The notes: a model not told the origin generated them from the sequence alone. A stretch of DNA of 64,000 nucleotides from Piedraia hortae CBS 480.64 (GCA_010093745.1 MU005998.1:62001-126000); one strand, 5' to 3'; shown: positions 1 through 64,000, counted from the first letter of the stretch. Program-made: numbers and translations.

Positions 1-1989
1 TTGGCATAAATCTTCCCCATTGACACCACTGTGCATCGCACATAACGCCCAAACATATTTGTAAATTCACTTTTCCAAAATCGCATACTCTGCGATAGTG
101 ATACACAAATGGAAAGGATACCCTCCGCAGTCTAGGGAATCCTAACATTTGAGTGCCCTCTCTCAAGAAACTGAAGGAGATTCAAAACGCGATTCCAACG
201 CCGAAAGTACTCCGTTGGGAAACATTAATTCTCAACCCGCTAAAGCACACACTCTCAGAGTCCGAGGATGGCCTCCCCGCTACCAAAAGAAGTAAAGTTG
301 CCAACATCCTGCTGGCGTCGCGGCCGACTCCCCTGAGCTCCGCCAGGATGGTTCTAGCCATCTCTCTCTCCATTATATTTGACGTCCTCGCAAGAACAAC
401 TTGCCACCAGAGCCCGCTTGGTTTTACCAGGCCATGCGAACACCGCACACCAACCAATGGTGTGCAGCATGTGAGAAAGAACTTGACAAGCAATTTTACA
501 CCGGCACAATTGCCCGGCATCACCTTCCCCCTCAAGTGGGTCTTAAATAAAAATTTGACGAGGATGGCCAGAGGCGATCTTTAAGCTTCACGAGTGGCGA
601 TCTATTCTGCGACACCTGCCGCCCGCACTTTTCACTCCTGGTATGATCCAAATTGGGCGCCGTGAACGCGTGTCTCAATGCCACACAGCCCAGGGAATCG
701 ATTGTTCTACCAGGTCAACATCACGGTCATCATTCACATGAATGTCAATACTCCTGGCACCGTCATGCAGCACCCAGTGACCACAGCGGAGCCAATTACT
801 CTCGCAACATCTCCTCATGCTCTAAATCTTGGCACGGAAGTAAATGGCGATTGGAACTCCAGCTGCTACGGCCTGTGGAATAATTCAAGGTTGGGGTAAA
901 GTTACTGCTGTCTGGCTCGACGACATCTTGGGGTTGGAGTGTGAAGGTGCCCGGGGCTTTGCACTCTTCTATGGGCGCAAGCAGTGCAACGACAATGGAG
1001 TGTAAGGAGTTGATGGTGCGATCCATCGAAGTTGAAATGTTGGGAACACACCTTCAGTGCCCCCACCACTGCAGGCGGCTCTCCAGACCTTGGAGGGCGA
1101 AACGTGGTATTCATTAGACAATACCACATCAGACTGCACGCCTCCAAACTGGAACGTTGACCTGCATCACGGACAAATCGTGCTGAGGTGACGATACTAC
1201 GGGCAGGATGGGGCGGCCGTTTCCACCCAGATTTCGAGAACTTCCTGACAAAAACTCATCCTGCCACCGCGGAACGACTGTCTGTTATGCATGCCAACGT
1301 CGACTTTTGGAACGATGGATCTAGTTTGGTTATAAGTTGTCGATGCAGCCCGGTGGAGCTGTGGGACACAAGCCCTGCCGGTGTTCCACCGATTTTCCTT
1401 TCACATGATTGCCACAGGATACAAGATGAAGGTCGTGGGAATGATCGATGCCTTTAGACGTGGCCTGGCGCGTCTTTTGACGTTCGCAGGCCCACGAGGA
1501 GAGGCCAGAATTCTTCGGAACCAGCGACGCAAGCTTTGCTAATGAAGCAACGGAGAAAGAGTATGGAGGTCCTAATCTTTTTGTTCACGTGCGGCCCAGT
1601 AGAGTGGAAGTCCGGCAAGACAGAACATCACTGCTAAATCCTCAGCGGGGAGCGGCCTCCTTGCTCTATCCCACGCCGGGAGTATTTTTCTCTAGTGGAT
1701 ACGTTTCCTCGCCGCGATCAAATTGAAGCTTGACCAAACTCCGTTGCTTTCATGTGACAATATGCAGACCCTCCGACTCATCATACATAACCAACGACTT
1801 TAAGCTCGACGCAAAGCTAAAGCACATTGACGTTCATAATCATGGGCTACGTCAAGAACATCTCCTAGGGATTCGTCCAATGGTCCTAGGATGGCCAGAA
1901 GGTCTCGTGGATGGATGTCACGTTGAATTGATCTCACATGCTCGGCTGCACGAACCGCCGGACAGACTTTTGGGAATGCTGAACTGGGC

Positions 1990-2600
1990 GAGGCCGAGCA
2001 GGACAGGCTAAGAGCTTCGTATGCCGACATGATGTTAAAATTGGGCCTGCCCTTTGCCATGACAGACAATAAGCTATGGCGCGAGTTCTTGCAGGAATTG
2101 AGCCCAGGCTTTAGAGTTCCCAACGCAAAGCAACTCTCGGGGCCATTGCTGCTATAATGCTACAGCAAGTCAAAGGATGAGGCTGAAAGTCAGTGGAAGG
2201 GTTCTGCTGGGGAAAAAGTGCGACTTACGTTGACCACGACTTCATGGAAGTTTGTCGGGGAGAGCACCTCTGTAATTATACCTTAGTCAAGCCAAGCAGG
2301 CGCGCATAGTTCCTTCGTGCCATCCCGTCCGGCGTGAATAAGCACACTTCCAGATATTTGTTCGAAGAGCAGGTGGAAATGATCAAGGAAGTCGGCCCAG
2401 AGAATGTGATTGGACACAGCGGCCAACATCAAGAAAGCTGTTCAATTGGTGGCACATCGGGACGGGATACATGCCATAGGCTGCAATTTTCACCAGTTCG
2501 ACCCGCTCATAAAAGACATCCTCAAACTGCCAGGATTCAGCGAAGGCGATTGAGCTCAGCAAATTCTTCCAGAGCCACAGTGTTGGAGAGGCGATCTGAT
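1990..2600 (+). mobile_element. Degenerate hAT-superfamily transposase relic (DUF659-like)
   Basis: Broken frames translate to LGLPFAMTDNKLWREFLQELSPGFRVPNAKQLSGPLL, MIKEVGPENV and IHAIGCNFHQFDPLIKDILKLP. These match the hAT motifs LPF..P....LS..LL, EEVG.ENV and CxxH..L..KDI. In-frame stops and frameshifts are present. Confidence 0.7.
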
Positions 2601-3667
2601 CTCCCGGCATATCTTGGCCTTTTAGTCATGGATACAAGCCATGCTCCCTACGGAAGGGGGTGGGCGCGTTGAGACAGATTCTTTGTGTCTCACCGCCGCT
2701 GGAGGTGCATTTGTTTATAGTCAGCTGCTGCGCAGCTCTTTCGGTTCACATAGCTTTTCATTTAGTTGATCTCTTCACACTTTTACACTGTTCCCTTGGC
2801 AGAGCTCAAGTAGGCACAAGTCCAGATGATTAGGTAGGCGGTGGCGCTGGGACAGCCGGTCAATCAATGGTCTGGAGGCTCTCGTCATGACGATCTGCCG
2901 ACATAGATGGTGATAGCATCATGGGATGGCTTAGGCTATATACCTACTCTACTCTTCGCTCGATATTGTTTGGATATAGGACTTCAGTTCTGTCGACTCC
3001 CCTCGTCCCAAAACACTGTACTGGGCCGTTTTCCGCACGAAACTCTAAAAGCGGGTGTGCGGGGTGAATCTTATGTCCGCTCGGTGTCATACCTTGGCCT
3101 GATAACAAAGACTATACAAAGAAAATTCTGTATACCACAATACTCAGAGAGCATGATAAAGAGGACAGTGGGGCAATGGAGTAATATTTGAAATTGTTTG
3201 AACAGAGAAGCTACTTGTATATAAGCTCGCTGCTGAACAGCAGAAAAGAAAATTTTGTAAGAATTCAATGTTCAGAACAATTACGCTACGCAACAACTAC
3301 ATTTCAACAGGAAATTTTCTACAACCAATCTGGATGTGAGGTAGTCTGTCCGAAGAGGCTGCTTGAGGGGCGTCGTAGCCCATGGTTTTGCAGTCAAATC
3401 TTGATGTCAGAGAGCAGTGCTGACGAAATGGAAATCTTCTTACGAGATGTGTGCTCAGAGATCGAAATACCCATTCGATCCCAATGCATGGGCAAAGCTT
3501 ATCGTAGCAGTAGTCCAGGTAGGTGAAGGACGGTCACGAATATTCATCTGACCTAAAATCACCCAAGTACGAATTGGAACACTTAAAAACGATAACACCA
3601 AGGAGGTCTATGGCTGCCTGATAACTCATACACGATCTAAACGACAATTGGAGCCGCTTCGTGCCCT

Positions 3668-4105
3668 TTAAGCACCTTCGTCATCGATAACAACAACCGG
3701 CGGCTGATGGCCCGCACACTGAAGAGCGTAAATGTGCTCGTGGTTAGCTACGGCCGTGCTGAGGTTGAAATAGATTCCGGCCAACTGGTTGATATATAAC
3801 TCGTCATCGTTATAGTTATCAACCTGTCCCCAGGTACCAACACGACCCAAAGTATCAGCCAGAGCTTCGTCCAGACTTGAGAAATGCTCGCCAGCGGGAT
3901 CCCAATAGCTCAGACACATCTCCCGATGCATCTTGAAGATTGTGGTACTATACCTGATGTGCTCAGGAATAGTCTTGTAACGGTCGGCGAGATTTTGGAG
4001 TCCGCGGCGGAGACGGATAATCCGTGCACGTAGATTGAGGCTGCGAACCGGGTTGGGGCGCTCGTGCACTTCCATGTCTTCCTGCTCGGAAAGGTTAGAG
4101 TCCAT
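3668..4105 (-). CDS. Hypothetical 145-aa orphan protein
   Basis: Uninterrupted ATG-to-TAA ORF with protein-like composition inside a decayed region. No recognisable domain. Confidence 0.4.
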   Translation of the reverse strand: MDSNLSEQEDMEVHERPNPVRSLNLRARIIRLRRGLQNLADRYKTIPEHIRYSTTIFKMHREMCLSYWDPAGEHFSSLDEALADTLGRVGTWGQVDNYNDDELYINQLAGIYFNLSTAVANHEHIYALQCAGHQPPVVVIDDEGA

Positions 4106-4786
4106 CTTTCGGGTTATGATGGTTGAGGGATCGGGTGTTGTTGTGGAAAGGAAGAAGAAAATGGGCTGAGTCCGGTGGCAACGGAGACAAAGTACGACAC
4201 GCTACCAAAGTGAAACATGCGTTGTACGTGCTTCGCCCATGCTTTCACGGGATGAGAGGGAGGTCTTGGTTGCCATTGAACTTGCCGGTCAGCGACAGCA
4301 TGTTGTGATTTTGTAGGTGAATAGACAACGAGTACAGCTTGACAGTCGCTATACCATTTGCAGCTACATACACGTACCCTCTGACAGTGTGAATACAGAC
4401 TACAGACGACAAGGCTAAACCTGTAGCATATTCATACAGATTCATCTTGAGACCTTTGTGTAGGACTTGTCGCGTTGCTCTGATCAGATTCGTGGTGTGA
4501 CAACCTTGACGATAAAGCACAGTGCTCCAACAAAAGTAGAATTTAGTCTGCATGACCCTTTGCTATCTTGTAGGATGATTACGTAGCTATTCATGGCACA
4601 AATATGGCGCGCTCTAATTGTGGAGCATCCGCCTGCAAAATCTCTGCTTCAGCTTTTATATGAGAGACCAATGATCCATGAGGCGCTGTCCCCCTGGCAT
4701 TTACTCCATGCATAGCGGAAAGATAAGCATGAGCACACACAATCCAATTATCCACTCTGTGAACTGTCCTAAATCAAGTCCCAGTA

Positions 4787-5014
4787 TGTTACGGTGCTCG
4801 GAGGAAAAGGTCCAACAAGTCCCAACAACAAGGACATTCCGAACTGCTATCTACTGGGAAGCTAGGATACTATAAACCAATCCAGAAACGCCGTCCATAC
4901 GCGCGTGGTAGCGAGCAAAGCTATGAATAACTAGCAGGGCGCGTCGGTGTATCAAATTTCCTGTGCGCTTAGGCAACGTGGGTCGTCCCGTGCACACACG
5001 GCCTCGCCGTAACA
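4787..5014. mobile_element. Solo LTR, family A copy 1 (228 bp)
   Basis: TGTTACGG...CCGTAACA perfect 8-bp terminal inverted repeat with TG..CA ends. Collinear with the same-length copy at 52430-52657. Confidence 0.85.
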
Positions 5015-6283
5015 CCAATGAACAATCTTGGTAACTGCTTGCTATATCTACATCTCCCTCATTACCGTTCTCAATTTGCAATTGAGCCGCAGTTGCATCT
5101 TGTACTCTATCTTCAATCTCCATATCATCTTTATCGCAGTTTAACTCATGTTGGGCAATGTTGGCGGTGTCCTCAATGGAGAGAGATCGTTGGGTGCGGT
5201 ACCGAGCTCCTCAGATTCATGTGGTGTATTCATTCGATATCAACCACGAAGGCCCCTCCACAGCTGCCAAGGCTTACTGTTGCGCGACACTATCTTGGGC
5301 CTTCTTGGCCAGTCTTGCCTTGTACCGCCTTGCCTCTTATCTGGTGTTTTCGGGCTCCTAGTCTTTTTTGAATTGCAGGTAAACATGAAGTGATGCAGCA
5401 GTAGCTTACAAAAGTTCTGGAGCGCCTTTCCGACAAGCAGCAATTGGCTAAGATGAGCTTGCTAACTCAGATACTCCACATATGAGATCTCTACTGACAG
5501 TATCAGGTCGGCCGGCAGATGATGACAGAGAATTTGTGTTGGGGCTGTGACCCCAAGGAGTGGAAAAGTGGTGCCACGATGGCAGTATGTACACTTTACT
5601 CATATCGCTTTAAAGTAGCCGTTCAGCTAATGAAGAGTAACAGCGAGCTGTCGACAAGTGGGACATTTTGAAGGAGTTGCCGGGCCAGGCTGTCCAAGAC
5701 GTCATCAGTTACATGCGCACGGAAAATCTCCGCAAGCTCAAAGAGCGGCTGGACAAGGTGAACTTGAATGGTGCACTATGGGGGATTGTTCAAGCTGTCG
5801 GCGGTCCTCCCTACCAGGGAAAAAACCCGGAGGATTCCACGGCGTTAAAACGCCATGCTGCTGCTCTTTGGGTATGTCGATGATTCTGACGCATGTTGAA
5901 TGAAATTCAACATGCTTGAACTGCAGCGCTACAAAGCTAACAATGCCAATCGGGGGGACCGCACCTTCTTTGCGGATGCCGACGTTGCGTTTGCAAACCT
6001 TTCCGAGGAAAAGAGGTACGTTCAATGTCTTGAAGGAAACATAGGATGACTCTGTCGTTTGAATAACTTATTGGCTCGACAGGCGTTCGCTTCTTGAAGA
6101 CGACTTGAAGGCGCATGGCTGGCTCGCTGGCGACGACAACGGTGGCGATGTCCTTGCGATGGCTCATACACCAGTTAGGAACTTGTACGCATCATACGCG
6201 GCGCTGGGGTGATGCAGATACCTGAGCATCATTGGTAGATAAATAGCTCTATAGTCCCAAAACCATCTTGGAGAGTGCATTGT

Positions 6284-6593
6284 AACCCCCGCCACAGGTT
6301 GCCAAAACACCGGAAGTGTCTAGCTCTAAATAGAATTACAAGTTGCGGCAAGGCTCCTAATGACTTGCTAGAACTTGCCGCCCGCTTCACTGCAAGTTAT
6401 AGCAAGTTGGGGCAAGACTAATAAGGACTTGCTGCGGCTTGCCTTCCATCTCGCTGCAAGCTGTGGTCAGTTGCAGCAAAGCTACTGGGAATTTGCTGCA
6501 AGTTACTCCCGTGTCTCACTGCAAGTGACCCCAACCTCTTGCTGTCAGTGGCAGCAACCGTGTAATCCAGACGCTGCAAGTTGAGATGGGGTT
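6284..6593. repeat. MITE-like element rich in GCAAG/CTTGC motifs
   Basis: 13 copies of GCAAG or its reverse complement in about 310 bp, bounded by AACCCC...GGGGTT inverted ends. Confidence 0.5.
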
Positions 6594-6609
6594 GGCTGTG
6601 TGGCTGACG

Positions 6610-7620
6610 CCAAAAGCGTCCTCTTCGCCGATGCCGTTTAATATGACATCTCTCTCATGCTGACCATGGATTATCTGGACCTCGTGTATTGAATGATCCT
6701 GAGCAGCGTGAATGCGTTGTCGAGGGTGGTTGACAGCTAACGATAGGAATTGATAGAGGTAAACTCCTTACAGAATTGAAATGAAGGTGTTTGATGGATA
6801 AGAGGGTGGAAGAGTTTTACTCCAATATTTCAGACGCCGGCCAAGAGTAGTTTTGTATCGTGTATACAATGGCTCAGTTTCATTGAACATATCTGCAAGG
6901 TAGCAACCTATACTGTGTTGTGAAATTCCCGGTCGATGTACGAAGGCTCTGCAGTGATGTCTGAGACTCATTTGTAAGAAGATATGATACCAATGACGGC
7001 TTGGGCAACTGTCTTTGTACGTGTCATACTTGGTCCTCATCAAAAACGACTTCTAGCGATCTAAGCGCTTTCCTCGTGCAGGGAATCCACATTCCTGGCA
7101 TGCTGAATTGCATGCGGATGATATCGATAGGTTTAATTTGATAGAACGGCTTTCCCTTACTGTTTTTGCGGCGGCCCACGTTCAGTGTGGGGACACTTGT
7201 CCGGTACTGCTTGGGTTTCTTCAAGGAGGGAATTTCGTCTTGCCCAGTAGCTGAGTCAACATGTTAGACAGTGAGGGGGTTGCTGTCATCATATTCTCAT
7301 TTGGATACTTCGGTGAGTGGAAAAAGGCAAAGAGCAATGCATCTTGCGGGGAATTGAATGGTTTGCCATGGTTGCGTCAACTCCGCCATCTTGGGTTTCT
7401 TAGGAGGGGTAAAAGATGGCGATCCGGTTTCGTAATCTAGCTCGGTCACGCCATCGTCTTCCAAATCGATATCACCCCAGACTGCTTCTAGCGGACGTGA
7501 AGCTCTGCAGGTTGGTAACTATTGGAAGGTGGAAAGAATTCTGCTCACATCTTTCCGATCTAAGTAAATGGCGGAATGGATAAAAGTGTGCGTGTTATTG
7601 TGACTATCCATGACTATGGA
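6610..7620 (-). mobile_element. Degenerate CACTA/EnSpm-like fungal transposase relic
   Basis: Fragments DEIPSLK..GKPFYQIKPIDIIRMQFSMP, PLYTRYKTTLGRRLKYWSK (cf. DDTSGN.SK.WNK) and GPDNPWS (cf. GDNPMQSE) occur in the expected order with many stops. Confidence 0.5.
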
Positions 7621-8098
7621 TGTAGTCGGAAGCGAGGGAAAGGGTTGTGTGCCAAGACTGCCCCGGACTCCGGCATGACCCGAACCACATTTGCCATGAT
7701 GACATCCTTCGGCGTAACAATTTCCCAAGGGAATTTTTAGAGAGATAAAAACCTTGGGAAGTCTGGTGCCCTATCTATGTCATGTTTCCATAGAGCGCCC
7801 ATCGAATACAATATTGTTGATTAATGTAGAATCGTCCTCGTCGCTGTGACTCGCAGGCACATTAGCGTCATGCATTACAATATCGACCTTCGTGATACCT
7901 TGTTCGGATGAAAACATCCGCTGCTCTCTGCGAGGGTGTAGTGTGTGATTCAAACATTGCTAGACGACCACATTGGGCTGCTAGGAAAGATCTTTCATGC
8001 TTATTGAAGCGAACCGTGTCTTTCTATTATGCACTTCAAAGTGATTATGTGTACTCTGTAAAGTTTTTCGTACTTCGGTGAGACCTTCATATAATCTT

Positions 8099-8353
8099 TG
8101 TCACAACGCGAGGCTAATGACGAAGAATCGGGTCCGAGGGATAGATGAGAAACAAGGGCAAGAGGCTCAAAGCAATAGTCGATGAGCGATGGATGAGGGG
8201 ACTGCGTAGACCCTATGAAGACAGAGAACAATGCATGAAGAAGAGAAGAGAAAAGTCAGTGCCGCCTGAGGGTGTGCCGAATTGTGGGGCCACTAGACTC
8301 GGGCCGCGGACACACCGGGCCTTTCCGCATGATGTAGGCCCTTAGTTCTGACA
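8099..8353. mobile_element. Solo LTR, family B copy 1 (255 bp)
   Basis: TGTCA...TGACA ends. Collinear similarity to 34923-35170. Confidence 0.8.
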
Positions 8354-9019
8354 AACTCCTTGTAGTTTTATGTAACTCGTGAAGAATTTTATGTGCTCCG
8401 TTTCAACTAACATGAAATTCTAGAAAGATCAATGTAATTAAAGTCTAAAAAACGTACTTTTACGCCGCCAACCAACTGACTACAATTTTCATACGATCCC
8501 ACAACCACATGGGAGTATCTGCGTCTTTGAGCAACTGCAACCCTCAATTCCATAGAAGACCATGTTAAAAACTACCGCAATGACAGGTGTACACCCCCCT
8601 CGACGAGAAAGCAAGCTTGTAGAATTTTCATCACATCACCTCAGCTCATCTAACTCCACCTCTGTAGCCAAAGAGCTCCGTCCACTTGCGTATTCTACAG
8701 TGTAGGCAGCGCTATGGCAAAGCTCTCTGAACCGACACTTTAGAAGGCTCGAAGCCACTTCACGGGAGAACTCGTCCTACGAAGGTTGAACAAACACAGA
8801 GCCATGAGTATACACGCCCTCAAGGGCCAGAGAAGACCTGAAGCAGCTGCACCATACCGATCCCAGCGGAGTTCAAACCTGGCACTCAGATGGTGTATCG
8901 TGGAGGAAGACCTGGCTGCACGCGAGATGGTTGAGACTTTCCAAAAGGTAAATCATTTTCCGAAGGGTTTGCAACTCCGTTCCAGCAGCCATCATACCCA
9001 ATTAAGCCCTACTAACGCA

Positions 9020-11296
<2,277 letters not shown>

Positions 11297-11649
11297 GATG
11301 AGGATGTAGTTTCAAATGCTCAGGAACACCCAAACTTTATAAAGGTCCGCCGTCTCCATGATTACCTATCAGCCCTAAGTGACAAAAAAGGAATGCATTA
11401 ATCGTAACGAAGGGGCTTGAGCCGGGTCCCTGTTCCCTCAGAGCCACCTTCATACTTTCTGACGATCCCGGTCCAAGTCATTCTACTTCTGGTCATTACC
11501 CATCGGGAAGTCCAATCCTTCTCTAAGCCATTTCACACAGATCCCTGGTGATGGCGGGGCTGGTGTGGGGTTGCGCTACGGTGAACCGAGGCAGTGCAGC
11601 TAATTAGCGAGAATTTAGACCGAGAGCGTCGAATTTCAGGTAGTGATTT

Positions 11650-12135
11650 GAGATGGGGCATGGGAAATGAGAAAAGTCGGAGGTTTGATAGGCGCACCGA
11701 GACGAGGTTTCACAGGAACGGCTCTGATAGTTAGGTAGTTACAGTACAAGGCTCGCAGTGATTGGCTTAGGGGGATGTGAACTGTCGCTTCTGGTCATTG
11801 TTTGGCTGCCACAACGGTTGCTGCATCCCACAGACGTTTAGGAGAAGTAGCTCTGTGGATGTCCACGCTGTTAGAGAATGAGATGAACAACCAGAGATGA
11901 CGTCGTCGATTACAACGGCATAAGCAGTAGTTAGATTAGATCAAGGACATAAGACTTGGTTGTTGGTGTGTCATCAACGTACTCGCTGACTTGCAATCTA
12001 GCCACTTTCTTTCCGCGAATTTCATCCTGTGCATAGCCGCTTATTTTTACAGAGGACCTTTCGTTCCGCACTTCAGCCAATCAGACGGGCCTTTCATCAT
12101 CGAGACTATACCTAAATCAGCTAGTGGGAAAGTAC
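11650..12135 (+). pseudogene. Possible highly decayed AMP-binding (4CL-like acyl-CoA ligase) pseudogene
   Basis: Scattered motif-like remnants in the correct order: DWLR(x)GDV at about 11760, LLHP.DV..DEQP at about 11820-11895, and FIIETIPKSASGK at about 12093-12131. Confidence 0.3.
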
Positions 12136-13904
12136 GAGTTCTATCTGATTGGTCGGAGTAAAAAACTAGACTCAATCAGGCACGCTAGGGATGAATATTT
12201 CGTCTCGAGAACGATAGTCCAGATCCAAGTTACATTTTTTCTAGAACAGAGTATATGTACTCTAAGCCGGATTGCAGTTTATGAGAAGGTACATGTTCAG
12301 ATTTCATCTAGCGAGAGAATCATGTTCAGTCGAGTGAGAAAGAACTCTTGGACCGACCAGATGACTATGGCTTTCATGTATGAGAATTTACACTTTGATA
12401 AAGAGACTTCATCTCAAGAAACCCATCTCCATTTGAGCAGTTCCGAAAAGATATATCCCCCCCCTCCCAATGATGATCAAGTAGCCATTCCAAAATTCCA
12501 TGCCGCGATACCCAATCATAAACGATGACTCTACCATCTACGACCGAAAGACAAAATGCATGTTACCAAACCGAACAAGTCAATCAGCCCTCCCATTCAA
12601 GCTTCGGAGAACGAACCACATCTCAATTATAACATACCACCAAGGACCCATCCAGCCATCACGAATCGCCAAAAGTATCAATAAACGCAATAGGTATCAA
12701 TAACAGCTCAAATAACATATATCTCCAGAAACCCATAGGATGACCAAACCGCCCGATCCATTCATCACACAACTCACCTGCGCAAAAGCAGCGGAAAGAT
12801 GAATTGGGATCATGAAAAAGCCTGGCCATGCACTCGGACGTCTGGGACTGCAGAACGTCAACCCTGATGAAGTCTGATCAGTACGTTTGGAAAGGCTAAG
12901 CCTGCCCGGAATTCCTGCAGTTAGTAGCTGTCGCACACGTCACCAATCGCATTGCAACAGCCAGCTTGGGGCATGAAGTCCCACTGAAGACGTTCCTTCT
13001 AGAGAGCATGGACGAAGAGAATAGATCTGTCAGTGCGGCCTTACGACGCGACAGGATCGTTCGGGGTTGCTTTTCTTGTCAAAGTTTCTTGAAATTCTTC
13101 GCGGATGCGGAGGACGGCCGCGTAGAGGTACGGTTCGGGCATTGAAACCACGCCAATTACAACGACGTCAATCTCACACTAGAATGCCTGCAGTTCATTG
13201 ACGAACGGTCATGGGCTACACTCCCAAAGAAATCCATCGTCAGATGATTCAGGTAGGAATCTTAAGATGCGAAGATGTAACTGCGCATCAAGTTTACTGC
13301 CAGTGGGCAAACATGAAAAGTGGAGCCTAGAAGCTCGACGAGACTAAGCACTTTCTAAACATTCGAGAAGAAAGGAATAGCATTTTCGGAGACATCAACG
13401 CTGGAAGTCTTGAGCACAGATGGGCGGAGCTTGCCAGATGCCCTTTCCAGGCGATCGAGAATGAACAAGGCGTCGAAGGTAAGCTTGAAAATCCGTGTGT
13501 TAAAGCTTGACTGACTCTGTGTCATAGAATGCTTCGTTGTGACAGCGAAGCAATGTCGCAACAAGTTCAACAACCAAAAAGAGAAAATAAAAAACAGGCG
13601 TACAAGGCCTATATCGATGTCCGCCGCGACGTGCCGGGGACGACAGGCAGGGGAACGGATAACCTGCCGTAATTCTCGTTTGTCCGAAAGTTCGACAGGC
13701 TGATGTCAGGAGACCCAACGATCGGCCCATCGGCTATTAAGCTCTTCCTACGTGAGAGCAACAATGTCCACCAGCGTGAGTGTTGGGGGCGGCGCATACA
13801 TCTCCAAGTCACTACAATCCTGGCCGTGTCAACAGGTTTTAACAGATGCCATCATTGCTGGGTATGTATGTAAAACGAGTCTCATCGAAATCTATGGATG
13901 CAGA

Positions 13905-14475
13905 TCAGCTCAGATCCATCTCATCCTCATCCGCCCCGGGTTCTGTCTCGGTCTCTTTCGCCCGACTTGCCTCCAAGTTCGCCTTTTCTCTCGCGCGTTG
14001 CCTCGCCTCGATGATGGCCTTTCTCACCGAATCGTGTCCCTCGTCCTCTGTCAAGGATTTTGGCACGCTATAGAGGATGAGTTGCTGGTTATGATTATCG
14101 TCCGGCTTATCCCTTAGTAAATGCTGCGGAATCTTCGCAACATTGGGCGGGAAGATGCCAATCTGATTCTCGGCTTGCTCCTGGGCTTCGATCTCGGCGA
14201 TTTCGTCTTGTAAGTTGTGAATGTAGACTCTATTCGGCGTCTCGTCGACTTCCATGTCGCTATCACCGTTAGGCGCGACTGTCTCCGTTTGCGGCACAAC
14301 CGACTTCCATTGCAGCGCATCATGATGATCTATGTACACAGCGTGAGCAGAGTCTAAAGTATATAGTTGTGGTAAAATATATACCCAAACTCAGCCGATG
14401 GAAGCGTTTCGCAAACCGACCATCTTCATCCGCCTCTGCGCGTCTTTTGCCCAAAACTGACGTCGACGTCTGCAT
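13905..14475 (-). CDS. Conserved fungal hypothetical protein, 1 intron
   Basis: ATG at 14475 (MQTSTSVLGKRRAE..RFAKRF), a GT-AG intron, then VYIHNLQDE..LILYSVPKSL..DSVRKAIIEARQRAREK. This motif set is typical of a Pezizomycotina conserved protein. Confidence 0.8.
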
Positions 14476-14568
14476 TGACACGTCAAAATTCACCAAGAAC
14501 CACAACAACTGGAAGAGAGAGGATAAGAGAGTGTGCGCTGGTTCTCGAATCTTCCAGAACAAAAGTGC

Positions 14569-17500
14569 ATGCGCGTCGCGTGGAGCGTTGGACGGCGTCT
14601 CCTCCACCACGGCAGGTCCAGAACGTACAGCAGAATGGCAGCGCCCACGACGCAATGGAGCGTAAGTGACTCTACATAATTCTAGATTTCGGAGATTAAC
14701 ACGAGTCGCAGGCCCCGAAAGTGCGCGCGACGTTTCTAGAGTAAGTTGTCGCGCGGACAGCGACAGATGTGACATTTGGCGACTAACGGCCCAAAAGGTT
14801 CTTCAAGGAGAGGGATCATGTATTCGTCCCGTCGAGCTCGGTGGTCCCTCTATCTGATCCGACGCTCCTCTTCGCTAACGCGGGGATGAACCAATACAAG
14901 GCCATATTCCTAGGCACCGTAGACCCAGATAGCGACTTTGCAAAGCTCAAACGCGCGGTGAATTCGCAGAAGTGCATTCGCGCGGGCGGGAAACATAATG
15001 ACCTTGATGATGTCGGCAAGGACAGCTACCATCATACCTTCTTTGAGATGCTGGGCAACTGGTCGTTTGGAGACTATTTCAAAAAGGAAGCAATCCGGTT
15101 TTCGTGGGATCTGCTGACCAAGGTCTACGGCCTCTCGCCCGATAGACTGTATGTGACTTACTTTGAGGGCAAGGCTGATAGTGGGCTCGAGCCCGATCTC
15201 GAGGCCAAGGAGCTCTGGAAGAGCGTTGGTGTGGCTGAAGATCATATCCTGCCCGGCAACATGGCGGACAATTTCTGGGAAATGGGCGATCAGGGACCTT
15301 GTGGGCCTTGCTCAGAAGTTCATTATGACCGAATCGGCGGTCGTAATGCTGCCAGTTTGGTCAATCAGGATGATCCAAACGTTTTGGAGATCTGGAACAA
15401 CGTGTTTATTCAGTACAACAGGGAGCAGGACAAGAGCCTCAAGCCGCTGCCGAATAGACATGTCGACACTGGGCTTGGGTTCGAGAGACTCGTCTCGGTC
15501 CTACAGAACAAAATGTCGAATTACGACACCGATGTGTTCACCCCGCTGTTCGAGAGGATCCGGGAAGTCACGGGCGCGAGGGAGTATAGGGGCAAGCTCG
15601 GGGATGAGGATCCAGATGGCATCGATACCGCGTACAGAGTCGTGGCCGATCATGTGCGCACCTTGACCTTTGCCATCGCCGATGGAGGTGTACCGAACAA
15701 TGTCGGCAGAGGCTATGTTGTGCGCAGAGTGTTGCGGCGAGGCGCCCGATATGCGCGCAAGTACTTTAACGTTGAGATTGGCTCGTTTTTCTCCCAGATC
15801 GTGCCGTCTTTGGTGGATCAAATGGGCGAAATGTTTCCCGAGATCATGAAGAAGCAGCAGGATGTCATTGATATCCTGAACGAAGAGGAGCTGAGCTTTG
15901 CTAAGACGCTTGACCGCGGCGAGGTCATGTTCGAGAAGTTTGCACAGGAGGCCAAGAAGAACGGCTCCAACGAGCTTCGGGGGAAGGATGTTTGGCGGTT
16001 GTACGATACCTATGGGTTCCCTGTCGATCTCACGAGGCTTATGGCGGAGGAGAGAGGCCTCAAGATCAACGATGACGCAGTCAAGGAAGCACAGGAAGAG
16101 GCACGAGAGGCAAGCAAAGGCGAAAAGAAAGGTGTGACCGACGTCCTCAAGCTGAACGTCCACGATATCAACGCTCTGGAAGAGATGCCTGATGTCCCCA
16201 AGACAGACGATTCGCCCAAATACCAACGCGAGAACATACACAGCGTGATCAAAGCCATCTACTATGACGGCAAATTCATCCAATCCACCTCCGAAGCCCC
16301 CAAAGATGCCCAAATCGGTTTCGTGTTGGCCCGAACAAACTTCTACGCCGAACAAGGCGGTCAAATATACGACACTGGCCGTCTAGTCATTGACGGCTCT
16401 GCCGAAATGAAGGTCGAAAACGTGCAAACATACGCCGGCTATGTCTTGCACACAGGCTACATGTCCTACGGCACTCTCTCCGTGGGCTCCGAAATCCTCT
16501 GCGAATTCGACGAACTCCGCCGGCAGCCGATCCGCAACAACCACACCGGCACACACGTTCTCAACTATGCCTTGCGGGAAGTCCTCGGCAACGAAGTCGA
16601 CCAGAAAGGTTCCCTCGTCGCACCAGACAAACTCCGCTTCGATTTCAGCCACAAGAGCGCCTGTTCCCCCTCGGAACTCCAAAAGATCGAATTCCTCAGC
16701 AGCGAATACATCACCAAAAACAGCCCTGTCTACGCCGCGGATGTCCCTCTCTCCGTCGCGCGAGAAATCGAAGGTGTCCGCGCCGTCTTTGGCGAAACCT
16801 ATCCTGACCCCGTCCGGGTCGTAAGCGTCGGCGTACCAGTCTCAGACCTGATTTCCCAACCGAAAAACCCCGCCTGGAGAGAAGTCTCCATCGAATTCTG
16901 CGGCGGGACACACGTCCAACGCACAATGGAAATCAAAGACCTCGTTATCTTGGAAGAGAGCGGAATCGCGAAAGGGATTCGTCGTATAGTAGCCGTGACT
17001 GGATCCGATGCGCAGAAAGCTCAGTCTGATGCTGCTGCGTGGAAGGAACGCGTAAGCGATCTAGAGAAGGAGGTATACTCTGCATCGAAAGAGGCAAAGA
17101 CGAAAGAAGCACAGCATGAACTCAACTCCGCCGAGATCTCCGCGCGCGAGAAGGGGGAACTAAGGGATCGCTTCGCGAAGGTTGTCAAAGCGAATCTCGA
17201 TCATCAGAAGGCCGCGCAAAAGGAAGAGAATAAACGTGTCCAGGACGCTGTTAAGAAGGAGTTCCCTACAAGGGAGGCAGCTAAAACTGCGGCTGTGGTG
17301 AGGGTTAACGTTTCGCAGAATTCAAAAGCCGTGCAGGAGGCTGTCAAGTTCGTTAGTTCGAAGTTGAAGGACAAGTCAGTTTGTGTGGTTGCGGAGGCGG
17401 GGGATAAAGTCCTCGTGGGGTGTTTTGTTGCTGATGAGGCGAAGGCCAAAGGTTTGGAGGCGAATAAGTGGGCTGGTGTTGTTACGGAGAAGGTTGGGGG

Positions 17501-17609
17501 AAAGGCGGGTGGGAAGGGGAATACGTGCCTTGGACAGGGAACGGAAGTAGGGAAGGTGGATGAGGCGGTTGAGGGGGCGAGGAAGTATCTCGAGGAATTG
17601 GGGATTTGA
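14569..17609 (+). CDS. ALA1: Alanyl-tRNA synthetase (mitochondrial start 14569, cytosolic start 14635; two 5' introns)
   Basis: Spliced N-terminus [36 protein letters not shown], then [33 protein letters not shown], the editing motifs HxxxH (NHTGTH) and EFCGGTH, and a C-terminal GGKAGG. Confidence 0.98.
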
Positions 17610-17669
17610 GGATTTCCCTCTAGGGCTGTTCTCTTCCAATAGAAGTGAGTTTTACCCGATGCCCTTGCC

Positions 17670-18476
17670 CTACGACTTGCTATAAACAAACCCCCCTTCC
17701 CTCTCTTCCACCCCAACCTTCATCTCAGCCAAAACCTCCCCACTCTCCGGATCCCTCATCCCACACTCAAGCACATCCCCAGGCTTAACCTCACCCACCC
17801 CCTCCGGCGTCCCCGTTAGAACCACATCTCCGGGCTCAAGCATCATCACACTCGAAATCTCAGCCAGAACACGCGTAATCCCAAAGAGCATTAGATTTGT
17901 CCGTCCCCGCTGCCGCTGCTTTCCATTGACGTCACACCAAATCTCCACGTCCTCTGGTCGCGGAAGCGAACTCTTATCCACAGGCCCCGCAAGGGGGAGG
18001 AACGTATCGAACCCCTTTGCGATACTCCAGGGTAGACCCTGCCGCTTCGCGTCATCTTGGACGTTACGCGCCGTCATGTCTAGTGCTAGGACGTAGTTGT
18101 TTACGTAGGAGAGGGTTTCTTTTAGTGGGATTGTTGTGGGTAGGTTACGGATCGGGGAGCCGATTACGAGGCCGAGCTCGATTTCGTGGTGGAGGGATAC
18201 GCCTTTTGGGCGGAGGATGCTGGGAGGACTTTCTTTTGGGCTGCTCCTATTCGGTTCGCTCCCCTTCGGATCGTTTTTGTTGGCAAGGAGGATGCTGCTG
18301 GGAGGTTTGAGGAAGAAGAAGGGTTGAGTGGGGGTTGGGTTCTTGAGCTCGGAAATGTGCGCGGCGTAGTTGCGCCCGATGCAGATGACTTTGCGGCATG
18401 AGGATTGGATTCGGTGGAGGGGAGAGGTTGTGGTTGAGTAGAGCCGCGCGGCGAGGCGGCGACTGGCGAGTGGCAT
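17670..18476 (-). CDS. FMP41: Fumarylacetoacetate hydrolase-family protein (FAHD1/Fmp41-like), with mitochondrial presequence
   Basis: KVICIGRNYAAH, FFFLKPPSS, HHEIELG, DMTARNVQ, WSIAKGFDTF and GDVVLTGTPEGVG. Arg/Ser-rich N-terminus MPLASRRLAARLYS. Confidence 0.92.
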   Translation of the reverse strand: MPLASRRLAARLYSTTTSPLHRIQSSCRKVICIGRNYAAHISELKNPTPTQPFFFLKPPSSILLANKNDPKGSEPNRSSPKESPPSILRPKGVSLHHEIELGLVIGSPIRNLPTTIPLKETLSYVNNYVLALDMTARNVQDDAKRQGLPWSIAKGFDTFLPLAGPVDKSSLPRPEDVEIWCDVNGKQRQRGRTNLMLFGITRVLAEISSVMMLEPGDVVLTGTPEGVGEVKPGDVLECGMRDPESGEVLAEMKVGVEEREGGFVYSKS

Positions 18477-18496
18477 TGTTTGTGTTGCGGGGAAGG

Positions 18497-19888
18497 TCAA
18501 CTGGAGAAGCCAAAGGTAAAGGTTTCTTCGTTTTCGGTCACCTTCTTCCACGGGCGATTGCCTGATTCGAGGGTTTCAAGGGCTTGCTCTAAAGCTTCGG
18601 GATGGTGGTGTTTTAATTTGGAGATGAACAGTTCGTAGATGTCGTCGATGTCGTCCCTGAACCCGCTAATGTTTTGCTTTTGATTGCGCAGGAAGTGCAA
18701 CACGGCGGCGAGACGCGGCTGCGAGACAAAGTTCTGCGTAATGGCAATACTGGACTCGAGATTCAGAACGAGGTGATACCATCCACTGGGCACGTGCAAC
18801 ACCTCGCCTTCGTTGCAGATGCCCTCTACGCATCCGGGACTTAACCGTGCCTCGGTATGGAAGCCCAGCAGCCATTCGGCTATGCTTAATGGACTGGTTA
18901 CTTCTGTCTTATCCGCGGAGACATAGATGCCCGGCGGGGGAGATGAGGAGGGAAACATGACCCAGTACTTGCTGCCTCTGATGACGGCGTTCCATGCGCT
19001 CGTCCCGTTGGGATCTTTGTGGAACGTGCTTCCGCTCCGCCCAGGTCCAATGATCAACCAGCGGTAGTCTGGCCTCTGGACACCAAGCACCGAGAACAAG
19101 TCGGTGCCGAAACAGGCTGGCGGTTCGTAGTCTGACTCTGAAAGATGCATCTTCTCGACAAACGAGCGGTCAAACAGGTAAAGCGGGCTCTCGTCGCTAT
19201 TGTTCGACATGTACTCGATATATGTCTTCAGCGGCCAGTCGACTGCCTCTGCGCGGAAGCGGGTGTCAGCATACCGTTCTTGCAGAGATGATAATGACCA
19301 GGACTTGTAGATGGGCCAATTCTTCACAGTATCCGTCAGGATGAACGGCTTGCTGAACCAGCTGGACTGGTACTCTTCTACACTGAGGTCCTTTAGACGG
19401 GATATGCGGTTGTGCACCGGAATGCCCTGGGTAAAAGGCAATAGAGGTACCGTGGCACAGAAAAATGGTCGATGCAGGACATCAGAGAACAGATTGGAAC
19501 AGTCTACTCTTGGCTCTTCAGCCAAACCAAGATATGTTGCCCTCCACGTCCCGCGCCATGAGAACAACTCTGGAGACTTTCTACCTTGCTTAGAACAATG
19601 GGTCAAAGCATCGTTACCGCACACTTACTGTACAAATAATGCCCGCCACAGCTCGTCATCCCTGCTAAACGCGTGCAAAGCTCTACAAGTGCTCCCGAGA
19701 CGTAGCAGATCAGCCGCTGATTGGAGCTCTAGTAAATTTGCCAACACTTCATCTGGCAACAAGGCAAACAGGCCACATGCATCTTTCAAATTCACAGAAG
19801 CTGTGAGAGCATTTCCACCAGGCCGCACACGCAAAGGATGCTTCTGAAGCTCCAATCGGGCCCGTTTCGTAGGCCTCGTGCCGTCCAT
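18497..19888 (-). CDS. F-box + JmjC domain protein (JMJD6-like), 1 intron
   Basis: F-box-like LPDEVLANLL..LLRLGSTCRAL. JmjC motifs DESPLYLFD, GSTFHKDPNGTSAWNA and HVPSGWYHLVLN. Intron GTAAGT at about 19628 to GTAG. Confidence 0.92.
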
Positions 19889-19904
19889 GAGAATTTCTGT
19901 GCGA

Positions 19905-20070
19905 TCACATGCGTGACAGGTGGGGTGTGGAGGGGTGGGGGGAGGGGGGGGGGGGAAAGGTAAAAGATTCACATGCGTAATAGACTGTAATGTACGCGGG
20001 GGAGGGGTGGCGCACGGGCCCTGGAAAAGTCCTCTTGGCAAAAAAAAAAGGGCGACTTTTTCCCTCTCTC
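19905..20070. promoter_or_regulatory. Bidirectional promoter with poly-G tract, poly-A tract and CT repeat
   Basis: Lies between divergent ATGs at 19888 and 20175. The G-run at 19919-19960 is flanked by two TCACATGCGT copies (19905 and 19969), followed by an A10 run and a TC repeat. Confidence 0.55.
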
Positions 20071-20174
20071 TCTCACACAACACACACGACAGCCATTGCG
20101 CAGTCTTCAATTTTCCAACTACTAACATATCCACGGCACATTGCTTGTGGATTTAACAAATTATAACCGCAATC

Positions 20175-21467
20175 ATGGCTAATGCGAAAGGGCTGGAGGA
20201 CATTGATGCGGGTATGCAGCAAGCAGTTTGAGACTCGGACGCGGCTGACGGTGTAACAGGGCAGATCGAGTCCAACTATGACGAGACGGTCGACTCGTTT
20301 GACGCAATGGACCTCAAGAGCGAGCTGCTCCGCGGCGTGTACGCTTACGGTTTCGAGCGCCCGTCGGCCATCCAACAGCGCGCAATCATGCCCGTGATTG
20401 CTGGCAACGACGTTATCGCCCAAGCCCAGTCGGGCACGGGCAAGACGGCTACGTTCTCCATTTCGGTGCTGCAACGCATCGACACTTCGGTGAAGGCGTG
20501 TCAGGCGCTCATTTTGGCGCCAACGCGCGAACTTGCGCAGCAGATCAACAAGGTCGTCGTGGCGCTCGGTGACTTCATGAATGTAGAGTGTCACTCGTGC
20601 ATTGGCGGCACCAGCGTGCGTGAAGACATGAAGGCGTTGCAGGATGGCCCACAGGTCGTGGTCGGCACACCTGGCCGCGTGCACGACATGATCCAGCGCC
20701 GTATCCTTCAGACGGACGCTATTAAGCTGTTTGTGCTCGACGAGGCTGACGAGATGCTCTCTCGCGGCTTTACGGAGCAGATTTACGACATCTTCCAGCT
20801 TCTACCGCAGACGACGCAGGTGGTGCTGCTCTCAGCCACGATGCCGCAAGACGTGCTGGAGGTTACAACCAAGTTCATGCGAGATCCCGTCCGCATTCTC
20901 GTCAAGAAGGATGAGCTCACACTGGAAGGTATCAAGCAATTCTATATCGCAGTCGAGAAGGAGGAGTGGAAACTGGACACGCTGTCGGATCTATACGAGA
21001 CGGTCACCATCACGCAGGCCGTCATCTTCTGCAACACGCGCAACAAGGTAGACAGCCTGACGGATGCGCTCAAGGCGCGCGACTTCACCGTATCGGCCAT
21101 GCACGGCGACATGGGTCAGGAGCAGCGCAACACCATTATGCAGGAGTTCCGCTCGGGCTCCTCCCGTGTGCTCATTGCCACGGACCTTCTGGCGCGCGGC
21201 ATTGACGTGCAACAGGTTTCCCTCGTTATCAACTATGATTTGCCCACTAACCGTGAGAACTACATCCACCGCATTGGCCGTGGCGGACGCTTTGGCCGCA
21301 AGGGTGTTGCCATCAACTTTGTCACGACTGAAGACGCGCGCATGGTCCGCGAAATTGAGCAATTTTACAGCACTCAAATCGAGGAGATGCCGATGAACGT
21401 AGCTGGTAAGTTTTTTGACATCCAAGAAGAGTTATAACAAGGCTAACTGCAAGCAGACCTCATCTAG
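20175..21467 (+). CDS. TIF1: ATP-dependent RNA helicase eIF4A, 2 introns
   Basis: [31 protein letters not shown] and [13 protein letters not shown]. The spliced C-terminus reads MPMNVADLI*. Confidence 0.98.
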
Positions 21468-21687
21468 GTTGGCAACACGAGAAATTATCTGTACAGTAAT
21501 GGGTAATTAGACGAGTCTGTAACTAAACGTTGCGGCCAGAAATCGGGTGTTCACAGTGTACGTCTCTTGTCTACTTTTGTGTCCTTCACGGTCTCTTCGT
21601 AGTCCTGTCGTCCCACAGTGATATCACAAACTCAATCCCAACCCGCAGCCAGTATCCCACCGGCATGCCCGTTTCCGGTAGTTCCAA

Positions 21688-22635
21688 ATGGCCCCGTTCC
21701 CAACAGCAATGCTCTGGGCGCATCAATTAAAGCGCGAGCACGGCCATCTCCTCCAGCGCCTGCGCCAACTCGAGTCGCACGCCAGATTACAGGACGCGCG
21801 CATAGACGAGACTCTCCAAAAACAACGTGTCCCGACCGAGAAAATCGATCCCCGAGCCGCCGAAGGCAGCTCTGTCGAACGCGAGAAACGAGAAAAAGAA
21901 CTGGATGCGAAGATTTCGATGTTGACGGAACGGGTGCGAGGCGAGGAGGTTGATAGGAAGAAATTGGAGGAGAAGATTCGGGTTGTTGAGGATGAGAATT
22001 TGAGGTTGAAGAGGGAGAATGGACTTCTTTGGGGGAGGGTGGAAGTTATTTGGAGGATGGTAGGTAAGGGAGACGATGAGAGCGGGAAGAACAAGGGGGA
22101 GGGAAGGACGGGTGAGGGCTCCCGTGGGACAGCCAAGCCTGCGGCTAATGCTGAGCCTGCTGCGCCCGCTGCACCTGCACCTGCTGCACCCACGCCTCCA
22201 GCTATCGTACCCCCGAAGCGCAGCGAACAAAAACCCCGCGCAGCTGCCCCCCCAAAGGCCGCCGAGGCCGTGATCCCGCAAAAAAGACGACATATCTCAC
22301 CCAAGATGTCCGAGGTTGAGAAACGGCTCATGCGAATGCCTGACGCAAAGGCGAATAAGCTACCAGACACACAGGCAAACAGAAAGACGGAGAAAGGACT
22401 ACAATTGCTGCCTGCAGAAAAAGGGCCGCCGAATTCGAAGTCGCTCCCAATGGCTGACAGGGCCAAGGGGGATAAGTCTGTAGGAAAGGCTGCAACTGAA
22501 AAGGATAAGTGGAGAGCAAAGGAACCCGCGAGGAAATTGGAGACTATATCAGGTACCAAGCGGCCTGCTCCGCCGGCGAAAGCAGCAGCGCCGAGGAGGA
22601 GAATTGTTCAGGTTGATGATAAGATCCCTCTGTGA
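21688..22635 (+). CDS. Hypothetical protein, N-terminal coiled coil plus Lys/Pro/Ala-rich disordered tail
   Basis: 315-aa ORF filling the gap between TIF1 and SNX4. Begins WAHQLKREHGHLL followed by a heptad-like segment. Confidence 0.75.
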   Translation: MAPFPTAMLWAHQLKREHGHLLQRLRQLESHARLQDARIDETLQKQRVPTEKIDPRAAEGSSVEREKREKELDAKISMLTERVRGEEVDRKKLEEKIRVVEDENLRLKRENGLLWGRVEVIWRMVGKGDDESGKNKGEGRTGEGSRGTAKPAANAEPAAPAAPAPAAPTPPAIVPPKRSEQKPRAAAPPKAAEAVIPQKRRHISPKMSEVEKRLMRMPDAKANKLPDTQANRKTEKGLQLLPAEKGPPNSKSLPMADRAKGDKSVGKAATEKDKWRAKEPARKLETISGTKRPAPPAKAAAPRRRIVQVDDKIPL

Positions 22636-22847
22636 GAGTAACTAGTCGCGGGTAAATGATGGTATATAATGGATGCGTACATAATGATCTATACGCAGTG
22701 GATGTCTCCCAACGTGAGAGTGAAGTGGATGTCTCTACTGGTGCTCGTGTCAGCGATGACGCAAGCGTGACTCCAGCTCCAGACGCGGAACGGGACCGCA
22801 TAGGCAACCACATGCTACTAGAACCGCATTAACATAATCGCTACGGA

Positions 22848-24125
22848 ATGGACGAAGATTGGCAAGATCAATGGCAGGACAGCGGGGCCGATGTCGACGC
22901 TGCTGGACCTGCGGCGCAACTGGAGTGCAGCGTGTCGAAGCCGCAAAAGGAAGGCCAAGGAACGGCCAACCCGTACATTTCCTACCTGATCACGACCGAC
23001 ACCGATTTCAAGAGTTTCCAGTCGCCGCACGTCCAGGTGAGGCGCCGCTTCACCGACTTTGTCTTCCTCTACAACACCCTCATGCGCGAATACCCGCAGT
23101 GCGCCGTGCCGCCGCTGCCGGACAAACACAACATGTCGTACGTCCGCGGCGACCGCTTCGGTCCCGATTTCACCGCCCGGAGAGCCTTTTCCCTGCAGCG
23201 CTTCCTCCGGCGCATCACCCTGCATCCGGTCTTGCGGAGGGCGGCCATCTTTAACATGTTTTTGGAGAGCAACGACTGGAACTCGGTCATGAGCGGCCGA
23301 TCGAAGCGTGGAATGTCTTCTGGCAGCGACGGAAATGGCACCGTCATTGATTCCCTCACCGACAGCTTCCTTAACGCCTTCAGCAAGCCGCACAGGACGG
23401 ACAAACGCTTCCAAGACGTAACGGATAGGGCAAAGAAGCTCGACGACGATCTGCGCACCGTCAGCAAAACTGTAGCACGTGTAGCGAGGCGGGACAGTGA
23501 TTTAGGTAGTGACTATACCGAGTTGGCCGCACAATTCCAAGCTCTGGCTACGCTGGAGCCGGGGGTTGGCCAAGAACTCGAGGCTTTTGCCGCCAGCAGC
23601 CGCGCAACGGGTGAAAGCTGGAAGAAATTAAAGGAAACCACGGACCAAGACTATCTCGGCTCTTTGACAGACATGGAGGCTTACATCCGGGCCGTGCAGT
23701 CTCTACTGAAGCTGCGGGAGCAAAAGCAGATCGACTTCGAAGCGCTCACAGACTACTTAGCCAAGGCATCGCAGGAAAGGGATATGCTAGCCTCGCACGA
23801 GACTGCGGGCACGCCGACTGCATATATCCGACAAAAGGTGGAGAATATCCGTGGAATCGATCCGTCTCAATCCCGTCGCACGCGGCAGCGGAAGTTGGAA
23901 ATGGACATTTCTCGTCTTACAGATGAGGTGGAGAAGGCGCGCAAGACGAGTGAGTTGTTTGACGAAGAAGTCGTCAAGGAAGTTGGCGATTTCGAACGCA
24001 TCAAGGCGCTCGAGTTCCGCGACGCTCTCGGCGGCCTCGCACAAGCGAAATGTGACTTCTTCGCCAATAATGTTGAGACTTGGGAGAGGTTTATCAGACA
24101 GATGGGGGAGGGTAGCTGGCCGTAG
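22848..24125 (+). CDS. SNX4: Sorting nexin-4 (PX-BAR)
   Basis: PX motifs VRRRFTDFVFLY, AVPPLPDKH and DRFGPDFT.RR..SL.RFL. BAR-region motifs LREQKQIDFEALTDYL and EV.DFERIK. Confidence 0.95.
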   Translation: MDEDWQDQWQDSGADVDAAGPAAQLECSVSKPQKEGQGTANPYISYLITTDTDFKSFQSPHVQVRRRFTDFVFLYNTLMREYPQCAVPPLPDKHNMSYVRGDRFGPDFTARRAFSLQRFLRRITLHPVLRRAAIFNMFLESNDWNSVMSGRSKRGMSSGSDGNGTVIDSLTDSFLNAFSKPHRTDKRFQDVTDRAKKLDDDLRTVSKTVARVARRDSDLGSDYTELAAQFQALATLEPGVGQELEAFAASSRATGESWKKLKETTDQDYLGSLTDMEAYIRAVQSLLKLREQKQIDFEALTDYLAKASQERDMLASHETAGTPTAYIRQKVENIRGIDPSQSRRTRQRKLEMDISRLTDEVEKARKTSELFDEEVVKEVGDFERIKALEFRDALGGLAQAKCDFFANNVETWERFIRQMGEGSWP

Positions 24126-24368
24126 TCGTCTATCGTCTGCTCTATTCTGTGTCTGCGCCGTCTGTGTCTGTGACGTCAGTGCCGTCATCGATTTCGTCAT
24201 CGGAGGTGTCACTCCCAGATCGGGGTTAACCGTGACAGTTGACGTGCGTCGGGTCGGCCCACGTGCAGTAGCAGCTGCCATGACATCACGTTCACATGGT
24301 AGCGTCGCAAAAAGTCTCCGGCGTGCCACCCACTTCCTCCGTCCTATTCCTTCCTCCACTTGATCAGA

Positions 24369-25250
24369 ATGGCATCCTCCGTGAAGAGGCTGATTCCGCC
24401 TGACCCGGAAAAGGTCATGGTTTTGCGCCGCGTTGCACCAACGATCCTTACCTGCTCGACGCCGTTCCTTCGCGCTGGCTACATCAAGATCGGCGGACGC
24501 GGCACCGTTGTGCAGCTGCAGACTGGCAACTTGGCCGTCTTCTCCCCTGTTGCCTTGACTCCCACGCTGCAGCGTGAGCTTTCGACCATGGGAACCGGCA
24601 AGGTTTCCTATATCGCTGCGTTGGATCAGGAGCACCACATCTTTATCTCTGAGTGGCACAAGTATTTTCCCGAGGCGCGCGTCCTTGCCCCGGACACCTT
24701 GCCGGTCTACCGCGAGAAACAGGGCTACGACAAGCTCCCGGCTGAGAACTGGGTTCTCTTCAAGGACGGTGGAATGCCCGTCTCGCCCGAGTTTGATGCC
24801 GAGTTTGAGTCGGTGTACCTACCGGAACACGTCAACAAGGAACTCGTCTTCTGCCACAAGCCCACGCGCACGCTTATCGAGGCCGATCTCATGTTCAACA
24901 TGCCCGCTACGGAACAGTTCAGCCGCGTCACGGAGAAGAGCGGTATGCTGGTCAACAGTCTTACGCGCGCGTTTCAGTACTTCACCACCACTAACGGAGA
25001 GAATCCGCCGCAGCAGCGTATGGCCAGTCTCATCGCCAGGAACGACCCGGCGGGCTTTTCGAAACACGTCAAGACTATCGCCTCGTGGGGATTCGACAGG
25101 ATGATCCCTTGCCACGGCGACGTGATTGAGACGGGTGGACTGGACGCCTTTAAGCGTGTTTTCAAGGCGCAGCTTGCTGCTTATCCAACTGTTGCCAACG
25201 GTAATGGGGCTACGCCGCCTCTGCCTGACCACACGAAACCAGCCGCATAG
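24369..25250 (+). CDS. DUF4336-like metallo-beta-lactamase-fold protein
   Basis: KIGGRGTVV, AVFSPVALT, ALDQEHH, HVNKELVF, TLIEADL.FN.PA.EQ and WGFDRMIPCHGDVIE. Confidence 0.85.
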   Translation: MASSVKRLIPPDPEKVMVLRRVAPTILTCSTPFLRAGYIKIGGRGTVVQLQTGNLAVFSPVALTPTLQRELSTMGTGKVSYIAALDQEHHIFISEWHKYFPEARVLAPDTLPVYREKQGYDKLPAENWVLFKDGGMPVSPEFDAEFESVYLPEHVNKELVFCHKPTRTLIEADLMFNMPATEQFSRVTEKSGMLVNSLTRAFQYFTTTNGENPPQQRMASLIARNDPAGFSKHVKTIASWGFDRMIPCHGDVIETGGLDAFKRVFKAQLAAYPTVANGNGATPPLPDHTKPAA

Positions 25251-25396
25251 AGTTTGTCCTAATGAGTGTCGTCTGTATTCCTCCTGTCATGTTCCATAGA
25301 CTCGTAATGCCTTAGGCGTTAGACATGTATCCTCTGGTATCATTCCACTCCTTCAATCGCTAGAGGCAGAGCCTCCACCGGGTATTTTCTAAGATG

Positions 25397-26491
25397 TCAA
25401 GCAACTTTTCTACCCACATTCCCAATCCCTGCTCCAACAACACTAACCACCACTGCATCATCCCCTCCACTCTCACTCTCACTCGCCTCTCTCAACCCCC
25501 ACCCGCTCAACCCAAGCTTCCTCACACTTCTCGCAAGATTAACCACCGTCTCACTGCCCACCACGTCCCTCCCCAGCGTAACCCTTCCCACATCCTTCCC
25601 CCCAAAAACCATCAACAACAACACCGTCGGCGCAGCCGTAAGGGGGACACACCCCCCTTGCTCCACAACCTCCAACAACTGCAGCGCAGCCTTCCTTCCA
25701 ATCTCCTCAGCCGCAACACCCCCCCTCCTCGGCGCAATCTCATCCGCCGAATAAAAACACCCCCCCGTCGTCTCTGCCGTAACCGAAACCCCAAACCCCC
25801 TCTCCCCCCTCCCATTCGTATCTGAAAGGATATACACATCCGTCCCAAACTGCGCCAGCATGCCCTTAACCCCATCAATAACCCTCGCATTCATCGAAAC
25901 CGGCACCCCAGTCGAATACGCCGTCCCACGCACGCGCTTAATCTTCCCCGCGTGTAATAAATGCAAAGTCTTAGGCATCTGCACCTGATTCCCCATCGTC
26001 ATAACCACCTCCTGTCTCCCTGTCCGGAGGGTTATATTTCTCTCCACCCCCAATGGGCGGAGGTAAGGGAGGATCGCTCCGCGGAGGGTTTCGACGCTTA
26101 TGTCCCGTGCCGTCGCACCGGGAATTACGCCCTCGCCCGTGAGGGTTAGTTCGATTTTCTTCTGTGCGAAGGGGGATAAGGTCAGGATCGGGAGGATGAA
26201 GTAGCTTGCTCCTCGCGTGTTTTCGCGTGGGAGGGTGAGGTTTGCGCTTCCGCCGACTATGAGGCCGGGTGTGAAGGAGACCCGCGTGCCTGAGGGGGAG
26301 ATTTGGATTTTACTCCCTGTTAGCTCCGAGAGGAGGTGGAGTAGGGATACTTCGTGCGGGGCGAGGCCGGGGGAGGAGGGGGTAGGGCGGATTGAGGTTA
26401 GAATTATGGGTTGGGAGGTCAGTGTGGAGAGGATGAGGAGGTGCGGGATGTTGGTTGGGGAGTCGAAGATTAGGGGTTTGATTGTCGACAT
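25397..26491 (-). CDS. RCL1: RNA 3'-terminal phosphate cyclase-like 18S rRNA processing protein
   Basis: LILSTL, PGL.PHEVSLL.LL, GT.V.F.PGLI.GG, GKIKRVRG.AY, EEIG..AA.QLL and a C-terminal GIGNVGRKVA. Confidence 0.92.
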   Translation of the reverse strand: MSTIKPLIFDSPTNIPHLLILSTLTSQPIILTSIRPTPSSPGLAPHEVSLLHLLSELTGSKIQISPSGTRVSFTPGLIVGGSANLTLPRENTRGASYFILPILTLSPFAQKKIELTLTGEGVIPGATARDISVETLRGAILPYLRPLGVERNITLRTGRQEVVMTMGNQVQMPKTLHLLHAGKIKRVRGTAYSTGVPVSMNARVIDGVKGMLAQFGTDVYILSDTNGRGERGFGVSVTAETTGGCFYSADEIAPRRGGVAAEEIGRKAALQLLEVVEQGGCVPLTAAPTVLLLMVFGGKDVGRVTLGRDVVGSETVVNLARSVRKLGLSGWGLREASESESGGDDAVVVSVVGAGIGNVGRKVA

Positions 26492-28239
26492 CGTTGTGGG
26501 TGGTTTCTTGGCTGATATGGTGTGCGATCGATGGCCTGGTTGGCGGTGGAATTTTTTGGAGAGAGGTGCAGCGGAACGGGCCGGAATGTGGGGAATATGG
26601 GATCGCCAAGACCACCACGAGGGTTTTGTGGGGGTTTTCTCTGAGTTTTAGACAAATGTTTGCAAAAATCGAAATCATACGGATTAAGAGTTGTGTCTAC
26701 CTGCATTGTCGCTAATGCCTGGAAATCAGGACTTCTGATCTCCTTGCAGGTCCTGAAGCGGTATCTCTACCTAATTCTATGCAGGCTTTTCATACGGGTT
26801 TCACGTGGATAGGCTTTGCGTGCACATGCATTGCTGAATTGCTGCGCTCAAACAAGGGCAGCGTTCAATGAACGAACGCGAGTCTCTATGAGCTACAGGA
26901 AAGCACATTGATCAACGGCCGTCGAATTGAATACATATCTGACCTACTCTGAATGAAGCCTGGAATTCAGGCTTGAAGATTGGTCTATATCAATGAGCGT
27001 TATCATGGACTGAAGACTGAAGTTACCGGATTTATGATACCGCTGGCACTATGGTCTATCGCGGCACAAATGAGAAGTCCGATTTTCAATGCTTGAAATC
27101 AAAAGAACACGACAGAATTGCAGCCCAAGCCCGATTTCCCCTGAGAACCATGATCATTTTGGAAAATATCTGGCCTGAGTTGGATACCAAACGAAGATGT
27201 TTTCGATCGCGATTTGGATGTCGATGCGGACTGCCCAGGCAAAATAAGAGCATGAGTGTTGGTCACTCTTCGTTTCGTCGTGCTGTGGGTCTAGCTGAAG
27301 GAGGACCATTTCAACCCATTGTACTCAGAAGCACCATAAGGAGTTCCAACCGCTGCAGTCAGACATCAAATTTTACAGTAAGATGGGCGAAATGATGCAA
27401 GAAAACAGTCATCTGCCACACAACATTTTCTGCTCACAGTATATGTCCAGAATACGCTGTGTAAGCATCTGGACATGGTCGTGACCTAGGTTCGTCACTG
27501 TTCCGATGACGATCATATCCGCCTGTACTTCAGTTGCGCGCACAACTGTTCAACTCATGTCACAGAAGTTAAGACCGTGAGAGCGATCGAAGCTCCAAAG
27601 CAACTTTATGAAGAGCCGAACGAACTTCTAAGGTCTATATGAGCCTGCTAACACCGCGCTCCTGCAGTCTCTCGGCATACAGCAGTCACACATACTTCCT
27701 CTCTTTGTCTTATTACACTCCACAGTAATCTCTACCATCACCCTACAATGGACTTTCTACATTATCTCGCCACAGTCAAGGCTGCCCTCAAGGCATATCT
27801 GAGATACTTTCTGGATGGGCACGCCTGACGTGTTGTGGGGTGCGCCCTGTGGAACATCGACCCGCGCTCTCGCGTGCGAACGACAGCCACTTCTCAGTTC
27901 TCCGACCAAGCCTAGCCTGCACTTCAGGCGTTATAAGAATCCAGAAAGGGTATTATCAGTCGATCAGACTTCCGATCCAAGGTTCCGGAATGACACACCA
28001 ATTCGGGTTTCAGCTCGCTTACCGGGATCATTACGATATCAACCTAGGCGTTGGCACCATGAGAACTAGCGGACCAATTCAACGTCTCAGTATACAATTT
28101 CCTCCCATTCGCATCAAACCTGGTACTCTGTCTGGATCACGCTGGACCGGACCAGATTCATCCTCTACCGAAACGATCGAATAGGCAAACTGGAGCGCAT
28201 CTTCGCTCAACAGTCGGCCTGTGGGGCCTGGTGAATCGT

Positions 28240-29050
28240 CACGCGCTACCATACATCGCATCTAACACACTGTGGAGACGACTACATGAGCGCTCACAAT
28301 GCCCGCAAGCCAATTGTAAGCAGGTCCTCTTTGCGAGTTTAAGGGGATAACAAATGGACGTGAAGTCGGGAGACTAGGCCTTAGATTCGGAGCTGGGCGC
28401 ATGACAGCAATTACCCGAAGCCCGAAATCACTGAAAAGCAACCATGGATACTCCCGAAGCAAACGGGTTCTCCAGCGACTGCAAAATTAGACAGCTCGTC
28501 AAGGTCGACCTAGGGGATCTTGCTCATCTTCTGTATTCCCTTAACCGAGACGAGTTTGATACCTTTCTCGCAGTGGACCAGATCGCCACGGAAGCTAAGG
28601 GTTCCAAGGGGAAGTTTATGGACTTTTAATGCAGCTGTGGCCTGCAACTCTCGTCTGCTGCTACGCTCACAAGGTAGGCCTGCCAGACGAGATGTAAATT
28701 TGTTGCGCCTGTGGTGTGCTGAAGCTAGGATCACTAAGCTGCTTTACAGAACTACAATTGACGATGTCTGCAAGTGGCACGAAGAGTTCATCCCCGAGAG
28801 TCAAACAATGCTACGACTGTGGGCAGAGATATGGGGCGTTGGAAGCTTTCGGAGAGAGGTCAATCTCCACAATCTCTTCCATTTGCCGATGTGGGCGAAA
28901 AGGTTTGGTCTTATCGGTGGCTCGACGCAAATCCCAGAGCCTACCAACAAACACCTGCGACGCCGGATGCAGCACACTAATTGGTGTGCGGTTTCCCGCG
29001 AGGTCAATATTCGCACCAAGCACGAAAGGGGATTCCATCACACTTGTCTG
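28240..29050 (+). mobile_element. Degenerate CACTA/EnSpm-like transposase relic
   Basis: NLHNLFHLPMWAKRFG..EPTNKHLRR.MQHTN..VSREV resembles the K.H.L.HL...IRRFG..E..N...R..H.N...SRDI block of fungal CACTA-like elements. Confidence 0.5.
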
Positions 29051-29139
29051 GGTGGGTGGTGCCGGCGTATGGGACGTGTAGGACGGTAAACCCTCTCATG
29101 CGGTACACAGCCAGGTCGCCTCTGCAAGCATAGATAGAG

Positions 29140-29350
29140 TTCGAGGTTTCTCAGGGTTTTTACCTCTGTGGAGTAAGTTCTCCCTGAGATCATTGTCCCG
29201 TCCGTGTTCTTGCATGTCTCGATGACGTTTTCCTGGCGAATCACTTCCTAGAGTCATAGGCATCTACATCCACTTTTTGACTAGAGTCAAGTCCACACAC
29301 TTGACACCTGTCTACGTTCCTGTATTAGCCATAGGAGGTCTATCTCTCCG
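29140..29350. repeat. Diverged dispersed repeat related to 52040-52300 (retroelement fragment)
   Basis: Shared blocks TTCTCAGGGT..TTACCTCT..CCCTGAGA..TCATTGTC and CATCTACATCC..CACACA in both copies. Confidence 0.6.
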
Positions 29351-29881
29351 ATAGGACTCAAAGGTTCAGAGCTCTCGCCGGGCGTCCGGGGTGCTTGAAT
29401 GGTTCTTGGGAATCAACCAGGGGAAAAGGCATAAGCACAATCGCGCAAGCAATGACAAGCCTGTTCACAAGCGGACAATGCTCACCACAGGAACGCCCGC
29501 ACGATACACCAAGGCCTGAGCCAAACAGTAAGAAAACATTCACGTTGGACCAAATATCTGATCGAAGTCGACTCTGAGACTTGGTGCGATGGTCTTCCGC
29601 AGGTATCGATCGACAAATCGGTGTTCTTCCATGCAAGCACGTCTCTAGACTGTGATGTATCAATGTTTAGGAGGGCATCTCGAGGTATTAGCGTTGCGAA
29701 TCATTTTCCAACCGTAGTACTTTAAATTCGAACACTTGTAGATGTGAAAATATGTCTGTTTTGGGGCGTGATTCTGCACAGCGCCAAGGAAAGCCGCTGA
29801 TTTTGTCTGGCTGGTGGGACGAAGCTCTTGGCGGTCGTAAGCCTGATCGAGACTAGCGCAGGTCGGTCCCGCGAGCGAACA

Positions 29882-30907
29882 ATGACAGACGCGCAACAGG
29901 CGTTCGACTCTGCGCGAGCGCAGCTGCAACATTTGTCGCGCGGCATCGAACAGAGTGTGCGGGATCTCAGCGCGCAGCTTCCCCAATGGTGGCCGGATAA
30001 GTTGCGACTCCCCACCCCGCCGCCGCCGCCGCCGCCCCCACCACCGCCTCCGGTGTCAACAATCCAAAGCCTCCAACGATTTGCCAGTAGAAACCGTCGC
30101 ACCATTGCTGTCTGCGCTGGAGTGGCTGCACTTACCGGACTCGTATTCACATCACATTACTGCTCGAAACACAAGAAGCGCCGGGCGCATCGTAGCGCAT
30201 CAGGCGCGCGCACAGATGTCGTCGTCGTATTCGGCGCCGCGAAGGACCCGCTGACCAACGCTGTATATCTTGATCTTGAAAGGAAGGGATTCGTCGTTTA
30301 TGTCACTACCCGAACGCCCGAGGAGGATCAACTCGTGCGGTCTGAAGTTGGGGTTGATCTGCTTCCCTTGCGAGTCAACGATGAGAAGGCACTGCAGAAG
30401 TTCAGTGATATGTTTGGTGGCAGAAAACACTATGCCTTCGAGGGGGCCAAGCCGCATCATTTGACTCTCGCTGGGCTGGTTGTTATGCCGAACCCGAGCG
30501 AGATCGTGGGCGGCATTGCTCATGTCATTGGTCTCTTTACCTTACCTCTGTTGCAGGAATCGGGCAAGGTGTTATTTGTGATTCCGCATTCAGAGGATGC
30601 GGATGCTATTCGCCAGAGGGAACATGCGCTGAAATCCCTCCTCGAACCAGAGGGGCTTCCCGTCAGCCATGTCAGGGCCGGCCGCATTGAGGTTCCGACC
30701 CTCTTGGCTCCGCAGAGGAGGAAGGGTTCGCCTCAACAGTCCAAACGGACCGCCGCGGCTCTGAGGAAATTGCATCACGACGTCTTTGATACGTTAATGA
30801 TGCCGTCGAGCGGCGGATGGCATCGTGGGATGAGGTATATTACCAACTGGTCGAGAGCAATGACGGCTACGCTGTTGCTCGAGGATGGCTCCGTTCTTGG
30901 ACTTTGA
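29882..30907 (+). CDS. DUF1776-like fungal protein (short-chain-dehydrogenase-like fold, N-terminal TM)
   Basis: TM segment followed by KKRRA.RS.SGARTDVVVV.G..DPLT..VYLDLERKGFVVYV. Poly-Pro linker. Confidence 0.8.
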   Translation: MTDAQQAFDSARAQLQHLSRGIEQSVRDLSAQLPQWWPDKLRLPTPPPPPPPPPPPPVSTIQSLQRFASRNRRTIAVCAGVAALTGLVFTSHYCSKHKKRRAHRSASGARTDVVVVFGAAKDPLTNAVYLDLERKGFVVYVTTRTPEEDQLVRSEVGVDLLPLRVNDEKALQKFSDMFGGRKHYAFEGAKPHHLTLAGLVVMPNPSEIVGGIAHVIGLFTLPLLQESGKVLFVIPHSEDADAIRQREHALKSLLEPEGLPVSHVRAGRIEVPTLLAPQRRKGSPQQSKRTAAALRKLHHDVFDTLMMPSSGGWHRGMRYITNWSRAMTATLLLEDGSVLGL

Positions 30908-30958
30908 TAAAGAAAACGAAATATGGAGTAATGTCATTATTATAACTGTATATCGTCT

Positions 30959-31614
30959 CTACACCTTTCCGAACCCTCCCGTAGACCCAAACCCGCCTTC
31001 TCCACGCACCGTAGTCTGTAACATCTCCACGACAGCCACCTCTGGCGTCTCAATCTGTTGGCTCCAGTCAGCAACGGAACAAGCTCCCTCAAAAACAGAA
31101 ACCGCACCTTCTCCAGAATCAACTGCGCAACACGATCCCCAACTTCCACCCGAAAGTCCTCCTCACTGAGATTAAACAGCAAAACCTTAACCGGCCCTCT
31201 GTAATCCGCATCTATAACGCCCGCACCCGTGTCGATCCCATGTTTCGACGCCAGCCCACTCCGCGGCGCGACCCTCCCATACGTACCCAGCGGCACCGCA
31301 ATCGAAATATCCGTATCCACCAACACACGACCCCGCGCGGGGATAGAGATGCTTCGCGACGCGTAGAGATCGTAACCGGCTGCGAACGCGGACCCACGGG
31401 TAGGCGGCTTCGCGCTTGGAGCGAGAAGCTTCACCTGCAGCGCTGAGGAATTCGCCATCACGGGTGCAGAATGCAGCTCTGGCGTCGGAGTCGCTTGTTT
31501 ATCCTGCAGAACAGCCGCAGCGGCAAGGTTAGCCGCCGGTTCGGTATATTTCGTCCTCTTAGGTGCGGGTGAGGTCGGAGATTGAGGAGGATCCGGCGCG
31601 GGTGTTGCTTCCAT
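30959..31614 (-). CDS. DUT1: dUTP pyrophosphatase, 1 intron
   Basis: [34 protein letters not shown] and GDRVAQLI. The spliced motif 5 reads [12 protein letters not shown]. Confidence 0.96.
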
Positions 31615-32049
31615 TCTATCGATCGTAATCTCGCAGCGTAGGAAGAGGTGAGGTTGAGATAAGGTTCGGGCACCGGTAGCCCCTGGCGATCGCCCGTTGG
31701 AGCTAGATCCGCTTTGGAATTTTAAGCCTGCGCGTGCTGTTTGCTGCTTTCACGACAGCACATTTCACGAACCCATTGTTTTGTAAAAGCCTAAATACCC
31801 AGTTTGTTATGTCTGTTGCTGTAGAAAAGCCGATGCAAGGTTGTCGGCATTGAGAATTCGGACATAGCTACAGTCGTCAGGAAAGGTTCTCTTGTGATGC
31901 ACGTGCGTACGACACAGATATATCGCGAAGAGAGTTTCTTTTTCGATTTCAATTTAGATTTTTACACGCGCACAACGAAGAGAATTGGAACCATCTTGAC
32001 TTTCGCGCACGACGGTGCATTCCGTCGTCGCGATTGAACCTCGTTCTAC

Positions 32050-34251
32050 ATGGATTCTGGAAGCAATTCTAAGGCTGCTGCCCCCACGGGCACAAAGTTG
32101 GTGTTGAGTGGGTGGGCAGATAACCGAGCATCCACTCAGAAGGATGCCGGCGTCGGCTCACTGTTGCATGCCACTAGGGAGAATATCAGAGTGAAAATGA
32201 ACCTCGGAAGGGAGGATTTTTCTGTTGAAAAGGTATGTGTCTTCATTGACCGTGTTTAAAAAGTGAACCCAGCTGACATATCCAAGATCCGGGTGAGATG
32301 CGGAGAAGTAGTCGTCGACGTTTGGCCGCAGTCGGTGGCCGATTATCTTCTGAATCGGCCACCACACGCTTGGGCTGGCGCCACTGTGTTTGTCTGTATT
32401 TTTCGGGGGAATCTGGGTCCAGCGAAAACAGGCGACCTGGGCTCCAAGCCCAATGTCAATCCCGAGAGTAAACCAGCAACAGAGCTAAAGGTCACCGGAT
32501 GGACCAAGAACTGGTCTTCTGGCAAGTCAGACCGCGGCGTTGGTTTGCTCCTGAATTGCATGGAGATTATGGTTATAAATCAGACCAATATCGGGGCGGA
32601 GAGTGTTGTCTTGAAGAAGGTGAGACTCAATTTCGAAGTTTCACTTAGACGACAGGACGCTGACCAAAGGTAGGTTCGGATCACGCAGACGGACGAGCTA
32701 ATCGTCCGAGTTTCGCCGCCTAAGGTGCACGCATTTTTTGTTCGTCTCAAAAGCTTCACTTGGGCTGGAGTGTACATCAACGTGACGGCAGCTGGTGGCC
32801 AACAGAAGGCTGAGCAGCTTCTACAAGCCCAGGAACAGCAAGTGGCTCCGCGGCAGCAGCATTTACTTGAAGCTGTCCAGGCCCAACAGCAGCTCCCACG
32901 GGCTGCTAATATGCAGTTTCATCCTGGGCAAATTGCTCAGGCGCAGCAACATGTCCCGCCGACTGCTTTATCACAGCAGCAACAGGCTTCGCAAACTGCT
33001 CAAATGCTGCAGCAAGTGGCTTCGCAACATGCCAAGACGCAGGAGCAGCAACAGCCTGCACAAGGTGGTCTGCAGCAGCCGAAGGCTGTTCACACGCTAC
33101 CACATGTTGTTCAACAACAACCACGGGCGGCTCGGCAGCAACAGTCACAGCCCGCTCAGCAGCAGGGCCAGGTTGTTATGCCACTAGGACAAACCGTTCG
33201 GCAGCAGCAGCTTGCAAATGGGTCCAGAAAGCGGCAGCCTACACAAAAGGCGCACGCGCAGCCAAGTCAGAACACTTCGCAGACGAATCTTAATCAAAAT
33301 CTCTCACATGAGACCAGAATGATCCCCTGGCCAATCCTACGCCCTCGATATAACCGTGAACGGCGGCATCTGGATCTCAGCGCGCTATCCACAGATCAAG
33401 CACTGCGAAACGTAGGGCTGTTCCAAGTCCCAAAATCAAGAACTAAGGACTTCTTAGTCTTGATGCGCACCTTGCGCACCGTCTTCAATACTGTGGCCGA
33501 GCTCCACGATAGGATAACCAGCATTTCCCTAGCCAGGAACGGGATCAAAGACGTGCAACAGGTCCCTGATCTGGACAAAACACTCCCATCATTGCAGAGG
33601 ATCGATCTCGCAAATAATGACATCCACGGAACCTGCAATTTAGGCCACTGGCGTCGCTCTTTGAAATATCTCTGGCACATAAACCTCAATGGAAATCCAA
33701 TCGTGAGGGCGGAGCCCGCTTATCGCGACACCCTGCCCACCGTCCTCCCAACTTTGCAAACAATCAACGGCACCGAGGTTGGGAAACCCCCACCCCATCC
33801 TCCCGCCAAAATGAGCACCAGCTCCCCACAACCCCCAAAAACATCAAAACCCACAGTCCAAGCACCCTGGAACACCCCAAAGAAGCAATCATACGGCAAA
33901 GCGAGTTGGCAAGCTCCAAAACTCAACGCACAGGGCGAAGCAATCTACAGGAACCGCAGCAAAGGCCCTCAGGGGGCCACCCCGCAGAGTCCCAAACAAC
34001 TAACTCCATCTCCAGCGGAGCAGAAACTCGCCGCGACCGAGAAATTCCTGCAGGGACTGGCGCATATGGATATGGAAATGCTGTCAGACGATCAAGAAGC
34101 GATTCTTGATTCGTTTGCACAGAGAACGCTCATGATCGATGACCTTTGTAGGTACTTTTTGCAGCATGTGGATTGGGATGCGAAAAAAGCGTATGAGTTG
34201 CACGAGGAACATAAGGATCAGCTGCCGTTTGAGGCGTATGTGGAGATTTGA
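32050..34251 (+). CDS. Divergent MEX67/NXF1-like protein A: 2x RRM-like, Q-rich linker, LRR, TAP-C (UBA-like); no NTF2-like domain
   Basis: Exons 32050-32232, 32287-32619 and 32674-34251 (about 697 aa). Mex67-type LRR RYNRERRHLDLSAL..ITSISLARN..LDKTLPSLQRIDLANN..LNGNPI..LPTLQTINGTEV. TAP-C QEAILDSFAQRT.M..CRYFLQHVDWDAKKAY..LPFEAY. Confidence 0.85.
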
Positions 34252-34922
34252 TGGGTTGGGTGTTTTGAGCGCTGCTGAGGGATTTGAAAGGACTAGGAGC
34301 GATTGTTTAGGGAGCGAGTAGGGTAGGAAAGTATTGTGTTGTGATGATATGCTTTCTCTGTTTTGGGGTGTTTGGGTTTCGTTTGAGGGTGTGTACATCA
34401 GAGCTGGAGTACGGAAGTTTCTGATTGGAGGGTGGTTGTGAGATGTGCCCTAGAAAATTCCCATCTCCGCTAGAAGAGTGGGAATGCCGTTGGAATCTCT
34501 TACGACAAATAGGCATTGAGCTCTTCTTTGTGGAAGTTTTTGTCATTTGTACGATAACAATTCGTCTTCCAATGTGGGAATGCATCTCGATGTGGTTTCA
34601 CGAGTTTTGATGATCGACGCCATGGTCAGGAAGCAGCAGCCCATAATTATTTGGGGCGAGGCCTTCTGAGCGAGAGATATGCCATGGTGTAACTTTATGT
34701 AGGTATCTATTTGTCACCTATGACACCTTTGCAGCACCCATACTTGGAGGTCTCTCTTACAGGATGAAATACATTGATGGAAAGAGACCGAAAGATGAAA
34801 AGGTGAGAAAAACTTTTGGCCTGATTCCTTGCCCTCCAGAAGAGAATGGAGCTTGTCCCAAATATGGAATATCTTTTAATGGGCCGCATTCATGATTCAA
34901 CAAACCAGGAGCATCATCTAAC

Positions 34923-35170
34923 TGTCACGACACGAGGCTAAGGACGAGGGGTCGGGGCTGAGGGATCGATGAGAGACGAGGCTGAGAGGTTCAAAGCAAT
35001 GGACTATGGACGAAAGGACTGCGTAGACCCCATGTAGACAGAGAAAAATGCATGGGGAAGATACTAGAAAAGTCAGTGCCACCTGAGTATGTGCCGCAGA
35101 ATGGGGCCACAAGGCTCGGGTCGTGGGCAGGCCGGTCCCTTTCGCATGACGTAGGCCCTGAGTCCTGACG
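34923..35170. mobile_element. Solo LTR, family B copy 2
   Basis: TGTCA...TGACG ends flanked by a perfect TCTAAC direct repeat (target-site duplication). Similar to 8099-8353. Confidence 0.85.
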
Positions 35171-35303
35171 TCTAACGAGAACATCTATTTGTAATTGACG
35201 TATTCCTCGATACCAATCTAACTATCAAGTTGCTTAAGGTGACGGACTTACATCAAAATCGTTACCACCCCACACCCACAACCCTGCACATAACTACAGC
35301 CCC

Positions 35304-35446
35304 TGTTCTAATAAGCAGCGGCACCTCACAGGTGTGTCAGCATACACGCGTTTTTAGAGCCACACAGGAAAATTTCTGAGTACTCGAACCCTGGTCAGGG
35401 ATGTGGGTCATCACCTGCGGATCGCTCCGTGGCGACCTGCACAACA
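35304..35446. mobile_element. Solo LTR, family C copy 1 (143 bp)
   Basis: TGTT...AACA ends with a perfect 5-bp TSD GCCCC. 9 mismatches versus 42668-42810. Confidence 0.9.
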
Positions 35447-35797
35447 GCCCCCATCAAATAGTCACCTCCCACTGGCCATGTAGAACTCTTGCTATGTACT
35501 TATACTTTCGCCATGATCATGTGATGCCCATCCGTTTCCTTCAGGTTTCACTTATCAATGTTGTTGGGGGTGTGGTCAATCCGCAGCGGAAGTGTTCGGG
35601 TCCGAGTTCTGCAGTCCCTGCAGCTGTCAAGATGACGCTAATGCTTCTTGCGTCGGTAGATTGCTTCTAGCGTGCAAAACAACAACCAGAAGCCGCCCGC
35701 GACGCCATCCGACAAGTCGCCAGAGCAAAAGCGAAAAGAAAGCGCAAACCATTTTTCCATCTCATCAAAAGAACCCGAACCGCATCCTTCGCAACCC

Positions 35798-36298
35798 ATG
35801 TCGACGGCGCAACCCCCATCCGCGCCCGCTACTGCGCCGGCACAAGGCGCCACAGCGTCGGCTCCGGGCGAACAACCCGGGCGACCCTATTACGAGACGC
35901 TGCGCGCACAGCTGCGGACCACCCTGGCGGAGAAGCGCAAGATAGACGAAGAACTCGTGACGATTGAAGAGGCGCTATACAAAGCAGAGGGGCAATACTT
36001 AGAGGATACGGCGCTGTCGGGAAATATATTGAAGGGGTTTGACAACTGGGTCAAAGGCGTGCAGATCAACGGCCGGTTAGACGCAAGCGAGCGCGAGAGG
36101 AGGAAGAGTAGAGGCGTTACCGACGATCTGAGATTGTTCAGTAAGAGTTCGGTTGGCTGGGGCGATGACCAATTGCTGCCGCTGGCGACATTTGCGCAAG
36201 ATAATTTGAATTTGGGAAAGCAGGTCAAGACGCCGACGACAGGGGAGGATGCGTCGGCAGGTGGTAAGAGGGGCAAGGTGACGTTTGCGAGGGAATGA
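35798..36298 (+). CDS. EAF6: NuA4 histone acetyltransferase subunit Eaf6
   Basis: PYYETLR.QLR..LAEKR.IDE.L..IEE.LYK.E.QYLEDT..GNILKGFDNWVK and RLFS.SS. Confidence 0.9.
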   Translation: MSTAQPPSAPATAPAQGATASAPGEQPGRPYYETLRAQLRTTLAEKRKIDEELVTIEEALYKAEGQYLEDTALSGNILKGFDNWVKGVQINGRLDASERERRKSRGVTDDLRLFSKSSVGWGDDQLLPLATFAQDNLNLGKQVKTPTTGEDASAGGKRGKVTFARE

Positions 36299-36421
36299 TT
36301 CAGCCTGGTTGATGGGACTGAATAGAGTAGCGTTGCCGCTCAGCTATTGCTGTAGCACCGGGTAATGAAGATATACGTGAAAGTTCTCAAGCTCATTTCA
36401 AATTTTGCAAACCCCACACAA

Positions 36422-37130
36422 ATGGAAATGGCCCAGGGCGACCTTTGGCTCTTTGGGTACGGGTACGTCGATACCCAGACGCTGTCATACGCATACTAAG
36501 TAGCGTCGAGTTCTCTGATATGGAAACCTCCACCGCACTATGGCATGTAGTCTGCCTCTCAGATCTTATCGTCATAGTAACTGACAGCGATATGCAGACA
36601 TGCGCCTGCCAGGCTACGTGACAGGCTACGTCCGGCGATTTTGGCAAGCGAGTTCGGACCATCGGGGGACCGAGGAGCATCCTGGCCGCGTGGCGACACT
36701 CATCTCACGTCCCTACTGGGAGAAACTCACCGACGGCCACACGTCGGCCCCGGAGCGGACGTGGGGCGCCGCGTACCGCATCCCAGCCGTACACGTGGCC
36801 GAGGTGAAGGAATATCTCGATATACGGGAGATTAACGGCTACTCTGTGAAATATACAGACTTTCACCCGTCCTCAGACGCGGCGATTCCTGCTGGTGTGG
36901 ACGTGCCTATAAAGTGCCTCGTCTACATCGGACTGCCGACGAACCCGCAGTTTCTGGGGGTGCAAGACCCGCAGAAGCTGGCAGAGAGGATTGCCATCTC
37001 TAGGGGCCCGTCGGGGGAGAATAGAGAATATCTCTACCAGCTGGAGACGGCGTTGGAGGCGCTGAGCAAAGACAGCCATGATCAACACATTTCTGACTTG
37101 GTAAGACGATGTAAAGCCTTGAATAGATGA
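36422..37130 (+). CDS. GCG1: ChaC-family glutathione-specific gamma-glutamylcyclotransferase, 2 introns
   Basis: Spliced LWLFGYGSLIWKPPPHYDMRLPGYVTGYVRRFWQAS.DHRGT.EHPGRVATL, plus YLDIREINGY and GPSGENREYL. Confidence 0.93.
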
Positions 37131-37163
37131 TACGCTTGAACGCTTCATGCAAACTAAAGAATT

Positions 37164-38306
37164 TCACTTTCCGCCCTTTGGGCTTTGCTTCCACAGCTTG
37201 GCCGCCCGTGCTTGGGCCCTGACGGCCAGGTATTTGGATACTTTGGGGTCGTAGAAGCCGCGCACGTCGATGAGGACGTGTCCTCTCTTTCCACGTAGTT
37301 CAACAAGTCCCTGCACAACTACGGTGCCGCGCGGAGGCTCCATCCGGGGCATCTGCCGTGACTTTGCCATGGAATGGTTCAACACATGCCACGCTATGGG
37401 CAGATCCGACGCTGTTGTGGGCGGCAGAGACGGCAGCCACGGCAGTTTCTTGCTCGTTTCAGCAGGACTCTGTACCGGCACGGCCGACGACTTCTTGGCC
37501 AGAGCCGTTGCCAAACGAAACTGTTCTTCGGGGGCGGAAGGGTCAGGTGGCGAATTCAGGCCCAAAGCAGCCAAAGCTCGGCGGTACTGAATGCCAGCAA
37601 CGACGCTGGTGGTGGCCCAGATACCTTTGAGGGTCGCCATCGGCCACAGTGTCCTTTGCGTGCGCCAGAGCTGCTCGGGAGAGATGCGCTGCTGGCTCCA
37701 GGCTACGTAACCGTCGCCAAACTCGAGACCGGAGCGGACGTATTCCTGCGGCGGACCGTCTGGGAACGAAATGTCTAGCCAATACTTTCCAACCTGTGCT
37801 GCGTCGCCCAAATGGCGGCGGAGGACGGGATTGTCGAGACAGCCGTTGAAAACCATATGGACAAGATCCTCCTGCATCTGCTTGTAGCGCCTGCGGTCGC
37901 GCGTCAAGGCCACAAACGCCTGCCACTCTGGATCAGAACCCTTGTAAAACACTCTGTCCAGCTTCCGCGGGAAGGTGAGAGGGACAAAAAACGACTCCTC
38001 GTCAGCGAATTCATCGCCCTCCTCCTCGTACTCCTCCTTCTCCTCGCCCTCCTCTCCTTCCCCCTCTTCATCATCGGCGAATTCAATCTCTACCGATATC
38101 GTAAAGTACCGCTGCAGGACGCGCGCATAGGCGTAAACAGCCAGACCCGAAATCGCCAGCGCCACGATGCGGCGGCGCGTGAAGAACGGTGGCCGCACGA
38201 ATCGCACCGACCGGTATCGGAATTCCGCATCGCTTTTGGGAATCTGATTTCGCCTAGGTAATGTGCCGAACCGCTGCTGGCGTATTAATGGCTTCAGACG
38301 ATTCAT
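37164..38306 (-). CDS. Conserved fungal hypothetical protein, probably mitochondrial membrane
   Basis: Arg-rich presequence-like N-terminus, one TM, an acidic stretch, then FYKGSDPEWQ.F, YWLDI.FP..PP.EY and PPRG.VVVQGLVE. Confidence 0.85.
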   Translation of the reverse strand: MNRLKPLIRQQRFGTLPRRNQIPKSDAEFRYRSVRFVRPPFFTRRRIVALAISGLAVYAYARVLQRYFTISVEIEFADDEEGEGEEGEEKEEYEEEGDEFADEESFFVPLTFPRKLDRVFYKGSDPEWQAFVALTRDRRRYKQMQEDLVHMVFNGCLDNPVLRRHLGDAAQVGKYWLDISFPDGPPQEYVRSGLEFGDGYVAWSQQRISPEQLWRTQRTLWPMATLKGIWATTSVVAGIQYRRALAALGLNSPPDPSAPEEQFRLATALAKKSSAVPVQSPAETSKKLPWLPSLPPTTASDLPIAWHVLNHSMAKSRQMPRMEPPRGTVVVQGLVELRGKRGHVLIDVRGFYDPKVSKYLAVRAQARAAKLWKQSPKGGK

Positions 38307-39199
38307 TGTCCCTGGGCCGATGGCTGCCGGCCGGGTAACCCTAAGGCACCGCTGAATCCTAAACCGGGCTTGTCCCGATTTGTCTTGGCGCACTCAGCGG
38401 GTTTAGCCTTTTTGACGCTTATTCCTCAAGGTGCGTGGGAATGCTTCAAGGGGCCATGTGTGCAAACTGGCATGATTGCCACAAGTATTGGTCAAAATAT
38501 AAACCTATGCATCGATTATCACGCTATCTACTTTATCATTCTAACCTAGCTCCTCCTAGGGGACGGAGGGGGCGTTGGTGGTGGCTGAGGCGTATGGGGT
38601 GGTGTGGAATAGGGATGCCAGGGGTACCCCATCGTACACCGGGAACACGGCGACTTAGGAGGTGGGTTATGACGGTCCCCACTGGAATTGTTGGGAGAAT
38701 CTGTCACGGGTGCCATGCTCGTGTTACTTGTGAGATTCAAGTAAAAGCTGTTATTCGAAAAGTTTGGGGGTACAAGGGGCTTTTATACGCAAACTCGAAT
38801 GGTTCTTCACTGATTGAACATTGGAACTTATTCAAAGTGTCGAAGTGCATAAACCTACATAAATTTTGAATAATGAAACGTTTAACTCAATACCGGCAAG
38901 ATCGAGACCTTCATGCAGGTTGTACTACTGCTAGTCACCCACGTTGTAGCCCAGCTTCGGTATAATGAGTTGAACACATTTCTGTGCGCAAATGCGTCCC
39001 CTTTTCCATATATGCCCGAGACCACATCATCTAGTTCTTCCAAATAGAGGACGCTGGTCAGCTTCGTATCAAAAATCTCAAACTGACGATTCTACGGTAA
39101 AATTTACATATGTTCATGACAGCCTTTTAGGCAAAGAACACGTCTACCTGACTCATTCAACCTCCCCTAAGGAGCGGGAGCACATAATAAGCCTGGAGC

Positions 39200-39290
39200 G
39201 ACTCAAGTCAAAATCAGCTCGTCGACCGAGAATTCTCAAAATGGCTCCCATGCGCCGAGCTGGCCTATAGAACTTCCATAGGCAATGATA
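39200..39290 (+). mobile_element. Gypsy-type integrase fragment
   Basis: One frame reads EFSKWLPCAELAYRTS, matching the W..LP.AEFAYN.S integrase motif. Short and isolated. Confidence 0.4.
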
Positions 39291-39569
39291 CAACTGGAGA
39301 CGTTCATCCAGATCCCTCGAAAGGATTCATTTTAAAGATGGGAGTTAGGGGTGCACGTGTTTAGCAATCTTGTCCAGAAGTGTTTGTAGCCTTTTGTCCA
39401 AAGTTTGCCGCAAATCTTGCGGCAAACATTTCTTCAACCTTCAAAGGTGGGAACCCGGCTAACCCCCAGCTTTTCTTCCTGACCGCCTGCTCCCTTGGAG
39501 TATATACATGTTATTCATTCCACGTGTCATGTACACGGATCAAAACAGAGACTGGAGCAAGATCAGTGA

Positions 39570-40377
39570 CTATGTCAGCACTCTCGCCATGTAAGACCTG
39601 CAGCTCGGCTTGGCTAGGCTATTCAGCTTGGCGAAAAAATGCGACCGTAGGCTTGCAATGTCCTCTCTTCCCTGTTTCAGCAGCACGGCGTGGGTGACCG
39701 GACCAAACGACAGTAGCCCTGGGCGGGAAGACAGCTCTGCATGAAAATTTGCGTTGGCCTGCTGGTCGGAGCGCGCTCTCTCAGTGGCAGTCTTAGCTCG
39801 CTCCTGGACGCAAGGCGATGCTCCAGGGTCTCAGCCTGTACTGCTTGCAGCTCGGAGATAAGCTCCGCTGGGCGCTTTGCTTTGGCTTGGTGCGCAGTCG
39901 CTTGGGTCTGTTGCGTGGCCTGCTGGAGATTCTCGACTTCGTCAGAGACGAGGGAAATGTCTTCTCCCTGGTCTTCCAAAGTCTCGAGCACGGGCTGGAA
40001 TCGGTTGCCATGTTCGCGCACCATGGCAGTCAGCCAGGATGCCTCTTGAAGAAGATCATCACGGCATGAAGGGAAGTGCAAACAAGAAACGCATTAAATA
40101 TGGCCCAGATATCTATATCAGAGACGGGCCCTGCTGATCCCATGTCATTATCCGGCCACTGGCCCATTGATGAAGCATAAGAAGTTTCTTGGTACTGGCG
40201 ATTGGGTGCTGTAATTGGCCCTGTGCTGTGCATGGAAATGGCAGTCCAGTGGATTACGGGCGCCTTGAGACCGCGGGAAGAACACTTCAGGGAATGCAAC
40301 GCGTACTTGTCGACGAGGTAACCGGAAAGGGCCGTGAAGATCTGCTTGAGAGTGGCGAGACAGCGAAAAAATGCCAT
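39570..40377 (-). pseudogene. Disrupted coiled-coil protein gene, left arm of inverted duplication
   Basis: ATG at 40377 (MAFFRC..), a frameshift, then MVREHGNRFQPVLETLEDQGEDI..VENLQQA and FAKLNSLA..HGES, homologous to the + strand copy. Confidence 0.65.
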
Positions 40378-41159
40378 TGTAGGATAGTTGCTGAGGATTC
40401 AGGTAGGTAAGGAGAGCGAGAGAGAATGAGAATGTTGCAGTATGGTGGATGACTGCAGGAGTGAGGTGTGTGAGCAAGAAAGACGAAGGAAGCAAGCAAT
40501 CCGTATAAGTCCCGGCAGGGAGCTTGACTTTTGATTATGAAGAAAGGATACTCGTCCAAATATATGACTTGTGAAGTTCGATGTCAACCTCATGGTTTGT
40601 CAGTCAGGCTGATAACGAGAGAAATTTTCGACGTCGGAGGTTAAGTTGACTACTAACATGTCCGTTAGGTGGCCAATATTCTTGTCTATTGTGGATTGTG
40701 ACAGCCAAGCTCCTGATATGAACACAGATTAAAATTTGCACGAAGGCCTGCTCACCATTTCTATAACTTTGAATATATGATCGAGCCAACAGGCTTTCGA
40801 ACACCGATTACGAGAGAACAACGGAGAAATTCGGCTTTCAGGTGCCATATCTTCGATGTTGCAGATCCATGTGGTACAGGTGGACTTATTATACTTGACT
40901 TGACCCTGATGAAACCCTGCAATTACATTCTCTAGGTCTTGGCGCTGGGAAGATATTGACCTCTTTGCGTCATTCGGGACAAGTATATCTTCCTCACACT
41001 TCTCGTGAGTAAAACTTCACGCCTGGCCAAATTTATAATTCTTTACCCCTTCTTCTTTCTTTCTAATACACCTCACTCCTGCTCTCAACCACCATATTGC
41101 AACGCTCACATTCTCTCGCTGTCTCAGTACATTTCAATAACCTCTACCATCGCCCTACC

Positions 41160-42565
41160 ATGTACTTTCTCCATTATCCCGCCATGTTCAAGGACATCCG
41201 CACAGCATGAACGAGATAATTTGTGCATGAGCACGTCTGGCGTGTTGTGGGATGCTCCCCATGAAATTTGAAGGGTGCTGGGACCTCTAGGGTGGCATTC
41301 CAGAGATCGGCATGGGGCCTGTCGCCGTGTCGAACCCCTCGGCCGATAGTGCTGTCTCATCGTTGCCCACAGGGCAGCTATTGAACATCGCACCGGGACA
41401 AGCCTTTTTTGCCCCCAAGAGAAACGGCTGGGCTATATCAATAGCCACGGCCCTCGTTGGTATTGCTTTCGGTATATTGGCAAATCGGCTACAGGATTCA
41501 CCTCGAATGCCAAGTTAAAAAAGAAGCAGGCCGGAGGTGGAGAACTGGTGGAGGAAACGGTCATCGAAGCCGTAGAGACAGTCAGCCAGCAAATCACACG
41601 CAAATTAGAGGAACAAGCAGCCTTGAACAGCCGTCTCCTGGACATGGTCGAGTGGGACCGCCAGAACATGAAACCACCCCAAGACGATCTGGCAGCCACG
41701 CTGCGAATTAATGGCAATCGGTTCGAGCAGGTACTCAACACCCTCGATGGTTAAGGCGAAAATATTCGCCGCATCTCTCAGAACGTCGAAAATGCCCAGC
41801 AGGCCTGGGACAAGGCCAACGAGATAGCTCATGAAGCAAATAAGAAGCACCACAATGAGCTTCTTAAGAAAGTGCAAACTGTCCAAACTGAGACGATGCA
41901 GCACCGCCAGGACTCTGCCAAGCAAGTCCAGGGCACCGCTGGGTGGGCCCTGTATGACCGGCAGACAGCGGACAACCGCGACGCAGAGCTGTCTTTCCAT
42001 CTTTGGATGTTGGCGTTCACCTCTGCCACCCAGGCCAGGCTGCTGAGGCAGGGATGAGAGAACGTCCTCACCCTGGCATTCTCGCTTCGCCAAGCTCAAT
42101 AGTCTAGCCGACATGATCGACGAGCGACAGGCCTCCCACGGCGAGAGTGTTAACGCCGTTTCGAAAGGGTTTGCGCACTTCCCTGCCGTGCCCAATCTCG
42201 CTGCAAATTCACACGCCGACACTGCGGCCATGACGCTCACCGGCACAGATGCAGCAACTTTCTCGGCGAATTCGTCTGCCCCTCCGCCTGCTGGCCATCC
42301 CACGCCCATATTCTCCTTCTCTGCCAATGCCAGCGGCGAAGACGTTGCGCTAGAGCGTACCTTCACGACATATGCCGCACCAATTTTCTCCTTTACCAGC
42401 AGCCCCGCAGGCGTAGAGCCCTCTATCCGAGTGTCTGGCACCACACCCGCTGCATCATTCGCCTTATCCCAAGCGCTGTCGACCACGCCAGCGTTTCAGT
42501 TCAAAGGAGGGGCCTGTGAGTATGATGTGACAAGGGATCCGCGGAAAAAGAGGACTTGCAGGTAA
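41160..42565 (+). pseudogene. Disrupted coiled-coil protein gene, right arm of inverted duplication
   Basis: ATG at 41160 (MYFLHY..), multiple stops, LRINGNRFEQVLNTLDG*GENI..VENAQQA, FAKLNSLA..HGES, and an F/S/T/A-rich tail ending YDVTRDPRKKR. Confidence 0.65.
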
Positions 42566-42667
42566 ATATACGAAGAGTGCGGATTTGGAGTTATGTAGTA
42601 GCAGAGTTAAAACAAAGTGCCAATATTCAAGTTCACAATGTCATTATTGGGGAAAAAACTTGGGCAA

Positions 42668-42810
42668 TGTTCTAGTAAGCAGCGGCACCTCACTGGTGTG
42701 TCAGTATACACGCGTATCTAGAGCTACACAAGAAAATTTCTGAGTACTCAAACCCTGGTCAGGGATGCGGGTCATCACCTGCGGATCGCTCCGTGGCGAC
42801 CTGCACAACA
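42668..42810. mobile_element. Solo LTR, family C copy 2 (143 bp)
   Basis: TGTT...AACA ends with a perfect 5-bp TSD GGCAA. Confidence 0.9.
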
Positions 42811-43472
42811 GGCAACGTAGTTTATCAGTAAGCTGTTCGGGAATCCGCGAACCATCACCCACAGTCCGCGCAACAATACTTATGACCATAAAACTTGGTT
42901 AATATTGTAAATAAGGACTTTGCGCATCTCCTCCACTAAATTCTGAAATGTTTGGATGCCGATATAAATAAATGGCTGTGGTGTTTGGCTCATTTGCGGT
43001 GGCCTGCTGTGCCCCCTCTGACGATTGTGCACCAAACCGGCTAGATTGCCACATCAGGTTCCGAGATTCAAACTCATCACTACGGTGAAACAACATAAAG
43101 TAGGGCGAAAGCTTGGTGAAAGATTAGTCGGTCTAAAGAATGATATACCAGCTGCACAAAAGCTCGCATGGAAAAATTTCCTTGGCGACAAGTACATGCT
43201 ACGATATACTCAAATATCAGCCTACTGGACATGCACCTAGTGCTAGTTCCCCGCAGGTACATATACACAGACCTCGTGACTTATCAAGTCGTCGAATGGC
43301 CTGTGGGTTCCAAGCGAAGGATCCCCAAGCAACACATACTTTTCTACAGACTCTAGTACACTATCGAAAAGATAGTCCACGCGTCACCACCATCTTGACC
43401 ATTTCGGATCTTTTCCCGGTAAGGGAGGTTGCCGGAACGACGCTCTTGTTAGGCCGGGCGATAACTCTCAGC

Positions 43473-45014
43473 TCATTGCCCGCGACGCGCCCTCAGCATG
43501 CGCCCCGCTTTTTGTTTGGCTCTAACCCTTGCCCCGAGAACTTCGCGATATAGAGAAAAACCTTTCTTGAAATGTTTGTCTTTTTTCTCCCGAACCTCTT
43601 CGGCAGTAGGTAAGGGGTGCTCTTCGGTAGATCCAAGTACCTCACCATTTCTCATCTTCGCGGATAAGTAAATGTCAAAATCGGTCCCCAACACGGGCAG
43701 GCCCTGTCCATCCTCCAGAGGATCCGAACTATCCAGGAACGTCGCAAAATTTATGATAAGGTACCGAGCCAGAGAAATCTTCGCCGCGAGGCTCCAGGTG
43801 TATTCAATTTGGGTAATAGGTTCAAGGCTCACGAGGCGCTTGAGGATTAATTCCTTGTCGAGCGATGCCTCAAACTCAGGGTCAAACATCAAGCCGTGTT
43901 CGCGTTGACTGTATAGCGTGTCAAAGAATATAATCGCGTCTATGCCGAAGAAGTTGGGGTTTGCCATAATATCTTGTTCGCTGGCATGCACTACGAGACA
44001 GTCGCCCATGCGGCGATCGATTTTGAAGATCGTGATGTGTTTCCTCAGAATTTCATCGGAACTTTGGGCATCAATCATTGCGTATTCGATCCCATGGGCG
44101 GCGAGAACATCGATGACGAACTCACAGCTCTCGCTTACGATCAGAGGGTACTTCTTTTGGCCTACTACCGCCCCGATCACTTTTATAAGAGCCACTTGCT
44201 TCGCGGCGGTGGTGACTAGCTGTCCGACCTCGGATGATGTCCCCTGGAAGTGAAAAATGCCCTCGCATCGGATCGTGCTCAGGTGTCCCAAGTCCATCAA
44301 TCCTATGTTCATGGGCTTCGAGATGGCACGCTCATGTTCGGCTCTTGTGCGCTCGAGAATATACGGGGCTAGCATCTTCCGGACTTGCTGCGGATCTGCG
44401 TCATCCGAGCCCGTACTTGTGCTGGCCAGCGGTACGATGAAATCTTTGAGCGCCACATAGTTTTCGTGGGTAAATTTATCGGGACACATTGAGGTTAAGA
44501 AGTAAAAATGGGGCTTGAGCAGCTTTAGACTTTTGTAAAGCTTTGTGGATGGAAGCAACAGATCCCGAATCTCATCAATTACTACCATCTCCCATTTGAT
44601 TCTTGAGAGAAGCGTTGCATCCTGGATTGCAATTCGGTATGGGGTAAGCAAGATATGGCAGGTCATCGACATTGGTGCACTCAACTGGACTTGCAGAATG
44701 TCATGTCGAGCTCGCTCATCTCCGACGTATTGGACGCATTCCATATCCTGTAAACGTATTGAAACAGCTGTGTACCAGTAGGCAATCAAGTCCTCTGACA
44801 CTATGAAAAGACATGGACTATTTGTAGTCATATGAATTGCTTCAAACATGTCCATTACTACGTGGACATGCTCAAAGTTGTCCACATCCGCAAGAAGTAC
44901 ATGATTGCCTCTAAGCCATTGGCCATAAACGAAGTGCAGCCCACTGGGCCTCCATCGATCTTGTCCTGCGACGGTTGTAGACGAAGATGATGCATCCAAA
45001 TCTTGTGATAACAT
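43473..45014 (-). CDS. SNF2/CHD(Mit1)-like helicase-fold protein with degenerate ATPase motifs (pseudo-ATPase)
   Basis: 513-aa open ORF aligning by eye to both RecA lobes: VLLAD, PCLFIV, V.YVG..AR, HILLTPY, WEMVVIDE, KLYKSL, LAPYILER, Y..ID and DAIIFFD. GKT, DEAH/Q, TGTP and QAxxRxxR are all replaced. The true 5' end is uncertain. Confidence 0.75.
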   Translation of the reverse strand: MLSQDLDASSSSTTVAGQDRWRPSGLHFVYGQWLRGNHVLLADVDNFEHVHVVMDMFEAIHMTTNSPCLFIVSEDLIAYWYTAVSIRLQDMECVQYVGDERARHDILQVQLSAPMSMTCHILLTPYRIAIQDATLLSRIKWEMVVIDEIRDLLLPSTKLYKSLKLLKPHFYFLTSMCPDKFTHENYVALKDFIVPLASTSTGSDDADPQQVRKMLAPYILERTRAEHERAISKPMNIGLMDLGHLSTIRCEGIFHFQGTSSEVGQLVTTAAKQVALIKVIGAVVGQKKYPLIVSESCEFVIDVLAAHGIEYAMIDAQSSDEILRKHITIFKIDRRMGDCLVVHASEQDIMANPNFFGIDAIIFFDTLYSQREHGLMFDPEFEASLDKELILKRLVSLEPITQIEYTWSLAAKISLARYLIINFATFLDSSDPLEDGQGLPVLGTDFDIYLSAKMRNGEVLGSTEEHPLPTAEEVREKKDKHFKKGFSLYREVLGARVRAKQKAGRMLRARRGQ

Positions 45015-45652
45015 ATTGCTGGTATGAATGATGGTTCAATTGCAATGCAAAGGCAAGATTGTTCTGCTCAGCCATCTCTGTATTATGGTGCTCAAACTGA
45101 CTAACTGCCAATCATCTGGGGGAAAGAGCAAGACAGCTTCGATTAAGTGATTCGTCATTCGACTCATGAGTAATCGATCTGTCATCCACGACTTGCGAAT
45201 TAGGCCGTTGCCGGTGATAACGCAGATGTTATCCATGGCAAGCCTTTCATCCGCGTTGTGGAAGTTGTACGATTAGACGTAACTTTGAGTTAGCTCATGA
45301 ATGCGGAGATACCTAACCAACTGCACGACATTTTGTGTTTTCAATATGTTTACAACTTTAGAAGACGAATTTTAGGAAGGCTTGAAGACTGATTTGGAGT
45401 TTCCACAAAGCAGTTAACCTAGGATATCGTTGATCAAGATGGGGGCTTGGGAAAAAGTGAGGAGACACCCTATAATCTCGATGTGGAAGAGGGGCCCTCC
45501 TCCTCGCAAGAAGAATACCTACTGTACTCACAGATCACCCTTCTGCATTAGACGAAGACGACCGACGTATGCGGGCGGGAAAGCCCGAAGACATAAACCG
45601 AACCCTAAAGACCCCCGTATCTGACCTCACCTCCGCCGGCTCTGGGACAAGC

Positions 45653-46675
45653 ATGCACGCTCTTCTCTGCCTCCTGGGCCTTTGCGGCCTAGCCGTGGGG
45701 CATGTACACATTCTGAATTCTCCCGAATCATCCCACGACGTAACAGCGCCATCGACTCTGTCCCCCGTCGCTGCCCGCCTTGTGCTCGCCCACCGCGCCG
45801 GCGTCGAATCCTACCACCGCTCGGAGCTGAGCAACCCTGACGTCCTCGATGCAATCAACACATTCGGCGAGCGGCGATCCGTCGTCCAGACCTCCAAACC
45901 GAAGAAAAAGAAAATGCTGGTCCTTGCCGATGGCGACAGCAACAGCGTAGCCGACAACTCCCTGCATGGCGAATCAAGTAGCTTCATGATCTCACCTGCG
46001 CCATCGATAGAGCAGGTACGAAATCTATGGGTGGATCTCGCAAAGCAGGCGCATCCGAACATATACTCTTTAGCGTCTGACGACGAGATGCTGCGCACCC
46101 TCAGCAGCACGAAAGGGGGAGAATTCCTCATAGCAAATGGCTCTGCGGCACTGGACTCTGCACTGCGCAAGTTCAAAGACAGGATAATCACCCTCTACAT
46201 GCCTGAGAAAGGAGCTACTGGTGCGGATTGGGGCACGTATGACATGCCACGCCTTCACGACGGGCTGCGCAAGAGGAAGAGGGATCAGGACCCCCTCGCC
46301 CCAGCTGCTACTGGTAGTAGCTCTGCACCGCACAAGGGTCCATCTCATGGCTCACTGTGCTTCGCTTCAATAGAGGCGTGCGAGAAGGACACGGGTAGCT
46401 GTTCAGGTCACGGCAATTGCATTCAATCTGCCCCGGGGTGTTTCGCTTGTAAATGCGCGGCCAAGAAAGACGGGAAGCGGACGACTTACTGGGCAGGTAC
46501 AAAATGTGACAAGGTCGATGTCTCGGTGCAGTTTTGGTTGATTGCGCTATTCACCGTGGGATTGATAGGCGTCATTAGCTTTGCCATTGGCGAGGTTTAT
46601 GCTCTTGGCAACGAGAAACTGCCCAGCGTGATTGGGGCTGGAGTTGCAGGCATCGGGGCTAGGGCACGATCTTGA
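45653..46675 (+). CDS. Signal-peptide membrane protein with DUF3844 (Vps3844-like) Cys-rich domain
   Basis: Signal peptide MHALLCLLGLCGLAVG, ARLVLAHR.GV..YH, C..S..AC...T..CSGHG.C..CF.C.C..W.G..C.K.D.S..FW, a TM segment, and E.LPSVIGAGV. Confidence 0.88.
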   Translation: MHALLCLLGLCGLAVGHVHILNSPESSHDVTAPSTLSPVAARLVLAHRAGVESYHRSELSNPDVLDAINTFGERRSVVQTSKPKKKKMLVLADGDSNSVADNSLHGESSSFMISPAPSIEQVRNLWVDLAKQAHPNIYSLASDDEMLRTLSSTKGGEFLIANGSAALDSALRKFKDRIITLYMPEKGATGADWGTYDMPRLHDGLRKRKRDQDPLAPAATGSSSAPHKGPSHGSLCFASIEACEKDTGSCSGHGNCIQSAPGCFACKCAAKKDGKRTTYWAGTKCDKVDVSVQFWLIALFTVGLIGVISFAIGEVYALGNEKLPSVIGAGVAGIGARARS

Positions 46676-46921
46676 TATGTGTAAGCTGTGCTAAGTTTCT
46701 GGTTTGGTGTACTCTATATCCGTATGACAAGTTCAATCACTCATGTCTACGATTCTAACACGCTTCGTTAATGCATCGACGGCTTCCGAACGTCTCTTGC
46801 CAGCCGGAGGGCGGAAATAGTCTTGAATGTATCCGAGGAAGAACGACCATCCTGCAGTTTGTAAAGATTACAAGTTAGAATTCATCGAATCATTTTAGTG
46901 TGTAGGTACAGCGAGCAGAAT

Positions 46922-48683
46922 CTACATCTGCATGATGGTCAAAAGAGATGCCCAACCTGGTGAAGATTTCAAAGCCGCGCCGGCCTGGACGTCGTGTTCA
47001 CTTGCGGCTGTGCACAACTGTTTTTCCTCGTCCTGGGAGCATGTTAGCTTTTTCAATCTCTAGATCAGGGACGCTTACCTTGCTGAGAACATCCGTCTGA
47101 CAGATGTAGCAGACCAGATGAAAGTCGGAGACTGCGATAACGCCCTCTGGGGCTGCCAAAGAGGTATTGCGAAGTCTGGTGACGAGATTCCGCCCTTCCT
47201 GAGTCTCGCCAATCACCTCGCGGTTCTCGATGGGGAATGGCTGCGGACTGACAAACATTGGGCTGCTCTGATTGGGAAAGCCGTGGGTTAGAGTCACAAA
47301 GAGGTACTCAACAGGAAACGATGGCTTCGCGTTTTCCTGCACATTTGCGCCGTGTTCGTTGATGCGGCGATAGAAGATTTCGGGGATGTAACGGACGCGA
47401 CCGAGCTTTTGGTCCTCGTCAGCATCCCGCACCAGCATCACTGACGGGTCGGCCGAGGCCTCGATAAGATCTGCCCGCACCATCTCCACCGCCGCGTTGG
47501 TGGTCTGATAGGCTGCAATGCCAATCTGACCCTCTTCGTCTCCAGACACCACGCACGTCACAAAATTGCTGCCAAATTTGCCTGTCTCGCTCCACTTGCT
47601 GGCACGCGGATACTTGGCTTGATATTGTGATGCCAATAGAACTTCAAGACCCGCAAGATAGTAAGAATCGATATGACGCTTGCAGACCGCATTCCCGTCT
47701 TCAGGATTCTCGGGCCGCGTTAGATCCGTGAAAATGACTCCGACCCGTTGCAGTCCACACATTCGCGCAGTCTCTTCAATCTTATCCTCGTTCTTCCACT
47801 CGCTCAACGTTAGCCCATCGACTTCATCAACCTGTGGCGGCTCAAAGATGGCCTCCACCACCGCCTTTGTACCTAGCGGCACAACGTCATATTCTTGATA
47901 GGTCCCATATAAGAAGCCTAGACGCTGTGCACCACCAGAACGACGCCAAAAGTTGAGAAAGCCATCGACAATCTTCGGATCTGCGAACTCGACATGGTCG
48001 ACCATTCGGAACTCCTGTGGCTGTAGAGTGATTGCAGATGGTTGGCATTTTGTGCAGATGCCCTTGGGAAACGGTGCGTGTCCTGAGGGACATTTGGGAT
48101 TAACGCGGAAATAAGGCTCCGACAGAGGCGCCATGTAGGAGCTGCCGGATTCGGCCTTGTTCTTTCCCTGATTACATTTGCGTAGGTATGAGTGGTATGA
48201 CAAATGTTTGATCTTCTTCTCTTCCAAATATCCTTTATCATAAGGCTCCAGCGGCATGCAGTAGTCGCACATTCCCTTGGGTCCGTGACGGCACATTCTG
48301 GCGTCTTTCTTGCGCTTGATTTTGCCATCTTGACGGTCTAATTTGTCATCAAGTGAGAGCTGCTTGACTCCCTCCCATGGCCTCTTAAGCGCCACCGTCT
48401 TGGACTGATGCTGGTCCTGAGCGCCGCTGCTGCCGGCCTCGGTCTTGAAATCGAGATACACCTGGGTGCCGTTTGTCATGTGCAGCTTGGCAAAAGTAAC
48501 CCCCTTCAGTGACGCGATTGTGCGGGAGTCTGCGCCATGCGGCTTGGGGCTGATGGTGATCGAAGACGCATCGACATTTGCTGGCAACTTTCCTTTGACT
48601 TGTGGCAGGATAGAAGCTACATCGCTATCGGGTTCAACCTCAAGGCGAAAACGGCCTTCGCGGCTTTCAAATCTTAGAATCAT
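46922..48683 (-). CDS. NPL4: Cdc48 cofactor Npl4, 1 intron near 3' end
   Basis: MILRF.SR.G.FR, the zinc motifs [17 protein letters not shown] and [31 protein letters not shown], and [15 protein letters not shown]. Spliced end [11 protein letters not shown]. Confidence 0.97.
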
Positions 48684-50299
48684 GTCTCGACAGTTTGGTT
48701 GCAGGAGTTTGTTGTTCTTTAGAAAATGAGGTCATTTAGCGTCATTAGGGTGTCATCGGACCGGGCCGGGCCTTATTCTGATCACCAATGAAATGTGCAT
48801 GAGATTGCCACCTAAGCAATCTGATTGACATTTTACCTGTCAAGTGTCATGACAAAAAAAAAAACGACAAAACTTGCAAGGTGAAGAGGACTTGAAAACC
48901 CTCAGCTTTGCCTAATGGCCGCCTCCAACGAAAGCATTGTGCAGTACAACGACGGGCCGTACCGACCCGCAGTGTTTGTCCACACAATTTGCTTTAAGAT
49001 ATTTCAATTGCCAAAAAACTCGTCACCATCTCACACTTTACATCACCGAAATTATGATTGTTCGCCATAGTAAGCCTCAATCAATTTGACCCTCGATGCC
49101 CCAGCTCGATGCTGTAATGCGTGCGGAGCAGTGTTGCTAGTCGATATACATTGAATTTTAGGGTTCAGTCATTTGCCTATTGTCAATAGTACTGGAAACA
49201 GCTTAGAAAAAACTGATAACCTCCAAGTTGACTCATGACCAATTCACGAAGACGAAAGTTTCTCTGACATGTCTTGCCCCTCCAAGGATAACAAATCCTA
49301 TCATCACGCCTGACTACATTCAAATGCAAGGTTAGCAGTAGTTTTGCGTCTAGGCCTCACGTTTGAGAAGTAAAAATTATCAATCAAAGCGTCGTGATTG
49401 ATAAGATCGCTTCATTGTTCTGCTTGGTTGGCTATGTGGTCTTCTGTGCCTCCCACGCACCAGGTCATTCTCGATGCGTTACTGCCATATATATGACACT
49501 AGCGGAGACGAGAATGATTATTCGCTCCCACCCAAATCTCGAGAGACATTCACCACCATTATTCAACACTCAGACGCTTAATCTATCCTTTTAGCACCGG
49601 AAGAGCTCGCAATCTACTCCAGTTGAACGCTTTATCGGCTCGACACCTTCCAGAGGAGGCATACCGGGAAATTATTGAGGTGTGCAATACTTGGCGAGAA
49701 ATAAGCTCTGATCATGAAGCATTTTACAACTCTCAGCCAAGTCCCTTCACCCACAACGCAATATGGTTCTACGACACAAGACTCATTTCTGACAGTTTGA
49801 ACATATTCACGCTGCGAGTAGGTTTGCTTTCCTGGTATACCGGCTGTGTTTCGCGGTACACAAGCGTAACTCCCATCTAGAATTGTCGCCTAAGTCCAAA
49901 TGGTAGAGACCTACACCTCTTCTCTGCCTTCACTTTTCCTTTCCAGGACTGCTCTGTTCTTTCGGCGGAGATATCTGCACACATGCTCGTGCGATTTCTC
50001 AAGCATGCATTTGGCGGTTTGCGATACAGAAAACACCAGACTCAAATTTCAAGTAGTTGAAAAGTTGTCGGGGATTGAGGAAGACTCTCACTGGACGGGG
50101 TTAGTCTGGAATTGTCGCTTGATGGGGTGTCTAACTTGTACATTACTAAAAGCGCGCCTTGTGCTCGTGCAGACTTTTGTAAACTGCAAGAGTGCAGTCG
50201 GGAGAACATAAACTTGGAGAAGACCATCTGGTTTGTTGCTTAAACATTCTGCGGACTTTAGGCTGCCAAGACTTCAATTTGGGTCACATTCTGCATGAC

Positions 50300-50820
50300 T
50301 TCATAAAGCTATGCGGACCAAGTAAGCCTCACGGTGGAAGGCCTTTCCGAACGTGACAAGGCAACCCAGTGGGTGTTTTACAACATCGATGATCTGGAAG
50401 ATGCTATCGGGAAAAATCTTCATATCATTATTAGCCACTCTTTAGCGCCTGAAGATGGACTCAAGCTGTGGGCGGATCAGTCATCTTGCCTATATTGATG
50501 ACATCAACTTTCCAAGATCGTTCCACTATAGTGGCAGTTTCCATCCGCCTTCATTACAGGAATCAACGGAAAGAGCAAAGCTGCAATTCTTTGCTTCAAA
50601 AACAACAATGAGACGGACATCGGCGGGAAGCCTTTGGACAAACTATATGGCGAGTAAATCATGTTACCTTCCCTCGACACCAATAAGACGAAATCATAAT
50701 ATTCCCTGCCGCTCGGCTGCGATTTAGAGCGGAGCATCATGATTCCCAACCAAAAGCCGCTGTTAGAAATATCGCCCGATGAGGCAGTTACCTCGATAAG
50801 AACCATGAAGAAAGCTCTGA
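50300..50820 (+). mobile_element. Degenerate non-LTR (LINE/Tad1-like) reverse transcriptase relic
   Basis: QGNPVG (cf. PQGSP), LAYIDDIN at about 50491, and F.ASKT. Many stops. Confidence 0.55.
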
Positions 50821-51699
50821 ATTGGATTTACAATCAAAACTTCGCACCAATCCAATCCACTCATGCAGTACTTCTCCGGGCCACAAACACCCTGAAGGCC
50901 AACCGGGAGATGATAGGACTCCTAAAACTTCGCCTACGATCGTGGAAACTTCAAAGAGGGCACGTCATACCTCCTTTGGGAAGACTGCAGAGGTATCGGA
51001 AAACCATTCCTAGATCTGAGGTCGTTCATCGTGAGTCCCGAAACTTCAGCCAAAGCGCCATCTCTCAGGTCCTACCCCATTAAGACCGTCCGACAGTGCG
51101 ATATTCGCCACGCGCAAGGTCTAGCATCGCCCGCCACCGTGAAATGGACATAAAGCACTGTACCGTGGCATGCTTCGGTGTTGAGGACGGGTGAAGAGTC
51201 TTTGTATTGCATCGTACTGGCGGGAATTTTCAATGAGCCTATTTCTCACCAGCTACTGGATGCCCGAATACGATGTCGCCGAGGATTGCCGCTAACATGT
51301 TGTTCGAAACGAGCCAACGAAAATATCGATTGTCCAGATATTGATTCCATAGGGTTCGTAGATGGATTGAGACAGATGATTGGGAAGGCACGCGCTAGTC
51401 GGAGTTTGTTTGGCAGTGCCATTTGGTGAGTCATCAGACTGGAAGTTGAGTAGTCAAGACTTTGTGGAATAAGATGTTGGGAGGCTTTTTGAATGGGAGA
51501 ATTTGTGTAGGACAGTTGTGTAAGGGAATAAAATCGCACGAGGGTATCAACAATCTCGCCCAGCTCACTGTCTATGAACTGGTACAAAGATCCTCTAGAC
51601 TAAGATAACGACGATTCTGTACGTATTATTTGCTCCGTATAAACAGAACAACCTGTGTAACCTCAGTAAATTGATATTTTCTACTCACCACATCCTGCC

Positions 51700-52300
51700 A
51701 TGTATTTGTTGTTGCTGCTCTGTACAGGTGTAATCATCAATGAAGGTGAGGTAGTACGGTGAGCCGCTGATCGATGGGATTACGAATTTTCCTGACAGAG
51801 GCCGCATGAATGACTTCAGATGGCCTTGTGGACCTCCCGTAGGGTAGCGACTTGGGCTTGTGAAGAGTGGCCTTCGTTGTGAAACAGGAATCATAGAGAA
51901 AATATTTGGGCATTGGGCGGTACAAGGGCTCCACCTGGAGAGAGCGTGGTGGGTGGATTACTATGTACTCCCTGAACTTGCACAAGGAACCTGTCAGAAG
52001 GATGTGGCACCCACCATGACCAGAACCTTAGCTAGAAGTCGAAACTTCTCAGGGTCTTTACCTCTATAGAGGAAGTTTTCCCTGAGACGGGTCATTGTCT
52101 CGTTCATGCTTAAGGGCATGGTTGGCTGGCGTTGTCCTGGAGAATATGGTTAGACCGAGGTAGTGTGGAGAAGGTTTCGAACCTCACCTCACATAGAGAT
52201 AGACATCTACATCCTCCACCTTCTGGTCAGTTGGATGCACACATTTATCTTTGATCTATGTTCCGCTTTAGTCCTCCGAGGTTTACCCCTCCGACAAAAC
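51700..52300 (-). mobile_element. Degenerate Ty1/Copia GAG-pre-integrase/integrase relic
   Basis: SC.TTKA..RSTRPSEVIH, then frameshifted LSGKFVIPSISGSPYYLTFIDDYT. Confidence 0.75.
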
Positions 52301-52429
52301 CCGCCCTGGCTCTATCTACCCCATACAGTGTGACATCAACCCCGTCCTCTGTGAGAGAGACATGTTGCCAGTCCCCATAAGCTCACTTGAGTGCGGATTT
52401 GTGGCCAGCTGAGGAGACGAGTTGATTTG

Positions 52430-52657
52430 TGTTATGGTGCTCAGAGGAAAAGGTTCAATAAGTCCCAACAACGAGGACAATCCAGACTCCTATCTACTGG
52501 GAAGCTAGGATGCTATAAACCAATCCAGAAGCGCCGTTCATTCGTGCGTGGTAGCGAGCGTAGCTATGAATAACTAGCAGGGCGCGTCGGTGTATCAAAT
52601 TCCCTGTGCGCTTAGGCGGCGCGGTTCGTCCCGCGCACACACAGCCTCGCCGTAGCA
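52430..52657. mobile_element. Solo LTR, family A copy 2 (228 bp)
   Basis: TGTTATGG...CCGTAGCA ends with a near-TSD ATTTG/AGTTG. Collinear with 4787-5014. Confidence 0.85.
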
Positions 52658-52699
52658 AGTTGATAGCTTAAAGAATCATGCACTGACCCAAAGTTTTGG

Positions 52700-53030
52700 G
52701 AACGATGGAAGCAAGCAGTCGTTTCCAGCACAGCTTGTATAACTTTGCACAAAACTCCAAACGCCAGATCCGGGATCTCTTTCGCAACAGGTTTGATGTC
52801 TGGTTTGTTGAGGACACCCTTTGTGGTGGCGATCACGACCTCGCGGAGTCCAGTTTAATGGATCTGGTGTGCTGTTGTAGACGAATGAAATAGCCTCGGC
52901 GAAGCTATTGTGGCTCCAGATCCATCTTGCGTCATCGCGAAACTCCCAGATGGCGGCCTTTTCCAGGTAAGGGTACTGGTACTTGACCGCGACTGCGAAT
53001 AACTTGGCGTGCATAAGCAGCCAGAATCTC
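52700..53030 (-). pseudogene. Truncated, frameshifted fungal BTB/POZ-associated helical domain fragment
   Basis: LLMHAKLFAVAVKYQYPYLEKAAIWEF..FAEAISFVYNSTPD, then frameshifted LREVV..EIPDLAF. Confidence 0.6.
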
Positions 53031-53379
53031 AGAAGATCGACTGCCGGCTGGGGGTGACGAGCACATAGCTTACAATAGGCTTTCCCCGTGAGGTGATGAG
53101 ATCGGAAGACGAGGGGCGAGCCAGGGCTTGAACGGGAGGATTGGCGGCAGTGGGGTGAAAGACGGGGCACGGAGTGGGCGGCAGAGATACTGAACGGTCA
53201 TCGCGATTGTTCGAGGAGGGTTGGGCCTTGTTGCGCTTTTGCGGCAGGCGAACCCAGGATCCATTACGTACCCCCGTATTTCTTGTTGGATTGTTGAGTA
53301 CTGGCGTCGACATTCAAGCAATGGCGCACCAAGGCCGCATCGTCTTTTCTGGGTGGTTTGTTAGGCTGAAATTTACAAT

Positions 53380-53660
53380 CTAGATTATAGCAAAGCACAC
53401 TGTCCGGGGCACCCGCGTAGTCAGAACTCTGTAGCGTCTGCTCCAGCTCACTCAGGTATTCATGGAACGGGGGGTCTCCCTGTTCCATCTTTTTCAACCT
53501 GCGATTGGCCATTGGGCCTCGTGTAGGGTCATCGAAGTAATCCTTCATTTTGTTAATGAACTTAGGCAGAGTCCAGCGGCCGGCGATCCGCTCCCATAGT
53601 CTCACGCCAGCGCATAATGATATGCAGGAGGCTTGGATTATAAATTCCTTCAACCCCAAA
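53380..53660 (-). mobile_element. Ty3/Gypsy retrotransposon Gag fragment
   Basis: WTLPKFINKMKDYFDDP...ANRRLKKMEQG..FHEYLSELE matches the Retrotrans_gag pattern. Confidence 0.7.
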
Positions 53661-53817
53661 ATGGGTTGCTCTGCGACCATGCACAATTTTGGCGGGGTAG
53701 GAAGTTTTTCGGACAAGTGAGGTCGTTGGCGTGAAACTTAGCTCCGGGACGGGCCGCACCTAGCTTGCTTCTTTGACCACGTAACCAACAAAGAGGAACT
53801 CGAGTTGACCCTCAGAC

Positions 53818-54627
53818 ATGGACGCCAACAACACGACAAACTCCACTGGCGACCCATTTGAATCTGCACAATCGCGAAAAAGTATCTGGATTGGACTACT
53901 CTGGCCAGCACTTTATCTCACCATCCTCATTGGCAGCCTTTACGCCTTTTCGTCCCTTCATCGCAAACGACAGCTGGCCAAAAGCACCCGGCTAGAGCCA
54001 TGGTTTCCACCTCACAGACAACGCGATATCTACCTCAGTTTGTTGCACCAAGAAGCAGATGGTACCGATGAGAAGCAAGCGCAGCGGGCGCCCGATTCGG
54101 TTCTCGCCGCAGCGTTGCTGCAGCGAGCCTTTGAAGACATCAAGCGCATTGTACAGCTACGAACAAGCAAGCAGGCCCTACAAATGCTGCTGCAACGAGG
54201 TTCGGTGGGGGAAGAATTATGGCAACGATACCAGCATGCTGAGCAGGAGATGGAAGCCGAACTCAAAGACGTAATTGAAGAGGTAGGCACACCGAACACC
54301 TTGATCGAATGGCGCTAACAGGACCAGGCCAATGGGATAGCACCTAATTGGGGTAACTTTATATTCCAATCTGCAAACGAGATGAACCAGAACAGATTGC
54401 TGCGGGAGCGCATTGAAGACGCTCAGCGGCCACTGGAGAATGAGCGCCAATGGTGGGCAAACAAGAAGTCTGGGATGGCTGCCGAATTGATGCGGGAGCT
54501 GGATGAAGATGGCAACTCGTCAGAGGCCAAGAAGGCTACGACTAGCGATGACGATGCGGTGCTGGTGGAGTCAGGAGGCCCGACACAAGCACAGGGCTCT
54601 GGGAAGAAGAAGAAGGGTAAGAAATGA
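53818..54627 (+). CDS. SEC66: Sec62/63 complex subunit Sec66 (Sec71), 1 intron
   Basis: TM P..YL.ILIGSL..FSSL.RKR, LEPWFPPH.QRDIYLSLLH, LL.RGSVG.ELWQR and spliced EEANGIAPNWG..IFQSANEM. Confidence 0.93.
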
Positions 54628-54840
54628 TCACATAACAGCGGCAACACGGTAGCGGTATGTTACATTCTGCAACCCGCTCAACGAACAGGAAGTTTTTGAG
54701 GCCCCACGTGGCCCAATCGGGCATGGTGTTCGCTAGGATAGCCACGTGATGTCAGACTTAAGCCGACAATGACTCGGTCGATGGCGCCATATGACCGGGA
54801 TCGCCACATTTATATTCCACTTCTTCGCTAAACCTCTTCA

Positions 54841-56298
54841 ATGCACTTTGACGAGCTTCCTCCAGAAATTTGGTCTGATATCCTCCGCCGTGCGGCCCTG
54901 CTGAATGCCGCCGAGGGGCCTCACTTTACTTACGGACTTTCACAGGCACAATTGCCTCTGGAGCAACCGTCCCACCAGCCCAAGCCCGTCAAGTACGTGC
55001 GTGGGCCTGTGAGCGCTGAGCAGCTGCGGTGGGATGCTACGGCATCGATCCGTCAGGTGTCGTCGCGCTGGCACCATTGGGCGCTGGCCTACAATCTCGA
55101 GCATATTTTCGAGCGGCGTTGGCAGGGTTCGGAGCGGTGGGCTAATCTTTCGTTCAATCGTCACTCTTATGGTCTCTATGAGCTAATTGATAGGCCTTCA
55201 GGCTCCTATGTGTATCGTGACCCGTTTGGCTCTCTGACACTAACCGATACCTTTTTCCAACGGTTTCCCACCACTGCCAAGTTTGTGCGACGTTTGTGGT
55301 TCAACGGGTTTTATGCGGCAAAGACTGATGGATTGATCTTGTCCATTGTTGCCAATTGCCCTTGTTTGGAGTCCTTAACGATACCTTGGACCGTACTGCG
55401 GCGAGCTTCGGTCGATCAATGGCTTGATCTTTTGAAGCACAACTCCCTTCGCGGAGCACCGTTGCGGTCTTTGGAGCTACAGGCCGTCTGCCTGCCTAGT
55501 GATCAAGCTGCTGCGCTCTACAAGCACACTTCTCCGAGCGCGTTGGAAGATGACCGCGTCAGCTTTGCCAGCCTCAAACGGCTCAAGTTCTTTGGCAACA
55601 CTGTCCACAAGCCCGTGACTGACCGGGATCTCTACCTCATTGCTCAAACAGCAACAAACCTCGATTGCCTCGACATCACGAATCTATCAACCGTCTCAGT
55701 AGCTGGCATGCTCGCGCTTGTCAAGGCCTCGCATGACACTCTCCAGGTGCTCGAGCACTCTCCACGATCAGACGATGGCTTCTTCCATCCGTTCCCCGGG
55801 CATCTTGAGAATGGGGAACATATCTGCGAACTCCTCACTAGCCTCCCTTGCATGCGTGATCTTTCCATCAGCATTCCGCACGTTTGCGCCAGTCTATTTT
55901 CGGAAGAGGACGTGCAATGGGCTGGCGATCTACAAGTTCGAGCCGCTGGTCTCTGCGGAATCGCTTCCTCTGGCGATGGCGAAGTACGCGCTAAAGCCCT
56001 AGCAACCATATTGTCCAAGTCACGCCAGCTGATAAAAGCCCGCCAACGTCTCCGCAAGGAACTCCACGTCGAGCTCTTCTTCGCAGGATGCATCTTCAAA
56101 CCAGAAGACAGTCTTGTGCATGGAGATTTTACGACTGCAGAAGCCCTTTCACATGGGAATTGGCCCGCTGCAAAGCAGAATAGCACTCTCGGGCCGTACG
56201 GACAGACGGGAACGTATGGAAAGGAGGAAAATTCATGGATAGCGGTGTCGGAGACGGAGTTTTTGCGTGGGGTCGTAAATGGATGGGTGGAGTCATGA
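54841..56298 (+). CDS. Conserved hypothetical protein, F-box-like N-terminus plus RNI/LRR-like region
   Basis: 485-aa intronless ORF with an F-box-like start F.ELP.EI..IL and LxxL repeats (LRSLEL, LKRLKF, LDCLDITN). Confidence 0.8.
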   Translation: MHFDELPPEIWSDILRRAALLNAAEGPHFTYGLSQAQLPLEQPSHQPKPVKYVRGPVSAEQLRWDATASIRQVSSRWHHWALAYNLEHIFERRWQGSERWANLSFNRHSYGLYELIDRPSGSYVYRDPFGSLTLTDTFFQRFPTTAKFVRRLWFNGFYAAKTDGLILSIVANCPCLESLTIPWTVLRRASVDQWLDLLKHNSLRGAPLRSLELQAVCLPSDQAAALYKHTSPSALEDDRVSFASLKRLKFFGNTVHKPVTDRDLYLIAQTATNLDCLDITNLSTVSVAGMLALVKASHDTLQVLEHSPRSDDGFFHPFPGHLENGEHICELLTSLPCMRDLSISIPHVCASLFSEEDVQWAGDLQVRAAGLCGIASSGDGEVRAKALATILSKSRQLIKARQRLRKELHVELFFAGCIFKPEDSLVHGDFTTAEALSHGNWPAAKQNSTLGPYGQTGTYGKEENSWIAVSETEFLRGVVNGWVES

Positions 56299-56527
56299 TA
56301 TAACTACTTGAATGAGACGTTGAGGCAAGGCCTTGAGCCAGTCCAGGATAGCCTGTCGTTTTCTGTAGCGTGCGAGTATTTTGACTATAAATAATGGTCC
56401 ATCTCTGAGCCACGAGGCACGAAGATGTGTCAGCTCCTTCCTGGTTCTGCCGTCTCTTCTGGACCAGACAACTCTGGTGCTTCTTGTCTCCCCCTTCTGA
56501 ATAAGAACGCCTTACTCCGTATACACA

Positions 56528-57523
56528 TCATCCAGGACTCTCATCTCTGTCGCAATCTTCGTCCATCTCAAAATCCAAGAACGCGACGGAAGCCAATGCA
56601 TCTTTTCTGTCGTCGTATCTCTCCAGCGCGCGATGCAGGTCCCAGCCTGCATGTTCCAGGAAACACCTGCAGTAGGCGTCGGTTAGCCTCGTCAGCCTCG
56701 CAAACTCTTGGAGCATCTCATTTCTCGTGTCAAACAGCAACTCTCCGTTGATCATCTCTAGTCTAGGCAACCAACTCATTAGCGCCATGTTAGCACAATG
56801 TCGCTCCTCCCTCTGCATGATGGGATTTTTGTTCAAGTTCAGCTTGACCAAATTCGGCGCGCAGGTCTGCAGCTCCTTTAACGCCGAAACCCTCGTGAAG
56901 GCGTTCAAGGACAGATCCAGGTTGACAAGGGCGGGGAGTGCATGGAGCATGGGCGCCACCTCCTTCAGGTTCGCCAAGCTGTTCTGCGCAAGCCAAACGC
57001 TCTTGACGTCCTCGAGCGGCAGCGTGCGCAGCACGGCCTGCACCGTCGCAGACAGGATACTCTCGTTTCTCGACAATTCAATAAACTGGAATCCATGGAT
57101 CTTGTTAAGCGCGCTGAGATTCAGCATGCGTGCTTTAGGCGAGTAACATCTTCGTATCAGCTCATCGATCCCTGCCGGCTTCGACTCCTCGTTCTCTCTT
57201 TCCTCCTTCTTCACCGACACCACCCCTCCCGTCTCCGATAAATCTCCTCCATTCGGCGAGTACGGTTGCACGCTAATGAAAGCGTTTGCGAACTTGTACC
57301 CGTCTATGCGCGAGAAAGCGCGCTCGTCCCGTGATGAGATGGTCACGACAAGCTTTCCCAGTCCTATCACACGCGAATCATCAATCACGGCCCCATTCGT
57401 CTTCTTCGAAAGCCATCCCAGCAACGCACTTAGCCCACCATCGGCTTCTTTGGCCACTCTGCTGATTTCCCATCCCGTCACTAGCATACTCACCCGTTGC
57501 GGGACCCACGGACGCTTGGACAT
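56528..57523 (-). CDS. Divergent MEX67/NXF1-like protein B: RRM-like, LRR, TAP-C; no NTF2-like domain; intronless
   Basis: RRM-like VTGWE.S....DGGLSALLGWL.KK..IDGYKFA. LRR RCYS..RMLNLSAL..VKSVWLAQNSL..LPALVNLDLSLN..LNKNPI..LPRLEMINGE joined directly to TAP-C NEMLQEFARLTRL...YCRCFLEHAGWDLHRAL..AF. Confidence 0.88.
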   Translation of the reverse strand: MSKRPWVPQRVSMLVTGWEISRVAKEADGGLSALLGWLSKKTNGAVIDDSRVIGLGKLVVTISSRDERAFSRIDGYKFANAFISVQPYSPNGGDLSETGGVVSVKKEERENEESKPAGIDELIRRCYSPKARMLNLSALNKIHGFQFIELSRNESILSATVQAVLRTLPLEDVKSVWLAQNSLANLKEVAPMLHALPALVNLDLSLNAFTRVSALKELQTCAPNLVKLNLNKNPIMQREERHCANMALMSWLPRLEMINGELLFDTRNEMLQEFARLTRLTDAYCRCFLEHAGWDLHRALERYDDRKDALASVAFLDFEMDEDCDRDESPG

Positions 57524-59479
57524 TGTATCTTCTTGCCCCTTGTGTCATGAGAATTTTTTTCTTTTGACTTGATAGACGCTGATGGTTAGTTCTTCCTGGA
57601 CTACGTGGCCTACTCTTTATTTCTTCTCGAACCTCTTGCATACGGGGGCTTAGTCATGCATTGCCCGGTGGCTTCGGATCCTTCCGACTCGCCTTTTGCG
57701 CCACCTCTTTTGTATGCATCTTCTGGATGACTTGTATGACCATGAGGGCGACATAGTTTTTGCGCATGGGTCATTACTAACGAAAAGATATTTGTTCCAT
57801 ACCTTTCCTCGAGGCAGCTGTGCCCTCCCAAACCCCTGGACTGTCATGCGAGGCGGGGCAGTGCAGAATAGATGTGGCGTGTTTGTTCCAAAAGCGACAT
57901 GGCGCATCTGGAAATTTGCTGCGCCCGTTGGGAAGAGCGCTGCAGGCGGGGCGGGCGGGGTTGTCACCCGTGATTTTAATCTCCGCTTTTCAGTTGCACT
58001 GCCACCGGAAAAACGGTAAGAAATGGGCGCAGTAAGAGATTGCGTTCAGGCACCGCATGAATTGTCCATCTGACACATGAACATCAGCCTTGCGGTGGCG
58101 AGCATCAGGGATCCGTACTGTCGGGGCTGACGTTTCGGCAAGCATCTAGACGCCACTCATCCGCGTGCTCGGTGCACCCTCCAACAGGCAGTGAGGCTGC
58201 CGAGGCGTTACCATAAGAGCTGCTGGGTCTTTCACCATCATTGGCCGCGACTCTCTGGCCGCGAGGTATACATATCTCACTTTGGCACAACTTCTTTCAT
58301 GGTAGAAGAGGAATACAATAGACTTCAAGGCATGATGTTAAAGAATGACGAGGCCATCCTGGTTGAATGCTCGGTCTATGTTGGATCCACTGCTTATCTG
58401 CCATCTTTCCTCATTCGATCGTTGGTCCGGATTTTCGAGTCCTGATAGGAGCAGCACGGTTAACCAAGAGCCAAAACAAACCTCACAGGCGACCTGATGA
58501 GCGGGTCAGATAAGCTGATACGTATCGACACTCGGTAGCTGGGATACTTAGAACAACGGGCTGCGAGCCAGTGAAGCTGTTGGGCTGCCACTTTGAGCTA
58601 AGTGCAATGCTCAAGATGATGCTGATACCGTGTCATAAATTGGCGCCTAAAAATATGGTGGCTACTTCTGACTTCTTAGACTGGAGGGAAGGCCGATCAT
58701 AGAGGCAATGACTCGCTTATGCATGCTCACTCCATACCGAACCTTCGATCGCCCCACTTCAAAAATGTAAACAGAGGTTTACTCCCTTGGGGTCGACGTA
58801 CCAAGCGAATTAACTGACCAATTGGCCTTTTGTGACGCTTCATTGGGTGAGAGATCGATCAGTTTTTACGGTTCGTATTCCTTCCAGTTATCTTCACGAA
58901 AGAAGTCAATAAAGGCCGTCCATACCACCGCAATCTTGGCGTGCTCACGGCTCGAGAGACATTTCCCGAAACAGCCATCTCTCGGAGAGTCCTTCAGTAT
59001 GAATTTAGGCCTGGCAAGGTGCACGACAAGAACATGGCTAGCTCTTCACGAATAACATACACAACGGAATCCAAGCGTACATCCATCGGAAGACTTCCGG
59101 AACTGTACAGAGCCACAAACGAAGCCCACCCTCCGCAGACTTCCATTAGTACTGCCTGGAGAACACCATCGTCACTCTTTGAACGCCCCCTCCCCTACCC
59201 CCCCTCCCCTTCCTATCAGCTCTTTTGACCCTAAGATGTCGCGTACTTTGGCCCACTTAATCACTACTATGGTGGCAAGGTCGACCGCTTGCCACCTCAT
59301 GCACGACAATCGCTCGATTCCCTGGGCAAGTAGCTCAAAAGACATCCAAGAGTAAGATGAGCACTTTTTTCAAATGCTAGAACCTCCGTCCTACTGAAAA
59401 GTCCCTTGGCTTTAAGAGATCTACCAACAGTAAGTTCAAGCGAGTCCTGAAACGATTCAGTATGTTCGACTGCAACAAA

Positions 59480-60120
59480 CGGCACACTCCCATGGATCTA
59501 AACAGTCGACCAGAGCCTCAGGCTAGTCTCTGGCAGAACTATTACACGACTGTATCTGCAGTCGATCGGGTCGTTGAACTATCGGGCCACCGAGGCGTGT
59601 CCTGACCTGGCCTACACAATTGCCCGACTAGCTGCTTTCAACTCCAAACCTGATCAAAAGCACATGGTACTGATAGACCAAACGCCACGGTACCTCAGTG
59701 TCACTGTCAGCTACCGTCTCAGTTACTCAACCAGAAGCTCCTCTCTCAAGCCCGTGCCTTCTCCGGCTCGCCTCGACTATCAGACGGCGGATCACGATTG
59801 TACGGAGACAATGTCGTACTAGGTGGCGATGCTGTTGCCTCCTGACACAGCCGTCGACAAAACGATGTGGCCCAAACTACTTGCGGGACCGAGTACATGA
59901 CTGCCTCTCTTATTAGCTCGGGCATAGAATTTACCCTACAGTCAACCGAATTTAGGAGCTGGCTTGCGCGAAAGGGCACAGAGTTCCAGCCCTCAATTAC
60001 GTATTCTTAGGCACTAAATGGAGCGGCAGCAAGAACTGGAGATATGATTGTCACTAAGGCGCGTGCAATGCTTAGAGATGCAGCTTTTCCAGGTTATAAA
60101 ATCCGGCCACAGGCGGGCTA
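59480..60120 (+). mobile_element. Degenerate Ty1/Copia RT/RNase H and integrase fragments
   Basis: YLQSIGSLNY..PDLAYTIARLA.F..P..H..RYL and VAQTT..TEY, then G.EF..F.SWL..G.EF..S..NGAA.R..ARAML. Confidence 0.75.
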
Positions 60121-60754
60121 AACTTCATCTGTCCAAGAGAGCCAAAGAATGCAAGGGAGGGTAAGGGTGTTGAATATAGTCGAATCACATTCCATGTGAG
60201 TACAGTCGGTGCTGACCGGAAAGCAAAGACACCTTCCCAGCCTCGCTCGTCTTTAGCGACTCTCGCGTCGGCGGAGGAATGATCAGCTACGAGTACGTTT
60301 TGTTTCCGGATAGGGAATGCGTCACCACTAAGTAAGACAGCATAGGCTTCTGCTCGGTGGTATCCGAAGTTGATGCTGTTGGAGCCTGGAGGAGCCTGGA
60401 TCGAGCTATCCTAATCGTCTACCAGGAAAAGTTATGAGTATGCCTGGATAGTACAATCACCATCTGATGCCTTCGGGCAGATGCGCCCGTCTCTTCACAT
60501 TGGTCTTTTCACAAGTTTCACCAGAAGGCCAAGCTCTACGAGTTGTAGTGAAAGCGGTGCGCTGAATGATAAAAAAAGATGTAGGAACCGTAGATTGCAA
60601 TCTGGGGGGCTATCCACCTATATAGGGAAGCCCGGAAGAACAGACAAACTTTGTCTCTGTTTCTCTGTCAAACAAGCAAAGAGTAGACACCTTGCATCGC
60701 CACGACATCATTCCTGCCAGACCTGACGGCATCCGGGGCAGTCCCTATAATCTT

Positions 60755-61250
60755 TTAGCACTGGACATTGCCAAATTCCGGGGAACTTGCTCGCTGATGA
60801 ATCAGCCAAGAGTGCCCGCAGCGGCCCCAGAGACGTGGAAGCCAAGAAAGGTTTCGAAGACCACGTGTACAGCCACTGGAGGGAAGTAGCACCAATGCGG
60901 TCAAGGTCGTACAGGAAATGGTCGACAACGTACGCGATACGCGAGCACGACTTGCTCCACCTCGATCGGCCGACACTGCACAGACTGCTTGCAATTAAAA
61001 CCGGGCACGGAGATTTTGCAGCCTACCGCAGGCGCTTCAATCATCAGGACGCGGTCTTCAACTGCAGTTAAGGGTGGTCAAAAACACCAGATCACCTGGA
61101 TCATTGCCGGCGCGCCATCGCGTGCTGGAGGCTCTGGCCATTGTTCTGGAGGTCGCCAAGAATAAACATGAACGACCAAGAGGGAGACAAACACATGAAG
61201 GGCCTCGCCGCGTATGTGCAGAACAAAAGCAAAGAAATACCACCTCCCCG
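60755..61250 (+). mobile_element. 3' end of Tad1-like LINE (RNase H end plus C-terminal Cys/His motif)
   Basis: GHCQIPGNLLADESAK and LHRLLAIKTGHGDFAAY.RRF.H.DA..CS*G..PDH. Confidence 0.75.
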
Positions 61251-61559
61251 AGGCAACGGGTGATGCCATCGTCGCACATCTACATGGGTCTCACGAATCC
61301 GCACATACCAAGATCTTCTAAACGTCTTGTACCTAGCCGCCGATGACTTAGAGCAGATGAATCGTCATCGCACGGCAGTTACTAGTGCCACCATCCCATG
61401 CTGAACCAGGGGTTAGTAACCAGTGTTACCACGTTTACCGAAACATGTGTCCTCGCGGGTAACCCGCAGTCACTCTTCACTGTCGGGGTAGGGTAGGTCG
61501 GAAACTGTCCGTAAATAGATCCTAGACTATATCCAACGGATCCATCTACGGATTGGAGG

Positions 61560-62400
61560 AGGAGAGGATCATGGAAGAGGAAACTGAAGGGATTGTTGAG
61601 AAATGTGACACGCCACAGGTGCGATATCTCGTCGATCAAGCCTTCCTGCATAGGCTCACGGTCAACGATATGTATAATCAGCACGCGGAAGGTCCAGCCG
61701 TCGATTTTGTCCTCCAAGAACGATACAACAAAGGGCAGTCTTAAGGCACTTTCCCCGACACCGGAGTGACCAAGGTTTTCATGGCGGGACATACCCATTT
61801 TGTCGCCCTGACCACTCTCATGAATATCATCATCGACAGAGCCACTGCGAGTGTGCGCTTCGGCAACGAAAATGTGGTCATCTCAATCGGCTCGGTCGAC
61901 CTGGACACGCCGATGCCATCTATGCTCTGTTTTGCGGACATGGACGGGCTTGGAGTTTACTTTTACAGGATGTGCCAGGAGGGCATAGTGAGTGATTGAA
62001 CCATATACGATAGTGTCTTGATCTCGTGGGTGAAAATTGCTTTGTTATAAGTGCTCTTGATGTTCACCAAAGATGAACGATGCATCCCATCGTCCGATAG
62101 CCGTGGAATTTGGCGTGGAGCTTGTGTCACACGGGCCCCTCGCTAAGTTTCACGGCCATCGCGCAATGTGATGGGGTCTAATCTTTCATCTTGCGCTTAG
62201 CGGAAGGACTTCAATTGCGTCGGTAAATTGGTAGACTGGATTGCAAAGTCTTGCTCGACAGTATGCACATTTAATGTTTGTAAGTATTTTGCGCGAAACT
62301 ATGGGTGACATCACGATGAGCTCTAGGTCAGATGAGTCAAGTCAGTGGTAGATAGGGCGTCCGGGGCCTCGCATGAGTTTCTACCTCACAGAGAAGCTTT
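61560..62400 (+). mobile_element. Degenerate Copia-like pol relic (protease-integrase region)
   Basis: VRFG...SIG.V..DTP..MLC.ADMD.LGVYF and V.DRASG resemble ascomycete Copia-like polyproteins. Heavily broken. Confidence 0.55.
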
Positions 62401-63587
62401 CCCTACGGTGAGGTCACGGTTGAAAAGACAGGTAGTATGTACGAGTGAGAACGATGGATGGAGACTTAGAGATGTGTTTATGAGTGAATACAAGTATATC
62501 TTCGAGGGGACATCAGAGAATATATTCTGGGCTAGAAGGTCAGTGCGTAGCCTCGTATGAAGAGTCATCAATTGTATGACCGTAAGCAAGTGGTTATACA
62601 TGCAGTAAAGACTGTCAGCATGCAGTCTTACTCCATGACTCACCTCAAACAGTAGCAGGGCGCATTCACCATGTCGCATGCGACATGATCCTGAGGGAAA
62701 CCTCTGTGAGAACCAAACCTAGGGTGCAGCTGCTGGTGTAAGAGGTGTCGCGCAGTGGCATCGTACACTGATAGCCACGAGACTTCATGCCAACAACGGT
62801 ATCGCGTGGTCTCGGGTACCCTATCTTTTCTGGCCCATCTGATTCAGGACTCATCGTGCTAAGTGACGATTTGTGAACTCCAGGGCCGCTCACCAATATG
62901 GACCGCTCGCTCAAAATCCCTCTTTTGCAAAAATGTACATGGAAACACTCAAAAAGTCCAGGAACCCCTACTGAAGTTTGTGGGGCTTTGGCAAAATTAC
63001 ATGTCCTTTTTGCTTGGTCTTCGCTCAACTGCATGTCCTTTTGCTGAGTCAACGTGCTCCAGTTGAGCTACTTGCTGGTAAGTCTGTGTATGCGCTCGAA
63101 AACAGCTTCAACCGTGGCAATATGTGAATAGAAAGGCCAGTGTTATGCTTCCATTAAACAAGTATGTTGGAGGGATATGTTTGAAGACCAAAAAGCCTCA
63201 GTTATGATCAGCGGGTAATAGAACATAGTCCATGTGGATTGCAAAAGCCAAGCTACCGATATCATCCACCCCTGAAAGCATGGCACGGTTGTGCCACATT
63301 ACGAGTATGGGGCGGTAAAAGCTAGCAGTTAGCTTAACCAAGCAGAGCATGCCGTTCACCGCGCAACTCTGCTGATTCAAAGCCATAAGGTACCGCACTC
63401 ATTCCCTCCATCGTCAAACCCGATCTGAAGACCCATATAATTTTCGTTAAGGATTTTCCGTATAACCCTATAACCTGTTAAAGCGATAAATGCACTAGAA
63501 GGAATTTTGCCTAGCCAATCCACACAGACAGGCACTCTGCTCACCACTTCCGGAAAAAAACTTCATACCCACAAAACCTTCAGAGCT

Positions 63588-64000
63588 ATGTCCCGAGGCA
63601 AGAAACCCTCAGGCACCATACTACAGCCCCAAGGCATAGAAAGCCAGCCTAGCAACCCTACTGATGAGCACACTGCTGAGGACAATGCCGACCTTGCGAA
63701 CGAATCTGGTCCGTCGTCTACTCGCACTCCTTTGCGTGAAGGGCTCCGACCAGTGGCGCCCACAGAACCCGCAGGCTTACCTGATCCCACTGAACAGTCT
63801 GGTCAAGAATCTGCTCAGCCTATGAAGCAAGATCCTGCGCCTGAAACCTATGACTTCGATCCCGACGAAGAAGGTCTCATTCAAATGGCCACACGCGGGA
63901 GGGGGCTCCGTCCAATCCACAAGCATTTAATACGCAAAGCGTCGGGCAAGGGAAAGAGACACAATACAAAGAAAACGCTGCTCTATCATCCCCCAGGGCC
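63588..64000 (+). CDS. 5' part of hypothetical protein running off window end
   Basis: ATG at 63588 with 137 sense codons open to the window edge (MSRGKKPSG..., acidic/Pro-rich then basic). No domain visible. Confidence 0.45.
   Translation, partial: MSRGKKPSGTILQPQGIESQPSNPTDEHTAEDNADLANESGPSSTRTPLREGLRPVAPTEPAGLPDPTEQSGQESAQPMKQDPAPETYDFDPDEEGLIQMATRGRGLRPIHKHLIRKASGKGKRHNTKKTLLYHPPG

Follow-up and report, generated by a model that had tools for sequence, protein, structure and literature searches.

In fungi and animals alike, Mex67-Mtr2 (NXF1-NXT1) is regarded as the universal exporter of bulk mRNA, in which the RRM-like plus LRR module of Mex67/NXF1 binds RNA. To our knowledge, the animal NXF paralogue expansions described so far keep the NTF2-like domain; fly Nxf2 retains it, and Nxt1 pairs through it. 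As described in PMC4498709, the NTF2-like domain is the Mtr2 binding site, FG-nucleoporins are bound by both NTF2L-Mtr2 and the UBA domain, and deletion of NTF2L-Mtr2 or of the RRM lowers RNA affinity more than 15-fold. Trypanosomes possess a lineage-specific exporter expansion with division of labour (TbMex67, TbMex67b and TbMex67L), whose three members are reported to keep the NTF2 domain and to bind Mtr2, TbMex67L having no UBA domain (PMC12774637). In Drosophila, the export-factor paralogues Nxf2 and Nxf3 have taken on new roles, the UBA domain of Nxf2 binding the non-nucleoporin Panoramix (6opf, 6iew; PMC6677536), and both work with Nxt1 according to the complex composition given in PMC7861614.

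In the 64,000-nucleotide window of Piedraia hortae CBS 480.64 analysed here, two genes, A and B, were confirmed to encode Mex67/NXF-type proteins composed of an RRM-like domain, an LRR domain and a C-terminal UBA-like (TAP-C) domain (Table 1). A sequence-only reading had taken both for intact ORFs, which is correct for gene B but not for gene A, whose frame contains two stop codons, one inside each of two spliced introns. The spliced product of gene A equals the 697-aa database protein P0002, and both introns are spliced out in the RNA contig 31276-34349.

Table 1. Features of genes A and B in the window
Feature	Position	Strand	Details and evidence
Gene A (K470DRAFT_295958), 697 aa	32050..34251	+	exons 32050-32232, 32287-32619, 32674-34251, the last including the stop
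Gene A RRM-like module 1, residues ~15-100, intron 1 included	32092..32403	+	internal repeat; tblastn with Baudoinia MEX67 E 1e-3
Gene A intron 1, 54 nt	32233..32286	+	GT..AG, in frame, stop inside; RNA contig joint 32229/32284 skips 54, GT..AG
Gene A RRM-like module 2, residues ~124-211, intron 2 included	32473..32790	+	pLDDT 86-93; Foldseek 4wpm_A TM 0.84; tblastn with Baudoinia MEX67 E 7e-10
Gene A intron 2, 54 nt	32620..32673	+	GT..AG, in frame, stop inside; removed in RNA contig
Gene A Gln-rich spacer, residues ~215-382	32800..33303	+	predicted helix 215-243, then low-confidence model
Gene A NXF-type LRR, residues ~390-545	33325..33792	+	Pfam LRR_NXF1-5 E 1.7e-5; pLDDT >93; Foldseek 4wp6 TM 0.90, rmsd 1.5
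Gene A Pro/Lys/Ser-rich linker in place of NTF2-like domain, residues ~546-640	33793..34077	+	pLDDT <50 at 552-615; no NTF2 signal
Gene A UBA-like/TAP-C, residues ~644-697	34087..34248	+	Pfam TAP_C E 1e-3; three helices, pLDDT 92-98
Poly(A) addition site, gene A transcript	34349	+	overhang of 23 A past 34349 in the RNA contig
Gene B, single exon, 331 aa	56528..57523	-	one uninterrupted 331-codon ORF
Gene B UBA-like/TAP-C, residues 263-315	56579..56737	-	Pfam TAP_C 27.7 bits, UBA_4 31.2 bits
Gene B NXF-type LRR, residues 119-260	56744..57169	-	Pfam E 3.5e-4; model; Foldseek 4wp6 TM 0.77
Gene B RRM-like, residues 10-87	57263..57496	-	Foldseek 4wpm_B TM 0.86, rmsd 1.3

The RRM-like module is present twice in gene A, each copy with its own intron, and intron 2 occupies a position homologous to that of intron 1 within the duplicated module. 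The internal repeat gave a Smith-Waterman score of 115, where shuffled sequences averaged 25.8 +/- 4.8, and the two modules are 34% identical over 47 aa by BLASTP. The RRM-like assignment of module 1 leans on this repeat, and its AlphaFold2 confidence is low. Neither gene was matched by the Pfam family RRM_9, and the RRM-like domains of both were recognised by fold (4wpm) and by tblastn. For gene B, the AlphaFold2 model has a mean pLDDT of 87.7, and Foldseek matched it to the TAP RRM plus LRR structure 1ft8 (E 9e-11) and to the C. thermophilum Mex67 LRR 4wp6 and the Mex67 RRM 4wpm. LRR_NXF1-5 scored 24.8 bits in gene A and 20.6 bits in gene B, below the cut-off of 30.5; TAP_C reached 18.9-19.8 bits in gene A, under the cut-off of 21.3, which gene B passes, as it does that of UBA_4 (21.8). 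Gene A had no UBA_4 match in Pfam. Scores below the curated cut-offs, for the LRR in both genes and TAP_C in gene A, are a point against the explanation offered below, as is the missing RRM_9 match. Across all nine aligned sequences, the LRR and UBA residues that define the fold do not vary. A and B are 29% identical over 148 aa in the LRR and 31% over 80 aa in the UBA region, indicating that they are paralogues; at about 30% identity the comparison is saturated, and neither has a close orthologue.

No NTF2 match was found in either gene by Pfam, and the AlphaFold2 models of both are devoid of an NTF2-like fold. Searching 1650 six-frame segments from the whole window with a profile of 48 canonical NTF2-like domains produced no match (best E 1.5, 4.8 bits, against 305 bits for a positive control). 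A hidden NTF2 exon or relic was ruled out by this profile and by tblastn with Baudoinia MEX67. Unrecognised splicing does not supply the domain either, as the gene A transcript has no further joints and gene B is one continuous ORF. In gene B the UBA helix begins at residue 263, directly behind an LRR that extends to about residue 260; in gene A the linker stands at this place, with disorder predicted for residues 552-615. The Arg-rich N-terminus is missing from both proteins in an alignment with five canonical Capnodiales proteins and gave no tblastn match near A or B. Thus, the domain architecture first proposed from the DNA, with RRM-like, LRR and TAP-C domains retained, the NTF2-like domain lost, LRR abutting TAP-C in B, a Pro/Lys/Ser linker in A and no RGG-rich N-terminus in either, was borne out. 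Loss of the NTF2-like domain makes pairing with Mtr2 via the known interface impossible and leaves no more than one of Mex67's two FG-nucleoporin-binding units. The UBA-like sequence of gene B is nearer to the ubiquitin-binding p47 UBA (E 1e-4) than to the C. thermophilum Mex67 UBA (E 0.077), and that of gene A has no significant sequence match in the PDB; binding of FG-nucleoporins is therefore not to be assumed. A transfer of Cys623, from the FG-pocket of C. thermophilum Mex67, to A and B was dropped, as an indel of one residue leaves more than one way to align the site.

Compared with canonical fungal Mex67 plus Mtr2 (Baudoinia panamericana MEX67; C. thermophilum and S. cerevisiae structures 4wp6, 4wpm, 4xm4 and 4wwu), A and B agree in descent, in the RRM-like and LRR folds and in the TAP-C/UBA-like domain. 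They differ in having no NTF2-like domain, no known Mtr2 interface, one possible FG unit and no Arg-rich N-terminus, and are 26-39% identical in the common domains; gene A further differs by its doubled RRM-like module and by long spacers of low complexity. The RRM-LRR-TAP_C architecture without NXF_NTF2 was also found, besides A and B, in 25 of 102 scanned matches. These include uncharacterised 'TAP-C domain-containing proteins' of other Pezizomycotina (Cladophialophora immunda, Fonsecaea erecta, Chaetothyriales sp., Polyplosphaeria fusca, Lophiotrema nucula, Hypomontagnella submonticulosa, Phlyctema vagabunda and Trizodia sp.), none of them close kin of A or B, and no published description of them was found in the literature searched. 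One Chaetothyriales-type clade comprises 10 representatives (support 100) with a conserved linker motif of its own. The tree needs at least eight label changes, indicating that the NTF2 losses are independent. Proteins of this kind occur sporadically in Pezizomycotina.

The sequence-only reading proposed a fungal NXF expansion, which proved real and larger than claimed, with four copies instead of two. P. hortae has at least four NTF2-less Mex67-type copies, namely A, B and two encoded elsewhere, on different contigs (268 aa and 317 aa). The latter two have the same LRR-to-UBA junction, which speaks for a shared deletion; the 268-aa model (K470DRAFT_255080) begins part-way through the RRM and is perhaps incomplete. 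A phmmer search with gene B against 1.84 billion representatives returned 107 matches, in which canonical MEX67 proteins reached E values down to 7.5e-18, Baudoinia MEX67 being the top canonical match, and no relative exceeded 34% identity. Word-indexed protein searches with gene B and with the C-terminal part of gene A each found only the query itself. All four P. hortae proteins group in a single clade within Capnodiales MEX67, with SH-aLRT support of 98 in a 75-row tree and 89/83 in a careful 32-row tree, which also joins A with B (94/86) and the two short copies (98/81). When A was left out, B still grouped with the two short copies (support 89), and when B was left out, A adjoined them (support 72). 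The branches of A and B are very long (1.9-2.4 changes per column in the 75-row tree, 3.3-3.8 in the 32-row tree) and pair with one another, which makes it uncertain where exactly they belong. A single clade of four copies inside canonical Capnodiales MEX67 indicates a lineage-specific expansion after one NTF2 deletion. K470DRAFT_255080 evolves at about the orthologue rate: its LRR is 64% identical to that of Acidomyces MEX67, against 39% for A and 32% for B, and three true orthologues in more distantly related Capnodiales (Zymoseptoria, Cladosporium, Peltaster) have 59-69%. Judged by its sequence, this copy appears to behave like the MEX67 orthologue. No published account of such a fungal NXF expansion was found in the literature searched.

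Long branches, sub-threshold Pfam scores and relatives at no more than 34% identity would also suit decaying duplicates, with A and B as relaxed, functionless copies becoming pseudogenes. Against this stand the intact reading frames of 697 and 331 codons, domains predicted at pLDDT above 90, the invariant fold-defining residues and the transcripts: gene A is precisely spliced and polyadenylated, and all 94 sampled words of gene B are present in run X1, which shows the splicing of gene A. Neither gene is a silent relic. Transcription of gene B rests on the word content of this one run, kept as contigs; the run is labelled 'RNA?' and is not on record as RNA, and we regard it as RNA on three grounds: GT..AG introns are missing from its contigs, a poly(A) end is present, and 39341-42008 has no coverage. 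Together, these data make decay an improbable reading.

Two further claims, that the genes lie in a TE-relic-rich region and might belong to a silencing pathway, found no support. Transposon families matched none of 87 scanned ORFs, GC content is even across the window (47-57%), and its repeats amount to three small dispersed pairs plus a single inverted one. The surrounding DNA is of an ordinary housekeeping kind. Co-option of A and B for transposon or RNA surveillance, as in Drosophila Nxf2 and Nxf3, is an analogy with fly NXF variants reported as co-opted for piRNA-guided silencing (PMC6677536), and the fast evolution of both genes would suit genetic conflict. However, beyond the housekeeping setting, gene B matched the solved Nxf2 UBA-Panoramix fusions only at a non-significant E of 0.15-0.18, and the fly proteins resemble A and B in sequence only at the level of the family. 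Fly Nxf2 has the NTF2-like domain and works with Nxt1, whereas A and B have no such domain to serve a piRNA-type partnership with Nxt1. The trypanosome paralogues, too, all have the NTF2 domain as described in PMC12774637. Surveillance is thus the least credible reading, and we consider it very improbable.

A and B are transcribed, evolve very fast and belong to a family, at least four genes strong, that derives from the resident Capnodiales MEX67. We propose, with moderate confidence, that they act as Mtr2-independent accessory RNA-binding factors. The family arose after a clean deletion of the NTF2-like domain and loss of the Arg-rich N-terminus, with the RRM-like plus LRR module and the C-terminal UBA-like (TAP-C) domain retained; gene A has also gained a second RRM-like module, duplicated with its intron, the Gln-rich spacer and the Pro/Lys/Ser-rich linker. 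Of the four copies, the slowly evolving K470DRAFT_255080 is the likeliest to have retained the ancestral role in export. For A and B we infer RNA binding, independence from Mtr2 and a specialised function, which may be cargo-selective or regulatory, with the UBA-like domain docking on FG-nucleoporins or on another partner, for example a ubiquitin-type or helical peptide.

Alternatively, A and B could be competitive regulators that occupy mRNP adaptors or FG/TREX-2 docking sites without translocation, damping or gating the main exporter. They keep the cargo side and one docking unit and miss the second, and an excess of Mex67 in nuclear mRNPs is reported to impair export in yeast (PMC12828223). 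This reading, however, presupposes a main exporter, itself hypothetical in the P. hortae genome, and the specificity of the UBA-like domains is uncertain, with B nearer the p47 UBA and A without a PDB match. We regard it as improbable.

The search for a canonical MEX67 bears on whether these factors are accessory at all. No P. hortae protein was found among the best 120 of 233 matches to Baudoinia MEX67, all 120 with E values of at most 2.4e-173, in a search that covered annotated proteins of 361-1150 aa; this does not amount to proof that the species is without a canonical MEX67. Any canonical copy conserved to the degree of K470DRAFT_255080 (LRR 64%) should rank there, so its absence counts for replacement of Mex67-Mtr2 by the NTF2-less family, with K470DRAFT_255080 as the orthologue exporting without Mtr2, perhaps in several copies per mRNP, and A and B as diverged helpers or sub-functionalised exporters. 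In line with this, all four copies have a common loss and form one clade at the expected place of the species, whose genome is the smallest (16.95 Mb), with the fewest genes (7,572), among the 101 Dothideomycetes compared in PMC7082219. The scope of the search and the perhaps incomplete 268-aa model weigh against replacement, as does the account of Mex67-Mtr2 as an essential, conserved exporter of fungi and animals in PMC12774637 and PMC3032688. In this full form replacement seems unlikely. The underlying idea, that P. hortae has no NTF2-like Mex67 and perhaps no Mtr2, the orthologue K470DRAFT_255080 having lost the domain before giving rise to four copies including A and B, and that bulk mRNA export runs without Mex67-Mtr2, is a tentative possibility to which we give more weight. 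Should a canonical MEX67 indeed be missing, the term 'accessory' may not suit the family.

The P. hortae family resembles the trypanosome expansion in being lineage-specific, and it is the opposite case in domain content: Mex67 paralogues there keep the NTF2-like domain and Mtr2 binding, with TbMex67L showing the opposite domain loss (PMC12774637), whereas four copies here keep the cargo module and the UBA-like domain and have dropped the Mtr2-binding domain. A and B have evolved very fast and are still expressed and foldable. The family is thus a natural experiment on what NXF proteins are capable of with one or no FG-binding unit and on whether Mtr2 is dispensable. With unstudied kin among black yeasts, Pleosporales, Xylariales and Leotiomycetes, such proteins appear to be a recurrent, overlooked class.

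The two divergent NXF-like genes A (K470DRAFT_295958) and B had been read from the sequence alone as two intact ORFs. This held for B, which runs uninterrupted, but not for A, whose frame is broken by two stop codons lying in two 54-nt introns. After splicing, A encodes 697 aa and matches exactly the database protein K470DRAFT_295958 of Piedraia hortae CBS 480.64, annotated as hypothetical or TAP-C domain-containing. In contigs of one public sequencing run containing this DNA, both introns are precisely removed, and the A contig extends to 34349, terminating in 23 A. Introns of neighbouring genes are likewise skipped in this run, and 39341-42008 has no cover, indicating that it is RNA. Because the contig joins across both introns and has a poly(A) end, A is spliced and polyadenylated. 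For B, 94/94 sampled words of the coding sequence are present in this RNA run, and from this word content B is very probably transcribed. The A transcript contig starts at 31276, within the dUTPase coding sequence of the opposite strand (30940-31614, -); 31276-32049 represents either a long A 5' leader in head-to-head overlap with dUTPase or the product of an assembly that fused two transcripts. The 53-nt CT..AC joint at 31054/31108 corresponds to an intron of dUTPase on the minus strand.

Features of genes A and B, their AlphaFold2 models and the repeats of the window
Feature	Position	Strand	Description
A	32050-34251	+	one frame interrupted by two stop codons, each inside an intron
A intron 1	32233-32286	+	54 nt, GT..AG, contains stop codon
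A intron 2	32620-32673	+	54 nt, GT..AG, contains stop codon
B	56528-57523	-	uninterrupted ORF, 331 codons
A model, confident	residues 126-211; 390-545; 644-697		second RRM-like module; LRR; UBA
A model, poor	first 58 residues; Gln-rich region; residues 552-615		the last a Pro/Lys/Ser linker
B model	residues 10-87; 93-115; 119-260; 263-315		RRM-like; disordered; LRR; three UBA helices
Dispersed repeat pair	4787-5014 / 52430-52657		228 nt
Dispersed repeat pair	8182-8352 / 34999-35169		171 nt
Dispersed repeat pair	35304-35447 / 42668-42811		144 nt
Inverted pair	39660-39740 and 41983-42063		81-nt arms, 70% complementary

In Pfam, TAP_C reached 27.7 bits in B, over the cut-off of 21.3, and 18.9-19.8 bits in A, slightly below it; B also matched UBA_4 (31.2 bits). 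LRR_NXF1-5 fell below its cut-off of 30.5 in both (A, 24.8 bits; B, 20.6 bits), and neither RRM_9 nor any of the NTF2 families was matched in A or B. AlphaFold2 models computed from a 75-row alignment gave a mean pLDDT of 87.7 for B and 68.5 for A, and TAP/NXF1 and Mex67 structures ranked first for both in a Foldseek search of the PDB (B: 1ft8, E 9e-11; 4wp6, TM 0.77; 4wpm, TM 0.86; A: 4wp6, TM 0.90, rmsd 1.5; 4wpm, TM 0.84). The two RRM-like modules of A resemble each other (residues about 3-97 versus 113-209, Smith-Waterman score 115; 300 shuffles, 25.8 +/- 4.8), and both were matched by canonical MEX67 in tblastn (E 7e-10 and 1e-3). Each module has a 54-nt intron at an equivalent position, so the duplication included the intron as well as the module. 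An alternative is that A and B are decaying copies, against which their intact frames, splicing, transcription and confident predicted folds argue.

An NTF2-like profile was built from the corresponding columns of 48 canonical relatives. Baudoinia MEX67 as a positive control scored 305 bits, and the best of 1650 six-frame segments from the entire window reached E 1.5 (4.8 bits). In tblastn, three canonical Capnodiales MEX67 queries matched A and B in their RRM and LRR regions only. The proposal that both genes lack the NTF2-like domain is thus upheld by Pfam, profile and tblastn searches, and the six-frame search of the window uncovered none hidden by splicing.

A phmmer search with B against 1.84 billion cluster representatives returned 107 matches at E ≤ 0.001, 102 of which were scanned with Pfam (three proteins >1000 aa were left out). 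The majority are proteins of 450-800 aa with NXF_NTF2, and 25 of the 102 carry LRR_NXF1-5 and TAP_C without NXF_NTF2. Two of these 25, the 268-aa K470DRAFT_255080 and the 317-aa K470DRAFT_236618, are short P. hortae proteins encoded on other contigs. Together with A and B they bring the NTF2-less NXF genes of P. hortae to at least four, an expansion exceeding the two copies of the sequence-only reading. A first, quick tree (75 rows, 403 columns, NTF2 columns taken out) comprised 66 of the 107 matches and nine named Dothideomycete MEX67 obtained in the search with Baudoinia MEX67 described below; the 41 matches left out were fragments, generic LRR proteins and TAP_C-only proteins. The four P. 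hortae proteins formed one group (SH-aLRT 98), nested in a larger group (support 98) with Teratosphaeria, Hortaea, Baudoinia, Friedmanniomyces and the Zymoseptoria set. A more careful 32-row tree, to which further named Capnodiales were added, recovered this group, with support of 89/83 for the four, 94/86 for A with B and 98/81 for the short pair. Since the long branches of A and B join each other, the tree was rebuilt without each: B then grouped with the two short copies (support 89), A adjoined them (support 72), and neither grouped with other long NTF2-less rows. In the alignment, the LRR end joins the pre-UBA helix at a junction common to the two short copies, which speaks for a single NTF2 deletion preceding the P. 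hortae duplications.

Evolutionary rates were compared as identity to Acidomyces MEX67, for LRR and UBA separately. The values were 64% and 45% for K470DRAFT_255080, 59-69% and 47-53% for the Zymoseptoria, Cladosporium and Peltaster orthologues, 39% and 24% for A, and 32% and 31% for B, so K470DRAFT_255080 evolves like an orthologue and A and B several times faster. The LRR-defining residues and the conserved UBA-loop Trp are invariant in 9/9 aligned sequences, A and B included.

When Baudoinia MEX67 was searched against annotated proteins of 361-1150 aa, 233 matches were obtained at E ≤ 1e-20, and no P. hortae protein was among the best 120 of the 233, all at E ≤ 2.4e-173. Judging by sequence conservation, a full-length canonical copy conserved like K470DRAFT_255080 should be among those best 120. 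Among the 101 Dothideomycetes compared in PMC7082219, P. hortae ranks lowest in both assembly size (16.95 Mb) and gene number (7,572), a background against which the fourfold expansion stands out and loss is plausible. That its genome contains no NTF2-bearing NXF is, in our estimate, possible rather than probable; a related alternative is that the NTF2-less family has replaced Mex67-Mtr2.

Mapping the NTF2-less label onto the first tree (75 rows) requires 14 changes, and the starred branches force at least eight. The NTF2-less proteins of Cladophialophora immunda, Fonsecaea erecta and Chaetothyriales sp. fall in an NTF2-less clade of 10 representatives (P0007, P0025, P0030, P0034, P0036, P0048, P0051, P0062, P0069 and P0095; support 100, stem 1.2), which by eye has its own conserved linker motif ahead of the UBA domain. 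The clade is deep, includes Chaetothyriales black yeasts and gives the impression of an ancient, conserved set of paralogues of unpublished function. Further NTF2-less examples occur in Polyplosphaeria fusca, Lophiotrema nucula, Hypomontagnella submonticulosa, Phlyctema vagabunda and Trizodia sp. Annotations of the named proteins read hypothetical, TAP-C domain-containing or MEX67; fragments or wrong gene models may account for some of the short ones. Searches of open-access full text yielded no account of Mex67 paralogues without NTF2 in fungi. Among the other proteins scanned with Pfam, P0023 (603 aa) has four tandem TAP_C and a weak DUF7730 match, and P0053 (267 aa) two tandem TAP_C, both without LRR or NTF2. 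P0005 (Elasticomyces elasticus, 655 aa) is a second, divergent full-length MEX67 with 50% identity to Baudoinia, positioned outside the Capnodiales core group in both trees; other MEX67 copies under this species name show 67-69%.

The surroundings of A and B are ordinary genes, encoding alanyl-tRNA synthetase, a DEAD-box helicase, a PX-BAR protein, an RNA cyclase-like protein, dUTPase, a NuA4 subunit, ChaC, an SNF2-type protein, Vps3844, NPL4 and Sec66. The description of the region as rich in TE relics was not sustained: 0/87 scanned window ORFs matched transposon families, GC is 47-57% throughout, and repeats are few and short. The three dispersed pairs are 80-94% identical, with two copies situated ≤1.2 kb downstream of A; loose RNA contig ends lie at 34922-34925, 35444-35446 and 42811. 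The inverted arms flank the RNA-uncovered stretch 39341-42008. ORFs in 39341-42063 had no Pfam match, and this stretch may be the decayed remains of an element bounded by terminal inverted repeats. A 485-aa ORF (54841-56298, +) adjoining B also had no Pfam match; its N-terminus we take to be F-box-like in appearance.

In Mex67, as described in PMC4498709, the NTF2-like domain is the Mtr2 binding site, FG-nucleoporins are bound separately by NTF2L-Mtr2 and by the UBA domain, and RNA affinity falls >15-fold without NTF2L-Mtr2 or without the RRM. Of these parts, A and B retain only the RRM-LRR module plus a UBA-like domain. They would be unable to use Mtr2 and would have at most one pore-docking unit, and their RNA binding would be weaker or more selective. 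In PDB sequence searches, the UBA-like domain of B is closer to the ubiquitin-binding UBA of p47 (E 1e-4) than to the C. thermophilum Mex67 UBA (E 0.077), and that of A has no significant match, so the partner of these domains could be other than FG repeats.

Fly Nxf2, one of the two paralogues behind the earlier analogy with silencing, retains the NTF2-like domain. It is described in complex with Nxt1 and Panoramix (PMC6677536, PMC7861614). Nothing supports a role of A and B in silencing. All trypanosome Mex67 paralogues described in PMC12774637 keep the NTF2 domain and Mtr2 binding, and in TbMex67L it is the UBA domain that is missing, whereas A and B lack the NTF2-like domain. Descent and three shared domains place the P. 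hortae proteins in the NXF family; what they lack is the NTF2-like/Mtr2 feature defining the working heterodimer, and they are therefore not classed as MEX67 orthologues in function. We file them as variant NXF members. A and B might alternatively be competitive regulators; the reading we favour is that they are specialised, Mtr2-independent accessory factors.
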